Source of the DNA: Candidatus Neomarinimicrobium atlanticum
GTDB taxonomy: Bacteria > Fidelibacterota > Marinisomatia > Marinisomatales > Marinisomataceae
Assembly: GCA_000402815.1 (NCBI GenBank)
Contig: AQSA01000008.1
Location: 1,592-65,591, forward strand
Length of the DNA: 64,000 nucleotides
Direction of reading: 5' to 3'
Shown: piece after piece, positions 1 to 64,000 of the stretch
Layout: each line of letters opens with the position of its first letter
How positions within the stretch are numbered: the stretch's first letter is position 1
Program-made: the position numbers and the translations under genes
The notes under the pieces: model-generated
What the model was told of the DNA's origin: nothing
The model's input: only the letters and a program-made list of their open reading frames with translations
Database searches by the model: none

Positions 1-480
1 ATGAATACTTGGACTCAAGATACTTCAATAGCTTGGGCCTTAAAAGATCTAGTAGCACAAACTGATACTGTTAATGTTTCTGAAGGTTCATGGTCAGTCA
101 TATCTACTGATGGACAGTCTTTTCAACAAGCAGTATCTGGATCTATTGGTAATTTAAAGATTGATGGTAGAGCTTTAATACCAGATGTGTTAGAATTAAA
201 GCAAAATTATCCAAATCCATTTACGACATTTACAACATTAGAATATGATGTTCCATCACCTCAGTATGTTGTTTTAAGAGTCTTTAATATTAAAGGGCAG
301 CTTGTTACTACATTGGTAGATGAAGAGCAGGGCTCTGGTTATAAATCAGTAGTTTGGGATGGAACAAATGATAATGGTGATACAGTTAGTTCTGGGGTAT
401 ACTTCTGTCAAATGTACACTCCGGCAAATCCAAATGGCGGTCAGTTTATTAAAGCTATCAAGATGCTAAGACTAAGATAA
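1..480 (+). CDS. C-terminal fragment (5' end outside window) of a secreted protein with a T9SS/Por-type C-terminal sorting domain
   Basis: ORF is open at the window edge. The last ~80 aa 'LKQNYPNPFTTFTTLEY..VVLRVFNIKGQLVTTL..VVWDGTNDNGDTVSSGVYFCQM' fit the NYPNPF..G..V..L..WDG..G..sGvY pattern of T9SS type-A sorting / FlgD-Ig-like tails. Confidence 0.7.
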   Translation: MNTWTQDTSIAWALKDLVAQTDTVNVSEGSWSVISTDGQSFQQAVSGSIGNLKIDGRALIPDVLELKQNYPNPFTTFTTLEYDVPSPQYVVLRVFNIKGQLVTTLVDEEQGSGYKSVVWDGTNDNGDTVSSGVYFCQMYTPANPNGGQFIKAIKMLRLR

Positions 481-483
481 ATA

Positions 484-1101
484 TTGAATAATCCGTTAAA
501 AAATTTATATCAATGGGTATTATCATGGGCTGAAAGTGCTTATGGCACAGCAGTATTATTCTTTGTTGCTTTCGCTGAATCTTCATTTTTCCCTGTTCCT
601 GCTGATCCATTACTAATGGCTTTGTGCTTAGGCAAAGTTAAGCGTTCAATGTATTATGTTTTTATGTGCACCCTAGGTTCAGTCTTAGGAGGAATTTTTG
701 GTTTTATTATTGGTTATTTTCTTTGGTATACACCTTCAGGTGAATTGACAGGTGTTGCTAATTTCTTTTTTAGAGTTATTCCAGGGTTTACAACAGAAGT
801 ATTTGATAATGTAGGTACTCAGTATGATGCGCATAATTTTCTTGTAATTTTTACAGCAGCATTTACTCCAATCCCATATAAAGTTTTTTCTATAACAGCT
901 GGGGTCTTTCAAATTAATCTTCCAACTTTTATACTTGCTTCAATTTTAGGTAGGGGAGGTCGTTTTGTAATTATCGGATTATTAATTCGTTTTTTTGGAG
1001 ATCCAATTAAAAAAATGATGGACAAGCACTTCAATACCTTTATTATCATCTTAACTGCTATATTTGCCTTAAGCTATCTTTTGATTGGATATCTATTCTA
1101 A
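484..1101 (+). CDS. DedA/YqaA-family (SNARE-associated) inner-membrane protein
   Basis: TTG start 4 nt after the upstream stop. Multi-TM protein with the family-typical N-terminus 'AVLFFVAFAESSFFPVPADPLLMAL' and 'RGGRFVIIGLL'. Confidence 0.7.
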   Translation: MNNPLKNLYQWVLSWAESAYGTAVLFFVAFAESSFFPVPADPLLMALCLGKVKRSMYYVFMCTLGSVLGGIFGFIIGYFLWYTPSGELTGVANFFFRVIPGFTTEVFDNVGTQYDAHNFLVIFTAAFTPIPYKVFSITAGVFQINLPTFILASILGRGGRFVIIGLLIRFFGDPIKKMMDKHFNTFIIILTAIFALSYLLIGYLF

Positions 1102-1120
1102 TTTGTCATAGTTTTTAATT

Positions 1121-2353
1121 ATGAAAAATACACTATACCTATCTATTTTATTTTTAGCATCATGCGCTAGCAATATGCCTAGTGTTACTACTCCAGAGAT
1201 CAAACCTACAAAAAGCGATATAACAATAGAGGATTTTAAGACTCATATAGAGTTTTTATCCTCCGATGAACTTCAAGGACGAGGCGCAGGAACTGAAGGC
1301 GATAAAATAGCTGTTAGTTATATCAAGCAAAGATTTTATGATGCAGCACCAAATAAGGGAAAAATCGAAGTACAAGAACATTATGTATTCAAAGACCGTA
1401 GACAGAAGAAAGATAAAGTTTTAACTTATAATGTCATTGGTTATTTGGTTGGAAATGACGAAAAATTGAAGGACGAATTTGTAGTTATTGGTGGGCACTA
1501 TGATACTACTGCAAATGCTCTCGGAAAGATAAATAATGGCGCTGATGATAATGCTTCAGGCACGTCAATGGTTATTGAGCTTTTTGAAAAATTTGCCGCA
1601 ACAAACAATCATAAGAGAACATTAGTTTTTATGGCATTCGGTGGTGAAGAATTAGGTTTGTTAGGTTCCAAGTATTTTGTAAATAATCCTACTATTGATC
1701 TTGATAAAGTGCATCTTATGGTGAATTTAGATATGGTTGGTAGAATGGAAGAGAATAATGTTCAGCTTGGTGGTGCCGCTTCTGCAGAAAATTTTTCTTC
1801 AAGATTGCATCCGTTCTTAATGGAAGATAATGTAAATGTCATTGAATTAGGAGAAGGTATTTTTAGCAGATCAGATCATTATAATTTCTACAAAAAAAAT
1901 ATTCCCGTACTCTTTTTCTTTACTGGAGTGCACGAAGATTATCATAAGCCATCAGACGATTCTGACAAAATAAATTACGATGGAATGAAATCTATTTCTA
2001 ATATGGTTGAAGGAATAGTTGAAGAGTTTGCTAATACTTCAGATAGATTAGTATTTAAATCTGTCGAGCAAGAGCAAACAATGCAAACACCCTCAAGAAT
2101 GAAAGTTACCTTAGGTGTAATTCCAGACTATTCTTATGATGGAAAAGGTGTTAAAATTGAAAGTACAATAGATAATCGTCCTGGAAAAACAGCAGGAATG
2201 CTTGATGGAGATATTGTTATCAAAATACAGGATCTGGTAATTGTAGATATTTACAAATACATGGAAGCATTCTCACTGATTGAACCTAGCGCTACAGCTG
2301 AAATAACAGTGCTTAGAGGTGAAGAAGAAGTAGTGTTAAATGTACAGTTTTAA
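1121..2353 (+). CDS. M28-family zinc aminopeptidase lipoprotein with C-terminal PDZ domain
   Basis: Lipobox 'FLASC'. M28 metal-ligand blocks 'GGHYDT', 'GADDNASGTSMVIELF', 'GGEELGLLGSKYF', 'NLDMVG', 'SDHYNFY'. C-terminal PDZ-like 'GVKIESTIDNRPGKTAGMLDGDIVIKI'. Confidence 0.8.
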   Translation: MKNTLYLSILFLASCASNMPSVTTPEIKPTKSDITIEDFKTHIEFLSSDELQGRGAGTEGDKIAVSYIKQRFYDAAPNKGKIEVQEHYVFKDRRQKKDKVLTYNVIGYLVGNDEKLKDEFVVIGGHYDTTANALGKINNGADDNASGTSMVIELFEKFAATNNHKRTLVFMAFGGEELGLLGSKYFVNNPTIDLDKVHLMVNLDMVGRMEENNVQLGGAASAENFSSRLHPFLMEDNVNVIELGEGIFSRSDHYNFYKKNIPVLFFFTGVHEDYHKPSDDSDKINYDGMKSISNMVEGIVEEFANTSDRLVFKSVEQEQTMQTPSRMKVTLGVIPDYSYDGKGVKIESTIDNRPGKTAGMLDGDIVIKIQDLVIVDIYKYMEAFSLIEPSATAEITVLRGEEEVVLNVQF

Positions 2354-3392
2354 GAAAAGCTACCACCATTATAAGTCTCTCATAATTTTCTCACTGTTTT
2401 TTATCTCATGTAACCAACCTAAGACATTCATAATTTCAGATATACAGCAATTAACGTTTACCGGAGATAACGGAGAAGGGTATTTCAACGAAGATGAGTC
2501 ACAGATTGTTTTTCAGTCTAAGCGAGATGACAATGATTGTGATAAGCTATATATCGTAGATGTAGACGGTAAAAACCTAAAAGATTTTCCAGTCAAAGAC
2601 GGCGCTTTTACTTGTGCGCATTATGCGCTTGATAATGAATTTATTTTTTTCTCATCAACAATGAAAGATGGACCTCAATGTCCAGAAATTTATAAACATC
2701 CTAATCCTCGAAAGTATATTTGGCCTTTAAGAAATTATGAGATTTATAGGTGGGATGGTATGACAGCAGTACAGCTAACAGATGCTCCAGGGTATAATGC
2801 TGAGACAACTACGCACCCATCAGAGAGAAAGGTGATTTTTACATCAATGCGTGAAGGTGATATAGATCTTTATGAAATGGATTATGATGGCAAAAATCTA
2901 AAACGTATTACGGATGAATTTGGTTATGATGGAGGCGCATTTTATTCTCCTGATGGTAATAGTATTGTATGGCGTGCATGGTATCCTAGTAACGAAGAAG
3001 AAAAAGAAAAATGGTCTGTAAATTTAAATAATCGATATATAGATGCTGTACCGTTAGATATTTATGTAGCTAAGCGAGATGGGTCTAATAAAAAGAGACT
3101 AACAAATAATGGAGCTACTAATTGGTCTCCGTCATGGCATCCAGATGGTAAGCATATTATTTTTTCATCTAACAAGGATGACTGGAGAGATGATTACAAT
3201 GCTTTTGGAAGTAATTTTGAACTGTACATGATTCATATTGAATCTTTAAAAATTCAAAGATTAACAAACAATGATACTTTTGATTCGTTTCCAGTAATAT
3301 CAGAAAATGGAAAGATTACTTTTTCTTCAAATCGTAACGCAGAAAATCCGCGTCAAACAAATATTTTTATCGGCTCTATTCTCAGTAAGTAA
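2340..3392 (+). CDS. TolB-like beta-propeller (PD40/WD40-like repeat) lipoprotein
   Basis: Signal/lipobox 'FFISC'. Repeated PD40-type blocks 'FYSPDGNSIVW', 'SPSWHPDGKHIIFSSNKD', 'HPSERKVIFTSMREGDIDLY', 'ISENGKITFSSNR'. The start is uncertain because the ORF overlaps the upstream gene by 14 nt. Confidence 0.65.
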   Translation: MYSFKKSYHHYKSLIIFSLFFISCNQPKTFIISDIQQLTFTGDNGEGYFNEDESQIVFQSKRDDNDCDKLYIVDVDGKNLKDFPVKDGAFTCAHYALDNEFIFFSSTMKDGPQCPEIYKHPNPRKYIWPLRNYEIYRWDGMTAVQLTDAPGYNAETTTHPSERKVIFTSMREGDIDLYEMDYDGKNLKRITDEFGYDGGAFYSPDGNSIVWRAWYPSNEEEKEKWSVNLNNRYIDAVPLDIYVAKRDGSNKKRLTNNGATNWSPSWHPDGKHIIFSSNKDDWRDDYNAFGSNFELYMIHIESLKIQRLTNNDTFDSFPVISENGKITFSSNRNAENPRQTNIFIGSILSK

Positions 3393-3397
3393 ATATT

Positions 3398-3416
3398 ATT
3401 GAGATTTAATCTCAAT
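3398..3416. promoter_or_regulatory. Perfect 19-bp palindrome ATTGAGATT-T-AATCTCAAT upstream of the TonB-dependent receptor; a third half-site AATCTCAAT lies at 3459-3467
   Basis: Read directly: 9-bp arms around a single central base. The half-site recurs between a TATAAT-like box (3443-3448) and the receptor start codon. Confidence 0.35.
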
Positions 3417-3486
3417 TATACTTGCATTTAGGAATATTCTACTATAATATTGCGACACAATCTCAATAAAAATTTAAAGGGTAAGT

Positions 3487-5862
3487 ATGAAACACGTAAC
3501 AATATTAATAGGATTCTTTAGTTTGGTTTTTGCTCAGACTACTGTTTCCGGTGTTGTAACAGATGGAGACAACAATCCTGTAGCTGATGCTAATATCGTT
3601 CTTTCAAACGGTTTTGGTACAACAAGTGGTAGTGATGGTAGCTTTGCATTTACAGCAACAGTACCTACAACAGCAACATTTTCAGCAATTGGTTTCGCAG
3701 ATAAAAGCGTAACTGTTAGTGGTGGAAGCGTATCTGTAGAACTTTCTAATAGACCTGTAGCATTAGATGCTGTTGACGTATTAGCAGATGCTGCTAGTAT
3801 TACTTCAGGCATGTTTTTAAGATCTGTCAGACCAAGTTCTGTTGTTTCAGAATCAGAATTAAAACAATTTAATCATACAGACATTCACCGTGTTGTATCT
3901 CGTATTCCTGGAGTTTATGTACAGGAAGAAGATGGTCTTGGATTAAGACCTAATATTGGGATTCGTGGTACAGGTTTAGAACGTATGGAAAAGCTTAATG
4001 TAATGGAAGATGGTATTATTATCGCACCAGCTCCATATGCATCACCAGCTGCATACTATTCTCCAACAATGGGGCGTATGCAAGGACTTGAAGTACGTAA
4101 AGGTTCTACTCAAATTAAGCATGGACCTTTCACTACAGGTGGATCATTAAATTATATTTCAACTGCAATTCCTTCATCATCACTTAATAGTGTTGACTTT
4201 ATGGCTGGAAGCTTTGGTAAAACAGTATTACATGTTAAATCAGGGAATACAATGGGTCAATGGGGATATTTATTTGAAGTATACAATGATATGACAGACG
4301 GATTTAAAGAGTTAGATGGCGGGGGAAACACTGGTTATGCTAAAACTGATGTAATGGCTAAAGTTCGTTATACAATGAGCGTTAATCACGCAGTAGAAAT
4401 GAAATATTCTATGACAGATGAAATCTCAGATGAAACATATCTTGGATTATCTGATGATGATTATGCTGCAAATCCATTAAGAAGATATCGTGCGTCTCAA
4501 TTAGATGAGATGGATGCAGATCATTCTCAATTTGTACTATCATACGCAGGTAAATTATCAAATAATTTAACTATGGCAGTTAGTGCTTATAATAATGAGT
4601 TTGCAAGAAATTGGTATAAACTAAATAAAGTTGATGGTTTAAGCCTTGGTTTAATTGCAGACCCAGCAGGTAACGCAGCAGCTTTTGCATTAATGGATGC
4701 GATGGATAGTGATGCCGATGCATACAGAATTAAAGCTAATAATCGTGAATATTTATCAAGTGGTGTTCAAGCAGTATTAAACTGGAGCATTGAAAATCAT
4801 GATATACAAGCTGGTTTACGTATTCACGCAGATGAAATGGATCGTTTTCAATGGGAAGATAGATACCAAATGGTTGGTGGTAAGTTAAATATGACTACAG
4901 CAGCAACTCCTGGTACCGATTCAAATAGAATCGATTCTGCTGAAGCAACTTCACTTTATGTTGAAGATAGAATGACTTCAGGCAATTTCATTGTAACTGG
5001 TGGATTAAGATATGAAGAAATCACTGTTAAAAGAGAAGACTGGGGTAAAACAGACCCAACTCGTGCAGGAGATGCATCAATTAAAGAAGATACATTTGAT
5101 GTGATTGTTCCTGGTGTATCAGTAGAATATGCACTTGAAGATGGAACTACGCTTGGATATGGCATTCATAAAGGATTTGCTCCTCACGGACCAGGTGGTA
5201 CTAAGGTAGTTGATGGTGTTACTCAAGAAGTAAAATCAGAAGAAAGTTGGAATCATGAATGGACTGTAAGATCTTACGAAGGTCTGAATGGGTTAGAGTT
5301 AACATTCTTCATGAACAAGTATGATAATCTTCTTGGTGCAGATACTGCAGCAACAGGTGGTACTGGTTCAAACGAACTCTATAATGGCGGTGCTGTGGAT
5401 GTATCTGGATTAGAATTATATTTAAGACGTATGCTAATGGATAATGGATCTATTCAATTACCAATTGAAATTGCATACACAAAAACTAATACTGAGTTTA
5501 GAGAATCATTTGATGGTTTTTGGGGTGATGTATCTCGAGGGGATGAACTTCCTTACATACCAGAAACAATGGTATCTGTAAACTTAGGTGTTAACATGGA
5601 TAAAACCTCTGTTAACATTGGCCTGAAACACAATTCAGCAGCAAGAACAACAGCAGGGTCTGGTCGTTTAGATGACGCAAATTCTACTGATGCTCTTACT
5701 CTAATTGATTTAGGCGTAAAGCATTCACTTCAAAATAATATTACTTTATCTATGGGTATTAAAAATCTATTAGATAAAGATGCTGTTGTAGCACGAAGAC
5801 CGTATGGTGCTCGTCCTACAATGCCAAGATCTATTTCTGTTGGAGTGAACTATAATTTTTAA
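3487..5862 (+). CDS. TonB-dependent outer-membrane receptor with N-terminal CarboxypepD_reg-like domain
   Basis: Signal peptide; 'TVSGVVTDGDNNPVADANIVL' (CarboxypepD_reg); plug-domain blocks 'RIPGVYVQEEDGLGLRPNIGIRGTG' and 'VMEDGIIIAPAPY'; long beta-barrel ending in a terminal aromatic ('GVNYNF'). Confidence 0.85.
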   Translation: MKHVTILIGFFSLVFAQTTVSGVVTDGDNNPVADANIVLSNGFGTTSGSDGSFAFTATVPTTATFSAIGFADKSVTVSGGSVSVELSNRPVALDAVDVLADAASITSGMFLRSVRPSSVVSESELKQFNHTDIHRVVSRIPGVYVQEEDGLGLRPNIGIRGTGLERMEKLNVMEDGIIIAPAPYASPAAYYSPTMGRMQGLEVRKGSTQIKHGPFTTGGSLNYISTAIPSSSLNSVDFMAGSFGKTVLHVKSGNTMGQWGYLFEVYNDMTDGFKELDGGGNTGYAKTDVMAKVRYTMSVNHAVEMKYSMTDEISDETYLGLSDDDYAANPLRRYRASQLDEMDADHSQFVLSYAGKLSNNLTMAVSAYNNEFARNWYKLNKVDGLSLGLIADPAGNAAAFALMDAMDSDADAYRIKANNREYLSSGVQAVLNWSIENHDIQAGLRIHADEMDRFQWEDRYQMVGGKLNMTTAATPGTDSNRIDSAEATSLYVEDRMTSGNFIVTGGLRYEEITVKREDWGKTDPTRAGDASIKEDTFDVIVPGVSVEYALEDGTTLGYGIHKGFAPHGPGGTKVVDGVTQEVKSEESWNHEWTVRSYEGLNGLELTFFMNKYDNLLGADTAATGGTGSNELYNGGAVDVSGLELYLRRMLMDNGSIQLPIEIAYTKTNTEFRESFDGFWGDVSRGDELPYIPETMVSVNLGVNMDKTSVNIGLKHNSAARTTAGSGRLDDANSTDALTLIDLGVKHSLQNNITLSMGIKNLLDKDAVVARRPYGARPTMPRSISVGVNYNF

Positions 5863-5908
5863 GGTTGTCTTCTACTTAGTTGCTTTCAATTATACCTTAA
5901 AATAGAGG

Positions 5909-5953
5909 AAATAACGCTCGACGAAACCTTCCTGTCGGGCGTTATTTATTTTA
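5909..5953 (+). terminator. Rho-independent terminator after the TonB-dependent receptor
   Basis: Arms 'aaataacgctcgacg' and 'tgtcgggcgttattt' form a ~14-bp stem with one or two mismatches, followed by a T-rich 'atttatttt'. Confidence 0.6.
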
Positions 5954-6032
5954 TGTAATAAAATAATAATTCTAATGTTATGCTAACATTCAATTACTAA
6001 ATTAATAAAAATAAAAAAATAATGAGGTTAAC

Positions 6033-6782
6033 ATGAAAAAAATAATATTAATGACCATTTTTTGCTCTTTAGCTTTTGGACAGGCATACCATATGCAAAC
6101 TGTTCTTGGTATCAAAGATGGCATAAAAGCAGCAGATTTTGAGAAAGCAATGATTCATCATAACAAAGCACATACAGGTCAAGGCGCTGTAAATACATTT
6201 TCGATCGTAAATGGACCTAATGCAGGTAAGTATGTAAGAGTTGCAGCTGCACAATGGCCCACACCTTTAGATATGGTAGATAGTGTTTATGATGCGCTGA
6301 GTAATCATGCGCCAGTAGCTTATGATAAATGGAATAATAGTATGATTGAGCAAGTTGGAGGTATGGAATTTTGGACATTAAGACCTGATCTTAGTAGAAA
6401 TATTCCAACGGTAGAAGGTGCTGATATAAATGGCGAACAACCAAACTTTATTACTATATATTATTATGGTGTTCAGCAGGGTGGTAATGCAAATACGGAA
6501 GCTGTTTTTTCAAGATTTAATGAAATAGCAATACAATCAGATAGTGCTCGCCCATGGGTTGCAATGACAAAAACTTTAGGTGGAAATGTCTCAGTATATT
6601 CATACTCAACACCACATATGACAATGTCTGAAGTTTTAGCTCCTGCGCAAGCAGAGTTTGCTACTGTTTTAGCTCAAATGTATTCTGAGGATTCAGATTT
6701 AGATACTAAGGTAAGAAACGGATGGTCATGGATTTGGAGTGAAACTTGGAGATTTAGACCAGAGCTAAGTACAACAAATTAA
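6033..6782 (+). CDS. Hypothetical secreted protein
   Basis: Long ORF with RBS 'aatgagg' and signal peptide 'MKKIILMTIFCSLAFGQA'. No family recognised. Confidence 0.5.
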   Translation: MKKIILMTIFCSLAFGQAYHMQTVLGIKDGIKAADFEKAMIHHNKAHTGQGAVNTFSIVNGPNAGKYVRVAAAQWPTPLDMVDSVYDALSNHAPVAYDKWNNSMIEQVGGMEFWTLRPDLSRNIPTVEGADINGEQPNFITIYYYGVQQGGNANTEAVFSRFNEIAIQSDSARPWVAMTKTLGGNVSVYSYSTPHMTMSEVLAPAQAEFATVLAQMYSEDSDLDTKVRNGWSWIWSETWRFRPELSTTN

Positions 6783-6810
6783 TCAATTTTTAAAAAGTAC
6801 TTAAAAATCA

Positions 6811-6845
6811 AGAGCCTATTAATGATTGTTAATAGGCTCTTTTTC
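6811..6845 (+). terminator. Rho-independent terminator
   Basis: 'agagcctatta-atgattg-ttaataggctct' hairpin followed by 'ttttt'. Confidence 0.65.
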
Positions 6846-6860
6846 TATTAACATTAATGT

Positions 6861-7898
6861 ATGTTCAATAAAAAGTCAAAATTTGAATTAAAAAAAGATT
6901 TAGAGCAGGAAGCGTTTCAACGTATTACATGCTCTTTTTATAGATATATCAATATTAAAAACCCTAAAATTTTTCGCAATCATCTATATGAGAAATTTTC
7001 AAACTTAAATATTTTAGGCAGGGTTTATGTTGCCGATGAAGGCATTAATGCTCAGATAAGCGTCCCTGAGGATAAATGGAGCATGTTTGAAGACTATATT
7101 AACTCAGAAATACTGTTGAATAGCATAACACTAAAAAAAGCAGTTCAAGAGGGAAGTTCTTTTATAAAGCTAAAAATTTTAGTAAAAAATGAAATCGTAG
7201 CTTATGGAGTAGACAAAGATTGTTACAATATGAATCATGTTGGCCAACATTTGTCAGCTAAAGAATTTAATGAATCAATCAACGAAGAAGGTTCTGTCGT
7301 AGTAGATATGCGTAATTATTATGAAAGTGAAGTTGGAAGATTTAAAAATGCGATTACACCAGATATTCATCGATCTCAAGAATTATTACCAGAAGTAGCA
7401 GAGTTAATATCGGATAGTAAAGATAAAAAAGTTCATTTGTATTGTACGGGCGGAATTCGCTGTGAAAAAGCAAGCGCCTATTTGATAAAAAAAGGATTCA
7501 AAGACGTCTATCAGTTAGATGGTGGAATTATCCAATATGCTCATGATGTTAAAAAAGAAAATATTCCATCAGAATTTATCGGAAAGAATTTTGTTTTTGA
7601 TGACAGGTTAGGTGAAAAAATTACTGATGATATCATTGGAAAATGTCATCAATGCCAAAAATCATGTGATCAACATGCTAACTGTAACAATGATGCTTGT
7701 CATATTTTATTTATTCAGTGTGAAAATTGCGCAACAAAGTACGATAGGTGTTGCTCAGTCAACTGCAGGGACTTTAATGCGCTAGATAATGAAGAACAAA
7801 GAAAACTAAGAAAAGATATAGATAAAAAAGTTTCTAGTGCTAAATTATCCACGAAATTTAGACCAAAACTATATAAACTATTTAATTATTGGAAATAA
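6861..7898 (+). CDS. trhO: Rhodanese-domain tRNA uridine(34) hydroxylase (UPF0176/YceA/TrhO family)
   Basis: N-terminal 'FYRYINIKNP..LGRVYVADEGINAQISVP'; rhodanese active-site loop 'LYCTGGIRCEKASAYL'; Cys-rich C-terminal extension typical of the family. Confidence 0.8.
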   Translation: MFNKKSKFELKKDLEQEAFQRITCSFYRYINIKNPKIFRNHLYEKFSNLNILGRVYVADEGINAQISVPEDKWSMFEDYINSEILLNSITLKKAVQEGSSFIKLKILVKNEIVAYGVDKDCYNMNHVGQHLSAKEFNESINEEGSVVVDMRNYYESEVGRFKNAITPDIHRSQELLPEVAELISDSKDKKVHLYCTGGIRCEKASAYLIKKGFKDVYQLDGGIIQYAHDVKKENIPSEFIGKNFVFDDRLGEKITDDIIGKCHQCQKSCDQHANCNNDACHILFIQCENCATKYDRCCSVNCRDFNALDNEEQRKLRKDIDKKVSSAKLSTKFRPKLYKLFNYWK

Positions 7899-7902
7899 AC
7901 AT

Positions 7903-8556
7903 ATGTCACTAGCAAACAAAGTAAAAGAAATGATAAGCAACCCAATTTCGGTGAGCTATAAAGAAAAAAAAGAATATAGTAAATTGGATATGATTGTATT
8001 GAATCCTGTTTTTCTTTTTCTACTGGTTGCTTCTGTAACATGGTCTGCATGGGACGTTTCAAGACCTCAAACTTCTTCACCGGCAGATACTGCACTAAGC
8101 AATGCAATGATTTATTTTGAAAGAGGAGACTTTGATAATGCTGTTTTACAATTAGAGTCAGTAGTAGAAGACTATGAAAGAACATCAGCAGCAACTCATG
8201 CAAAATTTTATCTAGGTAGAACTGCTTTTATAAATGGTAATAATGATAAAGCAATGATGTTATTATCTGAATCTGCTTCTAAACTAGAATATTCTACATT
8301 AAAAACTGAAGCATATATTATGTTGGGACAGCTTGATTCTGATACAAAAAAGGCTATGAGATTTTTTGATAATGCAGCAAAAAACGCGTTATCTGAAAAC
8401 GAGAAAACATATATTTCAATATTGAAAGCAAAGCGCTTAGTAGCAGATAACAATAAGGTTAAAGCTTTAGAAATTTTAAATAGTTTAGATACAGAAAATA
8501 GTCAATATATTGAGCTATTTGAGGAAGTGTACGGAACAGCGCTAACTTTAAACTAA
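7903..8556 (+). CDS. Membrane-anchored tetratricopeptide-repeat protein (YfgM-like)
   Basis: I prefer the ATG at 7903 ('MSLANKVKEM') to the ORF-track start at 7837, which overlaps trhO. One TM helix ('MIVLNPVFLFLLVASVTW') then TPR-like helices ('AMIYFERGDFDNAVLQLESVV', 'AKFYLGRTAFINGNNDKA'). Confidence 0.55.
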   Translation: MSLANKVKEMISNPISVSYKEKKEYSKLDMIVLNPVFLFLLVASVTWSAWDVSRPQTSSPADTALSNAMIYFERGDFDNAVLQLESVVEDYERTSAATHAKFYLGRTAFINGNNDKAMMLLSESASKLEYSTLKTEAYIMLGQLDSDTKKAMRFFDNAAKNALSENEKTYISILKAKRLVADNNKVKALEILNSLDTENSQYIELFEEVYGTALTLN

Positions 8557-8603
8557 GTTTCTTGTTTAAACGGTTTTTAATAAATATATTTACGCAGTAT
8601 TTG

Positions 8604-8627
8604 AATGGGCCACGGCCCATTTTTGTT
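8604..8627 (+). terminator. Rho-independent terminator
   Basis: 'aatgggcc-ac-ggcccatt' GC-rich hairpin followed by 'ttttgtt'. Confidence 0.6.
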
Positions 8628-8661
8628 ATAATAAAAAAACTATAATATTTGAAAGGTTACT

Positions 8662-10119
8662 ATGGTAAACAGAGATTTAATTGAAATTTTTATTGAATTA
8701 GCGAGAGAAAAAAATATTGAGCGTTCTGAATTAGGAACAATTATTGAACAGCTTTTTTTATTTATTATTGATAAAGAAAAAGGCGAATCTGACAATTGTA
8801 GTGTAATTGTAAATCTAGATAAAGGTGAAATTGAAATTTATGTAGAAAAAACTATTGTGGAAGAAGTAGATGATGACCACTTCGATATCACTCTTGAAAG
8901 AGCTCTAGAGCTTGAACCAGAGCTTGTAGATTTAAAACTAGGAGATACTTTTGTAGAAGTCGTTGATCCAGCAAACTTTGGAAGAAGATTGGTTGCTAAT
9001 GCTAGACAGTTCTTAAATAAAAGAACGCGTGAAGTTCAACAGCAGTATATATACGAAGACTATGTCCAAAGAATAGGTGAAGTGATTATTGGTACTGTTC
9101 ATCAAGTACATAGAGAAAATACCTTTGTAAATATTGAACAAACTGAACTTAGAATGCCTCGAAATGAGCAAATTTTTTCAGAGAGATTTAGAAGAGGAGA
9201 TACGATTAGAGCGCTTGTAAAAGCAGTTGAGGTTACTCCAAAAGGTCCAGACATTTTAATATCAAGAAGTGATGACTTATTTCTATACAAATTATTTGAA
9301 ATGGAAGTTCCTGAAATTGAAGATGGTATTATTGAGATTAAAGGAATTGCTAGAAAGCCTGGAGAAAGAAGTAAGATTATTGTTCATTCTATTGACAAGA
9401 GAATTGATGCGGTTGGTGCCTGTGTAGGTATGAGAGGAAGTCGTATTCAATCTGTTGTTAGAGAATTAAACAATGAGAAAATAGATATTGTGAATTATAC
9501 AGAAAAATCTGAAGTATTTATTACTAGAGCTTTATCACCAGCTAAACCTATTGATTTATATATAGACGATGATAGGAACTATTGTGTTGCAATTTTTGAT
9601 GAAGGTGGTTTAGAAAATGCTGTTGGAAGAAGTGGTGTAAATATTAATTTAGCTTCTAAGTTAACAGGCTTTACAATCGACGCATACACTAAAGAAGAAT
9701 ATGACGAAGTCCTAGTAAATCAGAAAACCAATCTTGACACTTTTAAAGGTATTAAAAAAGGTGTATTGAAGAAATTAGCTGGCGCTGATATTAATAGTGT
9801 CGCAGACTATTTAGGAACAAAAAAGTTTGTTCTTGTCGATGAGCTAGATCTTACTGGAGATGAAATTAACTCCATAAGTGCTGTTGTAAATACTTTTATT
9901 AGTAGAAATGATGAACCAGAAGAAGTCGAGATAGAAGAAGCTCCTGCTGAACAGCAAGTTGAAGAAGTTGTAGCCGAAGAAGTTGCTACTGAAGAACAAG
10001 TTGAAGAAACTGCCATTGAAGAAGAAGTTGCAGTAGAAGAAATTCCTACTGAAGAACAAGTTGAAGAAGTTGTAGCTGAAGAAGCTCCTACTGAAGAACA
10101 AGCTGAAGAGGAAAAATAA
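8662..10119 (+). CDS. nusA: Transcription termination/antitermination factor NusA, with a repetitive acidic C-terminal tail
   Basis: NusA N-terminal domain, S1 ('GEVIIGTVHQVHRENTFVNI') and KH1/KH2 ('KIIVHSIDKRIDAVGACVGMRGSRIQSVVRELNNEKIDIV') blocks. Sits in the conserved position upstream of infB. Confidence 0.95.
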   Translation: MVNRDLIEIFIELAREKNIERSELGTIIEQLFLFIIDKEKGESDNCSVIVNLDKGEIEIYVEKTIVEEVDDDHFDITLERALELEPELVDLKLGDTFVEVVDPANFGRRLVANARQFLNKRTREVQQQYIYEDYVQRIGEVIIGTVHQVHRENTFVNIEQTELRMPRNEQIFSERFRRGDTIRALVKAVEVTPKGPDILISRSDDLFLYKLFEMEVPEIEDGIIEIKGIARKPGERSKIIVHSIDKRIDAVGACVGMRGSRIQSVVRELNNEKIDIVNYTEKSEVFITRALSPAKPIDLYIDDDRNYCVAIFDEGGLENAVGRSGVNINLASKLTGFTIDAYTKEEYDEVLVNQKTNLDTFKGIKKGVLKKLAGADINSVADYLGTKKFVLVDELDLTGDEINSISAVVNTFISRNDEPEEVEIEEAPAEQQVEEVVAEEVATEEQVEETAIEEEVAVEEIPTEEQVEEVVAEEAPTEEQAEEEK

Positions 10120-10122
10120 TAC

Positions 10123-12468
10123 ATGACTGATTCTATTAGAATTTTTCAGCTTGCAAAAGAGCTGAACATATCTCATAATGATATTGTTGATTTTCTAAAA
10201 TCAAAAGGAATATCTGTTACAAGTCACATGTCACCAATTGACGGCAAAACTCAGCAAGTTGTATATACTGAGTTTGCAAAAGATAGACAGTCTGCGGAAA
10301 GAGATAGGAAAGAGCAGGTTAGAAAAGAAATACATGACTCTAAGGTAGTTATGGAGACAAAATCTGTTAAAAAATTCAAAATCATGTCAGTTCAAGATCA
10401 AAGAGAACAAGACAAAGTAAAAAAAGCCAGAATCAAAGAACAGCAAGAAGAAGTAAAGACATCAGATACAAAACCAGAACAGGTTTCTGAAGTTAAAAAA
10501 CCTAAGAAAAAATTAAGAAAAATTACATTAAGAGAACCTTCTTCATCTCTAGATAAAAAAGAGATAAAGAAAGATAAGGAAGCAATTAAAAAAGATACTT
10601 CTGCTGTAAAAAGATTAAAAAAGACTTTAGCATCAATGGATTCAAGTCCAAAAAAGAAATCTTATAAAAAAGCTAAGAAAGATTCTGAAGGAGATTTAAA
10701 CGATAGTCCTAGATCAATAGAGTTGGCAGAATATGCTAGTATTGATGAGATAGCAAAAGTTTTAGATGTAAGTACCAGTGAAGTCATTGGAAAATGCTTA
10801 CAGATAGGAGTTTTAGCTACGGTAAATCAACGATTAGAATGGGATATAATTGAGTTAATTGCTGGCGAATATGATGTAGAGTTAAGTAAGTATGAAGAAG
10901 TAGTAGATGATTTGTTTGTTATGGCTCATACAGAAAAGGAATTAGCAGATGCAACCAGTCGTGCACCCGTTGTAACAATCATGGGCCATGTTGATCATGG
11001 TAAAACATCTATATTAGATTATATAAGAGAAACAAAAGTAGCAGCAGGTGAATCTGGTGGTATAACTCAGAGAGTTGGAGCGTATCAAGTTGATCATAAT
11101 GGTAATAAAATTACATTCTTAGATACTCCTGGACACGAAGCTTTTACAGCAATGAGAGCAAGGGGAGCACAATCTACTGACATTGTAATTCTTGTTGTTG
11201 CTGCAGATGACAGTGTTATGCCTCAAACTTTAGAAGCTATTAACCATTCTAAGGCAGCAGAAGTACCAATTGTTGTTGCTATAAATAAAATTGATAAGCC
11301 TGGATCTGATCCAGACACTGTTAAAAGAGAATTGTCTGAAAAAGACGTATTAGTTGAAGATTGGGGCGGTAAAATTCAATCCGTACACACTTCTGCTATT
11401 ACAGGTGAAGGTATTGATGCATTGATGGAAGCAATTCTATTAGAGGCTGAAGTGTTAGATCTGAAAGCAAATGCTAAGATTGAATGTAAGGGAACAGTAA
11501 TTGATTCTAAATTAGATAAAGGTTTAGGTGCTATAGCAACTGTTTTAATTCAAAAAGGTACTTTAAGAATAGGAACCCCATTTATTTGTAATAATTATCC
11601 AGGAAAAGTTCGTGCAATCATGAATGAAAGAGGTGAACGTATTAAAACAGCCGAACCTTCAGATGCAGTGCAAATCCTTGGATTTGATCAAGTTCCTCAA
11701 TCTGGAGATATTTTTGCAGAAGTAAGCAATGAATCAGATCTGAAAAAGATTGCAAACGAAAGACAAAGAATTAAAAGAGAGATTGACTTACAAATGGTTC
11801 AAAAAACCTCGTTAGATAGTATATCTGCTCAGATTAAAGAAGGTGATGTTAATAATTTGAATATTATTATAAAGGCAGATTCTGATGGGTCTATTGAAGC
11901 TCTAATACAGAGTTTAGAAAAGATCAACAATGAAGAAGTTGGAGTTGATATTGTACATAGAGGAGTCGGTAATGTAAGTGACTCCGATGTATTATTAGCT
12001 CAAGCATCTAAAGCTGTTGTAATAGGTTTTGGTGTTCAAATACCGTCTAATACAAGATTATTAGCTAATCAAAGTAATGTTGAAATTAGAGCATATAATA
12101 TCATTTATCAGGTTGTTGAAGATGTAAAATTAGCTGTTGAAGGTCTATTAAGACCAGATCTGGTAGAAGAGGTGCTTGGAGAAGCTGTTGTTAAGGAATC
12201 ATTCAAGATTCCAAAAATTGGTTTTATTGCTGGTTCGCAAGTTGAAAGTGGAAAAATCACTAGAGACTGTTTCGTTAGGCTTATAAGAGAAGACGAAGAA
12301 TTAATATCAAAAGGAAAGCTAGTATCATTGAAGCGTTTTAAAGATGATGTCAATAGCGTTGATTCTGGTTTGGAGTGTGGAATTGCTGTTGAAGGTGTTA
12401 AGAAATACTTTCCTGGAGATAGAATTGTAGCATATAAAATAAATGAGATTAAAAGAAAACTATCATAA
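10123..12468 (+). CDS. infB: Translation initiation factor IF-2
   Basis: GTPase motifs 'GHVDHGKTS', 'DTPGHEAF', 'NKID'; Lys-rich N-terminal region; nusA-infB-rbfA synteny. Confidence 0.95.
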
Positions 12469-12470
12469 AG

Positions 12471-12818
12471 TTGAATACTAAACCATTTTCAAGATCAGAG
12501 CGCGTTGAACAACAAGTTTTAAAAACTATTAATCAAATTTTATCTAAAGATTTAGATTTGAGAAAATATGGTTTTTTAACTTTTTCAGACGTTAAAATGA
12601 CTTCAGATTTAAAGCACGCAAATTTATTTTATAGTATTATAAATCCCACCAAGGACTTAAAGATTATCAATAAAGAATTAAATTTACTAGTTCCCACATT
12701 TAGGAAGTATTTATCAACATCTCTGAAATTAAGGTCAACACCTACATTAAGATTTATTTATGACGACTCTTTTGAGCAATTTCAGAAAATAAATGAATTA
12801 ATGAAAAAAATTGACTAG
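12471..12818 (+). CDS. rbfA: Ribosome-binding factor A
   Basis: TTG start; size and position after infB; 'RSERVEQQVLKTINQIL' and 'LRSTPTLRFIYDDS' blocks. Confidence 0.85.
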   Translation: MNTKPFSRSERVEQQVLKTINQILSKDLDLRKYGFLTFSDVKMTSDLKHANLFYSIINPTKDLKIINKELNLLVPTFRKYLSTSLKLRSTPTLRFIYDDSFEQFQKINELMKKID

Positions 12819-12820
12819 TT

Positions 12821-13462
12821 ATGATATATAATATTTATAAGCCTAAAGATTTTTCTTCTTTTAGCATTGTGAAGCAAGTTAAGAGAATTACTCGTGAAAA
12901 AGTAGGGCACTCTGGTACATTAGACCCATTCGCTGATGGTGTTCTAGTATTAGGTGTTGGAAAATCAACTAAAAAGCTGTCAGATATAATACAATACGAC
13001 AAGACATATAAGGGTATAGTTAGATTAGGGGAAAAAACTGATACAAAAGATCTTACAGGTACAGTGATAGAAGATAAAGAAGTTCCAAATTTTGATAGTA
13101 TTAACTTTGAAAAAATATCTGAATCATTTTTAGGTGTTCAGATGCAGGAAACTCCAATGTATTCAGCAAGAAAAGTAAATGGTGTTAGGCTTTACAAGCT
13201 AGCTAGAAAAAATATTTCAGTAAAAAGAAACCCCAAACAGATAGAGATCAAGTATTTAAAATGTATTCTAATTGATAGCAATACATTAGAAATACAAGTA
13301 GAGTGTTCATCTGGAACTTATATTAGAGTGTTAGCAGAAGATATAGCAAAAAAAATCGGTACAATTGGTCATTTAATAAAATTAACTCGAACAACAGTAG
13401 GAACATTTTCATTGGATGATTCACTCACAGTAGAAAAATTTGAGGAACAATGGAAATTATAA
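12821..13462 (+). CDS. truB: tRNA pseudouridine(55) synthase TruB (short form, apparently no PUA domain)
   Basis: Catalytic motif 'KVGHSGTLDPFADGVLVLGVG'; 'PMYSARKVNGVRLYKLAR'; 'SSGTYIRVLAEDI'. Confidence 0.9.
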   Translation: MIYNIYKPKDFSSFSIVKQVKRITREKVGHSGTLDPFADGVLVLGVGKSTKKLSDIIQYDKTYKGIVRLGEKTDTKDLTGTVIEDKEVPNFDSINFEKISESFLGVQMQETPMYSARKVNGVRLYKLARKNISVKRNPKQIEIKYLKCILIDSNTLEIQVECSSGTYIRVLAEDIAKKIGTIGHLIKLTRTTVGTFSLDDSLTVEKFEEQWKL

Positions 13463-14400
13463 GATCAATTGATGATATGAAGACATTGGACTCTTCTGTA
13501 GTAACTGTAGGTAATTATGATGGTATTCATCTAGGCCATCAAGACGTATTGAAGCACATTATATCAGTAGGTAAAAATGAGAATATTCCTTCTTGTTTGA
13601 TAACATTTGATCCAAACCCAGCATATATTTTGTCGAAAAGTAGTAAGCCAATGAATTTACAAGATATCGATTCAAAGCTTGCAGTGCTTGAAGAGATGGG
13701 TCTTGATAAAGTTTTAGTTATTCCTTTTACTTTAAATTTTTCCCGAATGTCTGCAGAAGATTTTTCAGACAATGTAATTAAGAAGTTGTTTAACCCTAAG
13801 TTGATTTCTGTTGGAGAGAATCATTACTTTGGTTTTAATAAAAAGGGAGATTTAGCATTTTTAACTGATTTTTGCCACAAAAATGAAATTGAACTACACA
13901 CTCCTGAAATAAGAATGTTAAATGGAAAACCAATTTCAAGTACACTAACTAGAGGATTGATTTATGATGGACTATTAGATCAAGTTCCATCATTATTAGG
14001 AAAATTTTATGGCTTTAATGTAGTAACTGTGCATGGATCAAATAGGGGAAAATCCATGAATTATCCTACTGCAAATTTTATTCCCCTAAGTAAATATCAG
14101 ATGATTCCCGAAGGTGGAGTGTACCTTTCAAGAGTGTTTATAGACGGAGAATACTACTTTGGAATGACAAATATTGGATATAGACCAACATTTAATGAAA
14201 AAAAATTTGTTATGGAAGTTCACATTTTATCTGATAAATTCAGCGACTTATACGATGAAAGTTTTTATATCGAATTTTTACACAAGATTCGAAATGAAAA
14301 AAAGTTTGAAAGTAGAGATTACTTAATCAAGCAGATTGAAGACGATAAGGAAGTATGTATTAAATTGATAGATTCTTTTAAGGAGAAATATGAAGTATAG
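13450..14400 (+). CDS. ribF: Bifunctional riboflavin kinase / FAD synthetase
   Basis: 'VVTVGNYDGIHLGHQ' (FAD synthetase nucleotidyltransferase) and the C-terminal riboflavin kinase block 'GSNRGKSMNYPTAN..EVHIL'. Confidence 0.9.
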   Translation: MEIIRSIDDMKTLDSSVVTVGNYDGIHLGHQDVLKHIISVGKNENIPSCLITFDPNPAYILSKSSKPMNLQDIDSKLAVLEEMGLDKVLVIPFTLNFSRMSAEDFSDNVIKKLFNPKLISVGENHYFGFNKKGDLAFLTDFCHKNEIELHTPEIRMLNGKPISSTLTRGLIYDGLLDQVPSLLGKFYGFNVVTVHGSNRGKSMNYPTANFIPLSKYQMIPEGGVYLSRVFIDGEYYFGMTNIGYRPTFNEKKFVMEVHILSDKFSDLYDESFYIEFLHKIRNEKKFESRDYLIKQIEDDKEVCIKLIDSFKEKYEV

Positions 14401-14659
14401 TAAAGAAACAAGTAAGATTATCCAAGACGCAGGTCTTGATGCTAGTAACGTTGGTAGTAGTGAAGCGCAAATTGCACTTCTTACAGATCGTATTAGATCA
14501 TTGACTGAACATGTAAAGTTACATAAGAAAGATGTTCATTCAAGACATGGTTTAGTTAAGCTCGTATCACAAAGAAGAAAACAATTGAAGTATTTAAGAA
14601 AAACTAAACTAGATAGCTATGATACATTAATCACGAAGCTATCAATAAGAGGATTATAA
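14390..14659 (+). CDS. rpsO: 30S ribosomal protein S15
   Basis: 89 aa; 'GSSEAQIALLTDRIRSLTEHVKLHKKDVHSRHGL..RRKQLKYL'; located upstream of pnp. Confidence 0.95.
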   Translation: MKYSKETSKIIQDAGLDASNVGSSEAQIALLTDRIRSLTEHVKLHKKDVHSRHGLVKLVSQRRKQLKYLRKTKLDSYDTLITKLSIRGL

Positions 14660-14669
14660 AGAAGAAAAT

Positions 14670-16745
14670 ATGATAAAAGTAGAAAAGAATATAGCAGGCC
14701 GACTATTAAAAATTGAATCAGGCCAAATAGCAAGACAAGCGGGTGGATCCGTATTTATTACGTATGGAGATACTGCAATGCTTGCAGCAGTTTGTTGTTC
14801 ATCTGAACCGAGAGAAGGTATAAACTTTCTTCCAATGCAGGTTGAATATAGAGAAAAACATTATGCGGGTGGAAAAATACCCGGAGGTTTCTTTAAGAGA
14901 GAGGCGAAACCAACAGATGCTGAAGTTTTAACTTCACGTTTAACGGATCGTCCAATTAGACCTTTAATTCCTAAGAATTATAGAAACGAACTACAGATTA
15001 TGTTAACCACAATGTCTTATGACGGTGTAAATACACCTGATGTAGTAGCAGCGATTGGTGCTTCTGCGGCATTGTTATTATCACCAGTACCATTTGACGG
15101 TCCAATAGCTTCTGTTAAAGTTGGATTAGTTGACGGAGAATATGTTTTAAATCCTACGCTAGAACAAATGGAATCATCCGATTTAGATTTGATGGTAACC
15201 GGTAAAAAAGATAAAATTTGTATGATTGAAGGTGGTTCTAACTTTGTTCCTGAAAAAACAATTTTAGAAGCATTGGATATTGCAATGGATGGTATTAATG
15301 ATATTGTAGATCTTCAAATGGAATTTTCAGAACATTTTGATAATTCTTATGAGATTGTTGACAATACAGTAATAACTGACGAAGTAATTAAATCTCTTGA
15401 AGATTCATTTGCAGATCAAATAGAAAAATTACTTGATATGGATTCTAAACAAGCAATGGATGTTGCATACAACGAAATTGTAAAAGAAGCTTCGACTCCA
15501 CATGAAGAAGATGAAAAAATGTATTCTGAAGTTAAAGAGTATGTTAAAACTATGTTTAAAAATGCAGTTAGAAAAACTGCCTTAGAGAAAAAAGTGAGAG
15601 TTGATGGTAGAGGATTAGATGATATTAGACCAATTAGTATTGTTCCATCATTATTACCTCGCGTTCACGGATCTGCATTATTTACTCGAGGTGAAACGCA
15701 AGCAATTGCTGCGCTTACTTTAGGTAATGCTAGAGATGAACAAATTATCGATTCAATGGCAAGTGATTACAAGAAATCATTCATGCTACACTACAATTTC
15801 CCTCCTTATTGTGTGGGAGAAACTGGAAGAATTGGTTTTACAAATAGAAGAGAGATTGGTCATGGCCATTTAGCTGAAAGATCGCTAAAACCTATACTAC
15901 CTTCATCTGAAGAGTTTCCTTATACAATTCGCGTTGTATCAGAAATTACAGAATCAAATGGATCTTCTTCCATGGCATCAGTTTGTGGTGGCTCTTTAGC
16001 TATGATGAACGCTGGAGTGCCTATTAAAGAGCATGTTGCTGGTATTGCAATGGGATTAATCACCGACGGTGAAAATCATGCAGTATTAAGTGATATCTTG
16101 GGAACTGAAGATTTTTATGGAGACATGGACTTCAAAGTTGCTGGAACTAAGGATGGAATTAGCGCTATTCAATTAGATTTAAAAGTTCCTGGATTACCAA
16201 TGGAAATTTTATCTATGGCATTAGAGCAAGCAAATAAAGGTAGATTGCATATTCTTGATGAGATGAATAAAGCAATAAGTACTCCAAATGCATTGTCTCA
16301 ATATGCACCTCAGATTGAATCATTTAAAATTGATAAAGAAAAAATTGGAGCTCTTATTGGTCCAGGTGGAAAAAACATTAAAGCTATTCAAGAAAGAGCT
16401 GAATGTGTTATCAATATTGAAGATGATGGAACCGTTAGTGTATCAGCGGCAGATAAAGCAGCACTAGATAATGCTATAGCTCAAGTTAAAGCAGTTACTG
16501 AAGATCCGAAAGTCGGTACTGTTTTTGATGGTAAAGTTACAAAGCTAATGGAATTCGGTGCTTTTGTAGAATTTGCTCCAGGACGTGAAGGTTTAGTACA
16601 TATATCACAATTAGCTTGGGAAAGAGTTAATAAAGTGAGTGATGTATTATCAGTAGGAGATGCTGTAAAAATCAAATTATTTGAAATTGATAAGCAGGGT
16701 CGTTTAAACTTTAGCATGAAATTGCTAATGGATAAACCTGAATAA
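14670..16745 (+). CDS. pnp: Polyribonucleotide nucleotidyltransferase (PNPase)
   Basis: Two RNase PH domains, then a KH ('KIGALIGPGGKNIKAIQE') and an S1 domain ('VGTVFDGKVTKLMEFGAFVEF'). Confidence 0.95.
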   Translation: MIKVEKNIAGRLLKIESGQIARQAGGSVFITYGDTAMLAAVCCSSEPREGINFLPMQVEYREKHYAGGKIPGGFFKREAKPTDAEVLTSRLTDRPIRPLIPKNYRNELQIMLTTMSYDGVNTPDVVAAIGASAALLLSPVPFDGPIASVKVGLVDGEYVLNPTLEQMESSDLDLMVTGKKDKICMIEGGSNFVPEKTILEALDIAMDGINDIVDLQMEFSEHFDNSYEIVDNTVITDEVIKSLEDSFADQIEKLLDMDSKQAMDVAYNEIVKEASTPHEEDEKMYSEVKEYVKTMFKNAVRKTALEKKVRVDGRGLDDIRPISIVPSLLPRVHGSALFTRGETQAIAALTLGNARDEQIIDSMASDYKKSFMLHYNFPPYCVGETGRIGFTNRREIGHGHLAERSLKPILPSSEEFPYTIRVVSEITESNGSSSMASVCGGSLAMMNAGVPIKEHVAGIAMGLITDGENHAVLSDILGTEDFYGDMDFKVAGTKDGISAIQLDLKVPGLPMEILSMALEQANKGRLHILDEMNKAISTPNALSQYAPQIESFKIDKEKIGALIGPGGKNIKAIQERAECVINIEDDGTVSVSAADKAALDNAIAQVKAVTEDPKVGTVFDGKVTKLMEFGAFVEFAPGREGLVHISQLAWERVNKVSDVLSVGDAVKIKLFEIDKQGRLNFSMKLLMDKPE

Positions 16746-16780
16746 TTAAAGATATTTAACCTTAAATAATAAAGTTCAAT

Positions 16781-17881
16781 ATGAAAATTGGCGTTCCTAA
16801 AGAGATTATTTCTCAGGAGTATCGTGTATCGATTAATCCTGAGACAGCAAAGCTTTTAATCGAAAGTTCACACCAATTATTTATTCAAAAAAATGCTGGA
16901 GATGGTAGCGGCTATACAGATCAAGACTACGAAAAACTTGGTTGTACTATAGTCGATACCCCATCTGAAGTTTTTACAAATTCTGACTTAATAGTAAAAG
17001 TTAAAGAGCCTTTGAATGAAGAAGTAGAGATGATGAGAGATAAAATGCTATTTACATATCTCCATCTTAGTTCCTCAAAAGATTTAACTAAAAAACTTCT
17101 CGAGTGTAATGTCACATCGCTTGCGTATGAGACAGTAGTAATAAATAATGAAACTCCAATGTTGAAACCTATGAGTGAAATTGCTGGAAGATTATCATTG
17201 CTAGATGCTATAGAATTACTTAAAAAGAGTAAAGGTGGTAAGGGAAAGCTAATATCAGGTACTTCGCTTTCCGATCCTGCAAATGTGTTAATTATCGGAG
17301 CTGGTATTGTTGGAGTAAATGCTATGCAAATGAGTCTTGGTCTTGGAGCTAATACAACAATCTTAGATATCAACAATGAATTGCTTAGAAGTATCAAAAC
17401 GCAATATCCTGCAGTTAACATAGGTACCTCTTCAAAAGAGCTTATAGAAGGGCTATTACCAATAGCAGACATCGTAATTGGTGCTGTATTAACACCCGGA
17501 GCTAAGCCCCCAACTGTAATAAGCAGAGAAATGCTTTCCTTGATGCAGCCTAAAAGTATATTATCCGATGTTGCAATTGATCAAGGAGGATGTTTTGAAA
17601 CCTCAAAAGTTACTTCTCACAGCGATCCTACATATGAAGTTGATGATATAATTCATTACTGTGTTAGAAATATTCCATCAGCAGTTCCATTTACAGCTAC
17701 AAATGCATTAAATGAGTCTACAAGGCCATTTATAGCCAGATTAGCAAATGATGGGATAGAAGGACTAAAATCTAATACAAACCTACTAATGGCATTAAAT
17801 ACTCATCAGGGACATCTTGTTAATCAAGAAGTTGCAGATGCTCACGATCTAAAATATTCTAGTCCAACTAATATTCTTTAA
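16781..17881 (+). CDS. ald: Alanine dehydrogenase
   Basis: 'MKIGVPKEIISQEYRVSINPE' N-terminus and NAD-binding 'VLIIGAGIVGVNA'; typical length of 366 aa. Confidence 0.9.
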   Translation: MKIGVPKEIISQEYRVSINPETAKLLIESSHQLFIQKNAGDGSGYTDQDYEKLGCTIVDTPSEVFTNSDLIVKVKEPLNEEVEMMRDKMLFTYLHLSSSKDLTKKLLECNVTSLAYETVVINNETPMLKPMSEIAGRLSLLDAIELLKKSKGGKGKLISGTSLSDPANVLIIGAGIVGVNAMQMSLGLGANTTILDINNELLRSIKTQYPAVNIGTSSKELIEGLLPIADIVIGAVLTPGAKPPTVISREMLSLMQPKSILSDVAIDQGGCFETSKVTSHSDPTYEVDDIIHYCVRNIPSAVPFTATNALNESTRPFIARLANDGIEGLKSNTNLLMALNTHQGHLVNQEVADAHDLKYSSPTNIL

Positions 17882-17942
17882 GTACTAGCATTAAAAACAA
17901 CTTTAATCGCTTGTTTTTTTCTTAAAAAAATAATAACCTAAA

Positions 17943-18293
17943 GTGATGCTTGAATCTACAACAAAGCTATATTATAGTATTAAAGAAGTAAGTGAACTGA
18001 CTAGCCTTAAACCTTATGTTTTAAGATATTGGGAGTCAGAATTTCCATCTTTAAAACCATCCAAAAATAAAGCAGGTAATAGAACCTATAAAAAGAATGA
18101 CATTAATGTGATACTTGAGATTAAGAAATTACTTTATGACAAAAAATTTACTATTAAAGGCGCAATAGAGGAATTGAAAAGTGGCCATACTACTAAATCT
18201 GATTCGCCTAAAATGAGTAATAAAGATATTTCTGTGCTTGTAGAGATTCGCAATGAACTAAAAAGTATATTGAATGAACTAAATAGGCATTAG
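17943..18293 (+). CDS. MerR-family HTH transcriptional regulator
   Basis: 'YYSIKEVSELTSLKPYVLRYWESEFPSLKP..GNRTYKKNDINVILEIKKLL' matches the MerR N-terminal HTH pattern. GTG start, or the ATG one codon later. Confidence 0.7.
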   Translation: MMLESTTKLYYSIKEVSELTSLKPYVLRYWESEFPSLKPSKNKAGNRTYKKNDINVILEIKKLLYDKKFTIKGAIEELKSGHTTKSDSPKMSNKDISVLVEIRNELKSILNELNRH

Positions 18294-18297
18294 ATAT

Positions 18298-19524
18298 ATG
18301 GATTCCTCAATAATTCTTACTTACGCAATTCCATTCTTTTTATTATTAATCCTTATCGAATTTTCATACGGTGTTATCAAGGGTAAAAACAATTATAGGT
18401 TAAATGATGCTTTGACGAGCTTGTCTTTAGGTCTGATCAGTCGATTTGTTCCGTTATTAGGATTGGGTTTTCAGTATGTAGTTTATAAATACGTTGCTGA
18501 ATATTATAATTTAAAACTATTAAACTTAGAAGATGTATGGGTTTGGATATTTGCTTTTATTCTTTATGATATTTGTTATTATTGGATGCACCGAATACAT
18601 CATGAAGTAAAAGTTTTTTGGGCAACACATGTCGTGCATCATCATGGAGAAGATTTTAATTTAGCAACTGCTTTAAGACAGACAAGTAGTGGTTTTTTAT
18701 GGAAATGGGTGTTCTTTTTACCAATGTTTATTATCGGAGTTCCTCCAGAAGTATATGTTAGTGTTGCTGGAGTTAATCTAGTTTATCAGTTCTGGGTTCA
18801 CACAGAACATGTTGGTAGGTTAGGTTTTCTTGAATATATATTGATTACTCCCTCTAATCATAGAGTTCATCATGCTCAAAATGATGACTATTTAGATGCA
18901 AATTATGGTGGTGTATTCATTCTATGGGATCGAATTTTTGGAACATTTATTGACGAAAGAAAAGATTTAAAACCAGTGTATGGCACTGTAAAACCTTTAA
19001 AGTCGTTTAATCCTTTTTGGGCAAACATTGAAGTTTTCTATCAAATGTTTTTAGATTCTTATCGAACAAAAAATCTTAATGATAAGTTTTATGTTTGGTT
19101 TTCTCCTCCTGGATGGAGACCAGAAGATGTAAAAGTAAAATATCCCCTTAGAAAAAATGATTTAAATAGCTTTGAAAAGTATGACCCACAAATTAGTAAT
19201 CGACAAAAAATATTTGGATTTTTTCAGTTTGCAATGATTAATGCATTAACAGTTATAATGCTCTTTAATATGAATAAGTTTGCTTACACAGAGATGTTAT
19301 CTGTTGCAGCGCTTGTCATAACTTTAGCAATCTCAAACTCTTTTATGCTAGATGGAAAGACATATGCTAGTAAGGTGGAAGTGTTAAGGCTTATTGGTGT
19401 TTTAGCATTCTTATATTTTGGATTTTTTACTAGTTTTACGTATTTAATTTTAGCGCACTCAATTATAGCCTTGGCAGTAATCATATTCTTGTTAAAACCA
19501 GATAATTACGAGCTTGCTTCATAG
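18298..19524 (+). CDS. Fatty-acid hydroxylase / sterol desaturase-family membrane protein with an extra C-terminal multi-TM extension
   Basis: Three histidine boxes 'HRIHHE', 'HVVHHH', 'HRVHHA'. About 130 additional C-terminal residues with hydrophobic helices. Confidence 0.8.
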   Translation: MDSSIILTYAIPFFLLLILIEFSYGVIKGKNNYRLNDALTSLSLGLISRFVPLLGLGFQYVVYKYVAEYYNLKLLNLEDVWVWIFAFILYDICYYWMHRIHHEVKVFWATHVVHHHGEDFNLATALRQTSSGFLWKWVFFLPMFIIGVPPEVYVSVAGVNLVYQFWVHTEHVGRLGFLEYILITPSNHRVHHAQNDDYLDANYGGVFILWDRIFGTFIDERKDLKPVYGTVKPLKSFNPFWANIEVFYQMFLDSYRTKNLNDKFYVWFSPPGWRPEDVKVKYPLRKNDLNSFEKYDPQISNRQKIFGFFQFAMINALTVIMLFNMNKFAYTEMLSVAALVITLAISNSFMLDGKTYASKVEVLRLIGVLAFLYFGFFTSFTYLILAHSIIALAVIIFLLKPDNYELAS

Positions 19525-19557
19525 GAAAAATAATTCTTTAATTTGGTAGCCAACTAG

Positions 19558-19599
19558 AAAGCCTTTTAATATATAATTATTGAGAGGCTTTTTTTTTAT
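19558..19599 (+). terminator. Possible rho-independent terminator
   Basis: 'aaagcct'..'aggcttt' 7-bp stem with a long AT-rich loop, followed by a run of 9 T. The large loop lowers confidence. Confidence 0.4.
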
Positions 19600-19630
19600 T
19601 AACATGATAAAAATAGTGTTAACTTATTAT

Positions 19631-19774
19631 ATGAGAATTAAACGATTTTTAAACTCTATTGTTGTAGGAATTGGAATATTTTTAGCTTCTTTTTTAGTCC
19701 CTGTTATTGGTGGGATTATATCTATACCTATGAGTTTAATTGGAGCATGGATGTATTATGATCACAGTAAATAG
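19631..19774 (+). CDS. Possible small (47-aa) two-helix membrane protein
   Basis: Internal ATG of the 19580 ORF, chosen because the upstream part overlaps the terminator-like hairpin. Hydrophobic 'IVVGIGIFLASFLVPVIGGIISIPMSLIGAWMY'. No homology recognised. Confidence 0.3.
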   Translation: MRIKRFLNSIVVGIGIFLASFLVPVIGGIISIPMSLIGAWMYYDHSK

Positions 19775-20315
19775 AAGTTTGTATAAACTTTGCTTATTTT
19801 TGCTTAGTTTTTTTAGCACTATTATGGCAGAAGAAAATACAAATCAAAAAGAAGCGTTTTTTGCAGCTGGATGCTTTTGGGGTGTAGAATCTACATTTCA
19901 ACAGTTAGAAGGTGTTAAATCTACTAGCGTGGGTTATACTGGGGGTAAAGTAAAAAACCCTTCATATGAGCTAGTATGTACAGGTATAACAGATCATGCG
20001 GAAGCGGTTCAAGTTGTTTATGACGAAAGCGTAATTTCTTATGAGCAATTATTAGATACTTTTTTTGACTTACATGATCCAACTACTATGGATAGACAAG
20101 GTCCTGATATAGGGTCTCAATATCGTTCAGCAGTTTTTTATAAGAATGAAGAAGAAAAAACATTAGTTGAAGTAAAAATTAGCCAGGTAAATGAATCTGG
20201 TAAGTTTCGATCAAGAGTTGTTACAGAGGTAGCACCTTTAAGTGATTTCTATGACGCAGAAGATTATCATCAGGATTATTATAAAAAAAGAGGAATTGTT
20301 GGTTGCGCAATATAA
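19758..20315 (+). CDS. msrA: Peptide-methionine (S)-S-oxide reductase MsrA with N-terminal signal peptide
   Basis: Active-site block 'AFFAAGCFWGVE'; 'GYTGG..NPSYE.VC.G.T.HAE.V.V.YD'. ATG at 19758 is preferred over the TTG at 19740. The hydrophobic leader suggests export. Confidence 0.9.
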   Translation: MITVNRSLYKLCLFLLSFFSTIMAEENTNQKEAFFAAGCFWGVESTFQQLEGVKSTSVGYTGGKVKNPSYELVCTGITDHAEAVQVVYDESVISYEQLLDTFFDLHDPTTMDRQGPDIGSQYRSAVFYKNEEEKTLVEVKISQVNESGKFRSRVVTEVAPLSDFYDAEDYHQDYYKKRGIVGCAI

Positions 20316-20330
20316 AACCGGGAGAATAAA

Positions 20331-20858
20331 ATGAGATTGCAAAAGAGTGTTTATTTATTATCAATTTTACTATTAATTGTATTTACTACTGATTTGAATG
20401 GTCAGTTTAGGAGAAAAAAGGTAAAACTGAGTGAGACTAATAAAATTGAAGAATTTATTAACGACCATATTCAAGATCCTTTCATGATAGAACATATTCA
20501 ATCTATTCAGTCAGAATTAGTAAAAATGGGTTTTGAGATTCTTCCACCGGATACAGATGGTCAATTAGCAGTAGAAGTTGTCTTCGAAGATTTCAATTTT
20601 GATCCATATTACGGATCAACAGCAGATCCAAAAACCTCACATATTATTTTTAGAAATCCGAAAACTACAAAAGTTGTTGCAAAGTTTATGGCCAATTCCA
20701 TACTTCAAGACGATGATTTTGACGGACCAATGACCAATGCCTTTGGTAATTCTACTAACTCTTCTATGAGTATGGGGTATGGAGGAAGTTCAGATCAGCC
20801 AATCGATGTAAATGCAATTATCTTAGATTGGATGAAGCAAATTAAGAACTTTTATTAA
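20331..20858 (+). CDS. Hypothetical secreted protein
   Basis: RBS 'gggaga'; signal peptide 'SVYLLSILLLIVFTT'; no family recognised. Confidence 0.45.
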   Translation: MRLQKSVYLLSILLLIVFTTDLNGQFRRKKVKLSETNKIEEFINDHIQDPFMIEHIQSIQSELVKMGFEILPPDTDGQLAVEVVFEDFNFDPYYGSTADPKTSHIIFRNPKTTKVVAKFMANSILQDDDFDGPMTNAFGNSTNSSMSMGYGGSSDQPIDVNAIILDWMKQIKNFY

Positions 20859-20861
20859 GCT

Positions 20862-23303
20862 TTGGCCTATAATCACAAAGCTATTGAACCTAAGTGGCAG
20901 AAATATTGGTCAGAAAATGAAACATTTAAGACTGGTACAGATAGTGAAAAGCCAAAATATTATGTTCTCGATATGTTTCCTTATCCTTCTGGTTCAGGTC
21001 TTCATGTAGGACATGCTCTTGGGTATGTAGCAACAGATATTGTTGCGCGATATAAGAGGATGAAAGGTTTTAATGTTCTTCACCCTATGGGTTGGGATGC
21101 TTTTGGATTACCAGCAGAACAATATGCTATAAAAACAGGTACTCACCCTAAAATCACTACAGCAGAAAACATTAGTAATTTTAAGCGTCAAATTAATCAG
21201 CTAGGATTCTCTTATGACTGGTCAAAAGAAATAAATACAACAGATCCGAACTATTATAAGTGGACGCAGTGGATATTTCTACAATTATATAATAAAGGCT
21301 TAGCCTACGAAGAAGAAGTAGCTGTTAACTGGTGTCCTGAGCTGCGTACTGTACTTGCCAATGAAGAAGTTGTCGATGGAAGGTCTGAAATAGGAGGTCA
21401 TCCGGTTGTTCGAACTCCTATGAAGCAATGGATTTTGAAAATTACAAAATATGCAGAGTCTCTATTAGATGGTCTTGACGATTTAGATTGGCCTGAAAAT
21501 ATTAAAGAGCTCCAGAAGAATTGGATTGGTAGGTCAGAGGGGGTAGAAGTAAGCTTTTCTATTGATGGATATCCGAATCAAAAAATTGAAGTTTATACAA
21601 CAAGACCTGACACTCTTTTCGGTGCTACATACATGGTTCTTGCACCGGAGCATATATTAGCAAAAAAAATAGTTACTGAAGAGCAATCCGGAAAATTAGA
21701 GCAATATATTGAAGAAACTCAAAAGAAATCAGATTTTGACAGAACAGAGGTTAATAAAAATAAAACAGGAATATTTACCGGATCTTATGCAATAAACCCT
21801 TTTAGTGGTGAAAAAATGGAAATATGGGTAGCTGATTATGTCTTAATTAGTTATGGTACTGGCGCAATTATGGCTGTTCCTGCTCATGACGATAGAGATT
21901 GGGAGTTTGCAACAAAATACAATTTACCTATAAAGCAAGTTGTTCAGGGTGGAGATATAGCAAAATCAGCTTTCACTGGTAAGGGTAGTGCTTTATTAGT
22001 TAACTCGGAACACGAAGATACATTATCGCTCAACGATCTTAGTGTAGATGCAGGGATTGAAAAAGCAATAGAATTTATTGAAAAAAATGGATTGGGTTCT
22101 GGCACAGTAAACTATAAGCTTAGAGATTGGCTATTTTCAAGACAACGATACTGGGGTGAACCATTTCCTATTATTCATACGGAAGATGGTATCTCAACTG
22201 TCAGTGAAGTAGAGCTACCAATTAAGCTTCCTGAAGTAGAAAATTATAAGCCATCAGATGATGGAAAATCGCCGCTTTCAACTATTGATAATTGGGTTGA
22301 AGTAAAAGATGCATCTAATAATATTATTGGACTTAGAGAAACAAATACTATGCCTCAGTGGGCAGGTTCTTGTTGGTATTATCTAAGGTTTACAGACCCA
22401 TCTAATCATACCGAAGCTTGGTCAAAAAAGAATGAAGATTATTGGATGCCTGTTGATTTATATATTGGAGGGCAGGAGCATGCAGTTCTACATTTGTTAT
22501 ATGCTCGATTCTGGCATCATGTATTATTTGATTTAGGTCTCTTGTCGACAAAAGAACCATTTAAAAAACTATATAACCAAGGAATGATTCTTGGTGATGA
22601 CGGATCTAAGATGAGCAAGTCAAAGGGAAATGTTATTAACCCTGAAGATATTATAGAGGAGTATGGTGCTGACTCCATGAGGCTTTATGAAATGTTTATG
22701 GGCCCATTAAACAAATCAAAACCATGGAATACAAAAGGATTGCAAGGGTGTTATAGGTTTGTTAACAAATTATGGTTTATTATAGTAGAAGAAGAGGGAG
22801 GTTTGTCTAAAAAAATAGGATCAGATCACACCGCAGATAAAGAAACATTACACCTACATCATACTACCATAAAAAAAGTAGGAAATGATATTGAAAACCT
22901 ACATTTCAATACGGCTGTCTCTCAGTTGATGATTTATTGCAATCATTTACAGAAATGTGACAAAATTTCAACCGAATTAATTACAGACCTAGTTAAAATA
23001 TCTGCACCATTCATACCGCATCTCGCAGAGGAGTTTTGGTTGTTATTAGGTAATAATGAATCAATTTCTGATACACCTTGGCCAGAATTCAATGAGGTTT
23101 TAACGCAAACAGATGAAGTGAACATTGCAGTGCAGGTAAATGGTAAGTTAAGAGCTAATATAAGCCTAGATGTCGACTCAGATGAAGAAACAGCTGTTAA
23201 TGTCGCATTAGAGCTTGAAAAAGTACAAAACTATACGTCAGAAGGATCTATTGTTAAGACTATATATGTTCCAAATAGATTATTAAACTTCGTCGTTAAG
23301 TAA
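20862..23303 (+). CDS. leuS: Leucyl-tRNA synthetase
   Basis: TTG start; 'YNHKAIEPKWQKYW'; HIGH-type 'PYPSGSGLHVGHALGY'; KMSKS 'SKMSKSKGN'. Confidence 0.95.
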   Translation: MAYNHKAIEPKWQKYWSENETFKTGTDSEKPKYYVLDMFPYPSGSGLHVGHALGYVATDIVARYKRMKGFNVLHPMGWDAFGLPAEQYAIKTGTHPKITTAENISNFKRQINQLGFSYDWSKEINTTDPNYYKWTQWIFLQLYNKGLAYEEEVAVNWCPELRTVLANEEVVDGRSEIGGHPVVRTPMKQWILKITKYAESLLDGLDDLDWPENIKELQKNWIGRSEGVEVSFSIDGYPNQKIEVYTTRPDTLFGATYMVLAPEHILAKKIVTEEQSGKLEQYIEETQKKSDFDRTEVNKNKTGIFTGSYAINPFSGEKMEIWVADYVLISYGTGAIMAVPAHDDRDWEFATKYNLPIKQVVQGGDIAKSAFTGKGSALLVNSEHEDTLSLNDLSVDAGIEKAIEFIEKNGLGSGTVNYKLRDWLFSRQRYWGEPFPIIHTEDGISTVSEVELPIKLPEVENYKPSDDGKSPLSTIDNWVEVKDASNNIIGLRETNTMPQWAGSCWYYLRFTDPSNHTEAWSKKNEDYWMPVDLYIGGQEHAVLHLLYARFWHHVLFDLGLLSTKEPFKKLYNQGMILGDDGSKMSKSKGNVINPEDIIEEYGADSMRLYEMFMGPLNKSKPWNTKGLQGCYRFVNKLWFIIVEEEGGLSKKIGSDHTADKETLHLHHTTIKKVGNDIENLHFNTAVSQLMIYCNHLQKCDKISTELITDLVKISAPFIPHLAEEFWLLLGNNESISDTPWPEFNEVLTQTDEVNIAVQVNGKLRANISLDVDSDEETAVNVALELEKVQNYTSEGSIVKTIYVPNRLLNFVVK

Positions 23304-23981
23304 ATCAATACCTTTTGTCATATAGAAGAAGGTTATTACCATCATTAGAATTATATACTTTTGAAAAGAGGCATGTAACGTTAAACCTATCAAAGACTCT
23401 CTAGCTGATGGACCATATTCAATAAAAGCAAGATATCCGACAACTGACAGGGCAGAAATCAGTATTAAAATACTATAGTCGATATAGTTTTCTCTGTAGA
23501 AAAAGTATGAGTATAAACCAAGTGTGATTCCTATAGCACAAGTCATGGATATTGCAAAAAAAAGATGAAGAGCATAAAGAGAGGGAACATTGACAGGTGT
23601 AATAACTACACCAAGAACACCAATGCAGCTATATATTGCTGTAATTCTTGCGATAAAAGTAAGTAATCCAAAGTTTGTTTTAAACTGTGTAATACCTAAA
23701 AAAAGAAATCTGGCTAGCGATCCAAGTAAAACCAAAGTACCGGTTGAGAAAATAACAAATGACGTTAAATTTCTTTCACCAGAAAGACTAATTGTTCTAC
23801 CTAAATCACTTATAAAATTTCTAAAAAAATTATAGTTATCTGTAGTTGAATCCAGAAGATGTCCACCCTGATAGAATGGCATAGCAGCAAAAATACAAAT
23901 GGTATAAAAAATAAGGTATTGCCTGGTTTTGCTTGTTATAGAACTCATGCGGCTAATATACACAAAGAAATAAAATTTCAA
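23283..23981 (-). CDS. Multi-pass membrane protein (possibly DUF998-like), paralog 1
   Basis: About 6 TM helices. Shares 'NFF.NFISDLGRT', 'VF/ITP.dVPSLY.LH.FFA' and 'Q K..ilmmV' blocks with the adjacent ORF. Its 3' end overlaps the leuS 3' end by 21 nt (convergent). Confidence 0.55.
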   Translation of the reverse strand: MKFYFFVYISRMSSITSKTRQYLIFYTICIFAAMPFYQGGHLLDSTTDNYNFFRNFISDLGRTISLSGERNLTSFVIFSTGTLVLLGSLARFLFLGITQFKTNFGLLTFIARITAIYSCIGVLGVVITPVNVPSLYALHLFFAISMTCAIGITLGLYSYFFYRENYIDYSILILISALSVVGYLAFIEYGPSARESLIGLTLHASFQKYIILMMVITFFYMTKGIDLLNDEV

Positions 23982-23992
23982 AAAAAATATAT

Positions 23993-24721
23993 CTAAGTTT
24001 CAAGTAAGTCTGTTCCCTTAGACATAACCCAAATAGTTCCAACGAGACTTAAAACTGCTACTTTTTGATAGGTTGCATGCATCGTTAAGGATTCAATTGA
24101 TTTCCAAGGCGCTGGACCAATCTCAAGAAAGACTATATATCCGGCAACAATTAAAGAACAAGTAAAAAGAGCATATGTAACGTTTTTTAAGCCTTTTGAG
24201 TAAAAAAGGTATGCATATATACCTAAAGTCAGCAAAGCGCAGTTAAACACTGAATTTGCGAAGAAAATATGAAGGGAATATAGAGATGGTACATCAGCCG
24301 GCGTAAAAACAACTCCAAGCAAACTAATAGATCCAAATGCAGCTGAAATTTTAGCTACAATACTTATTTTAGGTTTATCTTTTGAAAAATACTCTGCAGC
24401 ATTAAAAAGATAATAAAATGAAGCAATGATTTGAGTTAACATTCCCATTGAAAATAAAACAATAGATATGGTGTTATCAGCACCAGAATGGCTAGTTGTA
24501 CGACCTAAGTCACTTATAAAATTTGTAAAAAAGTTATAGTAGAGTGTTTGTTTTTCAATATAGTTTCCACCACCATAAAAGAATGCTGCTAAAGTGAGTA
24601 GTCCGATATAGGAGAGTAGTAGTCTCCTTGTATTTTTACCTAGTGTATTTCTCATATTCTCCCAATTATACATAACACATATTATACGTAAAACCTGTAA
24701 AACAGGTAAATAACAGGTCAT
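23993..24721 (-). CDS. Multi-pass membrane protein, paralog 2 (tandem duplicate of 23283..23981)
   Basis: Collinear similarity to paralog 1 ('YYNFFTNFISDLGRTTS', 'FTPADVPSLYSLHIFFAN'). The true start is probably an internal Met ('MYNWENMRNT' or 'MRNT'). Confidence 0.55.
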   Translation of the reverse strand: MTCYLPVLQVLRIICVMYNWENMRNTLGKNTRRLLLSYIGLLTLAAFFYGGGNYIEKQTLYYNFFTNFISDLGRTTSHSGADNTISIVLFSMGMLTQIIASFYYLFNAAEYFSKDKPKISIVAKISAAFGSISLLGVVFTPADVPSLYSLHIFFANSVFNCALLTLGIYAYLFYSKGLKNVTYALFTCSLIVAGYIVFLEIGPAPWKSIESLTMHATYQKVAVLSLVGTIWVMSKGTDLLET

Positions 24722-24837
24722 TTAAGTCTTTATCAAAATATTGATAAGTGTTATTAAAGTGTTTTATGATATTATCAAGCTATTAAACCCAAAATAATTT
24801 ATTTACAATTTTTTCAGTATCAACTAAATATTATTAG

Positions 24838-26769
24838 CTAATTATTTCTGATCCACATTGTATCTTTTTCACATTTCTCAATCATTTCTTTATCTGAAAA
24901 TGACACTTTATGAATTGTTCCAAGCTCTTTGTGTTCAAATTCAACAAACTCTTTATGTTCAAATTCAGCTTTAGAGAGATTTTGATCTGTATCTTTGCTT
25001 TCTTTTGAATGAGGTTTGATATCTTTGGCAAGTTCGGGCTTTTGATTTTTGTTTTTCCAATTTTCTATACATAAATCGATTATATATTCTTTATTTTTGA
25101 GATTTTTTAAGTAAAAAGCCCCTGTATTATTTTTTTCTAACTCACTAGCCTTGAATCCTTGAATATCTTTGTCCTGCTCCAAATTATTAATAAACTCTTT
25201 AAATTGATTTTTTAGTAGAGCATTAAAGTCTTTTTGAAACTTTCGCCAATTTTGAGTTTTAATAAATTCAGATTTAAAGCTTGCATAATGCTCTTTAGAA
25301 TCAAGTGATGATGATTTTTTAATAGCATGCTTTTCATTTTGAATGGCAATGATGTCGTCAATAATTAGATTTAAATCTTCTTCTAGGCCTATTTTTTTTA
25401 TTTTTTGGTTTTTTATATCTTTTTTAATTGATTCTATTTCTTTTTCGTAACCTTTTAATTCTGGATTTAATTGATCTTTCCTTTCTTTATACCTTCTTTT
25501 TAATTCAGCTGTGTTGGAAGTAAATCCTTTAATTTCTTTAATCATATCAAAGTGTTCTTTAATAAATTTAAATTGTGTGTTCCAGACAGATTCATTTACT
25601 GGGATACTGAAAATAAGAGATATGTAGTTATCTCCAAATTCAATATCGGAAATTTTATGTGAAGTAACTGAAACTATATAGTGGATTAAACTTTTGATGT
25701 AGAATTGTTTTTGAGTTCTACTGTAAAGATGCATCATTCCCAATAAGAAGTAAACGGTGATTGAATAATTTTTAGTAGAACTATCAAGAGATTCTTTTAG
25801 TTTTTCAGTTCCAATATCTGAAAGATTTATAAAGTCATTTACAATTTTAGACAACCTTCTTTTCGGATTGTAAATAACGCCCTCATTATGAACAAATCTC
25901 ATTTCATCTAATTCCAATATAAAATTGTCGACTTCTGATTGCAGTTGTTTTGTATCTACTTTTTTCTCTCTAAAACCCTTTATAAGAACACCTAAGTAAT
26001 GATTTTTACCTTGAAAAGATCTAGTTGAAAAATAATTCAATGAAATGCTAAGAACTTCATTTAATAATAAAAAATAATTTTGGTATTCTTTATCTATAGA
26101 TTTACTGATTTCAATAAAAAATTTACTATCTCTATTGCTCTGAAAAAGAACTAACTGTAATAGTATTGGAATAGAAAATTCAGGTTCTAAATCTTCAGAT
26201 GAAATTCGCCATTGATTTTCACGCCAAATTATTTTTGATAAGAAGTTTTCATACTCCTTTTTTTCATAAAAATAAGAAATGCCTAGCCCTCCTTTTAATG
26301 CATCTGTTTCTGCAACATTGATTATATTTCTCTTAAATTGAGAAAAATTACAAATCTCAAGATGCTCTATTGAGCTTTTTATTTCTATTGCAACAAAATT
26401 ATTTAATGTTTTAAAACTACTCCATCTTTCATTATGTTTTTCTTTTCCAAACCATCCAATTTTATCAACTTCAGATAAATCAATTCTTCCCTCATTTCTT
26501 AGTTTTAATATTGTTTTTTCTGAAAGTTGAAGACAAAAATCTCCTGGTAAAAATCTGACTTCATTTTTTTTTGAAAAATCTTCGAAGGATTGCAGGGAAT
26601 CCCAATCAATATAATCAGATATAATTTCTTGTGATGTCAGTATTTTTTGGTCAACACTAGCAAGTTGCTCTTTAGAAACTGTTCTAACGAGATTCCTTTC
26701 TAAATCAAATGATTTATTAGATTTATTAAAAAGGGAGGTCATCATCGTCATCATCGTCCTCATCATCAT
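24838..26769 (-). CDS. Uncharacterised 643-aa protein: N-terminal region with a possible PD-(D/E)XK-like 'D..EIK' motif, and a Lys/Glu-rich coiled-coil C-terminal third
   Basis: Long ORF whose 5' end overlaps the helicase 3' end by 17-44 nt (candidate starts 26742-26769). 'IDLSEVDKIG..(23 aa)..NNFVAIEIKSS' resembles a nuclease core. No Walker A motif. C-terminus 'ELKRRYKERKDQLNPELKGYEKEIESIKKDIKNQK'. No family recognised. Confidence 0.6.
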   Translation of the reverse strand: MMMRTMMTMMTSLFNKSNKSFDLERNLVRTVSKEQLASVDQKILTSQEIISDYIDWDSLQSFEDFSKKNEVRFLPGDFCLQLSEKTILKLRNEGRIDLSEVDKIGWFGKEKHNERWSSFKTLNNFVAIEIKSSIEHLEICNFSQFKRNIINVAETDALKGGLGISYFYEKKEYENFLSKIIWRENQWRISSEDLEPEFSIPILLQLVLFQSNRDSKFFIEISKSIDKEYQNYFLLLNEVLSISLNYFSTRSFQGKNHYLGVLIKGFREKKVDTKQLQSEVDNFILELDEMRFVHNEGVIYNPKRRLSKIVNDFINLSDIGTEKLKESLDSSTKNYSITVYFLLGMMHLYSRTQKQFYIKSLIHYIVSVTSHKISDIEFGDNYISLIFSIPVNESVWNTQFKFIKEHFDMIKEIKGFTSNTAELKRRYKERKDQLNPELKGYEKEIESIKKDIKNQKIKKIGLEEDLNLIIDDIIAIQNEKHAIKKSSSLDSKEHYASFKSEFIKTQNWRKFQKDFNALLKNQFKEFINNLEQDKDIQGFKASELEKNNTGAFYLKNLKNKEYIIDLCIENWKNKNQKPELAKDIKPHSKESKDTDQNLSKAEFEHKEFVEFEHKELGTIHKVSFSDKEMIEKCEKDTMWIRNN

Positions 26770-28264
26770 TATTTTCTGTATCTTCCCCTTCTGTTACTGG
26801 CCAAAAATTATCACGCTGAATTTTCTGAATCTTATTATTTATATCTTCTTCAGACTGTTCTAATGGATTTTCTCCTGCGTTAATAAAAAGGAAATTATCT
26901 GTATCTTTTTCAATTCCTTCTGGTAATCTGCAATATACACCAGAATCATTTCTGTCTACATAACTACATATTACTCTTTTCTTAGCTCTGGTAAATACCA
27001 TAAAAAATGTATTTTTAATAATAGCTTCTTTTTGTTCAGGGCTAAGCTCAAATCCTGTTCTCCACATATCATCTTCTTTATTGTCCTTAAACATAGATTT
27101 AAAATCTAATTTTTTCTCCTCTGTATCAGGAAAAAATAAATAATCAAATTGTAAGCCTTTTAAGCTATGAACAGTAGAAAAAAGAACAAGCTTAGGATTT
27201 TTAAAATCGAAATTATTTAGCATACTTTGTCCAGATTTTTTAGTTGCAAGCTCTCCCTTGATACCTCTTTTTAGTAGTTGATTTCTTATATGCTTTACAT
27301 TATCAAGGTGAGTGTGGGTTACTACAATTTGACTATCAGATCCATCATCTTTAGATTGAATAGCTTTAATTCTTTCCGCTATTGCATCATACTGATGATC
27401 TGTGCTTTCTGCATGAATAAAAAGGTTTGGTTGATTTCTAGCTCCTGAAATTGCGGTTTGATTTCTAGTTATGGGCTTTAAAAAATTATCTTTTTTTTCT
27501 CTTAGCTCAATAACGTCAAATTTATTCTCTGTTATAAAATATTGTGCAAGCACGGCAATCGTTACAGGGTTTCTAAAATTAACATCAAGAGAATGTCTAT
27601 CTAGCGTTGTATCATTATTGAGTTTTTTAAAACCTTCATGAGTTTCATGCATTCCATGCCCAAATATTTGCTGAGTGGCATCTCCTAACCATACTTGATT
27701 CTCAGATACTGCTTTAACAGTTATCAACATATTCTCTTCAAAATCCTGACATTCATCTATCAAAACTGTTTTACCGTATGGATTAACCCCAATTGATTTT
27801 GCAACTTTATTTGCAATCTCTTTTTTGGTCATGGTTGAATCAAGACCATATTCTTCCCATGCTTTAAGTCTATTATATCTTTTTGCAAAAGGATGATTAG
27901 ATAGCCAGCTTGAATCTTTTTCTATAGCGTCATAATCTCTTAAACATTCCCAAATACGCATTCTAGGTTCAGCTCTGGTATGAAAATATTGTACTGAATT
28001 ACTTAAATCTTCGTCAATATGATTAGTATTTTTAAATTGATCTTGAACAAATTTCTCTAACATTTTTGTAAAAACTATAAACTTAGCTGAAACTTGCTTT
28101 TTATCTAGCCTTATAGCTGCCATTGTGGCTAGCAGAGTTTTTCCTGCACCAGCACATCCAGTTAATAATATACTACGACCTGGTGACGAGGCAGTATCAA
28201 CAAATTTTTTTTGTTTATCAGTTAAATCGTTGTAAATAATGTTTGAAAATGCTTTGTCATTCAT
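26726..28264 (-). CDS. UvrD/Rep-like superfamily-1 DNA helicase with acidic poly-Asp C-terminal tail
   Basis: SF1 motifs readable in order: Q 'LTDKQKKFV', I 'LLTGCAGAGKTLL', II 'VLIDECQDF', III 'VWLGDATQQIFG', IV 'VNFRN', V 'STVHSLKGLQFDYLF', VI 'FMVFTRAKKRV'. Tail 'EGEDTENNDDEDDDDDDDLPF'. Confidence 0.85.
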   Translation of the reverse strand: MNDKAFSNIIYNDLTDKQKKFVDTASSPGRSILLTGCAGAGKTLLATMAAIRLDKKQVSAKFIVFTKMLEKFVQDQFKNTNHIDEDLSNSVQYFHTRAEPRMRIWECLRDYDAIEKDSSWLSNHPFAKRYNRLKAWEEYGLDSTMTKKEIANKVAKSIGVNPYGKTVLIDECQDFEENMLITVKAVSENQVWLGDATQQIFGHGMHETHEGFKKLNNDTTLDRHSLDVNFRNPVTIAVLAQYFITENKFDVIELREKKDNFLKPITRNQTAISGARNQPNLFIHAESTDHQYDAIAERIKAIQSKDDGSDSQIVVTHTHLDNVKHIRNQLLKRGIKGELATKKSGQSMLNNFDFKNPKLVLFSTVHSLKGLQFDYLFFPDTEEKKLDFKSMFKDNKEDDMWRTGFELSPEQKEAIIKNTFFMVFTRAKKRVICSYVDRNDSGVYCRLPEGIEKDTDNFLFINAGENPLEQSEEDINNKIQKIQRDNFWPVTEGEDTENNDDEDDDDDDDLPF

Positions 28265-28286
28265 AGTAGTGCCCTTTTTTTCATTG

Positions 28287-28315
28287 CTCTAAATAGTTCT
28301 ATATATAGAGTTACG
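28287..28315. promoter_or_regulatory. Operator-like imperfect palindrome CTCTAAATAG-tt-CTATATATAGAG(TTACG) in the divergent promoter region
   Basis: Read directly. The left arm read on the minus strand is CTATTTAGAG, 22-32 nt upstream of the helicase ATG. The right arm is the first copy of a 17-nt direct repeat (next feature). Confidence 0.35.
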
Positions 28316-28404
28316 ATAAGAAAAAGATATTGTTTCAATATAAATATAATTTAAGAATTTTAAAATTATAAAAAATTATCATTTAAATATTCTTCTACAT
28401 ATAA

Positions 28405-28421
28405 CTATATTTAGAGTTATG
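28405..28421 (+). promoter_or_regulatory. Second copy of the 17-nt motif CTATATTTAGAGTTATG, ending in the PLD-helicase start codon
   Basis: 15/17 identical to 28299-28315 (CTATATATAGAGTTACG). Both divergent operons therefore carry CTAT(AT)TTAGAG in sense orientation in their 5' leaders. Confidence 0.35.
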
Positions 28422-30497
28422 TCTTTAAGTAATATTAATTTTAAAAACTATTATAGCGGTTCTATGGGACATAATCTATTAGATTTACTATATACCCCCT
28501 GCCTTAAAAATTCTATTAAATATGATAGAGTCGCAGGATTCTTTAGCCCTAAAGTTCTTTCAGCTGCTGCTGAAGGAATGGCATCTTTTGTTCAAAATGG
28601 CGGAAAATATAGACTAGTTTTTAGTAAGCATTTGTTCAAAGAAGAAGATTATGATGCTATTAAGGATGGATATACAAAAGAGTTTGAAGACGACTTCCTG
28701 TCCTGTATTGATGAACTAAGACAATCAATGAAAGATCGTCCAAGAAAAATATTGGGATGGATGATTGCCAATGGACATTTAGAGATTAAAATAGCATTCA
28801 AAACACCTGACAATGCCCTTCTTCACTCTAAATGGGGTAATTTTGAGGATAATAGCGGAAATAGGCTAAACTATAGCGGTTCAATTAATGAAACCGAAAA
28901 TGCCTGGGTTAGACAAGTAGAATACTCTGATGTTTTTTGTAGTTGGAACGAAGGTGATAAATCTAGAGTTGATCAAAAGTTTGATTTATTTGAGACTATT
29001 TGGAATAATGAAGCCCCCAATATAAATGTTTTGGAGTTTACAGAGGTTCAAAAAAATCAATTTAGAATCGATAATGATATAGAAAATCAACAACAATTCA
29101 GTGAGCAATGCGAATTATATGACAGCGAAAGAGCTGAAGAGAAAGAAAATCCTCCTCTCTCCCCTTACAAATACCAACAAGAAGCAATAGATGCATGGAT
29201 AGATAATGATTATAAAGGTATTTTTGCTTTGGCGACAGGTTTGGGCAAAACATTCACCTCCCTGTTTTGCGTTAAAGAATATGCTAAGTTGCATGATAGT
29301 AAATATCTTTGTGTAATTGTATGCCCTTCTGAGTCATTAATCTATCAATGGAAGTCTGAGGTAGAAAAAATTTTAGATAAGACCCCATTGGTGTTAATGG
29401 ATGAAAGTAATTGGTCTGTTAAGCTAAAAGAAGAAATTGGTAGTTTAAATAATGATTATGAAGATAACCTTGTCTGCTTAGTAACATATCATACTTATTT
29501 TAAACCAAATTTTACATCAAGCATTGAGCAATGCGATAAAAATAAGATTATTATTTGTGATGAAGTGCATAATTCTGGAGCAAAAACTTGGAGAAAAGGC
29601 TTAATAGATGATTTTGATGCACGAATAGCTCTAAGTGCTACACCAAAAAGACATTTTGATGATGAAGGATCTAGTATAATTGAAGAATATTTTGATGGAG
29701 TAATAATAGAAAGAGATTTGGAATGGGGTATTAATAATGGCCCCAAAGAAGGTGAAACATTCCTTTCTCCTTACTACTATTCTGCCAAAGAAATAGATTT
29801 AACAGAAGAAGAGCTTGTTGACTATAGAAAAGTTACGCAAGCCATGGTAATTAATTATAATCCAAATGTATTGTTACAAGATGATAAATGGATGGGACTT
29901 GCTAATAAGCGAGCAAAAATTATTAAGAATGCTGAAAACAAGCTTGTTGAACTTAAACTGTTGCTAAAGAAGTTGGACTATAATCTTGATGGTGGTTTTA
30001 TTTTTGCTGGAGGTAGAAAGAATGACGAAGAAGGAAGTAGTTTTTTTGAAAAAGTACAATCCATCCTTGAAAAAAATAAAATGAAATATAGAAGATTTAT
30101 ATCAGACGACGCTAAAGAAGACCGTAAAACAGTTCTTAATCAGTTTAAAAGCAAAAGACTTGATGCTATACTGGCTATAGACTGTCTTGATGAAGGTATT
30201 GACATTCCTAATGCAGAAACAGCAATCCTGTTAAGCAGTTCAAGTAACTCAAAACAGTATATACAAAGAAGAGGAAGAGTTTTAAGAGTTCCTAAAGACA
30301 ATAAGAATAAAATAGCAAAGATTTATGATTTTATTTGCATCCCTCCTCCTGCCGAAAAAAAGTCTTTTTTTATGGAACAGTCATTAATAAAAAAACAACT
30401 AAACAGATTTAAAGAATTTTCAGATATATCGCTTAATAAAGATGAAAATCAAAAATTAATTGAAAAAATTGCAGATAATTGGGAAATTGAACTATGA
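28419..30497 (+). CDS. HKD (phospholipase-D-family) nuclease domain fused to an SF2 ResIII/DEAD-DEAH-type helicase
   Basis: N-terminal PLD block 'YDRVAGFFS'..'LLHSKWGNFEDNSGNRLNYSGSINET' (HxK..GSxN). Helicase motifs I 'ALATGLGKTF', Ia 'VIVCPSESLIYQW', II 'IICDEVHNSG', III 'ALSATPKR', VI 'QYIQRRGRVLR'. Confidence 0.85.
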   Translation: MSLSNINFKNYYSGSMGHNLLDLLYTPCLKNSIKYDRVAGFFSPKVLSAAAEGMASFVQNGGKYRLVFSKHLFKEEDYDAIKDGYTKEFEDDFLSCIDELRQSMKDRPRKILGWMIANGHLEIKIAFKTPDNALLHSKWGNFEDNSGNRLNYSGSINETENAWVRQVEYSDVFCSWNEGDKSRVDQKFDLFETIWNNEAPNINVLEFTEVQKNQFRIDNDIENQQQFSEQCELYDSERAEEKENPPLSPYKYQQEAIDAWIDNDYKGIFALATGLGKTFTSLFCVKEYAKLHDSKYLCVIVCPSESLIYQWKSEVEKILDKTPLVLMDESNWSVKLKEEIGSLNNDYEDNLVCLVTYHTYFKPNFTSSIEQCDKNKIIICDEVHNSGAKTWRKGLIDDFDARIALSATPKRHFDDEGSSIIEEYFDGVIIERDLEWGINNGPKEGETFLSPYYYSAKEIDLTEEELVDYRKVTQAMVINYNPNVLLQDDKWMGLANKRAKIIKNAENKLVELKLLLKKLDYNLDGGFIFAGGRKNDEEGSSFFEKVQSILEKNKMKYRRFISDDAKEDRKTVLNQFKSKRLDAILAIDCLDEGIDIPNAETAILLSSSSNSKQYIQRRGRVLRVPKDNKNKIAKIYDFICIPPPAEKKSFFMEQSLIKKQLNRFKEFSDISLNKDENQKLIEKIADNWEIEL

Positions 30498-30700
30498 AAA
30501 ATAAAGAAAATATAATAGATAAAAATCTTGAAATTATGCAGTCTCAAGCAGAAAAAGTGGATAGAATAGAGCATTTTAATTTTTTAAAACACCTAATAAA
30601 TCTTCAGTCAATGCATAAATATAACGTTATAACACAATTTGAAGCTGACTATATGAGTACATTAAGAGCGCAGCTTAAAAAGTATGAAGATAGAGGTTAA
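30494..30700 (+). CDS. 68-aa helical protein of unknown function, translationally coupled on both sides
   Basis: Its ATG overlaps the helicase TGA (ATGA at 30494-30497). Its TAA abuts the next ATG (TAAATG at 30698-30703). Confidence 0.5.
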   Translation: MKNKENIIDKNLEIMQSQAEKVDRIEHFNFLKHLINLQSMHKYNVITQFEADYMSTLRAQLKKYEDRG

Positions 30701-32788
30701 ATGAAGATTAATAAGATTATTCTAAAAAACTATAGGCAGTTCAGAGGCGTTCATACAATAGATTTTTCCCCTAAAAAAAATAAAAATATTAATATTATTC
30801 TTGGAAATAATGGTTTTGGTAAATCCAATACTTATTCAGCAATTAATTGGTGTTTATTTGGCGATGATCAACAAAAACATCAAAGATTAAATTTTAAAGT
30901 TAGAGATGATTTAAAAATTGGTAAAACAAAAAAGGTCTCTGTTATTATTGAGTTGAAAGGTAAAGATGAAAATAACAAAAATAGAATCACTACAATTGAA
31001 AGAATCGAATCATTTAAAAAAATTCAACATAAAAACATAGCAGCAGGTACACCTTCCAAAGCTCGTTCTAAAAAGAATGAGTTTTTTCTTAGCTATTACA
31101 CAACACAAGGCCTAAAAGAGCTAGAAGGAGTTCCAGCTGAAAATTATCTTAATAATAAAATTATTAGCACTGATATAAAAGACTTCTTCTTTTTGGATGG
31201 TCAACAAATTCAAAAATTTGTTTTAAAAAATAGCACAACTGATATTTCAGGTCATCTTGATATTTTAACAAGTATAACAGATATGCAAGGCGTTTTAAAA
31301 AATCTTACAACCTTACAAAAAAAATTAGAAAAAAAAGCACCTTCACAATCTAATTCAGAACTAGAAGAAGAAATTCATGAAAAAAGAAATCAGGTAAATA
31401 ATCTCACAGATACCATGAATCATTCTAAAGAGAATGTTCAGAGATTAAACGAACAAAAACAACGCATAGAATCTAAAATTTTAGATTTGAAAAAAAGGGT
31501 TTCTACTCACTACGAAACTAAACTAATCATTAATAAAAGAAATGATCTTGACAGAAGAATTCTTCAATGCCGAGAAAATATTTCCATGACTCAAGAAGCA
31601 GACTATCTCAATATTATTGAACATTTTGCTGGAACAGTTGCTAATAAACATTTAAAAGAATATAAAAATCTAATTGATAAGAAAGTAGATGACGAAGATT
31701 TACCAAAACCTACGATTGAAGGCGCAGATGACATTATTGATTTTATGATTGATGAAAACAAGCTTGTTATTCAGGATAAGATTTTTGCTGATATTAAATG
31801 GAAGAAAAGTATCGATAAGGATAAGTTTAAAAAATCTATAGAAGATTATAACGAATTTGCTATGAGCCAAAGAGACTCTAAGATGGCAAAAATAGCTCTT
31901 GAAGTAAATGATTTTGTAGTAGCAGCACTTGCTGATACAAAACCTAAAGAAGTGCTTCAAGAATCGAAAGACGCGTATCAAAGAATTAAAGACTTTAATA
32001 CAAGTTTAGATAAAATGCTTAAAGAGCATGTTGATTTAACAAGCCAGATTGGTGATGGCGGAGCAGAAAATATTAAAAATGATGCGGCTGAACTAAGAGG
32101 TAAAGAAAATTTACTATCTGATTTAAATATAGAATATGGTGCTTATCTTAGTAAGTATCAAAGTTCAGAAAAGCAAATTAAGGAAATTGAAAAAGAAATT
32201 AATAAGAAAGAGTCCAAGTTGGGCAAAACTTCTAATATTCATCATGAAATTAACTTTATTAAGCGATCTATAGAGATTTTAAAACCTTCTATTGCAGAAA
32301 CAAGAGCAACGATTCTTTCATCTACAAACAAAGTATTTGCAGATTTGTTTGAACAAAATATATTAAAGAAAAACACCTATGATGTTAAAATAAAAGATGA
32401 CTATTCTTTAGATATAATGCACAGGATAAGAATTGAAGATATGCTTCCAAGAGGAAAAGAACCTCTAATTTCAACAGGTGAGCAATTTTTACTAGGATAC
32501 TCTTATATGCAATCCATGCAAGAAAGCGTCCAACTTCGCTTCCCTATTATCATTGATACTCCTTTAAGTGCAATTGATATGGATTTAAGAGACGGAATTA
32601 TGAATCGTTTTGTTGATCTTGCAAATCGATTTGACTATTTGCAATTTACATTCTTATTTACCAATAGCGAATTAACGCCTGACATAGAAGCTATACTAAA
32701 GCCTAAGATAGGTAAATTTATTAAAATACATGCTGTCGATTCAGGAGATAAAAGTACAGAAGATTCTTACTATGAGGTCCTGTCATGA
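30701..32788 (+). CDS. DndD-like SMC/ABC-type ATPase (Walker A head, long coiled coil, signature plus Walker B tail)
   Basis: 'MKINKIILKNYRQFRGVHTIDF..ILGNNGFGKSNTYSAINWCLFG' (Walker A). About 450 aa of Lys/Glu/Asn-rich coiled coil. C-terminal 'ISTGEQFLLGYSYMQSM..FPIIIDTPLSAIDMD' resembles the DndD 'LSAGE..IIDTPLGRLD' tail. Confidence 0.8.
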   Translation: MKINKIILKNYRQFRGVHTIDFSPKKNKNINIILGNNGFGKSNTYSAINWCLFGDDQQKHQRLNFKVRDDLKIGKTKKVSVIIELKGKDENNKNRITTIERIESFKKIQHKNIAAGTPSKARSKKNEFFLSYYTTQGLKELEGVPAENYLNNKIISTDIKDFFFLDGQQIQKFVLKNSTTDISGHLDILTSITDMQGVLKNLTTLQKKLEKKAPSQSNSELEEEIHEKRNQVNNLTDTMNHSKENVQRLNEQKQRIESKILDLKKRVSTHYETKLIINKRNDLDRRILQCRENISMTQEADYLNIIEHFAGTVANKHLKEYKNLIDKKVDDEDLPKPTIEGADDIIDFMIDENKLVIQDKIFADIKWKKSIDKDKFKKSIEDYNEFAMSQRDSKMAKIALEVNDFVVAALADTKPKEVLQESKDAYQRIKDFNTSLDKMLKEHVDLTSQIGDGGAENIKNDAAELRGKENLLSDLNIEYGAYLSKYQSSEKQIKEIEKEINKKESKLGKTSNIHHEINFIKRSIEILKPSIAETRATILSSTNKVFADLFEQNILKKNTYDVKIKDDYSLDIMHRIRIEDMLPRGKEPLISTGEQFLLGYSYMQSMQESVQLRFPIIIDTPLSAIDMDLRDGIMNRFVDLANRFDYLQFTFLFTNSELTPDIEAILKPKIGKFIKIHAVDSGDKSTEDSYYEVLS

Positions 32789-33240
32789 GTAAATCTAAAT
32801 ATATAATTTTAAAAGAAAGATATTACACAGATGAAAAAAAGACTGAGCCCACATGGCTAGAAGTTAAGAATCATCCTATATGGAAAAAGATTACAGGAAA
32901 AGAAATAGATAGATTGACAATTTCAATGATGGCAACAGTGATTGGGTATCATTACAAGTTACGTAAAACAGGAACTTTTGGGTTGAGTATTGGAGGATGG
33001 CTTCAAAATCCACATACCGGTAAAAGAAACGAAAAACAAGAAAAAGCAATTGCTATTATGGTTGCAATTGCTGTTAAAGAAGAGAGTATTGAAATTCTTA
33101 ATGAGGATGCTAATGATATTCAAAATATTTCACATGAGTATGGAAATGGCGGTGTTTACAAGTTACTTGAAATAATTAATCAAGAAAGTGAAAAAGTTAT
33201 ATTTGATACACTACAAAGTATTATGAGAAAGTCTATTTAA
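32785..33240 (+). CDS. 151-aa protein of unknown function, last gene of the four-gene operon
   Basis: ATGA start/stop overlap with the ATPase (32785-32788). Predicted mostly helical. It occupies the position that dndE has after dndD, but I cannot demonstrate homology. Its 3' end overlaps the convergent C5-MTase gene by 30 nt. Confidence 0.5.
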   Translation: MSKSKYIILKERYYTDEKKTEPTWLEVKNHPIWKKITGKEIDRLTISMMATVIGYHYKLRKTGTFGLSIGGWLQNPHTGKRNEKQEKAIAIMVAIAVKEESIEILNEDANDIQNISHEYGNGGVYKLLEIINQESEKVIFDTLQSIMRKSI

Positions 33241-34491
33241 AAGCGTTTTTCCTATATTTTCTACACAACCTATTACCAGTGCATTTCCCATTAAAAAAGC
33301 TCGTTTACTATCAAGTAAATTATAAACAGTACCATCCTTATTTTTACCAAATTCTGTAAAATTATCTGGAAACATATTTAATCTCTCTAGTTCTAGCGGT
33401 ATTAGTCGTCTAGACTTACCTGAGGATGTCTTAATAAGATGTTTGCTTCTAGATGCAGACTTACCTCCTTCGGCAGTTAAAATCGTGCGGGAGGGCTTAT
33501 TTAGAGCGTCATACAAGTTCATTTTTCCTATTCTTATATCATACTTAAATCCTGATTTAGACGTTCTTGCAAATGTTCCACCAAATTTATGGTGTTCCCA
33601 TTTTTTAATATCTTCTTTGCTTACATAATATTCATCTGGAATATTTTTATCTTTTTCAAGAATATCATTTAAAACCTTATACTTGCCTTTATAATTATTC
33701 TTGATATCATAGGTTAAATACTCCCTATTATGATTAATTCCATAATTGAAGAATTTTTTTGGAGAGCTATATTTAAAAGCGCTAAGTGTACCCTTTGGCG
33801 CAGGATTAAATGCTTTGAAAACTTCATCTAATGATTTATTTCCCAGACTATACATTAGATCTAGTGAATCGTTGCGATTTTTCATGAAAGGAAAGGCCTC
33901 TTCTAATATTAATTTATTCCCTTTTTTGAATTTTTTATAGATTGGAGTATTATTCTTAAAGCAAAAAAAGAAAACTCTCTTTCTTCGCTGAGGAAAACCA
34001 TATAGAGAAGAATCAACTACCATCCATTCCACCGTGTATCCTCTGTCATTTAATGAGGCAAGCATATAGGCAAAATCTCTGCCTTTTTCCAATGCAGGAG
34101 ATTGTAATAATCGATTTACATTTTCAAATAAACAATAAGAAGGTTTTTTCTTGTCAATAACTTCTAAGATTTTATACCATAAATTTCCCTTTTTTCCTTC
34201 TAAGCCCTTCGATGTAGCTAGCGTTTGAGCAACTGAAAAATCTTGGCATGGGAATCCTGCTGTTAAAAGTTCAAAATCTGGAATGTCGTGATTTTCTTTA
34301 ATAACTGTATCAATATCAGTATTTGATAGCGTTTTATCGCCAAAATGATAGCGATATACGTCAGCTGCGGCTTGATTTCTAGGAGTAGATGGTTCATATT
34401 GATTAGTCCATACACATTCAAACCTACTATCTGCTTTTTCAAGCCCAACTCTAAATCCACCTACCCCGCCAAACAATTCAACAAAACGCAT
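33211..34491 (-). CDS. DNA (cytosine-5)-methyltransferase
   Basis: Motif I 'VELFGGVGGF', IV 'GFPCQDFS', VI 'ENV', VIII 'QRRKRVFF', IX 'RRLIPLELERLNMFPDNFT', X 'GNALV'. A variable target-recognition region lies between VIII and IX. Confidence 0.9.
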   Translation of the reverse strand: MRFVELFGGVGGFRVGLEKADSRFECVWTNQYEPSTPRNQAAADVYRYHFGDKTLSNTDIDTVIKENHDIPDFELLTAGFPCQDFSVAQTLATSKGLEGKKGNLWYKILEVIDKKKPSYCLFENVNRLLQSPALEKGRDFAYMLASLNDRGYTVEWMVVDSSLYGFPQRRKRVFFFCFKNNTPIYKKFKKGNKLILEEAFPFMKNRNDSLDLMYSLGNKSLDEVFKAFNPAPKGTLSAFKYSSPKKFFNYGINHNREYLTYDIKNNYKGKYKVLNDILEKDKNIPDEYYVSKEDIKKWEHHKFGGTFARTSKSGFKYDIRIGKMNLYDALNKPSRTILTAEGGKSASRSKHLIKTSSGKSRRLIPLELERLNMFPDNFTEFGKNKDGTVYNLLDSKRAFLMGNALVIGCVENIGKTLLNRLSHNTL

Positions 34492-35009
34492 TAAAACTCT
34501 TTATTTGACCAAGCCATAAATTGATCGAGGTTTAAAATTTTTAAATCTTTAGAAAAATTATCCTTTACGTACAGTTTATTTTTCCAAGCTTCTTTTAGCC
34601 AAGTTACAGCAGGAATAATAGCATCACCACCATGTACAAAAACACACATAGGTTCTGGAAAATTATTTTCAATAAAATTCATATAAAAGTATGGAATTTT
34701 CTCAGATACGCTACCAGATCCTTGTTGCCACTTACACTCTAATCGAAAATATAAATCATCTTTAAAAATTCGATATTCTGAAAAACATCTGGGATTATTG
34801 TAAATACTCTTGTAGTAATTTCTTCCTTTGACAATCACTCCACCTGGATATAGTTCGTTAATAAGGCTTGGCCAATCATTATGGCGCATTATTTTATCCA
34901 TCTCTTTTGAATGAATAACAGTTAAACCCTTATCTTCAAGTTGGGTAATAATATGCCTTTCAAATATTTGACCATTAATATTTGCTTGTGTTCCACCTTG
35001 TAATACCAT
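34491..35009 (-). CDS. Small (172-aa) PD-(D/E)XK-fold nuclease, probable restriction endonuclease partner of the C5 MTase
   Basis: 'NGQIFERHI' (helix Glu) .. 'FKDDLYFRLECKWQQGSGS' (D..ExK core). Its TAA overlaps the MTase ATG by 1 nt (TAATG). Not Vsr-like (no 'CFWH' block). Confidence 0.55.
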   Translation of the reverse strand: MVLQGGTQANINGQIFERHIITQLEDKGLTVIHSKEMDKIMRHNDWPSLINELYPGGVIVKGRNYYKSIYNNPRCFSEYRIFKDDLYFRLECKWQQGSGSVSEKIPYFYMNFIENNFPEPMCVFVHGGDAIIPAVTWLKEAWKNKLYVKDNFSKDLKILNLDQFMAWSNKEF

Positions 35010-35016
35010 ATTTCTC

Positions 35017-35841
35017 CTAATAGTTTGTAATAATTAGCTCAGAGACCTTCTTTCTAGAACTGCTTTTTGATCCTACCGAACGACTTACTAATATCTGCTT
35101 CATATTATATCCATTGTATATTTCTTTTGTTTTAGGCGTTCCTGAATTTGACATCATAAATTTTGCTCCCATATCCGTTAATTTATCGCAAAATCCTTTA
35201 AGATCATAGTGCATTTGTTCCGTGAAGTCATCCTTAGCATATTTAGTAAAAGATGCACTATTGACTGGTAGGTATGGAGGATCAAGATATATAAAACTTT
35301 CTGAATCTAATTTAGGTAAGATATCTAGATAGGAGTGACATCCAAACTTAATTTTTTTGAATATATTTGAACAATTTCTTAGATTATCTTTATCACATAT
35401 AGTCACTTTTCCTGAGCTGGTCCTCCCCTTTGGAACATTAAACTCTCCCTTACTATTTTCTCGATAAAGTCCATTGAAACAAGTTTTATTTAAATAAATA
35501 AAAAGTGCTGCTATTTCATACCTGCTATCAAGCCCTCTATTAAATTCCGTTCTTTTTTCGTAATAGTAGTCTTCATTTATATGATGATTCTGTTCATGTA
35601 TTTTTAAATGATTGATAATTGATTCAACATCAGCCTTAATACATTTGTAGGTAAGAATCAATTTAGGGTTAATATCAGATAAATAGGCGTTATGAGGCTG
35701 TAAATTAAAAAACATCCCACCTCCACCAATCATTGGCTCAAAATAATCGCGATTACTGAAATCTGATGGTAGATAAGCTTTTAAAGTATTTGCAAGGGTA
35801 TATTTACCTCCAGCCCATTTAATGAATGGTTTACTAGTCAT
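35017..35841 (-). CDS. Dam-family (MethyltransfD12, alpha-class) N6-adenine DNA methyltransferase
   Basis: 'FIKWAGGKY', 'FEPMIGGGGMF' (AdoMet motif I), 'YLDPPY' (motif IV). Its start overlaps the DUF2130 stop by 8 nt. Confidence 0.9.
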   Translation of the reverse strand: MTSKPFIKWAGGKYTLANTLKAYLPSDFSNRDYFEPMIGGGGMFFNLQPHNAYLSDINPKLILTYKCIKADVESIINHLKIHEQNHHINEDYYYEKRTEFNRGLDSRYEIAALFIYLNKTCFNGLYRENSKGEFNVPKGRTSSGKVTICDKDNLRNCSNIFKKIKFGCHSYLDILPKLDSESFIYLDPPYLPVNSASFTKYAKDDFTEQMHYDLKGFCDKLTDMGAKFMMSNSGTPKTKEIYNGYNMKQILVSRSVGSKSSSRKKVSELIITNY

Positions 35842-36910
35842 CTAAGTCGTCGTAAAATGATGAGTCAATATTTTCTGGTAAACCAACATCGCTCTCAGGA
35901 GAAATATACTTGATTTCTATTAATGAACTTTCTAAAGTATTTTTAATCACCTCAAATGACTTTCGCTCCTCTTTTATGAATCGTTTAAAGACAACTTCTT
36001 TTTTATCGATTCTACTTTTTTGTTCATCAATTTCGTCCCAAATATTTGACATTTGGTTGATAAATTTTTCACTCGTTATATAATCAAATACTTCTTCAGG
36101 AGCACTAGTTTTTCTCGCTTGAGCAACGTCAATCATTGAACTTTTTTCTATAATACCTTGCCTAGTTATGGCAAGTGCGCTTATATAATATCTAGGTTCC
36201 ATTCTACAAATCAGGATATTTTTCTGCTTAAAGAAAGGTAAAGAACCGTCTACATTTTTTGGATATGATCTTGTAATAATTACCCCTGTATCTATACTAC
36301 TATCTTTCATATCTGCTTTCAATTTAGGTATCCATCCATTTGAGAAACTTTTAGTATTTTTTACCTCAATAGCAATTTTAGCAGTCGCTTTCCCTTTTCT
36401 TTCATTGATTTTTATAATCCAATCTGCTCCACTTTTACCCCTCTTTACTTCTTCAATAACATCATCCGGGAAAGCTTGTTCTAGTTCTCTTTGTACAATA
36501 TTCTCTGCAGCTTCTCCGGAAACTTGAACTTGGGATCGACTTCCGCTTGCACCCACATCCTCATTAAGATTTGCAACTTTTGATGTCAATTGATTATTTA
36601 ACTCCACTAGAGAAGCTTGCTTTTGTCTATTGAGTAACTCATTTGCTTTTACTGCTTCCTGAATAGCTTTTTGTTGATCTTGTTCTTGGGCTTTGACTGC
36701 TGCGTCAACAGCTTTTTGTTGTTCTTGTTCTTTGGCTTTGACTGCTGCGTCAATAGCTTTTTGTTGATCTTGTTCTTTGGCTTTGACTGCTGCGTCAATA
36801 GCTTTTTGTTGATCTTGCTGTTGGGCTTTGACACCCTCTTGAATTTCTTGTTTTATTGAATCTTGAATATCAACGTTTTCACCACAATGAGGACATTTAA
36901 TTTTGTTCAT
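35834..36910 (-). CDS. DUF2130-like protein: N-terminal zinc ribbon, repetitive coiled coil, C-terminal restriction-endonuclease-like domain
   Basis: 'MNKIKCPHCGENVDIQ'. Four 15-aa units 'QDQQKAIDAAVKAKE'. C-terminal 'GEAAENIVQRELEQAFPDD..GADWIIKI..KIAIEVKNTKSFSNGWIPKLKADM' (D..EVK core). Overall RmuC-like architecture. Confidence 0.7.
   Translation of the reverse strand: MNKIKCPHCGENVDIQDSIKQEIQEGVKAQQQDQQKAIDAAVKAKEQDQQKAIDAAVKAKEQEQQKAVDAAVKAQEQDQQKAIQEAVKANELLNRQKQASLVELNNQLTSKVANLNEDVGASGSRSQVQVSGEAAENIVQRELEQAFPDDVIEEVKRGKSGADWIIKINERKGKATAKIAIEVKNTKSFSNGWIPKLKADMKDSSIDTGVIITRSYPKNVDGSLPFFKQKNILICRMEPRYYISALAITRQGIIEKSSMIDVAQARKTSAPEEVFDYITSEKFINQMSNIWDEIDEQKSRIDKKEVVFKRFIKEERKSFEVIKNTLESSLIEIKYISPESDVGLPENIDSSFYDDLDD
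36665..36844. repeat. Four tandem in-frame copies of a 45-nt unit inside the DUF2130 gene
   Basis: Units at 36665-36709, 36710-36754, 36755-36799 and 36800-36844 ('agctttttgttgatcttgttctttggctttgactgctgcgtcaat'). There are only a few substitutions between the first three units, a degenerate half-unit upstream, and no spacers. Confidence 0.9.
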
Positions 36911-36937
36911 TTAACTTCTCCAGTTAATATTAATGAT

Positions 36938-37132
36938 TTAATCGTCATAATCTCTATTCACTCCAGCAATATCATCTGCTATATCTCCAAAAAAGAACCA
37001 AGAGACAAGATAGCATACCCAAAACGCACCGATAGTAAGCCAATATCCTTCCATAAACACAAGTTCTTGTAAATTTGGTGTCATATATAGAATGAAAGTT
37101 AAAACGACTAACAGTATTGTAATACAGCCCAT
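36938..37132 (-). CDS. Possible 64-aa two-TM membrane protein with acidic tail
   Basis: 'CITILLVVLTFILYM' and 'WLTIGAFWVCYLVSWFFF' helices; tail 'DIADDIAGVNRDYDD'. Directly upstream of the DUF2130 gene on the same strand. No homology recognised. Confidence 0.35.
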   Translation of the reverse strand: MGCITILLVVLTFILYMTPNLQELVFMEGYWLTIGAFWVCYLVSWFFFGDIADDIAGVNRDYDD

Positions 37133-37175
37133 GCTAAAATATATTAAATATTAATGTATGTATCCCTACTTAAGA

Positions 37176-37445
37176 TTATGCGCATATAACTTGAGCAATA
37201 TTAAAGTCTAAAAACTTATCGAAATCAACAGCTATAATTTTAAATTCCATGGTATACAGTGTTTTGCAATACTTGCATCCAACACGATATAAGATTACTT
37301 CATCCCCCTCTTTATTTAAATCTAGTAATGAAAAGTATACACCAGTTTCTTTAAGTGGCTTTTCACACACTAGGCATGAATGTCCTGTTGTAAGTTTTTT
37401 TGCTTTTTTAAATTCATCAGAATTTGGATCAATACATTGTATCAT
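37176..37445 (-). CDS. 89-aa putative zinc-ribbon protein
   Basis: Two CxxC pairs ('CLVCEKPL' .. 'CKYCKTL'); RBS 'aaaaggagac' upstream of the ATG. Confidence 0.4.
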   Translation of the reverse strand: MIQCIDPNSDEFKKAKKLTTGHSCLVCEKPLKETGVYFSLLDLNKEGDEVILYRVGCKYCKTLYTMEFKIIAVDFDKFLDFNIAQVICA

Positions 37446-37566
37446 ATAGGTAAGTCTCCTTTTTGGTTAGTTATGTTGTGCGAGGGATAAAAAGGATTAT
37501 TTCAAATCGTAATAATATCTCTACTATATTAACGGCATTCTAAAATTTAATTACAAGTTTTATATT

Positions 37567-37905
37567 TTATTTTTTAGGTTTTTCGACAGTTAATTCAAAA
37601 AATTTAGCTGCTCCACAAGTACGTGCTCCTTTTACAACTACATCAATCCTGCAAATTCTAAGCACCAGTTGATTAATGTTATATCGTTGCGTTAAATAAA
37701 TCAATTCATTTCTCTTTGCTAATGATTGATTAGAAGTTTTAAAAGGAAATGGTGTAACTTGTCCACCTGCACTTTGTCCATCCATCCAGTAATCTATTAG
37801 AATCTTTGCACTTCCTTTTTCTTTGATCTCTTTATTAATCCTTGATCGATAGGATGAATCAATTAATCCTGCAACTAATTTATAATTACTTATTACCATT
37901 TTCAT
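37567..37905 (-). CDS. 112-aa hypothetical protein
   Basis: Strong RBS ('aaaggagag' 5-6 nt before the ATG); no family recognised. Confidence 0.45.
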   Translation of the reverse strand: MKMVISNYKLVAGLIDSSYRSRINKEIKEKGSAKILIDYWMDGQSAGGQVTPFPFKTSNQSLAKRNELIYLTQRYNINQLVLRICRIDVVVKGARTCGAAKFFELTVEKPKK

Positions 37906-37930
37906 AAACTCTCCTTTGTTGTTTTCAGGA

Positions 37931-37960
37931 CAGAAATAAAAAAACCCTCATCAGAGGGTT
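37931..37960 (-). terminator. Rho-independent terminator (minus-strand orientation) about 25 nt upstream of the 112-aa gene
   Basis: Perfect 8-bp stem 'aaaccctc/gagggttt' with a 4-nt loop. Read on the minus strand it is followed by 'tttttttattt'. Confidence 0.65.
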
Positions 37961-37965
37961 TAAGA

Positions 37966-38053
37966 TATTATCTACTAGAGAATATTGTAGATAATTAGCA
38001 TGATATTAATCAAACAAGGAATATAACAATGTCAGAAAAAAACTAATTATCTA
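37966..38053. repeat. Three copies of a 9-12 nt motif (ATTATCTAC at 37966-74; inverted GTAGATAATTAG at 37986-97; CTAATTATCTAC at 38042-53)
   Basis: Read directly. The middle copy is perfectly complementary to the distal copy (12 nt) and to the proximal copy (9 nt), so two mutually exclusive hairpins, or three protein-binding sites, are possible. Confidence 0.6.
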
Positions 38054-38062
38054 CACTTTTCA

Positions 38063-38092
38063 AATTTTAAGTAGCACATCTGTCACTTGACA
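38063..38092 (-). promoter_or_regulatory. Putative sigma70-like promoter on the minus strand (-35 TTGTCA, 18-nt spacer, -10 TAAAAT), overlapping the palindrome TGTCACTTGACA
   Basis: The hexamers are the reverse complements of 38087-38092 and 38063-38068. The predicted start near 38055 would give a ~125-nt leader ending at the 37931-37960 terminator. Confidence 0.3.
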
Positions 38093-38187
38093 AACCACCG
38101 TGGCATTTTGCTCGGTTGGTGGGAATATTCCCGTCCTGATGATACTTTAATTTAATTTATTATATCTTTTAAAAAAGCAAAATTATA

Positions 38188-38430
38188 CTATATTTTTTCT
38201 GAAGCAGATATAAGTGATTTGAGTTTATTTATATTGCTATTAATTAAAGACTTTTTGAGATCTACATCATGAATACTTGATATGATAGAATGTTTTTCTT
38301 TTTCATACCTTAATCGTATTGTTCGTCTTTTTTCTTTAAAATGTTTTGCTTCTTTGGTTACAGATTTAAGTTCTGCATTTAATTCAGCTAACATTTTTTT
38401 TAATTCTTTTTTATTTAATTTTGAACTCAT
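38188..38430 (-). CDS. 80-aa Lys-rich coiled-coil protein of unknown function
   Basis: ORF 'MSSKLNKKELKKMLAELNAELKSVTKEAKHFKEKRR..'. No homology recognised. Rightmost island gene. Confidence 0.35.
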   Translation of the reverse strand: MSSKLNKKELKKMLAELNAELKSVTKEAKHFKEKRRTIRLRYEKEKHSIISSIHDVDLKKSLINSNINKLKSLISASEKI

Positions 38431-38499
38431 AAATAAAAATATAAATATTTTAGAACATTTGTTATAAAAAATATTATATAAAGTATGAAAATGAAAAAA

Positions 38500-39495
38500 T
38501 TATAATAATTTTTTAATTTGCGAAGCAGCATCAACAATAGCAGATTCTGATGATCTAAACTTCCACCCTAAGATATCTCGTGCATTATTGGAATGATAAA
38601 TACGAAGAATATCTATATCTTTTAAAAAGAAGGATAGCTGTTTATCAAACCTTCCTAATATTCTTGCTAAGATAGTTGGAAGATTTCTTTTAGGTGCTTT
38701 AAACCCATTATCATTGAGCACTTTAGCAATTTCAGGAAAGAACATATGATTATTGGATGCGATAAAGCGTTTACCAGGAGCTTTATCATTAACCATGGCT
38801 TCAAAGTGTAAGTCAGCCACATCTTTAATATGAACGATATTAATACAAATATTTAAGGTGAATGGCATTGATCCATCAATTAAACGCTTCACAAGAATAT
38901 TAGAAGCACCAATATCATCTGATAACGAATTACCAAAGACCATCGAAGGATTAATAGCTACTGCTTCCATGTCCGTCTTCCCTTCATGCTCTTTCATAAA
39001 GTCCCATAAATATTGCTCCGCTTTGGTTTTACTGGTTTGGTAAGGACCTACATCCATGGTTAAATCAGTCCAATCGGTATCATCATATTCATTTTTGTGA
39101 TTTGACCCTCCTACGGATGCAACGGATGATGTCATGACAAAGCGTTTGATATTATTCTTTAAGGCAGCGTTAAGGCATCGTTTTATGCCATTTACAGCAG
39201 GTTTTACTACAATATCATAATCATTAGAATTCGTAGTAGGAATTGGTGAGGCAATATGTTGCACATAGTCACATCCTGCAACTGCTTCATCCCACCCTTC
39301 ATCTTTTAATAAATCAAGTTCACAGAATTCAAGCATTCCCTTTGTAGATACTTCTTTTTCTACGGCATCAATGACTTCTTGTTTACGGTCTAACGAACGT
39401 AATGATGTTCGAACTTGATACCCTTCTTGAATGAGTTTTGAGATTAAATGTAGAGATATAAACCCTGATCCGCCGCTTACAAATACTTTTTCCAT
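38500..39495 (-). CDS. NAD(P)-dependent epimerase/dehydratase-family SDR (dihydroflavonol/cinnamoyl-CoA reductase-like)
   Basis: 'KVFVSGGSGFISLHLISKL' (GxxGxxG Rossmann motif) and catalytic 'YQTSKTKAE' (YxxxK). Confidence 0.85.
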   Translation of the reverse strand: MEKVFVSGGSGFISLHLISKLIQEGYQVRTSLRSLDRKQEVIDAVEKEVSTKGMLEFCELDLLKDEGWDEAVAGCDYVQHIASPIPTTNSNDYDIVVKPAVNGIKRCLNAALKNNIKRFVMTSSVASVGGSNHKNEYDDTDWTDLTMDVGPYQTSKTKAEQYLWDFMKEHEGKTDMEAVAINPSMVFGNSLSDDIGASNILVKRLIDGSMPFTLNICINIVHIKDVADLHFEAMVNDKAPGKRFIASNNHMFFPEIAKVLNDNGFKAPKRNLPTILARILGRFDKQLSFFLKDIDILRIYHSNNARDILGWKFRSSESAIVDAASQIKKLL

Positions 39496-39592
39496 ATTAA
39501 AATTTATAAAAAATTTGAAACAAAAATGAAAATTAAATGTATATAGAATATGAAAGCGAAATCAAGAGGCACAAACAACGGAGTTAAAATAA

Positions 39593-40186
39593 ATGAATAA
39601 TATTGAAAAGTTTGTCCTTGGCGGAGTAACACTCTGCATCGGATCGCTTCTTTTCATCATGAATGAAACAGAAGAAGTAATATTAACCTCTAACACAACC
39701 TTTGATCAAGATGTTACAAAAATCGTTATCGCTGACGTAGCAGAACAGGTCACAGAAGACGTTAGTACCCCCCAACCACTAGAAGTGTCAGTGATTGCAT
39801 TTGAAGACGAATCTAATATGATTGTAGATGAATGGGATAATAAAAATATGTTAGCTAAGAATGGAGATATCAGTTTCAGGGAAGCATTTGCTAATGCACG
39901 AACACAGTTAGGCCCTGGCCAAACCTTTGAATGGTATGGAGAACGATATACTACCGATTATTTTTATGAAATTAAGACAGTTGTAGGAGAAGTCGTTATT
40001 GTCAATAATAACGAAGGCAATCTAGAGCTAGAACAAAAAGAGTCCTTAGCGGACGTTGAAGAAATTGTCACGTATCGTGATAACGAAGAAGTGAAAGTAT
40101 CTTATGAACATCTCTTCCCTGAGGCCATTGCAGCAGCCAAGAAGAATGGAACATATGATGATTCAAAAATTATGAGTAATGATTAA
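39593..40186 (+). CDS. Hypothetical membrane-anchored protein
   Basis: N-terminal TM helix 'FVLGGVTLCIGSLLFIM'; acidic remainder; no family recognised. Confidence 0.4.
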   Translation: MNNIEKFVLGGVTLCIGSLLFIMNETEEVILTSNTTFDQDVTKIVIADVAEQVTEDVSTPQPLEVSVIAFEDESNMIVDEWDNKNMLAKNGDISFREAFANARTQLGPGQTFEWYGERYTTDYFYEIKTVVGEVVIVNNNEGNLELEQKESLADVEEIVTYRDNEEVKVSYEHLFPEAIAAAKKNGTYDDSKIMSND

Positions 40187-40221
40187 GCAGTAAGATTTTC
40201 TCAGTGTTACCTTCAAACAAG

Positions 40222-40253
40222 AAAGGCGCTTGGTCGAAAGCGCCTTTTTTATT
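40222..40253 (+). terminator. Rho-independent terminator between convergent genes
   Basis: Perfect 9-bp stem 'aaaggcgct/agcgccttt' with an 8-nt loop, then a T-run. The T-run overlaps the stop codon of the convergent minus-strand gene. Confidence 0.7.
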
Positions 40254-41013
40254 TAAACATACGTTTTAATTGTCTTTTCGTATCCCAATACCTTTGATGC
40301 TCTCGCACAAAATACTGTAATAAGTATAAGCATTTATCATAATCATAATCAGATTCGGCGCTATAGTATTTAGCTATCATCTTGACAAGATCGCTATCGG
40401 AAGTTATTCGAGATAAAGATTTCATTCTGTCGCGTAAAGAAAGCGATTTAAAATCAATTCTATTTAAATCAACAATCGAAAAACTATACTCATTACCCTG
40501 TTGTGTAATTAAGACATTTCTACGGGTATAATCCAAGTGATCTATCCCCTGATGATGCAATTCTAAGGTAAACTTCATAAAAGCCGTCCAAAGGGTTTCA
40601 CTGTCTTTAAATGGAGTCTTATTATCACCTCTTTCTGTAAATAAGACGCTTAAATCATAATCAGATGAATAGTATTCAGAGATATAGAAGCTTTCTTGAA
40701 ATTGTAATCCTGTATAGTGCTCTAAATATGCTACGGGTTCTGGTGTATGAATTCCTTTTGAAAGGAGGATATTGGCATAATCAAACGAGCGCTTTGCTTT
40801 GGATGGAAAAATATTACCGTAAGTATAGCTCTTGATAGCAGTTGGTTTTTTAAAGGATTTAACCACGAATTTTTTATTATCTAAATCGATAATTTTTAAA
40901 TGATTACGCCCTGATTTAATCGATTCTCCTGTTGAACGAAAATTCTTTTTGACGTCAAGAATTGCTTCTTTAAGAAAAGAGTATTTAGGACTGATATTAT
41001 ATTTCAATGACAT
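40249..41013 (-). CDS. Lipopolysaccharide-kinase (Kdo/WaaP)-family protein kinase-like protein
   Basis: Kinase-like catalytic loop 'HQGIDHLDYTRRNVLI' and 'FSIVDLNRI' (DxD/N region); size of 254 aa fits the family. The call is tentative. Confidence 0.5.
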   Translation of the reverse strand: MSLKYNISPKYSFLKEAILDVKKNFRSTGESIKSGRNHLKIIDLDNKKFVVKSFKKPTAIKSYTYGNIFPSKAKRSFDYANILLSKGIHTPEPVAYLEHYTGLQFQESFYISEYYSSDYDLSVLFTERGDNKTPFKDSETLWTAFMKFTLELHHQGIDHLDYTRRNVLITQQGNEYSFSIVDLNRIDFKSLSLRDRMKSLSRITSDSDLVKMIAKYYSAESDYDYDKCLYLLQYFVREHQRYWDTKRQLKRMFK

Positions 41014-41030
41014 ATGAGGTTGAAATATAT

Positions 41031-41450
41031 TTAAACTTCTGGAACGGGCATACTACTTCCAAATATTTTTTTCAAATCTGAAAAGCCACCAATAGGAACG
41101 CCATCTACAAAGATTTGTGGCACAAAAAAGTCTTCAATCCCCACTTCCTTGAGCTTTAGTTTTGAAATACTATATTCATCAACATCTACTTCGGTGTAGC
41201 TAATATTTTCTTGATTTAGAAGCATCTTAGCTCCTTTGCAGTATCCGCACCACGTAGCGGTAAAAATAGTTACGCCTGCATCGTTAAAATCTGCTCTAGT
41301 AATTGTATCTTTGGTAAAGGTTGGATTACTATTTTTAATAACGATGGCTTCTGTAATATCTCGCTCTTTTACTTGATAATAAAAAAAGGTCGCAAAAAAG
41401 ACACCAAAGGAAACTAGTATAGCCAGAATTAGGGATTTTACTTTATTCAT
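41031..41450 (-). CDS. Membrane-anchored glutaredoxin-family protein
   Basis: N-terminal TM helix; 'VTIFTATWCGYCKGAKMLL' (CxxC) .. 'VPQIFVDGVPIGGFSDL'. Confidence 0.75.
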   Translation of the reverse strand: MNKVKSLILAILVSFGVFFATFFYYQVKERDITEAIVIKNSNPTFTKDTITRADFNDAGVTIFTATWCGYCKGAKMLLNQENISYTEVDVDEYSISKLKLKEVGIEDFFVPQIFVDGVPIGGFSDLKKIFGSSMPVPEV

Positions 41451-41820
41451 CTGTAACGAAAATTAAAGAAATTAATAATAAGGCAATAGGATACATTACA
41501 TTCTTGGAACCGAATGGATCTCCCCAAACAGCATAATGCATATAAGCTGCACCCACCATAACAATTGCAATCATCGCTGCCCCAAGCTTCGTTAAGATGT
41601 CGTATTTCATGCCTAATAACATAAATAAACCACCAACAAACTCAAAAAGCACAACCAAGTAAACCAAGAATAATGGTAAAGCTCTTGATATGCCTTCACC
41701 GTCAACAATTGGCCACTTTCCCATCCCAGCTTTAATAAAAATAAACGCAAGAAGGATACGCATGAAAAACATCACTCCTGCCCTGTAATGGGTTAAATCT
41801 GTATCTAATAATCTATTCAT
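41443..41820 (-). CDS. DoxX-family membrane protein
   Basis: Four TM helices; 'FFMRILLAFIFIKAGMGKW' is typical of DoxX; overlaps the glutaredoxin gene by 8 nt. Confidence 0.7.
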   Translation of the reverse strand: MNRLLDTDLTHYRAGVMFFMRILLAFIFIKAGMGKWPIVDGEGISRALPLFLVYLVVLFEFVGGLFMLLGMKYDILTKLGAAMIAIVMVGAAYMHYAVWGDPFGSKNVMYPIALLLISLIFVTDE

Positions 41821-41830
41821 AACTTTTTCC

Positions 41831-42058
41831 TTATATACTTAAATGCGATCCATCACAATATGGTGCATTTTTAGATTCTTTGCAACCACATAAGTATGCT
41901 TCTTTACTATCTTCCGCTTTAAATACTATAGGCTGCATATCTGTCTTTGTATGACTTCCATCGCAAAATGGTTGATTGCTCGACTCTGAACATGCACACC
42001 ATGCATAATTATTGTCTTTTTTAAGTGCTACTACATTTGGTTCTTTTTTATTACTCAT
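41831..42058 (-). CDS. CDGSH iron-sulfur domain protein (two complete CDGSH motifs)
   Basis: 'CACSESSNQPFCDGSH' and 'CGCKESKNAPYCDGSH'. Confidence 0.85.
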   Translation of the reverse strand: MSNKKEPNVVALKKDNNYAWCACSESSNQPFCDGSHTKTDMQPIVFKAEDSKEAYLCGCKESKNAPYCDGSHLSI

Positions 42059-42073
42059 TGTATTTCCTTTCTT

Positions 42074-42382
42074 TTATATACTTAAATGTCTTTCGTTGCA
42101 ATAAGGAGCATTGTCGGATTGTTTACATCCACACAAATTAACCTCTGCATCCTTTTCTGCTTTTATAATCATCGGCTTCTCATCTTTAGCAATTAACCTT
42201 TGACCTTCACCTTTACTAGTGATCATATTGACATCAACCAAGGATTCAATAAGATTATTTTCTTTTTCATTTATCTTTTCATGACTACCATCACAAAATG
42301 GTTGATTTTTAGAGCCTGCACATTGGCACCAGGCGTAGGTTTTGCCTTTTTCTAGCTTTACAGCATATGGTTTATTTTTCAT
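42074..42382 (-). CDS. CDGSH iron-sulfur domain protein (one canonical and one degenerate motif, with a ~45-aa insert)
   Basis: 'CQCAGSKNQPFCDGSH' and 'CGCKQSDNAPYCNERH'. I prefer the start at the internal ATG (42382, RBS 'aaggaa') by analogy with the paralog; the ORF track extends to 42424. Confidence 0.75.
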   Translation of the reverse strand: MKNKPYAVKLEKGKTYAWCQCAGSKNQPFCDGSHEKINEKENNLIESLVDVNMITSKGEGQRLIAKDEKPMIIKAEKDAEVNLCGCKQSDNAPYCNERHLSI

Positions 42383-42485
42383 ATTTATTTTTCCTTTCAA
42401 AAAAATGATATGAAAGTTTATCACCTAATATTAAATTACACAAGTAGGCACTATTTTTTAATATAGTAACATAAAGAGGACTATC

Positions 42486-42827
42486 ATGAAAGAAACACAA
42501 TGTTTTGAAGATATATGTGGATGCACTGTTGACTCATGCCCTATCACCTATTCTATGAAAATGATTGGCGGTAAATGGAGACCAATTATTATTATGAGAA
42601 TTGCGCAAAATATTAATCGATTTGGTATTTTACATAGAGGGATAGATGGTATTAGTAAGAATATGCTAACAAGAGATTTAAGAGATCTTGAGAAGAATGG
42701 TATTATTTCTAGAAAGATTTTTGCTGAAATACCGCCTAGAGTTGAATACTCGCTGACTAAGAAAGGTAAAACGCTTGTTCCGGTATTTGATATGCTGAAC
42801 GATTGGGCTTCAGACTATATTAAATAA
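42486..42827 (+). CDS. HxlR-family winged-helix transcriptional regulator
   Basis: 'CPITYSMKMIGGKWRPIIIMRI..ISKNMLTRDLRDLEKNGIISRKIFAEIPPRVEYSLTKKG'. Divergent from the CDGSH genes. Confidence 0.85.
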   Translation: MKETQCFEDICGCTVDSCPITYSMKMIGGKWRPIIIMRIAQNINRFGILHRGIDGISKNMLTRDLRDLEKNGIISRKIFAEIPPRVEYSLTKKGKTLVPVFDMLNDWASDYIK

Positions 42828-42830
42828 TAC

Positions 42831-43700
42831 CTACTTTTTTGGGGGTAGTAAGATAAGTTTTGAAGTGCGTTCTGTATATGCTAAATATTCAGCATCAGTC
42901 CCCCATCTTTCTTTTGCTATATCATCTAATAAGTTTATTCCACTTACCTTCGTAAGTAATAAATAAACAAATACAGGCGATATTAACGTAGCTAACTGCC
43001 ATCCAGATAGTACTGGAAAAGCTAGAAAGGCAACACCAATCCACAAAGTAATTTCACCAAAATAATTAGGGTGTTGAGACCATGCCCATACCCCAGTTGT
43101 AATAAAGCGACCTTTATTGCCTGGATCTTTTCTAAACTGTCTTTTTTGACTATCAGCCATGATTTCAATAATAAAACCGAATATCCATAATCCAATGCCT
43201 ATATAGCCTATTACACCGATATCTAATGAGGTTTTTGACGTGATAGCAGCAAGACCTGCGCCCATCGTTACTAAGACCCAAAGACCACCTAGAGTCCATA
43301 GATTTAAAAAACGAATAAATTTTGTTTTAATCACATCTAATCGGACATCTTTTCCATCTTTTTTAATTCGAGTGAATAAGAATAATCCTAAACGAGTAGC
43401 CCAAATAATAACCATACTGCAAATAATTAAACCTCTCATATCAAGTGATGGACTAAGCATTGCTGCAGTTATAGCTGTAGCCACATAAGATGTTGAACCA
43501 ATTAAATCAAAGTAATGATCTGTTTTGAGTATGTAAGATGGAATAAAAAATGTCCAATGCAATAAGAAGCCTATTGGAGCACAAATAGCAAATAAAGGCC
43601 ATCCGTTCACCATGATACTTCCTTGACTACCTGCATTGATTAATAGTGTCGAAATTATAAGTGAAATTACTATTGCAATAGCTGCTACTTTTGTACTCAT
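42831..43700 (-). CDS. DUF1295 / steroid-5-alpha-reductase-like membrane protein
   Basis: Multi-TM; C-terminal 'TTGVWAWSQHPNYFGEITLWIG' block typical of the family. Confidence 0.7.
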   Translation of the reverse strand: MSTKVAAIAIVISLIISTLLINAGSQGSIMVNGWPLFAICAPIGFLLHWTFFIPSYILKTDHYFDLIGSTSYVATAITAAMLSPSLDMRGLIICSMVIIWATRLGLFLFTRIKKDGKDVRLDVIKTKFIRFLNLWTLGGLWVLVTMGAGLAAITSKTSLDIGVIGYIGIGLWIFGFIIEIMADSQKRQFRKDPGNKGRFITTGVWAWSQHPNYFGEITLWIGVAFLAFPVLSGWQLATLISPVFVYLLLTKVSGINLLDDIAKERWGTDAEYLAYTERTSKLILLPPKK

Positions 43701-44362
43701 TTTTTCTCCTCGAAAAGTCTATCTATAGGTTTACGAACTTTGGTACGATATTGGTGACGGTCATCTTCAGTACGATACCCAACCGGCAATAATACCGTTG
43801 AGGTTAGATTTTTGTCGCCTAAGTCTAAAATTTTATCATATGCCTCCGTACTAAATCCTTCAAAAGGACAGGAGTCAATGCGCATATCTGCACAAGCTAC
43901 CATGAGTTGTGATACAGCTAAATAACACTGTTTTTGCATCCAATGAAGCGCTTCTGCTTTATCGCGTCGGCCGATATCTGCCTTTGCAATGGTTCCATAC
44001 AGCATAATCTTTGCTTTAGACTTCACTTTATCAATGTATCCGCGCTCATCATCTGCTTGCCTTGCTTGCTCCATCAAATCGATAAATTCATCAATATGTT
44101 TAGATTCTACATTCTTATAACTGCAAAATATAAATAGGTGGGAGCAATCACGAATTTGGGATTGATAATAAGACTCTTTGTAGAGCTTATCTTTTGTTTT
44201 TTGATCGGTAACAACAAGCACCTTATATAGCTGAAATCCATATGAAGACGGTGTTAACTGAACCGCTTCTTTGAGTGTAGCAATATCAGCATCACTCACT
44301 TTTTTATCGGTATCAAATTTTTTCGTGGCATAACGCCATTTCAGGCTGTCTATAATACTCAT
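43697..44362 (-). CDS. Nitroreductase-family NAD(P)H-dependent oxidoreductase
   Basis: 'LKWRYATKKFD..V..L.EAVQLTPSSYGFQLYKVLVV' N-terminal block and a C-terminal 'PVGYR' region. Confidence 0.8.
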   Translation of the reverse strand: MSIIDSLKWRYATKKFDTDKKVSDADIATLKEAVQLTPSSYGFQLYKVLVVTDQKTKDKLYKESYYQSQIRDCSHLFIFCSYKNVESKHIDEFIDLMEQARQADDERGYIDKVKSKAKIMLYGTIAKADIGRRDKAEALHWMQKQCYLAVSQLMVACADMRIDSCPFEGFSTEAYDKILDLGDKNLTSTVLLPVGYRTEDDRHQYRTKVRKPIDRLFEEKK

Positions 44363-45462
44363 TTTATAAAAATCTTATCGGAATTTAAGGGCAATTCCAT
44401 TACCATATTATCTTCTACCACTGTTACTTCATGAGAAGACTCTGATTTAAAACGTCTTAATACTCTTTTAGTTATTAGTTCATCTTTGTCCGGGATAATA
44501 TGAATTAAGGCTAACATGCCGATATCAATTCCTTCTAGACGACTTAATAACCCTGGCTGGTCATCATAATCTACTAGATTAGCATGATAATTCTGAATAT
44601 CATGGAACACTACCCCCATACGATCATTACCAACACGATAGGCTGCACGACTAATTTCAGCACTTTCCTGCTCTAGGATTGCTTCGTGAATCAATACATC
44701 TACTCCATTAGCAAAACTGTAATCGTCCATAAGGTCAGTATCACCTGAAATAATAACAGAGCGATTGCCCGCTACAATGCGGTAACCTACTGCTCCGTGA
44801 ATTGGTCCATGAGGTACAGTAAACGCAAAAACTTCTATATTATTATCTTTAAATACGGACGTCTCACTTGTGGGTACATCAAATATTTTTGCTACCAATA
44901 ATCCATTCTCTGCATCAAAAAAACCTTCTCCATGATGATTAACACGATGATTTCTATCTGGCTTATAAGCCAAATTAAATCCATCCACAACATTTTGTGT
45001 TAATTCGCCAGCGCCATAAACAGGCATTGAACTTGTTCTTCCACGCCCCCAAGATGCTAAGACTAGCTCGCCTAAACTTCCAATGTGGTCAGAATGAGTA
45101 TGAGTTATAAAGACTGCTTCAATAAAGGCTGCTTCTAAGGTTCCCTGAGAAATGAAATTCGCTGTTGAGCGTGAACCCGAATCAAAAACATAATTTTTAT
45201 TATTGATTGATATTACAACACTTTGTTGTGCAATATGCGGTGTAAGTGGAGTGCTTACACCTGTATAAACAATACGCAATACATCAGGCTGGTTAGGTGG
45301 TATAACAAGTAAGGGTTCAACAGCACGATCATATAATTGCTCTTTAATACTACCAGGAGACTTGATTGTTAATACAATTGCGGCGGTTGCTAGCATTAAT
45401 ACAGTAAAAAATAAGGCTAAATATTTTAAAATCTTACCCTCGGAAATAGAATTAAAACTCAT
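44359..45462 (-). CDS. MBL-fold metallo-hydrolase with N-terminal membrane anchor
   Basis: 'VFITHTHSDHIGSLGEL' (HxHxDH), later 'ISGDT' and 'LIHEA' blocks. Confidence 0.7.
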   Translation of the reverse strand: MSFNSISEGKILKYLALFFTVLMLATAAIVLTIKSPGSIKEQLYDRAVEPLLVIPPNQPDVLRIVYTGVSTPLTPHIAQQSVVISINNKNYVFDSGSRSTANFISQGTLEAAFIEAVFITHTHSDHIGSLGELVLASWGRGRTSSMPVYGAGELTQNVVDGFNLAYKPDRNHRVNHHGEGFFDAENGLLVAKIFDVPTSETSVFKDNNIEVFAFTVPHGPIHGAVGYRIVAGNRSVIISGDTDLMDDYSFANGVDVLIHEAILEQESAEISRAAYRVGNDRMGVVFHDIQNYHANLVDYDDQPGLLSRLEGIDIGMLALIHIIPDKDELITKRVLRRFKSESSHEVTVVEDNMVMELPLNSDKIFIK

Positions 45463-45767
45463 TTTAAAGCGCTTTCAAGCCAGTTAGCATAATCTTCATC
45501 TACATTACTTGTTTTAATAGTAGAAATCTCCGGAGTATCATAATTGTGCAGTTCCTTAATTGTCTCATATACGTTCGCCTCTAAAGCTTGAGATGTCTTA
45601 ATAAGCAACATTACCTCCCTGGACTCAACAATACGCCCATCTAGAACATATTTTGAGCGCATACGGGGAATAATATTAACACATGCAGCGTATCGATTGT
45701 TTAAGAGTGCGTTAGTGATATCTTTCATAGCCTTATGACTATCAGAAGTTGTTTTTATAATAAGCAT
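45459..45767 (-). CDS. cutA: Divalent-cation tolerance protein CutA
   Basis: 102 aa; 'LLNNRYAACVNIIP..S.Y..DG.I.E..E..LLIKT..' pattern. Confidence 0.8.
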   Translation of the reverse strand: MLIIKTTSDSHKAMKDITNALLNNRYAACVNIIPRMRSKYVLDGRIVESREVMLLIKTSQALEANVYETIKELHNYDTPEISTIKTSNVDEDYANWLESALK

Positions 45768-45772
45768 ACTAT

Positions 45773-47578
45773 CTACTGATTTTCAACCCACTGAACCACA
45801 ATATCTTGAAGAATATCCATAGGAACTGCTCCATTTTTTAAAACAATATCATGAAATGCTTGAAGAGAGAAGTTATCACCAAGTGTAGATTCAGCGTAAG
45901 CACGCAATTCTTGTATTTTTAACATCCCTATTTTATAGGAAACAGCTTGACCTGGCCATACTATATGACGTTCTACCATTCCAACACAATCACCCTCAGG
46001 GTTTGCTGTGTTGTTCATATAATAATCAATACCTTCTTCTCTTGTCCATCGATAATGATGAATCCCAGTATCAACTACTAAGCGACATGCTCTCCATAGT
46101 TCACCAGATAAACGACCAAAATCTGAATACGGATCTTTATATAGACCAATTTCTTTTGGTAGTGTCTCTGAGTATAATGCCCATCCTTCAGAATACACGC
46201 TATACCCACCATATTTTCTAAAACTTGGCATCCCTTCTACTTCGAGTTGAATTGCAATCTGCATATGATGCCCAGGGATTGCTTCATGGTACGCTAGATT
46301 TTCTAGCTTATAAATTGGCATATCCTGCATATTATACAAATTAGCATAATAGATACCAGGACGACTTCCATCGGCTTGGCCTCTGCTATAAAATGCTATT
46401 CCTGCAGAAGCCTCTCTGTAAGCTTCAACAGGTTTAACCACTAGAGGAATACTTGGGAGTCCATAGAATAATTCTTCTATACGAGCAGATAAGGTATCAA
46501 CAACCACATTTACCTGATCTAAATACATCTGTCGTCCTTCTGGGCTCTGCGGATAATAAAACTGAGGGTCAGTCCTCATAAAATCAAAAAATTCTTGTAA
46601 GGTTCCTTCAAAAGCAACGGTCTCCATAATAGCATAAATTTCTTCATGAATACGAGCTACCTCATCTAAACCAATTTGATGTATCTCTTCAGCGGTGAGT
46701 CCTAGCGTAGTATACTGATCTAATGTGTGTTGATAATATTCAGCGCCATTTGGATACTTCCATACGCCGTCATTATTTGTAGCTTTTAATTGTTGTGCGG
46801 TTAAAAAATCAATAAAACTTCTATAAGCATAATTAACAGTAGTAACTAAGATCGCTTCCGCTTCACTTTTGTAGCGTAGCTTGATAGCATCCGCTAAGTC
46901 TGTAGCATCTATTTTTTTAACTAAATCTTCATAAATAACATTTTGTTTTTTTGCCTCTTCAAAAGGATACCCAGATATGATGTTTTTGGACACAGCAATT
47001 GCTTTAGGGTAAACAAACATAGGTGCGATTGTTCCCACTTCCTCTCTTAATGACATCTCTTCAATCAAATCTTCAATTAATGGTTCAATATTGCGTAATC
47101 TTCCTAAGTAATCTTGGATATCTCTTTCGTCTTCAATTGCATGGTAATTGATTAAAAATGACGGTATGGAAGAATGTTTTCCTCCTCTATGAGTAACCAT
47201 ATATTGACGAAATAGATAATCATCCGAATCTATTCTTCGTTCTAATGATTTTTCCATTAGACGATAACTTATTGCCGTTTTACTATCCAACTTTTCAATA
47301 TTGATATTTTCATTTAAATAATCTAAATCAAAAATAGCTTGTCGCGCATTTTTTCTACTTCTTTTATAGGTTATATCATCCCATTTATCATAATTAGACT
47401 TATAGCCTAATCTTGACTGAAACTCAGGGCTATCTAACACCCTATCTTGAAAGACAGACTCAAAGAACTGATTGGCTTTTTTAATTTCATCTTGATCAAC
47501 TTTCGAACCAGCGCAGGCATTAATTCCAAAAAATTGGAGCATTATAATAATGGATAATAGTCTAATATATCTTGTCAT
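45773..47578 (-). CDS. DUF885-family lipoprotein (predicted metallopeptidase-like)
   Basis: Signal/lipobox 'GINAC'; signature 'YHEAIPGHHMQ'. Confidence 0.75.
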   Translation of the reverse strand: MTRYIRLLSIIIMLQFFGINACAGSKVDQDEIKKANQFFESVFQDRVLDSPEFQSRLGYKSNYDKWDDITYKRSRKNARQAIFDLDYLNENINIEKLDSKTAISYRLMEKSLERRIDSDDYLFRQYMVTHRGGKHSSIPSFLINYHAIEDERDIQDYLGRLRNIEPLIEDLIEEMSLREEVGTIAPMFVYPKAIAVSKNIISGYPFEEAKKQNVIYEDLVKKIDATDLADAIKLRYKSEAEAILVTTVNYAYRSFIDFLTAQQLKATNNDGVWKYPNGAEYYQHTLDQYTTLGLTAEEIHQIGLDEVARIHEEIYAIMETVAFEGTLQEFFDFMRTDPQFYYPQSPEGRQMYLDQVNVVVDTLSARIEELFYGLPSIPLVVKPVEAYREASAGIAFYSRGQADGSRPGIYYANLYNMQDMPIYKLENLAYHEAIPGHHMQIAIQLEVEGMPSFRKYGGYSVYSEGWALYSETLPKEIGLYKDPYSDFGRLSGELWRACRLVVDTGIHHYRWTREEGIDYYMNNTANPEGDCVGMVERHIVWPGQAVSYKIGMLKIQELRAYAESTLGDNFSLQAFHDIVLKNGAVPMDILQDIVVQWVENQ

Positions 47579-47585
47579 AATTGGC

Positions 47586-48458
47586 CTAATTTAATAACAA
47601 TTCCGCAGACAATATGGTATTTTCTACTAACATAGCAATGGTCATTGGACCTACTCCTTTTGGTACAGGAGTAAGAGAGCTTGCTTTTCCTGTTACGCTT
47701 GGCTGATCTACATCCCCAACAATAACAGATTTTCCATCGCGTTCAATGCGATTAATACCGACATCAACAAGACAAGCGCCTTCTTTAATATAAGATGCAT
47801 CTAAAAATTCAGGTGAACCCATTGCAGCTACTACAACATCTGCTTGATTCGTAAAATATTTTAAGTCTGACGTACCGCTATGACAGATTGTTACAGTTGC
47901 ATTCCCTAAAGATTTTAAGCTCGAGAGCACAGAAACAGGTCTTCCAACAATATTACTACGACCCACTACGACTACATGCTTTCCATTCAAGTCTACATTA
48001 AAGTGCTTTAGCATGAACATAATTCCCTTGGGAGTACATGGAATAAATCGTGGTCGTCCTATCGATAATAAACCAGCATTTTCTGGATGAAACCCATCCA
48101 CATCCTTTGTTGGATGAATCGCATGAATCACCTTATCACTATCTATGTGTTTTGGTAAAGGTAATTGGACTAAAATACCATGAAAGCTGTCATCTGAATT
48201 TATTTTTGCAATTAAATCGAGTAACTCTTCCTGAGAAACAGATTTATCTAAACGGTGAAGCTCAGATTTTAATCCTAAAGCATCAAAGCGTTTTGTCTTA
48301 TTTCTAACATAAATTTGTGATGCAGGATCCTCGCCTACTAAAATAGCTGCTAGGCCAGGTGTTATGCCTTTATCTTTTAACGAGGAAATACGATCATGTA
48401 AACTATCATATAACGCATGACTTGCCTCTATACCTGATAAAATTTTTGTATCAAACAT
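47586..48458 (-). CDS. folD: Bifunctional methylenetetrahydrofolate dehydrogenase / methenyl-THF cyclohydrolase
   Basis: 'PGLAAILVGEDPASQIYVRNK', 'HGILVQLPLP', 'VVVGRSNIVGRP', 'PGGVGPMT'-like 'PKGVGPMTIAML'. Confidence 0.95.
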   Translation of the reverse strand: MFDTKILSGIEASHALYDSLHDRISSLKDKGITPGLAAILVGEDPASQIYVRNKTKRFDALGLKSELHRLDKSVSQEELLDLIAKINSDDSFHGILVQLPLPKHIDSDKVIHAIHPTKDVDGFHPENAGLLSIGRPRFIPCTPKGIMFMLKHFNVDLNGKHVVVVGRSNIVGRPVSVLSSLKSLGNATVTICHSGTSDLKYFTNQADVVVAAMGSPEFLDASYIKEGACLVDVGINRIERDGKSVIVGDVDQPSVTGKASSLTPVPKGVGPMTIAMLVENTILSAELLLN

Positions 48459-48481
48459 TTGACTCCCCCAACTATTATTTT

Positions 48482-48775
48482 TTAAACTATCTCTTCAATA
48501 CGTTCAACCAAAGATTTAATCTTTGACTCTACCTCACCCTTAAAAGAATATTCTCCTCTTTGAGCGCTCATTAACTCATCAGAGATGTTCATTGCAGCTA
48601 AGATTGCTATCTTGGAAGCATTTAAAGATGATGGAGCTGTTCTTTGAATTTCAGCCATTTTTTCGTCAACTAAAGCTGCACACTCTCTAATATGAGCTTC
48701 GTTAACAGTGGCGCGAATAGAGTATTCTTGACCAAAAATTCTAACTTTAACAACTTTTTTATCTGAATTTTCCAT
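48482..48775 (-). CDS. zapA: Cell-division protein ZapA
   Basis: 97 aa; 'VKVRIFGQEYSIRA..' and 'KIAILAAMNISDEL'. Confidence 0.75.
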   Translation of the reverse strand: MENSDKKVVKVRIFGQEYSIRATVNEAHIRECAALVDEKMAEIQRTAPSSLNASKIAILAAMNISDELMSAQRGEYSFKGEVESKIKSLVERIEEIV

Positions 48776-48788
48776 AAATATCTTCCTG

Positions 48789-51167
48789 TTAATTATCTCT
48801 TAATTTAGCATTAAATTTCTTTGTTACCACACTTATAATTTCTGCAATAACTGCATTTACATCGTTATCTTCAAGTGTTTTTTTAACACTCTGAAATGAC
48901 AGCTTAAACAACACATTCTTCTTACCATCTTCCTTTTTTGATTTATATATATCTACAGGGAATACATCTTGCATTATAGACTGATTTACAGATTTTATTG
49001 CGGCACAAACTTTACCTAGATTGGTGTTGCTGTCAAATTTAAAATTAAGGTCTCTATTGACTATAGGATACAATACAACATCTTGAACTTTAATGTTGTG
49101 GTTAAAATGCTCAATAAATAAAGAAGTATTAATATCGAGTATAGAAACATTTGTTTTATGTGAAATATCTAACTTATCTAGAAATAAGTCAGATACAACA
49201 CCTATAGATCCGACAGTATTCTTTTTTCCATCTACGATGCGATAAAATACATCACAATATGCATGCTTATCCTCTATGAATTTAACTTTAGCTTTAGTTA
49301 GGGTTGCAAATGCGTTTGATGCAACACCTTTTAATAAGAAAAAGTTATTTTCTATTGAGTCAAAATGAACATTCTTATCATAAAAATTTCCATGTACAAG
49401 ACAAGAAAAGTTACTAACCTGTTCTATATCTTTTAATGTATCTCCCTTTTTTTCAAATACGGTTCCATACTCATAGATTAGAGTATTAGATGAGCCATTT
49501 TTAAAATTAAAATCTAAGTTTTCGAATAATCCGTGATGCAGGGTTGTACGAAGAGTATTCATTCTTTCTGACGATGGATTCATAACAGATACAGGATTAA
49601 TACCAAATGATTTTACCTCTTCTAGGTCTTGTAATGAGTTATTGTAGCACTGATTAAACCCTAAGGAAGATAAATATTGTTTTAGCTCGAACAACGGTTG
49701 TTCTGCATCATTTGCATATTGCATTTGAGATGAAAAACTATAAGAAGATTGAATATTTTCATAGCCATAACAACGCAAGACCTCCTCAATTAAATCAGTT
49801 TCATGTTTTACGTCATGTCTAAATGATGGAATAATACAATCCCAACCTGCTTTTGTTTTCTTATTTTCAATATGAAGCCCATCTAGTATAAAGCTAACGG
49901 ACTTGAAATCAATTTTATGCCCTATATACTTTAATAGTTTGGCCTCTGAAAGGGAAACTTTGTGCAATGTTAAGTCGATAGTAGATTCATCTGCTACAAT
50001 AGACTCTAAACTACCTCCTGCAACCTCAGTCATTAGACCTACTATCATATAAAATGCTTCTAAAGTAGCTTCTGGGTCAGCGCCTCTTTCAAAACGTCTT
50101 GATGCTTCAGATAGTAAATTAAGTTTTTTAGAGCCCCTCCTAATAACAACGGGATCAAAATAAGCACTTTCAATTAATACATCTGTAGTCGAATCAGACA
50201 CGGCGCTATCTTTACCTCCTATGATACCAGCTAGTGCTATAGTATTTACAGAGTCTGTAATGATAAGATGATCGGTGTCTAATTTGTAAGTTTCTTCGTC
50301 TAATGCATGAAATTTTTCATCTTTCTTTGCCCACTTTACTTCTATTGCAGGTTTTGAAAGCTTTTTTAAATCAAAAACGTGTGTAGGATGACCAATCTCT
50401 AGCAACATGAAGTTTGATATATCAACCAGATTGTTAATACTTTTTTGACCGACAGACTTTAAATAATCTGCTAACCATTTTGGAGACGGTCCAACTGTCA
50501 GGTTTGTCATTGTACCAGCTATATATCTAGTACATCCACCTTTTTTATCCAAAACAACCTTGACGATATCCTTTCCTTTAGATGTAGCTTTAACTACTTC
50601 CATGGGAGTTTTAATCTTTGATTCAGTCATGGCAGCTATTTCTCTAGCAATTCCACGATGGCTCAATGCAAACGCTTTATCTGGGGTTATCTCTATATCA
50701 ATAGCATTATAAGCTTCACCTAGGATTGTATCGATTTTTGCGCCTACCTTACAAGAGTCATCTAAAACCATGATACCTTCATGCTCTTCAGATATACCTA
50801 GCTCTCTTTCTGAGCAAATCATTCCGAAACTTTCAACACCTCTAATCTTAGCTTTCCCAATCTTAAAATCTCCAGGCAATACAGCGCCTACTTTTGCAAA
50901 CACTATCTTTTGATCTTTATCTACATTAGGAGCTCCACAAACAACGTTATATGTTTGCTTTCCATCTGAAACCATACAAACCTTCAACTTATCTGCATCG
51001 GGGTGTTTTTCGGCAGATTTTACTTCTCCAACAACAATATGATCTAATGAACTGAAATCTGTTGCTACTTCGGATTCAAATCCTCGCATAGTTAATTTGT
51101 CTGCAAGTTCAGATGTCGAATAATCAAAATCAACAAAGCGTTTAAGCCATGATAGTGAAACCTTCAT
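48789..51167 (-). CDS. pheT: Phenylalanyl-tRNA synthetase beta subunit
   Basis: 'MKVSLSWLKRFVD', tRNA-binding domain 'VVGEVKSAEKHPDADKLKVC', B3/4 and B5 domains. Overlaps the pheS stop by 1 nt. Confidence 0.95.
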   Translation of the reverse strand: MKVSLSWLKRFVDFDYSTSELADKLTMRGFESEVATDFSSLDHIVVGEVKSAEKHPDADKLKVCMVSDGKQTYNVVCGAPNVDKDQKIVFAKVGAVLPGDFKIGKAKIRGVESFGMICSERELGISEEHEGIMVLDDSCKVGAKIDTILGEAYNAIDIEITPDKAFALSHRGIAREIAAMTESKIKTPMEVVKATSKGKDIVKVVLDKKGGCTRYIAGTMTNLTVGPSPKWLADYLKSVGQKSINNLVDISNFMLLEIGHPTHVFDLKKLSKPAIEVKWAKKDEKFHALDEETYKLDTDHLIITDSVNTIALAGIIGGKDSAVSDSTTDVLIESAYFDPVVIRRGSKKLNLLSEASRRFERGADPEATLEAFYMIVGLMTEVAGGSLESIVADESTIDLTLHKVSLSEAKLLKYIGHKIDFKSVSFILDGLHIENKKTKAGWDCIIPSFRHDVKHETDLIEEVLRCYGYENIQSSYSFSSQMQYANDAEQPLFELKQYLSSLGFNQCYNNSLQDLEEVKSFGINPVSVMNPSSERMNTLRTTLHHGLFENLDFNFKNGSSNTLIYEYGTVFEKKGDTLKDIEQVSNFSCLVHGNFYDKNVHFDSIENNFFLLKGVASNAFATLTKAKVKFIEDKHAYCDVFYRIVDGKKNTVGSIGVVSDLFLDKLDISHKTNVSILDINTSLFIEHFNHNIKVQDVVLYPIVNRDLNFKFDSNTNLGKVCAAIKSVNQSIMQDVFPVDIYKSKKEDGKKNVLFKLSFQSVKKTLEDNDVNAVIAEIISVVTKKFNAKLRDN

Positions 51168-52156
51168 TAAAATTGCTCCAAAAATCGTTTATCGTTCTGA
51201 TAGAAAAGACGAATATCTTTAATTCCATATTTAATCATAGCGATTCGCTCTATACCCATTCCAAAAGCAAATCCTTGATATTTTTTATTATCATAACCTA
51301 CATTTGTAAGGACATTTGGATTTACCATACCACATCCTAAAATTTCCATCCACTGATTAAGTTTATCATTCCATATGTCTACTTCCGCGCTTGGTTCGGT
51401 AAATGGAAAGTAACTTGGTCTAAAACGCATCTTAGTACCCTCACCAAACATTTCTTTTACAAAATACTCTAATGTTCCTTTCATTTCAGCGAATGAAGAA
51501 GTTTCATTAATTACCAACCCCTCTACCTGATTGAATAAGCAAAAACTCTTATAACTTACTGCTTCGTTTCTAAATACTCTACCACAGCAAATATGACGTA
51601 GTGGTGGATCTTGATTTTCCATCAAGTGAATTTGAACATTTGAAGTGTGAGTTCTTAAAACTGTATTAGGGTCAACAAAGAATGTATCCTGCATGTCTCT
51701 AGCAGGGTGATGCTTCGGTACGTTTAATGCTTCAAAATTATGATAATCATCATCAATTTCAGGTCCATAGGCTACCGAAAAACCAATAGATTGAAATATT
51801 GCCTTTATTTCACTAGTAACTTGTTCCAATGGATGCAAGCTACCCTCGGGTAGGTTATACCCGGGTAGTGAAAAATCTTCTGAACTATCATTTGATTTAT
51901 GACTATTAGGATTTATTTCTTTTAATTTTTTATCAAATGCACTTGTAAGGTCGGTCTTTAATATGTTAAGCGTTTTTCCGTATTTAGGTTTTTCAGAACC
52001 GGGAAGTTTTGTGAACTCTTCAAATAAGGTAGTAAGCTTACCCTTTCTTCCAAGATAAGTAATACGGATATTTTCGAGGTCAGTAGATGTGTTGCAGTTG
52101 GATAATTCTGATTGGAAAGATGCCTTAATTTCTTTGATAGTGTTATCTAATGACAT
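51167..52156 (-). CDS. pheS: Phenylalanyl-tRNA synthetase alpha subunit
   Basis: Class II motifs 'HPARDMQDTFF', 'LRTHTS', 'GRVFRNE', 'GFAFGMGIERIAM'. Confidence 0.95.
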   Translation of the reverse strand: MSLDNTIKEIKASFQSELSNCNTSTDLENIRITYLGRKGKLTTLFEEFTKLPGSEKPKYGKTLNILKTDLTSAFDKKLKEINPNSHKSNDSSEDFSLPGYNLPEGSLHPLEQVTSEIKAIFQSIGFSVAYGPEIDDDYHNFEALNVPKHHPARDMQDTFFVDPNTVLRTHTSNVQIHLMENQDPPLRHICCGRVFRNEAVSYKSFCLFNQVEGLVINETSSFAEMKGTLEYFVKEMFGEGTKMRFRPSYFPFTEPSAEVDIWNDKLNQWMEILGCGMVNPNVLTNVGYDNKKYQGFAFGMGIERIAMIKYGIKDIRLFYQNDKRFLEQF

Positions 52157-52166
52157 CTTTAATTTT

Positions 52167-52517
52167 TTATTTTTTCTTTAAATATTTTACAAGGTCTTCA
52201 AACACAGATGGATTATTAACTGCTAAATGAGCTAAAACCTTTCTGTCTAAATCGACACCCTTCTCCTTCAATAAATGTACAAAATTTGAATATGATAAAC
52301 CATTTAATCTTGATGCGGCATTAATACGTACTATCCATAGACGTCTAAATTGACGTTTTTTCTGCCTTCTATCTCTGTAAGCATATAAACCAGCTTTTAC
52401 CACTGCATCTTTTGCAGCTTTATAATTACGGCTTCTTGCTCCGAAATATCCTTTCGCTAACTTAACAGTCTTGCGATGTCTTCTATGTCTTGGTACTGAA
52501 CTATTGGACCTTGGCAT
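52167..52517 (-). CDS. rplT: 50S ribosomal protein L20
   Basis: '[48 protein letters not shown]'. Confidence 0.95.
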
Positions 52518-52520
52518 AAC

Positions 52521-52718
52521 TTATACTTTCCCCATCATTTTTTTCATGCGCTTCTCAAAAGAAGGTGCTACTACTGTGGCTTTTTTAGCTGAACGCTTCT
52601 GATCTCTATCTCTACGTATTAACATATGTGAATGACCAGCCTTGTTACGTTTCAGTTTACCTGAGGCAGTAACCTTAAATCTTTTTGACACACTTTTTCT
52701 TGTTTTCATCTTTGGCAT
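52521..52718 (-). CDS. rpmI: 50S ribosomal protein L35
   Basis: 'MPKMKTRKSVSKRFKVTASGKLKR..AGHSH'. Confidence 0.95.
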   Translation of the reverse strand: MPKMKTRKSVSKRFKVTASGKLKRNKAGHSHMLIRRDRDQKRSAKKATVVAPSFEKRMKKMMGKV

Positions 52719-52726
52719 AATATTTC

Positions 52727-53254
52727 CTATTTCGGGGCTAATATTATAGATTTCTTTCGTCCCATCAAAGGAGAATCTTTTTCCATTTGTGCATGCTCAC
52801 TTAATGACGACAAAACACGCGTTAATAAATCTTGGCCTAAATCTTGACGCGACATTTCTCTTCCTCTATACATTAAAGTAATTTTTAATTTATAACCAGC
52901 TTCTAAAAACTTTTTACCCATCTTTAATTTATTTTCTAAATCATGATCTCCAATGTTTGGTCTCATTCTCAGTTCTTTAACTTTTATAACTTGGTGGTTT
53001 TTTCTACTCTGTTGAGCCTTTTTCTTTTCTTCGTATTTAAATTTGCCGAAGTCCATAATTTTACATACTGGCGGCTTTGCATTTGGTGATATCTCAACTA
53101 AATCAAGACCTACATCTTCCGCTCTATTTAAGGCCTCTGGAACTGTTAGTACACCTATTTGTTCTTTATCATGCCCTATAAGTCTTACTTTATCTGCATA
53201 AATTCGGTTATTTACTCTTATTCTTTGTTTTTTAATTCGGAACTCTCCTGTCAT
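52727..53254 (-). CDS. infC: Translation initiation factor IF-3 (coordinates to the upstream ATG; the true start is probably the AUU at 53236)
   Basis: 'NNRIYADKVRLIGHDKEQIGV', 'LDLVEISPNAKPPVCKIMDFGKFKYE', C-terminal domain 'KELRMRPNIGDHDL'. thrS-infC-rpmI-rplT synteny. Confidence 0.9.
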   Translation of the reverse strand: MTGEFRIKKQRIRVNNRIYADKVRLIGHDKEQIGVLTVPEALNRAEDVGLDLVEISPNAKPPVCKIMDFGKFKYEEKKKAQQSRKNHQVIKVKELRMRPNIGDHDLENKLKMGKKFLEAGYKLKITLMYRGREMSRQDLGQDLLTRVLSSLSEHAQMEKDSPLMGRKKSIILAPK

Positions 53255-55172
53255 TTATTTCATCTAAAATTTCTGCAGAGAAATCTTTCAATGAAATAGT
53301 TTGTTGTTGTTTAATAAATCTTCTTCTTATGGTAAGAGTACTGTTTTCTACTTCTTTTTCTCCAACAATTACCATGATATTTACTTTTTGCATCTCTGCA
53401 TCTCTAATTTTTGAACCAATTTTTTCTGAGCGACTATCAACATCAGCTCTAACTCCGCTTGTTTTTAATGACTCACATACGGTATGTGCATAGTCATTGT
53501 ACTTATCAGATACGGGAAGGATAGTTACTTGTCTAGGCGCAATCCATAATGGAAAATTTCCACCAAAATGCTCGATAAGGAATCCAATAAATCTTTCATG
53601 CGTTCCTAGTGGAGCTCTATGTATACATAATGGAGTTTTTGACTTACCGTCTAAATCTTTATATGTAAGCTTAAAACGCTCAGGAACCGCAAAATCTACT
53701 TGATTAGTGGCTAGACTGAACTCTTTACCTATTGCACTCCAAACTTGAACATCAATCTTTGGACCATAAAATGCGGCATCGCCTACAGATTCAGTAAACT
53801 TTAATCCAGCATCCTTCAAAGCATCTCTTACATCGTCCTCTGTCTTTTTCCAAAGTTTTGGATTATTAATGTACTTTTTTCCTAAATCTTTAGGGTCGTG
53901 TAGACTTAATCTCATTTCATATTTTTCTATACCAAATATTTTAAAATATTCCATATACAAGTTGCACACCGCAATGAACTCTTCTTTAAATTGATCTTCA
54001 GTACAATAGATGTGAGCGTCATTCATTTGCATACTTCTCACACGCATTAAACCAAATAACTCCCCCGATTTTTCATATCGATAACAAGTTCCATACTCTG
54101 AAAGACGATATGGTAAATCACGATAACTTTTAGGACTATTTGCATATATTTTATGATGATGAGGACAGTTCATTGGTTTCATATAGTAATCCGTACCATC
54201 TACATCCATAGCTGGATACATGCTTGACATATAATGATCTAAGTGTCCAGATTTTTCATATAGAGTTCCTTTAGTAAGATGTGGCGTTCTAACTCTTTTG
54301 TAACCACCTAAATCTTCTTTTTCTTTTGCAAGAGCTTCTAATTGATCAATGATAACTGCACCATTTGGGGTCCATAAAGGCAAGCCAGGACCTACTTCTT
54401 CATCATGAAAATATAAATCTAATTCTTTTCCAATTTTACGATGGTCTCTTTTCTTTTGTTCTTCTAGCATAAGTAAGTATTTTTTTAAATCTTTTGCGCT
54501 AGTAAAAGATGTGCCATATACGCGCTGTAATGTTTGATTATTTTCATCCCCTCTCCAGTAAGCCGCAGAAGATGACAATAGTTTAAAATGCTGCATCATG
54601 CCAGTAGATTGGACATGAGGACCTCTGCATAAATCAGTGAAATCTCCCTGAGAATACACTTTCAAAATTTCAGAATCATCTAGGTCATTAATAATTTCTA
54701 TTTTATAATGTTCTCCAATATTCTTAAAAAAACTTAATGCTTCTTCTCTAGTCTTTTCTTCGTGAATAATATCAATGTTTTCATTAGATATTTTTAACAT
54801 CTCTTCTTCAATCTTTAGTAAGTCTTCTTCGGTGAAAGGAGTTTCTACGTAAAAATCATAGTAGAATCTATTTTCTAAAAAAGGTCCAATAGTTACCTTT
54901 GTTTTAGGATAGAGTCTTTTCACTGCTTGAGCCATTAAGTGAGCGGTACTGTGTAACAATACATTGTGTCCATCCTTGCTTTTACCATCAAGAAATTGAA
55001 CTGTACAGTCACTGTTTAATTGTACGCTTAAGTCCGTAAGAACTTTATCTACTTTGCAGATTATTGTTTCTTTTGATACGCCTTTAGCAGAAGAAAGTAT
55101 TTGTAGCGGTGTTGTTCCGCTTGGATAAGTTTCTGTACCTAGACCAACAATGTTAATAGAGATATTTGTCAC
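53232..55172 (-). CDS. thrS: Threonyl-tRNA synthetase
   Basis: TGS N-terminus, editing-domain 'HSTAHLMAQAV', class II core 'YRYEKSGELFGLMRVRSMQMNDAHI', C-terminal anticodon-binding domain. Confidence 0.95.
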   Translation of the reverse strand: MTNISINIVGLGTETYPSGTTPLQILSSAKGVSKETIICKVDKVLTDLSVQLNSDCTVQFLDGKSKDGHNVLLHSTAHLMAQAVKRLYPKTKVTIGPFLENRFYYDFYVETPFTEEDLLKIEEEMLKISNENIDIIHEEKTREEALSFFKNIGEHYKIEIINDLDDSEILKVYSQGDFTDLCRGPHVQSTGMMQHFKLLSSSAAYWRGDENNQTLQRVYGTSFTSAKDLKKYLLMLEEQKKRDHRKIGKELDLYFHDEEVGPGLPLWTPNGAVIIDQLEALAKEKEDLGGYKRVRTPHLTKGTLYEKSGHLDHYMSSMYPAMDVDGTDYYMKPMNCPHHHKIYANSPKSYRDLPYRLSEYGTCYRYEKSGELFGLMRVRSMQMNDAHIYCTEDQFKEEFIAVCNLYMEYFKIFGIEKYEMRLSLHDPKDLGKKYINNPKLWKKTEDDVRDALKDAGLKFTESVGDAAFYGPKIDVQVWSAIGKEFSLATNQVDFAVPERFKLTYKDLDGKSKTPLCIHRAPLGTHERFIGFLIEHFGGNFPLWIAPRQVTILPVSDKYNDYAHTVCESLKTSGVRADVDSRSEKIGSKIRDAEMQKVNIMVIVGEKEVENSTLTIRRRFIKQQQTISLKDFSAEILDEINDRRVPN

Positions 55173-55840
55173 TGAATATTGCTATCTATCATGAACACTG
55201 CCATTGAAAATAAACCAATCATACTAAATACGCCCATACGATGACGTCTAACTAATAATTTTTCATCTTCCGTCAAATCTTCTCCATTTAAATCTGAAGC
55301 AAGATTTTGTTCCTGTTTTGAATCATAATATTGTGCATAAAACTGATCTAACCAATTCATTCCTTGCTCACAATCTAAATCATCGCTTGAGCAATGCGTT
55401 AAAAATATAGATGAGTCAGTCCCTGGTATTGGACGGACCAATTTTGTTGCGAGTTCCATTCTTGATAATTCATCCTGAAGCAATTCAAACTCTTCAACAT
55501 CTCTATAATCAAAATCAAAATTTTGAAGGTCTATTGTTATTGCCTGATACTCAGCTTGAGAATATAAACTTATTACGTAGCGTTGATTGTCTGTAGGTAA
55601 AGCGATTTGTGCTGGAAAAATTCTTTCTGAAGATGCCCAAGGTAAATTCCATACATATACATCTGCAACGGCTATATTAGAATAAATGTTCACTAAGGAT
55701 TCAGATTTAAGCATAGCCCTACTTCTCTCTGAATAATTATCACTACCAGGAGTGTGAGAGTCTGGCTCAATTTCAACATTTTGACCAATAAGTAGCTGCA
55801 TGCCAAGAAATATGGTAAAAAAAGTTTTCAATGTTTTCAT
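55169..55840 (-). CDS. Hypothetical exported protein with C-terminal hydrophobic anchor
   Basis: Signal peptide 'MKTLKTFFTIFLGMQLLIG'; C-terminal 'MGVFSMIGLFSMAVFMI'. Its stop overlaps the thrS start by 4 nt. Confidence 0.4.
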   Translation of the reverse strand: MKTLKTFFTIFLGMQLLIGQNVEIEPDSHTPGSDNYSERSRAMLKSESLVNIYSNIAVADVYVWNLPWASSERIFPAQIALPTDNQRYVISLYSQAEYQAITIDLQNFDFDYRDVEEFELLQDELSRMELATKLVRPIPGTDSSIFLTHCSSDDLDCEQGMNWLDQFYAQYYDSKQEQNLASDLNGEDLTEDEKLLVRRHRMGVFSMIGLFSMAVFMIDSNIQ

Positions 55841-55898
55841 CGAAGAAAATTTAATATAGAATAGTTCAAAAAGGTATGATTTATTATAGTATACTTTA

Positions 55899-56369
55899 TC
55901 ACCTAAAGGACATTACTTCTTGTTCGTAAGCAAAGCAACTTAACCAGATATCAAAATACTCTTCAGCTCTCGATCTTCCATATTCTGCTATAAGGATATC
56001 TAAAATGTCATAATTCTTATCTTGAAGGTATGGATTAGCTACATAAACGAAAGTATATGTACCATCTTCATTCTCTCCTTCTGGTGTTAAAAATTGCAAA
56101 CTATTATATACATCTATATCGTTTCGTTTAAAGGCTGGAAAAATAATTGTTTTGTTCATCATTTCGAATTGACCCATCTTTGCGGGCAAGATATGATTAA
56201 TAGCCATCATCGTTGAGGCATCCGATGCATATATGCTCATATCAGATTTACTGACTTTATCAGGCTTATTATTAATACGCTCCGATAGCTTCTCTCCAAC
56301 TGAAAGGGATACACAGCCATTCATAAATAATAATGCTGCTGCTAGTATAATTCTATTTACTTTTATCAT
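55899..56369 (-). CDS. Hypothetical lipoprotein
   Basis: I prefer the ATG at 56369: 'MIKVNRIILAAALLFMNGC' (lipobox). The ORF-track extension to 56399 reads through a duplicated signal-peptide remnant (see findings). Confidence 0.4.
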   Translation of the reverse strand: MIKVNRIILAAALLFMNGCVSLSVGEKLSERINNKPDKVSKSDMSIYASDASTMMAINHILPAKMGQFEMMNKTIIFPAFKRNDIDVYNSLQFLTPEGENEDGTYTFVYVANPYLQDKNYDILDILIAEYGRSRAEEYFDIWLSCFAYEQEVMSFR

Positions 56370-56449
56370 CCTAAAATAATGAAAGGGATACACACCCATT
56401 AATAACTAGTGAAAGTAATATTAAAATAATCTTCTTCATGTTTAATCTC

Positions 56450-58675
56450 CTAAAATAAGTATTGAAATTTAATAAATAATTGTCTTTTGCTTTCAGTTAA
56501 ACTTGAAAACATACTATCTTCCGTTTCTAACAAATCATTGACTCCAAAATATAGGGCACTAAAAGCATTTGGCTGATAGGTTATCATTGGCTCAATAAAC
56601 CAAGAATTAGAAAAGTCATTGTATTGAATTTTTGTTCTCATAGTTAACTTTGAATTAAATGAATTATTTATACCAGCTCTTAGTAAAATTCCATCATAAT
56701 TGTCCTCAGCCTTTTCATATGAAATACCGATACTAAAATTAGATTTATCTGATATTTTGTATTCAACATAACTTTTAACCTGATAAAAATTTGAATTTTT
56801 AGGTAAATCTATATTTCTAATAATAATTTCCCTGGATTGCAATTCACTATAGTGCATAAGCTTTGCATTGATTTGGTTTCGATAACCAACCTCAAACTCA
56901 TAAAGATTATCAAATTGATATCCTCTAAAATTTTCTTTTTCAAACTCTGCGCTAACTTTAAAAGAATCTCCATTTCTTAAATCTGAACCAGTTGCGAATG
57001 ATAATTCTTGTTTTTTAATAAGCCCTGAGTAATTCGTTTTATAAATAGCTGAAATGTCATAATCTGTTTTAAGTAAAATGGGATTAGTGTCATAATAAAC
57101 GGTTTTTCCACGACTAGCTTTTAACCATTTAGTAGCATTGTTTGTTTCAAAACCATTACTTGTTCTAAAGCCTGGAGAGCGCAACCTGAGAACAACCCCA
57201 AAATTATCAGTTCTTGTTCTTTTATTAACACTTAAGCCAAGTGCATTCCCAGTAACTTTTTCTCCATCAAAATTCTTAGTATATCTTCCACTGTCAAATG
57301 TCATATCACTATCATCTGTAGTAGGCTCATATGTATATTCAAAATTATCAGATTCATTATGAATTGATGCTGTTGCATGTAAAGTTATATGGTAATTATT
57401 TCCAGGATGATAATGAACGTCTAAACCTCCTGTTGTCATATCTCCAGCATCATCAAAAACTCTATTGGTCAAAATAGCACCTATCGATCCGCCATTACCA
57501 CCAATCATTCTTTTGGCTCGAATAATATTCGAAGTACTTTTTCCCATTGATACTACTGTGCTAGTTTCTTCAAAAGGCACTAATAGCAAGGATGATTCAT
57601 CGCGAGCACTAATAACGCCGTATGACGTTTTGCCAATTTTTCCAGTGTATTTTGCTGCAATAGATGGATCATTAATGGTTCTTGAATAAAATAGGTTTAT
57701 AAAACCTCGTTGTGGTGAAAATTTAAATAGCTCTGCACCTTGACTGAAGAAAGGTCTTTTTTCATCAAAATACAGTGCGTTAACCGAATTGACATCATTT
57801 TTTATATCATCTGACTCTATTTGACTAAAATCAGGATTTAATGCAATTTCAAGTAAATCGACAGAAGAAATAGGATACTTCATAAATAATGATACTTCAT
57901 CAGATGAAGATGAGGTATTAGTTGTAAAATCATCAGAAACTCCCGCAACAACAGATGGAATGTATTCAATATCTCCTCTAGCTTGTTTTGGTGGTTCTAT
58001 ATTTTCAAGAAAGCCTAATTGACAGGTCTGACATGCTATGCCACCCAATCTAGAAGTCCAGTATACATACCTTGTTAATTCATCAGATAATGTAAAACCT
58101 CTTCCAAAATCAATTCTCCAGGTCTGGACATCAGCTACAGAATACCTTAAGCTAGAAAATGGAATAACCATTTCAACCTCATACCTATTATCAAAAATTT
58201 GAACCTTAGTATCGTAAACAAGGTCTAATGATTGATCAAATCCATAAGTTGCTCTACCATCTATTTGAGCTCCGCCAGCGCTAACACCAATACCGTAAGT
58301 CAATGATTCATCGTCAAAGGCATCTATATTAATCCAAACTCTATCATCTTTATCATCAAGATTATCTCTTTTAGTAATACTGTAGCGCAACTCATCTTTG
58401 TCGACAAAAGCTTTAAATGATATATAGAGATTGGTATTATCATACATCAATCTAGCTTCGGTTTTTAATAAAGCTTCTTCGCCTTGAAATGTGCCTGAGC
58501 CAATAAAATTAGTTGCTACCTGAGCATTGCTCCACTCCATCAAATCAACTTTTCCATCAAAAGTAATAGATGAACTCATCTTAAAGGGTTTATATACCGG
58601 TCTTTCGGAAAGATCTTTAAAAGATTGACTAAATAAAGTTGTCAGTAAGAAGCAAATAATAAATTGTTTTTTCAT
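56450..58675 (-). CDS. CBM9-like / DUF5916-type outer-membrane protein
   Basis: Signal peptide; N-terminal 'ITFDGKVDLMEWSNAQVATNFI..LMYDNTNLYISFKA..RD..D..D.V.INIDAFDD' resembles CBM9/DOMON-like domains. Long beta-rich C-terminus ending 'KFQYLF'. Confidence 0.6.
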   Translation of the reverse strand: MKKQFIICFLLTTLFSQSFKDLSERPVYKPFKMSSSITFDGKVDLMEWSNAQVATNFIGSGTFQGEEALLKTEARLMYDNTNLYISFKAFVDKDELRYSITKRDNLDDKDDRVWINIDAFDDESLTYGIGVSAGGAQIDGRATYGFDQSLDLVYDTKVQIFDNRYEVEMVIPFSSLRYSVADVQTWRIDFGRGFTLSDELTRYVYWTSRLGGIACQTCQLGFLENIEPPKQARGDIEYIPSVVAGVSDDFTTNTSSSSDEVSLFMKYPISSVDLLEIALNPDFSQIESDDIKNDVNSVNALYFDEKRPFFSQGAELFKFSPQRGFINLFYSRTINDPSIAAKYTGKIGKTSYGVISARDESSLLLVPFEETSTVVSMGKSTSNIIRAKRMIGGNGGSIGAILTNRVFDDAGDMTTGGLDVHYHPGNNYHITLHATASIHNESDNFEYTYEPTTDDSDMTFDSGRYTKNFDGEKVTGNALGLSVNKRTRTDNFGVVLRLRSPGFRTSNGFETNNATKWLKASRGKTVYYDTNPILLKTDYDISAIYKTNYSGLIKKQELSFATGSDLRNGDSFKVSAEFEKENFRGYQFDNLYEFEVGYRNQINAKLMHYSELQSREIIIRNIDLPKNSNFYQVKSYVEYKISDKSNFSIGISYEKAEDNYDGILLRAGINNSFNSKLTMRTKIQYNDFSNSWFIEPMITYQPNAFSALYFGVNDLLETEDSMFSSLTESKRQLFIKFQYLF

Positions 58676-58770
58676 AATAATGCCTACAATAATAGTGAAA
58701 ATATTACTAATACAGAACTACTATTTAGACATTTATTTTAGATAAAAGTTGCATAGAAATAGATACAACT

Positions 58771-59691
58771 TTAAAGATGAAATTTTTGATTTCTCCTAGC
58801 AATATTGAAACCGTTATTTTTTATCGTTTTAGTAGCAGTTGAATAACTATCTAATGCTGGGTTTGTATGATTTAAATGAATAAAATGCACGCTAGATTTG
58901 CTATCAACATCGCTTAATACTTCCATAGATTCGACAATAAATGGATGAGGAATTTTTGACATATCTCTTCCCGGTAATTCATTGATATCAAAAAACGTTC
59001 CGTCCAATAAACTATAATCATTTTCCTCTACTACTTCTTTAATATTTTTAGTCCATTTTTCCCATTTATCTATATCAGGTATAAAAATTAATGATTTATT
59101 TGGACCTTCAATTTTATAACCAACCGTTTCAGAGAATTCATCACGGTGAGGAACAAGAAATGGTGTAATACTTAGATTGCTATTTAGTTTTACTGTAGTA
59201 TTATTTTTAAGACTTTTAATATCTATATTATTTAAATCAACAAGCTGACTCCAAGGGCCGTTATTGCTTAAAAAATTTTCCATTTTTGGCATCGCATATA
59301 CTGGAATCTCTTTTGCACCCATAACTTCTCGCCCTAAATGAATTAAACCTGTATAGTGACCAATGTGAGCATGGGTTAAGAAAACGCCCTTAAATACCCC
59401 TTTTTGCTCCATTGTTAATGTATTTAATTGTAAAGAGAAGTCTGGCGTAGCATCAATCATCCAAATCTCATTCGTTAAAGGATCAACAATACCGATACTT
59501 GATACTTGATTGTGGAGTTTTGGATTATCCCATTTGTTAATACAACATTCTTTTGTACAGGCAGCATGAGGGGCACCGCCGTCTTGAGCTATGCCCAATA
59601 TAACGATATAAGGATTATTATTTCTAGGTAAAGTCCAACCGATAAGAAAAATCGATAAAACTATAAAAGATAGAAAAAACCTGTTGAACAA
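58771..59691 (-). CDS. MBL-fold metallo-hydrolase (PqqB-like), exported
   Basis: 'GVFLTHAHIGHYTGL' metal-binding block; N-terminal signal anchor. Confidence 0.65.
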   Translation of the reverse strand: MFNRFFLSFIVLSIFLIGWTLPRNNNPYIVILGIAQDGGAPHAACTKECCINKWDNPKLHNQVSSIGIVDPLTNEIWMIDATPDFSLQLNTLTMEQKGVFKGVFLTHAHIGHYTGLIHLGREVMGAKEIPVYAMPKMENFLSNNGPWSQLVDLNNIDIKSLKNNTTVKLNSNLSITPFLVPHRDEFSETVGYKIEGPNKSLIFIPDIDKWEKWTKNIKEVVEENDYSLLDGTFFDINELPGRDMSKIPHPFIVESMEVLSDVDSKSSVHFIHLNHTNPALDSYSTATKTIKNNGFNIARRNQKFHL

Positions 59692-59698
59692 AAGACGA

Positions 59699-61570
59699 CT
59701 ATCCGCCTAAATGATCGATATCATCAGATGATTTTGTTAGCGCTTTTTTAGCATCATACATATCATCAATCTCATCTTTATGTTTTGTTGTAACCACTTT
59801 ACGCTTAATTGACATCTTTGGTGTTAATTCACCTGCATCAACTGTCCATTCCTCATGAATAAGAACAAACTTACGAATAGATTCATATCTAGAGAAATTG
59901 GTCATTACTTCTTTAACGATAACATCAATCATATCATAAGCATCGGGATGTGCACATAGGCTTTTATAGTCTAAAGATGCCAACCCTTTACTCTCTGCCC
60001 AAGCCATTAAGTTTTCTTTGTTTGGAACAATAAGAGCAGTAATAAAGTTTCTATCATCACCTACAACATTACATTGTTCAATGTATTTACTGGATGTAAG
60101 TGACACTTCCATAGGTTGGGGTGCAACATTTTTACCTCCAGATGTAACAATTAAGCTTTTCTTTCTATCAGTAATACGTAAAAGACCATCTTCATCAAAT
60201 TTACCAATATCTCCAGAATGGAACCAACCATCTACAATTGCCTCATTGGTTGCTTCTTCATTCTTATAGTATCCTTGCATTACACAATGCCCCTTACATA
60301 AAATCTCTCCGTCTTCAGCAATTTTCACTTCAACACCAGGAATAGCTTTACCTACTGTACCAAACTTAAAGAAGTCAGGATGACCAATAGTCATCACTGG
60401 ACTGGTTTCGGTTAAACCATAGCCCTCAATGATTGAAATTCCAATACCACAGAAAAAAGATCCAACCTCTTTTGATAGTGCAGAACCACCCGACGAACAA
60501 GCTCTAACCTTTCCGCCTAATGCTGCTCTAAATTTATTTAATACCAATTTATCAGCAATATTATATTTTAACCCTAACATAAATGGAAGTTTTTTACTTG
60601 CTTGACGATATGGGACTGTCTGCATTCCAACAGCAATAGACCACTCAGCTAGCGATTTTTTCACTCCAGTCATTTCAGAAACAGTATCCATTATTTTTGC
60701 ATGTATTTTTTCAAATATTCTTGGAACAGCTGTTAAAAAAGTTGGCTGAACTTCTCTTATATTTTCAAATAATATTTCAGGAGTAAAATTCATTTCAGCG
60801 TAGTATATAGAAGTTCCTTGACTAAAAATTGAATAATGACCACCTACTCTTTCAAAACTGTGACTTATTGGTAAGAATGAAACAAATCTTTCTATACCAT
60901 CTTCTGGCTTTAATTCAGGATTTAGTTCCATTGCTGCTTTAATAATACCATCTATTGAAAGAAGATTATTACAAATATTAGCATGACTTAGCATAACACC
61001 CTTAGGATTTCCTGTCGTACCACTAGTATAAATAAGAGTTAATAAATCATTTTCAACAACTGTTTTTGAGAGCTCACGAATATCGTGAACTTCGTCTTTC
61101 ATGTTAAAAACTTCAGAAAACTTAACCACGTTCTCTTTATCACTATCATAACTATCGTCCATAATTATAATAGTTTTTAAATTTGAATTTGCATCATTTA
61201 TTAAAGGATAAACCTTATCGAGTTGAATACCGTCTTGTACAATAGCAACCGCACTCTCAGAATGATCTACCACATATCGGGACTGAGCAGGAATAAGTGT
61301 TGGATAAACTGGTACAGAAACAGCTCTGATATGTGCAATTGCGTAATCTGAAATTGCCCATTGACGAGAATTTGCACCTATAATTGCTACTTTATCATGT
61401 TCATTAACACCTAAATTTTTTAATCCATTTGCAAAATCTTCAACTAATTTTTGAAGGTCTATCAACTCTACACCATTCCATCCATTTGAATCTTTTGTAA
61501 AAAAGGTTTTTTGATTTGGTCTTTCTTCAACTAAATGTTGAAACATTTGTGGTACGGTTTTAAATGACAC
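59699..61570 (-). CDS. Long-chain-fatty-acid--CoA ligase (AMP-dependent synthetase/ligase)
   Basis: AMP-binding 'LIYTSGTTGNPKGVMLSH', 'EGYGLTETS', 'GWFHSGDIG', 'DRKKSLIVTSGGKNVAP'. Confidence 0.85.
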   Translation of the reverse strand: MSFKTVPQMFQHLVEERPNQKTFFTKDSNGWNGVELIDLQKLVEDFANGLKNLGVNEHDKVAIIGANSRQWAISDYAIAHIRAVSVPVYPTLIPAQSRYVVDHSESAVAIVQDGIQLDKVYPLINDANSNLKTIIIMDDSYDSDKENVVKFSEVFNMKDEVHDIRELSKTVVENDLLTLIYTSGTTGNPKGVMLSHANICNNLLSIDGIIKAAMELNPELKPEDGIERFVSFLPISHSFERVGGHYSIFSQGTSIYYAEMNFTPEILFENIREVQPTFLTAVPRIFEKIHAKIMDTVSEMTGVKKSLAEWSIAVGMQTVPYRQASKKLPFMLGLKYNIADKLVLNKFRAALGGKVRACSSGGSALSKEVGSFFCGIGISIIEGYGLTETSPVMTIGHPDFFKFGTVGKAIPGVEVKIAEDGEILCKGHCVMQGYYKNEEATNEAIVDGWFHSGDIGKFDEDGLLRITDRKKSLIVTSGGKNVAPQPMEVSLTSSKYIEQCNVVGDDRNFITALIVPNKENLMAWAESKGLASLDYKSLCAHPDAYDMIDVIVKEVMTNFSRYESIRKFVLIHEEWTVDAGELTPKMSIKRKVVTTKHKDEIDDMYDAKKALTKSSDDIDHLGG

Positions 61571-61599
61571 TTTTTTCTCCTTGGTTAAATACTATACTA

Positions 61600-61627
61600 T
61601 TGACAAGCTACATAATTTACGTGAAAT
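61600..61627 (+). promoter_or_regulatory. Putative promoter for tRNA-Leu (-35 TTGACA, 16-nt spacer, -10 TGAAAT)
   Basis: Hexamers read at 61600-61605 and 61622-61627, 15 nt upstream of the tRNA 5' end. Confidence 0.3.
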
Positions 61628-61641
61628 TTGTCAACATTTTT

Positions 61642-61725
61642 GCCGGGGTGGCGGAATTGGTAGACGCGCCGGATTCAAAATCCGGTGAGGATTTCCTCAT
61701 GTCGGTTCGAGCCCGACCCTCGGTA
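61642..61725 (+). tRNA. tRNA-Leu (anticodon CAA), type II with long variable arm; CCA not encoded
   Basis: Manual cloverleaf: acceptor 'gccgggg/cctcggt' (two G-U pairs), anticodon stem 'ccgga/tccgg' with loop 'ttCAAaa', variable arm 'tgaggatttcctca', T arm 'gtcgg-ttcgagc-ccgac', discriminator A. Confidence 0.9.
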
Positions 61726-61758
61726 CAAAAAAAGGGCTTATAAAAAGCCCTTTTTTTA
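61726..61758. terminator. Bidirectional rho-independent terminator (tRNA-Leu / convergent minus-strand gene)
   Basis: Perfect 9-bp stem 'aaagggctt/aagcccttt' with a 5-nt loop, flanked by an A-run upstream and a T-run downstream. Confidence 0.75.
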
Positions 61759-61777
61759 ATACTCGCTAAACTAAACG

Positions 61778-62266
61778 TTATTTCTTTTCACCTTCTTCTT
61801 CTGGAGGAAATACTGAATCGTTTAATTTCTTTAACTGCTTCTTAATGTCAGAAAGATCTCTTCTTGTTCTACGTTTTTCAGAATCAAAATTATCTTCTAA
61901 TCCTTCTAGGTCACGCTGAACATTTTTAATCTTTTTACTTAAGTCACGATCAACTCTTTTAATTTCATATGCTAGATCATCAATCAAGCTACCAAGAGAA
62001 TCAGCTTTAGTATAAATTAATTTTGTGTTAGCAGTAATACGATCTTGGCCTCTTTTGATTTCTTTACCTTGACCAATATTTTCAAGCTCAACAGCCTTGA
62101 CTCGTTGTTTGAATTCTTGATTAACCATATCTACATGCTCAACTTGCTCTTGTCTCAATTGAGCCATTTCATCCATTGCGGAGTTATATTGTAATAATGA
62201 AAAACCTACTGCAAAAGTAAGAGCTAAAGCGACAACGCTAAGAATTTTTTCTGTACTTGTTAACAT
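61778..62266 (-). CDS. Hypothetical membrane-anchored coiled-coil protein
   Basis: N-terminal TM helix 'ILSVVALALTFAVGFSLL', followed by a charged heptad-like sequence. Confidence 0.45.
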   Translation of the reverse strand: MLTSTEKILSVVALALTFAVGFSLLQYNSAMDEMAQLRQEQVEHVDMVNQEFKQRVKAVELENIGQGKEIKRGQDRITANTKLIYTKADSLGSLIDDLAYEIKRVDRDLSKKIKNVQRDLEGLEDNFDSEKRRTRRDLSDIKKQLKKLNDSVFPPEEEGEKK

Positions 62267-62341
62267 TTATAATACCTCAGTTGTTTTTTTTAAGTCCACC
62301 GAAACTAATCAATGAAAACCCAATATGAAAACTTTTTTTTT

Positions 62342-63340
62342 CTAATTGGGAATTTTTCCAATACGTGAAATTCTTGGAGTATAACTATCAAGATTAATTG
62401 AGAACCACGTAATAACTGGCTGACCTAATATGTGACTTTCTGGAACAAAACCCCAATATCTAGAGTCTTCACTGTTATCTCTATTATCTCCCATCATCCA
62501 AAAATAATCTTGTTTAACTTCATAGGAGTCTATATCCATAATTGATTCACCGTTTACATAAAGGTGCTTGATATATTCTTTTCTAAACATTGGAGACCAA
62601 GGATTAATAAAAGTTGCTCCCTCTGTAGGAACATAGTCCTTAAATACTGATCTATCACCCGTTCTTCTAAATACATCTCTCGGACTTTGATTTGTAAAAG
62701 TAAATTTTGTTTCTTTATAAACTAACTCTACCTTATTTCCTTCATAGATAAGAATTGGTATTACTAATTGCCAATCCATCGACTCGTCTAAAAGAAAAAT
62801 ATCTCCTTTTTTAGGAACGGTAATTTGCGGATATTGATCTTTATTAGCACTAAAACCTGGATTATCTCCTTTAGCACCAAGAAATATTTCTGTATCTATA
62901 AGATCTTTTTTCGAATATTCATCAGATAAAAATTGACCTCCATCAGGAAGTTCGCTGACTATTCCATTAACATATACTATCCTATTTTCAATACTTATAG
63001 TATCTCCAGGCAGTCCAATACATCTTTTTACATATTTATAAACTATGTCTCTTGGATACTCGAAAACAACTACATCACCTCTTTCAACTTTCTTAAATGC
63101 GGGGAATTTATATTCTGGCAGAAAAGTTGGAATACTAATTGCTGAGAATGGTAACCAAATTTTTTGTGGCATTTTCATCCCATAGGAAAAACGACTACCA
63201 ACTAACATGTCTCCTTTTAATATATTCTTCTCCATACTAGTCGTAGGAACAATATATAACTCAACTACAGTCTCCTTAAGAAATAGCACAATTAGAATTA
63301 ATACTACCAGTGATTTAATTTCTGATACAATCTTATTCAT
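62342..63340 (-). CDS. lepB: Signal peptidase I
   Basis: 'VPTTSMEKNILKGDMLV' (catalytic Ser box), 'RGDVVVFEYP', 'YVKRCIGLPGD' (Lys box), 'GDNRDNSEDSRYWGFVP'. Confidence 0.9.
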   Translation of the reverse strand: MNKIVSEIKSLVVLILIVLFLKETVVELYIVPTTSMEKNILKGDMLVGSRFSYGMKMPQKIWLPFSAISIPTFLPEYKFPAFKKVERGDVVVFEYPRDIVYKYVKRCIGLPGDTISIENRIVYVNGIVSELPDGGQFLSDEYSKKDLIDTEIFLGAKGDNPGFSANKDQYPQITVPKKGDIFLLDESMDWQLVIPILIYEGNKVELVYKETKFTFTNQSPRDVFRRTGDRSVFKDYVPTEGATFINPWSPMFRKEYIKHLYVNGESIMDIDSYEVKQDYFWMMGDNRDNSEDSRYWGFVPESHILGQPVITWFSINLDSYTPRISRIGKIPN

Positions 63341-63918
63341 TTATTTATCATACTAGATATAGGTTTAAATGTTTCCCTGTGAATTGATATATAAGAATGT
63401 TCTTTGAGTGCATCATAATGCTGCTTAGTTCCATATCCTTTGTTTTTATCAAATCCGTACATAGGATAAATATAGTGAAACGAACGCATAATTTCATCTC
63501 TAGTAACTTTTGCAATAATAGATGCTGCCATAATTGATCTTATTTTTTGATCTCCTTTTATAATACCCTCGTTTTGAATCTTAATATCCAAAGGAAAACC
63601 ATCAACCATCACTTTCTTTGGCTGAGGTTTTAAGCTGTAAATTGCTTCTATCATAGCATGTTCTGAGGCTACTTTAATATTTACTTCATCAATATAGTCA
63701 TTCCATTTTATACCAACTGCGACAGCTATTGCGCTATCATTAATGACTTTAAAGAGTCTATTGCGCTTCCTTTCTGTCAATTTCTTAGAATCATTTAAGC
63801 CTTCTATATCATTATCTAATATAACAGCTGCTGCTACCACTGGCCCAGCCAATGCACCTCTACCTACTTCATCTACTCCTGCAATTAACATGAAAAGTAA
63901 ATTAATAATAAAATTCAT
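63337..63918 (-). CDS. rnhB: Ribonuclease HII
   Basis: 'IAGVDEVGRGALAGPVVAAAV', 'DSKKL', 'SIMAASIIAKVTRD', 'GYGT..H'. Confidence 0.9.
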   Translation of the reverse strand: MNFIINLLFMLIAGVDEVGRGALAGPVVAAAVILDNDIEGLNDSKKLTERKRNRLFKVINDSAIAVAVGIKWNDYIDEVNIKVASEHAMIEAIYSLKPQPKKVMVDGFPLDIKIQNEGIIKGDQKIRSIMAASIIAKVTRDEIMRSFHYIYPMYGFDKNKGYGTKQHYDALKEHSYISIHRETFKPISSMINK

Positions 63919-63952
63919 GTTTACTTTTAAAAAACTTTTTTAATATGTGTCC

Positions 63953-64000
63953 ATGTCAAAAATTAGACTTTCAGCAATTATCTTTAGTATTATTGGTATA
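63953..64000 (+). CDS. 5' fragment of an ORF running off the window (signal-peptide-like start)
   Basis: ATG at 63953 followed by 'MSKIRLSAIIFSIIGI'. Only 16 codons are visible. Confidence 0.2.
   Translation, partial: MSKIRLSAIIFSIIGI

What the first reader, a model, noticed from the sequence alone, without database searches (positions are those of the whole stretch)
24722..38499. ~13.7 kb defence island without integrase, inserted between core genes
Gene content flips from conserved translation and metabolism genes to helicases, nucleases, two DNA MTases, an SMC-like ATPase and at least 6 unassignable small ORFs, then back again at the SDR gene. By eye the island DNA and its proteins look more A+T- and Lys/Asn/Ile-biased than the flanks; I have not computed this. 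There is no integrase, transposase, flanking tRNA or long direct repeat, so the acquisition mechanism is unclear. The island packs at least three nuclease-containing modules in three differently oriented transcription units.
Basis: partly seen in the sequence, partly recalled or inferred. Interest (0 to 1): 0.6.

Follow-up and report, generated by a model that had tools for sequence, protein, structure and literature searches.

The report
Defence island beside the chromosome's dif site
The block is a real, strain-specific anti-phage defence island in a marine SAR406 (Marinimicrobia) bacterium, and it sits in a slot that starts exactly at dif, the chromosome's dimer-resolution site at the replication terminus; in wild populations this slot holds a different set of restriction and defence genes in almost every strain.

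Summary
Window 24693-38499 has 30.0% GC against 33.2/33.9% in the flanks, is richer in Lys/Asn/Ile, and carries no integrase, transposase, flanking tRNA or long repeat.

New findings:
1. The left edge is a unique 28-bp dif site (24665-24692). GC skew and core-gene orientation flip there, so this is the replication terminus.
2. The right edge is the SDR stop codon.
3. The same leuS-memB-dif...SDR slot is empty in one complete relative genome. About 110 other contigs hold unrelated cargo, 0.85-6.5 kb in the 18 complete slots and dominated by restriction-modification and other defence genes. Metagenome assemblies break at dif.
4. X belongs to a rare family with no detectable fold match.
5. The rest is a Dam-type methylase with a PD-(D/E)XK nuclease, a DUF2130 protein, and semi-conserved small genes that include a SAM-I/IV riboswitch.
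6. Tailed phages carry tandem copies of this dif. One copy has the window's rare central region.

How cargo is exchanged is inferred, not shown. I favour a crossover confined to dif plus homologous recombination at SDR. Classical IMEX is disfavoured because there is no second dif.

The parts
23993..24655 (-). memB, the conserved membrane-protein gene that forms the left (XerD-arm side) flank. Its real ATG lies 9 nt from dif; the longer ORF called to 24721 runs through dif.
   Evidence: The start context 'atgagaaatacactaggtaaa' is conserved in relatives. memB is 74-89% identical in L001-L007.
24665..24692 (-). dif-like site TTTACGTATAA-TATGTG-TTATGTATAAT (XerC arm, 6-bp centre, XerD arm). This is the left boundary of the island.
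   Evidence: It is the best match to known dif sites in the window. The PWM score is 31.5 bits against a maximum of 16.6 in 20 shuffles, and the site is unique. The same site is at the same place in L001-L008, L011 and L012 and in 120 or more metagenome contigs. GC skew flips here.
24693..24718 (-). Conserved hairpin element (CTGTT...CCTGTTTTACAGGT) abutting the XerC arm.
   Evidence: The CTGTTWWHCAG core abuts dif in 29 of 114 loci and occurs 4 times elsewhere in about 0.6 Mb. The stems covary.
24838..26769 (-). X, a 643-aa protein from a rare unknown family. It has a roughly 450-aa globular N-terminal part and a C-terminal coiled coil, and it is always found downstream of an SF1 helicase.
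   Evidence: No Pfam, PADLOC or NCBIfam hit. Only 40 representatives among 1.84 billion proteins. The AF2 model has pLDDT 79.6 and Foldseek found no PDB match (best E 0.5).
26726..28264 (-). SF1 (UvrD / Schlafen-group-3-like) helicase of 512 aa, the partner of X.
   Evidence: UvrD_C 1e-10 and SLFN-g3_helicase 4e-7. Only partial GajB hits. Walker A GCAGAGKT and VLIDE motifs are present. It is conserved upstream of X in L217-222, L233, L230, L236 and the P0029 contig.
28419..30497 (+). PbeA, a PLD(HKD)-like N-terminal domain fused to an SF2 helicase.
   Evidence: PADLOC PbeA 3.8e-194, full length. ResIII 1e-27, Helicase_C 3e-16 and a weak PLDc_2 hit. TIGR04095 at 363 bits, below its cutoff.
30494..30700 (+). 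PbeB-position small protein (68 aa).
   Evidence: Assigned by position and size (66 aa in the type system, PMC6459918). It is 46% identical to the small ORF at the same position in L233. No HMM hit.
30701..32788 (+). PbeC, a DndD-like ABC/SMC-type ATPase with a coiled-coil insert.
   Evidence: PADLOC PbeC 6e-47, against DndD 3e-29. AAA_23 4e-13. Walker A is present and there is no CxC motif.
32785..33240 (+). PbeD-position protein (151 aa).
   Evidence: Assigned by position and size (152 aa in the type system). It is 55% identical to its counterpart in L233. No HMM hit, and the AF2 model was unusable at pLDDT 38.
33211..34491 (-). C5 cytosine DNA methyltransferase, convergent with pbeD and overlapping it. 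It is the likely modification partner of the Pbe cassette.
   Evidence: DNA_methylase 2e-58. The same convergent arrangement is present in L233, at 69% identity.
34491..35009 (-). PD-(D/E)XK nuclease (172 aa), a candidate type II restriction enzyme.
   Evidence: PF20472 PDDEXK_11 5.8e-24. Its stop and start abut the two MTase genes.
35017..35841 (-). Dam-family N6-adenine DNA methyltransferase.
   Evidence: MethyltransfD12 2e-57. TIGR00571 at 285 bits, above its cutoff.
35834..36910 (-). DUF2130 protein with an N-terminal zinc ribbon and four 45-nt tandem repeats.
   Evidence: DUF2130 5e-29. Repeats at 36639-36863. A 32%-identical homologue lies in the same slot in L006.
36938..37132 (-). o64, a small membrane ORF and a recurrent resident of the slot.
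   Evidence: Homologues are present in 31 cargo loci, often directly after SDR.
37176..37445 (-). o89, a small Cys-rich ORF and a recurrent resident of the slot.
   Evidence: Homologues are present in 6 cargo loci. It is 92% identical in L228, where it follows o112.
37567..37905 (-). o112, an unknown 112-aa protein downstream of the riboswitch.
   Evidence: 20 homologue clusters, all annotated as hypothetical. It sits next to SDR in L226-L229.
37942..37961 (-). Intrinsic terminator between the aptamer and o112, taken to be the riboswitch expression platform.
   Evidence: 8-bp stem followed by a T-run.
38045..38147 (-). SAM-I/IV riboswitch aptamer.
   Evidence: Rfam RF01725 at 42.3 bits, above the gathering score of 41.1. 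It is also found upstream of o112 homologues in L092 (48.4 bits) and L115 (45.8 bits).
38188..38430 (-). o80, a small Lys-rich coiled-coil ORF with no homologues found.
38500..39495 (-). SDR/epimerase gene, the conserved right flank of the slot.
   Evidence: Homology with 15 or more cargo contigs starts at w38492-38501. 18 complete slots run from dif to SDR. Its nucleotide identity between lineages is 84-88%, against 74-78% for leuS and memB.

Best explanation
What it is. Window 24693-38499 is the strain-specific cargo of a hypervariable defence slot. The slot lies between the chromosomal dif site (the replication terminus, directly after leuS-memB) and an SDR gene in a SAR406/Marinimicrobia genome.

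The cargo has three parts:
(a) One conserved seven-gene cassette. A C5 cytosine methylase would mark self DNA. PbeABCD (a PLD-helicase, a small protein, a DndD-like ATPase and a DndE-position protein) would scan and attack unmarked DNA. A tightly linked SF1 helicase plus the unknown protein X would act as an added sensor or effector pair.
(b) A type II restriction-modification pair (Dam-family methylase plus a PD-(D/E)XK nuclease) and a DUF2130 protein.
(c) Semi-conserved small genes next to SDR, one of them behind a SAM-I/IV riboswitch.

How it got there (inferred). No integrase is needed, because cargo is swapped as whole cassettes between strains. The left crossover is confined to the invariant 28-bp dif. 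It is most simply catalysed by the host XerC/XerD recombinases acting on the donor and recipient dif, or else by RecA limited to that block of perfect identity. The right crossover is ordinary homologous recombination in or beyond the SDR gene. This leaves a single dif, a razor-sharp left junction and a homogenised SDR gene.

Shown: the dif site, the terminus position, the variability of the slot, the cargo content and the conservation of the cassette.
Inferred: the functions of the defence genes and the recombination mechanism.
For: dif and terminus
- There is one 28-mer, at 24665-24692. It scores 31.5 bits against 16.6 or less in shuffles.
- It is 20/28 identical to the Haemophilus dif used as a query. 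Its counterparts in relatives reach 22-23/28 against the Haemophilus and E. coli dif.
- It is conserved in position in 10 relatives.
- GC skew and core-gene orientation flip at it in the window and in L005-L008.
- In the complete chromosome OZ243041.1 it lies at about 54% of the sequence.

Slot variability
- The slot is empty in L005 and holds different defence cargo in L001, L003, L006 and L007.
- 120 or more metagenome contigs carry the site, and most end 3-100 nt from it, the signature of an assembly-graph branch point.
- 18 complete slots measure 0.85-6.5 kb.
- 20 loci of the window's own lineage carry 11-12 cargo types, and three of them have 100% identical flank stubs.
- 285 cargo ORFs fall into 207 clusters. 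The top Pfam families are DNA methylases, ResIII, HsdS/HsdR, GmrSD, GIY-YIG, Schlafen helicases, DndB and AIPR.

Left crossover at dif
- 41 of 42 locus pairs with 97% or more identical XerD-side flank carry unrelated cargo.
- L121 and L183 share cargo at 91% identity but their flanks are only 76% identical.

Right crossover by homology
- All cargo contigs regain homology at the SDR stop codon, with no att-like motif there.
- SDR is 84-88% nt identical between lineages whose leuS and memB are 74-78% identical.

Foreign DNA does use this dif
- Tailed phages (TerS, TerL and portal by PHROGs) carry 1-3 tandem dif copies.
- Their central regions include TATGTG, the window's rare allele, and TAAAGA, the allele in L001, L007, L143 and L166.

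Cassette
- L233 has C5MT-PbeDCBA-Hel-X(-HNH)-dif in the same order and orientation, at 32-69% aa identity.
- The P0029 contig has PbeCBA divergent from Hel-X.
- A Pbe system with a cytosine methylase in place of dnd genes is a described variant (PMC10853773; PMC6459918).
Against: - No step of the recombination has been observed, and xerC/xerD/ftsK could not be checked because only the window and short loci were available.
- The sharp junction at dif would also arise under pure homologous exchange: dif is under strong purifying selection, and streamlined genomes delete spacers.
- The higher similarity of SDR could reflect constraint rather than transfer. It rests on only three genome pairs with long flanks.
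- Only one pair (L121/L183) directly shows cargo more similar than its flank.
- The window and L156 share cargo but differ in the XerC arm and centre, so dif alleles do not simply travel with cargo.
- The defence functions of Pbe, Hel-X, the nuclease and DUF2130 are inferred from homology and context only.
- PbeC lacks the CxC motif, and PbeB/PbeD are assigned by position only.
Confidence: 0.45

Rival explanations
1. Pure homologous replacement. After DNA uptake, cargo is swapped by RecA-dependent double crossovers anywhere in the conserved flanks (leuS-memB-dif on one side, SDR and beyond on the other). Being next to dif is incidental: the terminus is a permissive place with low gene dosage and convergent genes. 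This resembles the integrase-free core defence hotspots of Pseudomonas.
For: - There is no second dif-like site and no relic. No site of 14 bits or more was found in about 0.6 Mb of chromosomal loci. The XerC-arm core occurs 9 times on the same strand and 10 times on the opposite strand in 383 kb of cargo.
- There is no att-like motif at the SDR boundary.
- SDR is homogenised between lineages.
- Integrase-free defence hotspots between core genes are known (PMC10250203).
Against: - The left flank is not homogenised in the way SDR is.
- 41 of 42 pairs with near-identical flanks carry unrelated cargo, and L121/L183 share cargo but not flank. This suggests left crossovers cluster at or within dif rather than across the kilobases of available homology.
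- Phage dif mimics sharing rare central-region alleles with chromosomes point to Xer activity on foreign DNA at this site.
Confidence: 0.35
2. Classical IMEX. The island, or each module, entered as a circular element carrying a dif-like attP and was integrated by XerCD, like CTX-phi, TLC or the gonococcal genetic island. The distal hybrid site was lost later.
For: - The island sits exactly at dif and has no integrase.
- Conserved residents lie near SDR and the most variable genes lie near dif, as accretion at dif would predict.
- Phages with dif-like sites exist.
- In Vibrio, dif-integrating prophages deliver defence genes (PMC12715192).
Against: - A defining feature, two flanking dif-like sites, was tested and not met in the window or in 95 cargo loci.
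- The only half-site, at 37159-37186, is at chance level.
- There is no phage or replication gene in the island and no similarity to the dif-bearing phages.
Confidence: 0.1
3. Degraded prophage, ICE or transposon whose mobility genes have been lost.
For: The region has low GC and contains many small unknown ORFs.
Against: - There are no structural, replication, conjugation, integrase or transposase domains.
- There are no terminal repeats.
- The same two boundaries are reused by dozens of unrelated cargos.
Confidence: 0.04
4. The block is not accessory. It is a vertically inherited core region that merely evolves fast.
For: A diverged version of the seven-gene cassette occupies the same place and orientation in another lineage (L233).
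Against: - The slot is empty in L005.
- Cargo is unrelated in a strain 98.3% identical in the flank (L118).
- There are 11-12 cargo types within one lineage.
Confidence: 0.02

Closest known systems
Integrase-free 'core defence hotspots' (e.g. cDHS1/2 of Pseudomonas aeruginosa, PMC10250203; E. coli defence-island hotspots, PMC10121019)
   Same: A fixed slot between conserved core genes holds different defence systems in different strains. There are no mobility genes, and homologous exchange is suspected.
   Different: Here one boundary is the functional dif site at the replication terminus, and the junction is base-precise at the XerC arm. The host is an uncultured, streamlined marine phylum. 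Variability is high enough to break metagenome assemblies at dif.
IMEX: integrative mobile elements exploiting Xer (CTX-phi, VGJ-phi, TLC-phi, gonococcal genetic island; defence-carrying dif prophages of Vibrio, PMC12715192; PMC9226527)
   Same: Foreign DNA sits directly at chromosomal dif, has no recombinase of its own and carries defence genes. Phages with dif-like sites exist in the same habitat.
   Different: There is no second dif-like site, no phage or replication genes and no tandem arrays. The dif-bearing phages found here are tailed phages with directly repeated sites, not filamentous phages.
pdif modules of Acinetobacter plasmids (PMC7399989, PMC9771954)
   Same: Discrete accessory gene modules are bounded by Xer sites and shuffled between replicons without their own recombinase.
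   Different: pdif modules are flanked by pairs of oppositely oriented sites on plasmids. Here a single chromosomal dif bounds one side only.
PbeABCD / CxC-ABC-DndE-anchored systems with cytosine methylase (PMC6459918; PMC10853773)
   Same: Same gene order and sizes: PbeA 692 aa, a small 68-aa protein, an ABC ATPase of 695 aa and a 151-aa protein. PbeA and PbeC give strong PADLOC matches. A C5 methylase stands in place of dnd genes.
   Different: PbeC has no CxC zinc-hook motif. There are no dndCDEA genes within 64 kb. The cassette is extended by a conserved divergent SF1 helicase plus X pair that these papers do not describe.
Gabija (GajA/GajB) and other helicase-plus-effector two-gene defence systems
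   Same: A UvrD-like SF1 helicase is encoded next to a partner protein of about 600 aa in defence contexts.
   Different: The partner X has no OLD/TOPRIM or any other recognisable domain. The helicase matches GajB models only partially (7e-15 over about 80 residues).

Membership tests
Genomic (defence) island / hotspot | Present or absent, or with different content, at the same locus in close relatives | tested here: met
   The slot is empty in L005. Cargo is unrelated in L001, L003, L006, L007 and L118. There are 11-12 cargo types in 20 loci of the same lineage.
Genomic (defence) island / hotspot | Composition deviates from the flanks | tested here: met
   GC is 30.0% against 33-34%. No equal-sized flank window is as low. 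K+N+I is 27% against 21%.
Genomic (defence) island / hotspot | Enriched in defence genes | tested here: met
   for the window. The Pfam census of 207 cargo clusters is dominated by R-M and defence families.
Chromosomal dif site | 28-bp site with 11-bp imperfectly palindromic arms around a 6-bp centre, and one copy per chromosome region | tested here: met
   TTTACGTATAA-TATGTG-TTATGTATAAT is unique in 64 kb at 31.5 bits, against 16.6 or less in shuffles.
Chromosomal dif site | Located at the replication terminus (GC-skew switch, convergence of gene orientation) | tested here: met
   Skew is positive to the left and negative to the right in the window and in L005-L008. Core genes converge there.
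Chromosomal dif site | Recombined by XerC/XerD with FtsK | not testable with these tools
   No whole genome was accessible to look for xerC, xerD or ftsK, and no biochemistry was possible.
IMEX | Integrated at dif and lacking its own recombinase | tested here: met
IMEX | Element flanked by two dif-like sites (attL/attR) | tested here: not met
   There is no second site of 14 bits or more in the window or in chromosomal cargo loci. XerC-arm cores occur 9 times on the same strand against 10 on the opposite strand.
IMEX | Circular or episomal form carrying attP | not tested
   This needs read-level data. Only tailed-phage contigs with dif-like sites were found.
PbeABCD / CxC-DndE-anchored system | PbeA: HKD/PLD nuclease fused to an SF2 helicase | tested here: met
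   PADLOC PbeA 3.8e-194 over residues 2-679. ResIII and Helicase_C are present. The PLDc_2 hit is weak (E 0.008) and there is a single HxK at H136.
PbeABCD / CxC-DndE-anchored system | PbeC: DndD-clade ABC ATPase with a coiled coil | tested here: met
   PADLOC PbeC 6e-47, AAA_23, and Walker A GNNGFGKS.
PbeABCD / CxC-DndE-anchored system | CxC zinc hook at the coiled-coil apex (PMC10853773) | tested here: not met
   The protein has only two Cys (positions 51 and 290) and no CxC motif.
PbeABCD / CxC-DndE-anchored system | Small protein (PbeB) and DndE-like PbeD in operon positions 2 and 4 | tested here: inconclusive
   ORFs of 68 and 151 aa lie at the right positions and are conserved in L233 at 46% and 55%. 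There is no HMM hit, and the PbeD model had pLDDT 38.
PbeABCD / CxC-DndE-anchored system | Linked modification module (dndCDEA, or a cytosine methylase in the described variant) | tested here: met
   No dnd genes were found among the window genes that were annotated. A C5 MTase lies convergent and overlapping, and this is conserved in L233.
Type II restriction-modification | DNA MTase adjacent to a nuclease-fold protein | tested here: met
   Dam family at 285 bits, above its cutoff. PDDEXK_11 at 5.8e-24, 7 nt downstream.
Type II restriction-modification | Cognate sequence specificity of the MTase and the nuclease | not testable with these tools
   This needs methylome and cleavage assays.
Gabija | GajA (OLD-family ATPase-TOPRIM nuclease) partner next to GajB | tested here: not met
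   X has no PADLOC, Pfam or NCBIfam hit. The helicase gives only partial GajB matches.
SAM-I/IV riboswitch (RF01725) | Covariance-model score at or above Rfam's gathering threshold, in a 5' leader position | tested here: met
   42.3 bits against a threshold of 41.1. L092 scores 48.4 and L115 scores 45.8, both upstream of o112 homologues. A terminator follows the aptamer.

The most novel reading that the evidence does not exclude
In streamlined marine SAR406 bacteria the chromosomal dif site would work like the attI of an integron for defence genes. The housekeeping XerCD recombinase would catalyse the exchange or capture of defence cassettes at the replication terminus, so no dedicated mobility gene is needed. 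Tailed phages would exploit the same site with tandem dif mimics. Polymorphism in the dif central region, such as the window's TATGTG, would be a scar or an escape allele of that conflict. In addition, the SF1 helicase plus X pair would be a new defence module that plugs into Pbe, type I R-M and type III CRISPR loci.
Probability: 0.3. Interest if true: 0.85.

Novelty: new variant of a known kind. Interest (0 to 1): 0.66.

Why it matters
Defence islands without mobility genes are common, but how they turn over is an open question. This case offers a concrete, testable anchor. The hypervariable slot begins at the base next to the XerC arm of dif, in an abundant uncultured ocean phylum, and natural-population data (contigs breaking at dif) are already available.

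If Xer or dif-limited recombination drives the exchange, a universal housekeeping system would double as a gene-capture device, and the dif neighbourhood would become a place to mine new defence systems in uncultured bacteria.

Practically, the result explains why SAR406 MAGs fragment at this point. It also yields candidates for experiment: the helicase-X pair (a rare family with no Foldseek match in the PDB), the extended methylase-Pbe cassette, phages carrying tandem dif mimics, and a SAM riboswitch inside an R-M hotspot.

Tried and rejected
- Flanking direct or inverted repeats as att sites. Only chance-level AT-rich matches, the memA/memB paralogy and an intragenic tandem repeat turned up.
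- tRNA target. The only tRNA is at 61.6 kb.
- Second dif. The candidate at 38457 is 18/28 identical by hand comparison with the Marinimicrobia consensus, lies in AT-rich sequence and is in inverted orientation. The half-site at 37159-37186 has a good XerC arm only. Neither is supported, because XerC-arm cores are not strand-enriched across 383 kb of cargo and no site of 14 bits or more exists in the chromosomal loci.
- L001 genes of similar size (632 and 501 aa) as homologues of X and the helicase. They are unrelated: GmrSD and Schlafen/AlbA.
- Prophage remnant. Neither blastn nor tblastx found island-to-phage similarity beyond the dif itself.
- dnd/ssp modification genes elsewhere in the window. 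None were found.
- PbeD as a DndE-like protein. There is no HMM hit and the model was unusable (pLDDT 38).
- PDB sequence search for the PD-(D/E)XK nuclease and for DUF2130. Nothing was found.
- Literature search for a dif-adjacent defence hotspot in SAR406. None was found in the held library.

Full report
**1. Organism and layout**

LeuS (20862-23303) is 92% identical to its counterpart in a Marinimicrobia single-cell genome and 76-90% identical in other SAR406/Fidelibacterota genomes, including the complete 969,550-bp chromosome OZ243041.1.

The left flank encodes NusA, IF-2, RbfA, TruB, S15, PNPase, MsrA and LeuS, all on the + strand. The right flank encodes ThrRS, IF-3, L35, L20, PheST, ZapA, FolD and others, down to an SDR gene, almost all on the - strand. 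Core genes therefore converge on the region. GC skew is positive to its left and negative to its right.

**2.

Island GC is 30.0% against 33.2% and 33.9% in the flanks. None of 46 equal-sized flank windows falls below 32.3%. K+N+I is 27.3% against 21.1% (p=3e-5). Tetranucleotide deviation peaks at 24-34 kb.

There is no tRNA nearby. There are no long flanking repeats. No integrase, transposase or dnd genes were found among the window genes that were annotated.

**3. The left edge is dif**

A scan with known dif sites gave one top hit, TTTACGTATAA-TATGTG-TTATGTATAAT, at 24665-24692 on the - strand. The same site, with consensus TTTACGCATAA-TATATA-TTATGTATAAT, lies at the equivalent position just after leuS/memB in L001-L003, L005-L008, L011 and L012.

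A position weight matrix scores the window site at 31.5 bits. The maximum in 20 shuffles is 16.6, and no second site exists in the window. GC skew flips sign at this site in L005-L008 as well. In the complete chromosome it lies at about 54% of the sequence. I therefore read it as the chromosomal dif at the replication terminus.

Sequence similarity between genomes is kept on the XerD-arm side, where memB starts 9 nt away. It is lost at the outer edge of the XerC arm.

**4. The slot is hypervariable**

- L005 has nothing between dif and the next gene. L007 has hsdRSM plus an 1124-aa helicase. L006 has a C5 MTase, GIY-YIG and DUF2130. L001 has GmrSD and Schlafen/AlbA. L003 has a MazG-like gene.
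Most of these contigs end 3-100 nt from dif on one side or the other. This is the pattern expected where an assembly graph branches.
- L118 is 98.3% identical to the window from 20281 to 24716 and then becomes unrelated. It carries a DndB/AlbA protein and a Dam MTase.
- Fifteen or more cargo contigs regain homology with the window at 38492-38501, the SDR stop codon. Eighteen complete slots measure 0.85-6.5 kb, so the window's 13.8 kb is the largest seen.
- Within the window's own lineage, 20 loci carry 11-12 cargo types.
- The 285 cargo ORFs form 207 clusters. The commonest Pfam families are C5, N4/N6 and D12 methylases, ResIII, HsdS/HsdR, Eco57I, GmrSD, GIY-YIG, NOV_C, Schlafen helicases, DndB, AIPR and McrB.

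**5. Anatomy of this island**

(a) The Pbe cassette. PbeA matches PADLOC at 3.8e-194 and PbeC at 6e-47. ORFs of 68 and 151 aa lie in the PbeB and PbeD positions. A C5 MTase is convergent with pbeD and overlaps it. Pbe systems paired with cytosine methylases instead of dnd genes have been described (PMC6459918; PMC10853773). PbeC here lacks the CxC motif.

(b) The helicase-X pair. Divergent from pbeA lie an SF1 helicase and X (643 aa).
- X has no Pfam, PADLOC or NCBIfam hit.
- It has only 40 relatives among 1.84 billion representative proteins.
- Its structure model is confident (pLDDT 79.6) but finds no Foldseek match in the PDB.
- Every informative context of an X homologue places it directly after an SF1 helicase.
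- With PbeCBA: the P0029 contig, where X is 38% identical.
- With the whole C5MT-PbeDCBA set, followed by an HNH gene and then a dif site: L233, at 32-69% aa identity.
- Next to HsdR: L217-L222.
- Between type III CRISPR accessory genes and cas1 in a 43.5%-GC genome: L230.
- As a bare pair: L236.

So 24838-34491 is one conserved seven-gene cassette, and Hel-X is a portable defence-associated pair.

(c) The rest of the - strand. The Dam-family MTase (285 bits) and a PD-(D/E)XK protein form a probable type II R-M pair. DUF2130 precedes them.

(d) The SDR-proximal genes. o64 occurs in 31 cargo loci. o89 and o112 recur next to SDR in other strains. o112 follows a SAM-I/IV riboswitch (42.3 bits) with its terminator. 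The riboswitch is conserved in L092 and L115.

**6. How the cargo changes (inferred)**

Classical IMEX integration predicts a second dif-like site. None exists in the window or in the chromosomal loci. XerC-arm cores show no strand excess in 383 kb of cargo, 9 against 10. The SDR boundary carries no att-like motif.

The two flanks behave differently.
- On the left, 41 of 42 locus pairs with 97% or more identical flank carry unrelated cargo. L121 and L183 share cargo at 91% identity while their flanks are only 76% identical.
- On the right, SDR is 84-88% nt identical between lineages whose leuS and memB are 74-78% identical.

This pattern fits cassette exchange with the left crossover confined to dif and the right crossover by homology in or beyond SDR. 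Whether XerCD or RecA makes the dif crossover cannot be decided from these data.

One further observation shows that foreign DNA uses this site. Tailed phages (TerS, TerL and portal) carry one to three direct tandem dif copies in a non-coding region. Their variant central regions include TATGTG, seen on chromosomes only in the window, and TAAAGA, seen in L001, L007, L143 and L166. No prophage was seen at chromosomal dif, and the island has no similarity to these phages apart from dif.

**7. Comparison with known systems, and verdict**

The island resembles integrase-free core defence hotspots (PMC10250203) and shares its location with IMEXs (PMC9226527; PMC12715192). It fails the two-site test for IMEX membership. 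Searches of the held literature found no description of a dif-bounded defence hotspot in SAR406.

The added value is threefold:
- the dif anchor and the population-scale variability of the slot;
- the merging of two 'modules' into one extended Pbe cassette;
- the unknown Hel-X pair.

Novelty: a new variant of a known kind. The mechanism remains unproven.

Noticed in passing
L205:5685-5749 (also L210, L216, L186, L169, L209, L204, L207, L154, L208): Tailed-phage contigs (terminase and portal genes, GC about 34.5%) carry 2-3 direct tandem copies of the host dif, 3-11 nt apart, in a long non-coding region. The copies differ in their central regions. TATGTG and TAAAGA equal rare chromosomal dif alleles, including the window's.
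   Followed up: partly
window 37567-38147 (- strand): A SAM-I/IV riboswitch (42.3 bits) with an intrinsic terminator precedes an unknown 112-aa ORF. The unit is conserved next to SDR in other strains. All genes from here down to the C5 MTase (33211) are co-oriented with gaps under 125 nt, so a SAM sensor may sit at the head of an operon that contains two SAM-dependent methylases.
   Followed up: partly
window 24693-24718 (- strand): A 26-nt element with a covarying hairpin (CCTGTTTTACAGG) abuts the XerC arm of dif. It is present in 29 of 114 metagenome loci whatever their cargo and is almost absent elsewhere. Its function is unknown; it could be an insulating terminator or an Xer accessory site.
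   Followed up: partly
window 24665-24692 (- strand): The dif site itself reads TTTACG-N16-TATAAT, a 10/12 sigma-70-like promoter, and lies 9 nt upstream of the conserved memB start codon. dif may double as the memB promoter. Promoter-like matches are not above chance in this AT-rich DNA.
   Followed up: no
L081-L200 (metagenome contigs): Most contigs carrying this dif end within 3-100 nt of it. Short-read assemblies of SAR406 populations systematically break at the terminus, which will fragment MAGs there.
   Followed up: yes
L230:4473-8870 (GCA_013360295.1, 43.5% GC): A helicase plus X-family pair lies between type III CRISPR-Cas accessory genes (Cas02710, NE0113) and cas1, in an unrelated organism.
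   Followed up: partly
window 23283-24655: memA and memB are tandem paralogues (about 704-nt register, 87% identity in places). Relatives have one or two copies, and L002's second copy is only 47% identical.
   Followed up: no
window 36639-36863: There are four tandem 45-nt repeats inside the DUF2130 gene, encoding a repeated QQDQQKAIDAAVKAKE-like segment after an N-terminal zinc ribbon.
   Followed up: no
window 38500-43700: This is a second variable stretch to the right of the island. L005 lacks SDR and the genes at 40249-43700 (Kdo-kinase-like, glutaredoxin, DoxX, CDGSH, HxlR, DUF1295). L225 has a PKD/cadherin-repeat protein of more than 1000 aa in place of SDR. L226 adds RmuC and a glycosyltransferase.
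   Followed up: partly
window 38500-39495 against L006 and L086: The SDR gene is about 10 points more similar between lineages (84-88% nt) than leuS or memB (74-78%). This suggests it is repeatedly co-transferred with cargo.
   Followed up: partly

Follow-up and report, generated by a model that had tools for sequence, protein, structure and literature searches.

A composite defence island in Candidatus Neomarinimicrobium atlanticum combining a predicted Dam-type restriction–modification pair, a cytosine methylase beside a PbeABCD-like operon, and a DUF2130 nuclease-like protein

The genes of the MboI system are found in the order M-R-M, and this arrangement is resembled by the operon we describe here. 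DpnIII, LlaKR2I and Sau3AI are related to MutH and act on GATC, which is also the target of the C5 methylase M.DpnIII (PMC4471560). [quoted passage not shown] The DUF2130 proteins, also known as COG4487, constitute family 109 in the classification of Steczkiewicz et al. 2012 (PMC3424549). We compare these here with a locus found in a 64,000-nucleotide stretch of contig AQSA01000008.1 from Candidatus Neomarinimicrobium atlanticum, which is referred to throughout as the window.

The locus is a composite defence island of an ordinary kind, roughly 12 kb in size, and the four-gene operon it contains is real, a patchwork of known anti-phage parts which probably falls into three units. Gene order, junctions and domain identities are established, and in these respects the original prediction was accurate, with the four minus-strand ORFs found where it had placed them. 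These encode a DUF2130 protein (35834..36910, 358 aa; PF09903 E=4.8e-29), a Dam-family (D12 class) N6-adenine DNA methyltransferase (MTase) (35017..35841, 274 aa; PF02086 E=2.3e-57 and TIGR00571 E=4.6e-85), a 172-aa stand-alone PD-(D/E)XK nuclease (34491..35009; PF20472 / PDDEXK_11 E=5.8e-24), and a C5-cytosine DNA (m5C) MTase of the Sau3AI/DpnIII-like clade (33211..34491, 426 aa; PF00145 / TIGR00675 E=1.8e-58). In the sequence itself, the DUF2130 and Dam genes overlap by 8 nt at the stop of the former and the start of the latter (the common letters are ATGACTAG), the Dam TAG is separated from the nuclease ATG by 7 nt (GAGAAAT) with an AGGAG-like motif straddling the Dam stop ahead of this ATG, and the nuclease gene ends in a TAA which runs into the ATG of the m5C MTase gene (TAATG). 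No terminator-like sites were found within the four genes, and the sole site of this type detected lies upstream of the operon at 37961-37942. Upstream of the DUF2130 gene and on the same strand is an ORF for a 64-aa small hydrophobic protein (36938..37132) which is kept at the same position in sister islands and forms the conserved edge of a variable region (by eye it is similar to the 66-aa and 65-aa proteins of islands L098 and L010, which share 89% identity with one another). At the other end of the operon, the m5C MTase gene has a 30-nt 3' overlap with the last gene of a convergent operon (32785-33240).

The best solved relatives of the Dam protein are DpnM (M.DpnII 1, 2dpm; E=5.2e-51) and E. 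coli Dam (2g1p; E=6.6e-42), and alignment to these two structures indicates that its FIKWAGGK lysine is conserved along with its FNGLYRxNxxGEFNVPxGR loop, which reads FNGLxRxNxxGxFNVPxGR across the alignment. We take this loop and N-terminal lysine to be the GATC contacts of Dam, and a strict E. coli-Dam-like loop pattern is also matched by at least 41 of the 59 Dam partners of PF20472 nucleases discussed below. Of the 4-bp palindromes, GATC shows the strongest depletion in the window (159 observed vs 252 expected, z=-7.2), and the predicted specificity of this Dam is G(m6A)TC.

The putative active site of the 172-aa nuclease is formed by E17, E78 and E91-C-K93, plus Q95 and E103-K104. The ECKWQQxxGSVDEK motif is conserved amongst its PF20472 relatives, which comprise 234 clusters of 150–200-aa proteins, and in these the E..E-x-K, Q and E-K columns are kept. 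An AF2 model (pLDDT 95.9) has an alpha-beta-beta-beta-alpha core and produced weak matches only to PDB folds, with several of the top ones being PD-(D/E)XK nucleases. A pattern scan for further relatives identified 348 stretches of species-representative genomes from many phyla plus one archaeon, and we counted the neighbours of the nuclease in the best-scoring 80 of these 348 loci (note that this is a non-random subset). Within these best 80 loci, all from unrelated genomes, an amino-MTase of the Dam or N6_N4 class adjoins the nuclease in 77, with a Dam-class MTase upstream on the same strand in 58, an N6_N4-class MTase upstream in 15 (the N6_N4 partners include CcrM-like MTases), Dam–nuclease fusions in two, and the MTase on the opposite strand in two. 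In the same best 80 of 348, an m5C MTase was found adjoining the nuclease in 0/80 and DUF2130 was present in 0/80.

These counts bear on the original suggestion of an ordinary Type II pair made up of the small nuclease and the m5C MTase, which left Dam without an obvious cognate endonuclease unless its partner was the DUF2130 protein or the PLD-helicase of the convergent operon. The TAATG translational coupling would fit such a pair and the 8-nt overlap would fit DUF2130 as the partner of Dam, but because PF20472 nucleases adjoin amino-MTases in 77/80 and m5C MTases in 0/80 of the best loci, the nuclease is better assigned to Dam, and we consider the original pairing scarcely credible. Alternatively, the nuclease might be a repair nickase, given that it is small, is encoded between Dam and the m5C MTase and shares the PD-(D/E)XK fold with MutH and Vsr; it would then either discriminate strands together with Dam as a MutH-like enzyme or, as a Vsr-like enzyme, correct T:G mismatches arising from the m5C MTase. 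We regard this as highly unlikely, as a Pfam search of the protein returned PF20472 only and no match to MutH (PF02976), Vsr (PF03852) or the DpnII/MboI family (PF04556), and its relatives never adjoin m5C MTases among those best 80 loci and are also paired with CcrM-like enzymes. The PF20472 family is furthermore sporadic and phylogenetically scattered, and includes a plasmid copy which adjoins an Abi gene, an archaeal copy and fusions to MTases. Our preferred interpretation is that Dam and the PF20472 nuclease are a predicted self-contained and horizontally mobile Type II restriction–modification (R-M) pair, probably with GATC as the recognition site, in which the 172-aa protein would be the restriction endonuclease cognate to Dam.

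From the N-terminus onwards, the DUF2130 protein consists of a CPxCG zinc ribbon, a coiled coil, a PD-(D/E)XK core (E133, D163 and E182-V-K184) and a C-terminal helical region. [quoted passage not shown] The catalytic columns are invariant across 30 homologs, and the AF2 model (pLDDT 81.8) has as its best PDB folds the nuclease domains of MspJI, SPARDA-nuclease, Hjc and EcoRV. The proposal that this protein is nuclease-like, with an intact PD-(D/E)XK core, is therefore supported. The same cannot be said of the proposal that it is the nuclease of Dam or a general MTase partner, for which a survey of how often its homologs neighbour Dam-family MTases had been suggested. Dam was found adjoining DUF2130 homologs in none of 33 viral-contig loci, none of 15 metagenome loci and neither of two further distinct contexts, and both of the distinct contexts with annotated neighbours are housekeeping. 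Linkage between DUF2130 and MTases is confined to relatives, down to 42% identity, and the sole m5C case outside the close relatives is a distant DUF2130-like gene in L149, which follows an m5C MTase at a distance of 158 nt and counts in favour of the original reading of the operon. Against this reading, sister island L098 retains the other three genes but not DUF2130, the position of which is taken by a different 125-aa gene. The DUF2130 gene upstream of Dam is a lineage-specific addition with no general methylase link.

We note that full-length homologs of the m5C MTase (P0085 and P0040, 48% and 47% identical) adjoin PF02976 MutH-family proteins of 461–463 aa, and no MutH-family PF02976 match was found among the nine island proteins scanned. 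Compared with one of these MutH-adjoining homologs, the m5C MTase is 57% identical in the core and 37% in the TRD. The predicted target is GAT(m5C) or a GATC-containing site, but the site could differ, as the TRD shares just 37% identity with that of the Sau3AI-linked homolog.

The tight junctions which link Dam to the nuclease and the nuclease to the m5C MTase are kept in the relatives L001-L006 (in which the nuclease is 67% identical) and L098 (in which the m5C MTase is 72% identical). The TAATG coupling of the last two genes is conserved in all close relatives, which also fits an alternative explanation in which all three genes make up a single M-R-M unit, with both MTases protecting a single GATC site and the convergent operon merely a neighbour. 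The 7-nt gap followed by TAATG is retained in these relatives as such a unit would lead one to expect, and GATC is a plausible target of both MTases. However, no m5C MTase was found at the best 80 of 348 other PF20472 loci, and the relatives in L099, L102 and L152 have the m5C MTase without a PF20472 nuclease beside it. In L102 the m5C MTase gene moreover shares a strand with Pbe genes: in L102/L103, which represent one lineage, genes for an m5C MTase, a BglII-family nuclease, a PbeA-like protein, a 57-aa protein, an AAA_23 (PbeC-like) protein and a PF27807 (PbeD-like) protein lie on a single strand. In view of this we think a three-gene unit unlikely. GmrSD-like genes follow the m5C MTase in two other types of island, where the recovered DNA has no Pbe genes, and the m5C MTase may be simply a resident methylase at the island boundary.

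The convergent PLD-helicase and DndD-like operon described in the original prediction was confirmed, and a full PbeA/B/C/D-like set, in which B and D are candidates, is convergent with the MTase operon. PbeA (28419..30497, plus strand; PADLOC PbeA E=3.8e-194), a predicted restriction effector in which an HKD (PLD) nuclease is fused to an SF2 helicase, has ResIII, Helicase_C and weak PLDc_2 domains in Pfam, scores 363 bits against TIGR04095 dnd_restrict_1 (under the cut-off of 600), and shares 34% full-length identity with the L102 helicase. The gap between PbeA and PbeC is filled exactly by a 68-aa ORF (30494..30700, plus strand) absent from the earlier account, which has an ATGA overlap with the PbeA stop and ends 1 nt ahead of the PbeC start. 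This is a candidate for the PbeB 'small protein', and the 57-aa ORF of L102 is at the equivalent position. PbeC (30701..32788, plus strand) is a DndD-like coiled-coil ABC ATPase (PADLOC PbeC E=6e-47 and DndD E=3e-29) with matches to AAA_23 and TIGR03185 which fall under the cut-off, and there is no CxC motif in its sequence, which has two cysteines; PbeC may belong to a DndD-like subclade. The last gene of the operon encodes a 151-aa PbeD or DndE-like candidate (32785..33240, plus strand) without a match in the copy of Pfam searched, although it is 64% identical to a 149-aa protein of L001 and 32% identical to a 140-aa protein of L098 with a precomputed PF27807 (DNA_S_mod_dnd_assoc_4) annotation. 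The convergent layout is retained in L098 although the Pbe proteins are only 23–32% identical. No dnd modification genes were found in the island or the scanned flanking genes, and the m5C MTase abuts the PbeD candidate, so that a cytosine methylase is present in place of the dnd phosphorothioation genes.

The original prediction had also raised the possibility that one or both MTases could be the self-protection arm of the PLD-helicase and DndD-like operon, and this is now supported for the m5C MTase alone, given the co-directional genes in L102/L103 and the published methylase couplings (PMC10853773). The most likely role of the m5C MTase is to provide modification for the convergent PbeABCD-like system. 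We infer that the Pbe proteins read the m5C mark, and the assignment of which mark would block which nuclease is of the same kind.

The neighbour surveys demonstrate that the pairing of the nuclease with amino-MTases is family-wide, that the m5C MTase is independent of the nuclease, and that there is no DUF2130–MTase linkage of a general kind. The explanation we favour, and which we consider probable, is that the operon is a composite of a Dam/nuclease cassette, an m5C MTase which serves the Pbe system, and DUF2130 in a variable slot. In this composite, Dam would methylate the adenine of GATC and the small PD-(D/E)XK enzyme, presumably as a homodimer, would cut incoming unmethylated GATC. The m5C MTase would mark the cytosine of GATC or a GATC-containing site, mainly as a 'self' mark for the PbeABCD-like machine, which would comprise the HKD nuclease-helicase, the small protein, the DndD-like ABC ATPase and the DndE-like protein in an island with no phosphorothioation genes. 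Translation of the m5C MTase together with the nuclease would then reflect nothing more than the position of the Dam cassette directly upstream, and DUF2130 would be co-transcribed from the variable slot upstream of Dam, neither required nor a general methylase partner. A more elaborate version, possible but in our view rather doubtful, is that GATC bears two different marks made by two MTases of one transcript and read by separate restriction machines, with G(m6A)TC set against the PF20472 nuclease and GAT(m5C) against a PbeABCD system using base methylation and not phosphorothioation. In this version DUF2130 and the possible GIY-YIG-like gene of a sister island would occupy an exchangeable third-nuclease slot coupled to Dam.

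When compared with known systems, the locus resembles DpnII/MboI in that Dam is closest to DpnM, is R-M linked and is accompanied by a second MTase, but the nuclease is a PF20472 protein of 172 aa which is much smaller and not of the PF04556 family, and the second MTase is a C5-cytosine enzyme whereas that of DpnII/MboI is a beta-class N6-adenine enzyme. The Sau3AI/LlaKR2I/DpnIII systems combine a MutH-related endonuclease with a GAT(m5C) methylase (PMC4471560), and the m5C MTase here is 47–48% identical to MutH-adjoining MTases; in contrast, the nine island proteins scanned include no MutH-family endonuclease, and with a TRD only 37% identical the specificity is a predicted one. As with RmuC and other coiled-coil PD-(D/E)XK proteins, the DUF2130 protein, a bona fide PF09903 member, has a long coiled coil before the core; it keeps the invariant acidic and lysine residues of its own family, and it lies in a defence island whereas both homolog contexts with annotated neighbours are housekeeping and the other surveyed homologs are without an adjacent Dam. 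The convergent operon shares an HKD-SF2 helicase and a DndD-like ATPase with the PbeABCD or CxC ABC-ATPase-centred systems (Xiong et al. 2019, PMC6459918; Aravind-lab reappraisal, PMC10853773) and has candidates for their small protein and DndE-like protein, although the CxC ABC-ATPase clade has a Zn-hook CxC at the coiled-coil apex and PbeC here does not. The methylase-coupled PbeABCD variant has a C5 methylase nearby without dndCDEA, as is also the case here, but in this island the methylase is convergent with the Pbe genes and is transcribed together with a DUF2130 gene and an unrelated Type II cassette.

The four minus-strand genes of the operon lie exactly where they had been predicted and encode a DUF2130 protein (35834–36910, 358 aa; PF09903, E=4.8e-29), a Dam-family N6A methyltransferase (MTase) (35017–35841, 274 aa; PF02086, E=2.3e-57, and TIGR00571, E=4.6e-85), a PD-(D/E)XK nuclease (34491–35009, 172 aa; PF20472, E=5.8e-24) and a C5-cytosine (m5C) MTase (33211–34491, 426 aa; PF00145, E=1.8e-58, and TIGR00675). 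The tight junctions described for them are likewise present in the sequence, with ATGACTAG common to the DUF2130 stop and the Dam start, 7 nt separating the Dam TAG from the nuclease ATG at a junction that also has an AGGAG-like motif, and TAATG where the nuclease and m5C MTase genes meet. A terminator scan of the window found no terminator-like elements inside the four genes, and a promoter scan returned 29 matches where 29.7 were expected from shuffles and so showed no enrichment. What had been seen as two methylation chemistries combined with two nucleases resolves into three stacked units, each of a known kind: a Dam–PF20472 Type II cassette, probably for GATC, a Sau3AI-type m5C MTase that most likely serves a methylase-coupled PbeABCD system, and a lineage-specific DUF2130 nuclease-like protein. 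All three sit in a variable defence island flanked by housekeeping genes (those scanned include leuS, msrA and an epimerase).

The original prediction paired the small nuclease with the m5C MTase and left the Dam protein orphaned. A word-index homolog search with the nuclease recovered nine close relatives, and exhaustive searching with HMMER yielded 234 clusters of PF20472-like proteins at 50% identity, nearly all of them stand-alone proteins of 150–200 aa sharing E…E-C-K-W-Q-Q-x-x-G-S-V-D-E-K-x-P-Y. When one genome from each species was scanned for the pattern, 348 confirmed PF20472 stretches were found in very diverse lineages, including Campylobacter concisus, many cyanobacteria, Chloroflexota, Brocadia, Bacteroidota, Spirochaetota and the archaeon Methanocella. 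We called ORFs in the 80 top-scoring of these 348 loci and searched them with the proteins of the window (the ORF caller takes the longest ORF, making inter-gene distances approximate). A Dam-family MTase was found directly upstream of the nuclease on the same strand in 58 of these best 80 loci and an N6_N4 (PF01555) MTase in the same position in 15, while two (L033 and L038) have a single Dam–nuclease fusion ORF, two (L067 and L087) have an MTase adjoining the nuclease on the opposite strand, and three, one of them at a contig edge, have no MTase detected nearby. All ten of the N6_N4 partners that were scanned against Pfam matched PF01555. An amino-MTase thus accompanies the nuclease in 77 of the best 80 loci, and neither an m5C MTase nor a DUF2130 protein was found near the nuclease in any of the 80. 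This recurrent adjacency in other genomes shows the proposed pairing to be wrong, and we reject the m5C MTase as the partner of the nuclease. The conserved gene order points instead to the Dam protein as that partner, in what would be a mobile Type II restriction-modification cassette with an adenine/amino MTase as its modification half.

Pairing with an N6_N4-type MTase accounts for about a fifth of the PF20472 nucleases (L036:5067–6008 and 14 similar loci), and the two ORFs in which Dam-family MTase and PF20472 nuclease domain are fused (L033:5065–6492, 475 aa, and L038:5182–6489, 435 aa) come from Chloroflexota MAGs, one of them Ardenticatenaceae. A tblastn search with the nuclease gave no phage matches and one plasmid match, to Alicyclobacillus sp. 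TC plasmid p1, where a Dam and 'PD-(D/E)XK nuclease' pair adjoins an Abi gene. The AF2 model of the nuclease is of very high confidence (pLDDT 95.9). A Foldseek search of the PDB with this model returned nothing at E<0.001, and PD-(D/E)XK nucleases (RecU, Can2, the R.BspD6I small subunit, SfsA and EcoO109I) make up several of the leading weak hits. Only chance-level matches were obtained in a PDB sequence search, no NCBIfam or PADLOC model matched the nuclease, and a literature search on PF20472 / PDDEXK_11 found nothing. A role as a Vsr or MutH analogue was considered and rejected, PF20472 being the sole Pfam family reported for the protein. PF20472 can now be recognised as a widespread, uncharacterised family of what appear to be Dam-cognate restriction enzymes of very small size. 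The analysis as a whole, covering this family, the Pbe locus and DUF2130, replaces a gene pairing that was plausible but mistaken, and offers three predictions that are cheap to test.

The recognition site of the putative cassette is probably GATC. The closest match of the Dam protein is DpnM (2dpm, E=5.2e-51), which methylates GATC as part of the DpnII R-M system, followed by E. coli Dam (E=6.6e-42). Two elements are conserved in the alignment, an N-terminal lysine (FIKWAGGK) and a loop (F-N-G-L-Y-R-x-N-x-x-G-E-F-N-V-P-x-G-R), which we take from Dam–DNA crystal structures to be the parts that contact GATC. Of 59 partner Dams in the other PF20472 loci, at least 41 fit a strict pattern for this loop, and many of their loops resemble the YNGLCRYN..G.FNVPFG of E. 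coli Dam. Among the four-base palindromes, 16 in all, GATC is also the one that falls furthest below expectation in the window (159 occurrences, compared to 252 calculated from trinucleotide composition; z=-7.2), as would be predicted after long-term exposure to a GATC restriction enzyme. The one N6_N4 partner searched against the PDB, that of L036, is closest to CcrM (E=2.7e-58), which is a GANTC enzyme. The nuclease family therefore probably spans more than one specificity, with GATC and GANTC both hinted at: we predict that members with Dam-type MTases probably cut GATC and that those with CcrM-type MTases possibly cut GANTC. These, like the other specificities and the protection relationships discussed here, are ones that we infer. 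A predicted GATC cutter of 165 aa, clonable in standard dam+ E. coli, would be convenient as an enzyme and could serve as a minimal model for site recognition.

DUF2130 had been suggested as the possible cognate nuclease of Dam. The protein is a genuine PF09903 member with a CPxCG zinc ribbon and a coiled coil, and the family is listed as PD-(D/E)XK family 109 with function unknown (PMC3424549). Its description as nuclease-like is upheld, at the level of a predicted fold, by invariant core residues (G132-E133, E136, D163 and E182-x-K184) and by a model (pLDDT 81.8) with best fold matches to the nuclease domains of MspJI, SPARDA, Hjc and EcoRV; a PDB sequence search produced chance-level matches only, and no NCBIfam or PADLOC model matched. 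The linkage to Dam does not generalise. Homologs with 24–27% identity lie among housekeeping genes, and no Dam was found within the flanks of DUF2130 homologs at any of 33 viral-contig or 15 metagenome loci, the only relative with Dam after DUF2130 being L010 (DUF2130 42% and Dam 68% identical to those of the window). We reject DUF2130 as the cognate nuclease of Dam because, in the loci surveyed, this adjacency does not recur outside relatives.

The sister island L098 lacks DUF2130, and the slot between Dam and the conserved small membrane protein (64 aa; 36938–37132 in the window) is instead taken by a 125-aa ORF which overlaps the Dam start and has a sub-threshold GIY-YIG match (E=0.008). 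Given this slot swap and the lack of a general Dam linkage, we read DUF2130 from gene order as an exchangeable, lineage-specific add-on in a variable slot and not as a required component, and for those interested in DUF2130, its position beside a methylase turns out not to be the clue to function that had been supposed. The sole MTase–DUF2130 adjacency found beyond close relatives is in a marine metagenome contig (L149:42–2748), where an m5C MTase (38% identical) is followed after 158 nt by a distant DUF2130-like ORF of 420 aa. We also note that the DUF2130 coiled coil has a 15-aa repeat, encoded at 36645–36832 by a 45-nt unit repeated in tandem (4.2 copies, 91% matches); close relatives vary in length (P0130 has 377 aa and P0131 343 aa), which suggests that repeat copy number varies among them.

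The m5C MTase has thousands of relatives and travels independently of the PF20472 nuclease. Two homologs with 47–48% full-length identity, P0085 from Malaciobacter marinus and P0040, lie directly beside MutH-family (PF02976) proteins of 461–463 aa that are mutually 51% identical. R.DpnIII, LlaKR2I and Sau3AI are related in sequence to MutH; LlaKR2I, Sau3AI and MutH cleave GATC, as DpnIII has been shown experimentally to do, and M.DpnIII is a C5 methylase for GATC which also blocks BglII and BamHI (PMC4471560). The target-recognition region aligns with that of P0085 throughout, but at only 37% identity, compared to 57% in the catalytic core. The site of the window's m5C MTase is likely to be GATC or a site containing it, and the enzyme is placed as Sau3AI-type on the basis of the MutH-family neighbours of its homologs. 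G(m6A)TC and GAT(m5C)-type marks may share one tetranucleotide.

The m5C MTase is also the one part that stays constant in a defence hotspot whose content is hypervariable. L098 and L099–L101, from related marine genomes, occupy the same chromosomal spot as 33211–37905 of the window, with the flanking small genes kept and the cargo swapped: a 112-aa protein is 80–85% identical in L098 and L099, and for an 89-aa protein the identity is 94% in L099 and drops to 30% in L098. L098 retains Dam–nuclease–m5C (m5C MTase 72% identical) with the GIY-YIG-like 125-aa gene in place of DUF2130, and L099–L101 (m5C MTase 58%, flanking genes 80–94% identical) carry 163-aa, 761-aa and 128-aa genes followed by the MTase and then GmrSD. 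The same swapping is seen in a second lineage (m5C MTase 51% identical in both cases), where L152 has the MTase followed by a 181-aa gene and a GmrSD_N protein, and L102/L103 have, on one strand, the MTase, a BglII-family nuclease, a PbeA-like helicase (34% full-length identity to PbeA of the window), a 57-aa ORF, an AAA_23 ATPase and a PF27807 protein.

Elsewhere in the island, a UvrD/GajB-like helicase (26726–28264, minus strand; PADLOC GajB, E=6.9e-15) overlaps by 44 nt the gene for a 643-aa protein (24838–26769, minus strand) with no family match, including to NCBIfam and PADLOC models. This pair (24838–28264) is divergent from PbeA and is possibly a further two-gene defence module. The left island edge has two tandem paralogous multi-pass membrane proteins (23283–24721, minus strand; 232 and 242 aa), and a Pfam scan of the one at 23993–24721 gave no match. 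GC skew changes sign at about 23000–34000 with a cumulative maximum near 32–34 kb, and genes are all-plus at 1–23 kb and all-minus at 33–64 kb, placing the island at a terminus-like skew inflection.

The convergent plus-strand operon comprises PbeA (28419–30497; PADLOC E=3.8e-194), a previously unnoticed 68-aa ORF (30494–30700) which exactly fills the gap before PbeC (30701–32788; PADLOC E=6e-47), and a 151-aa protein (32785–33240) which matched no NCBIfam or PADLOC model and is the counterpart of PF27807 ('DNA_S_mod_dnd_assoc_4') proteins in related loci. In L098, the convergent PbeD-like and PbeC-like proteins are 32% and 23% identical to those of the window. A reappraisal by the Aravind laboratory, which also mentions 'MTaX1' once and without description, defines the four components: PbeA joins an HKD nuclease to an SF2 helicase, PbeB is small and evolves rapidly, PbeC belongs to the CxC clade of ABC ATPases, and PbeD is the cognate of DndE (PMC10853773). 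Since Pfam and PADLOC scans found no dnd modification genes in the island beside the Pbe set, the m5C MTase is most likely the modification arm of the Pbe-like system, marking self. The suggestion that one or both MTases protect against the convergent operon thus stands as a prediction for the m5C MTase, which is co-directional with Pbe homologs in L102/L103, and falls for Dam, which is assigned to the nuclease. At their 3' ends, the m5C MTase gene and the PbeD-like gene share 30 nt (33211–33240), leaving no room for terminators, and transcription converging from the two sides could tie the expression of the modification module to that of the restriction module.

In comparison with PbeABCD as described (PMC10853773), PbeC of the window lacks the CxC motif that is a defining feature of the PbeC clade. 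Methylase-coupled Pbe is itself an already described variant, proposed from comparative genomics, and the locus described here offers a compact, naturally occurring case of methylase-coupled PbeABCD that could be used to test whether Pbe reads base methylation.
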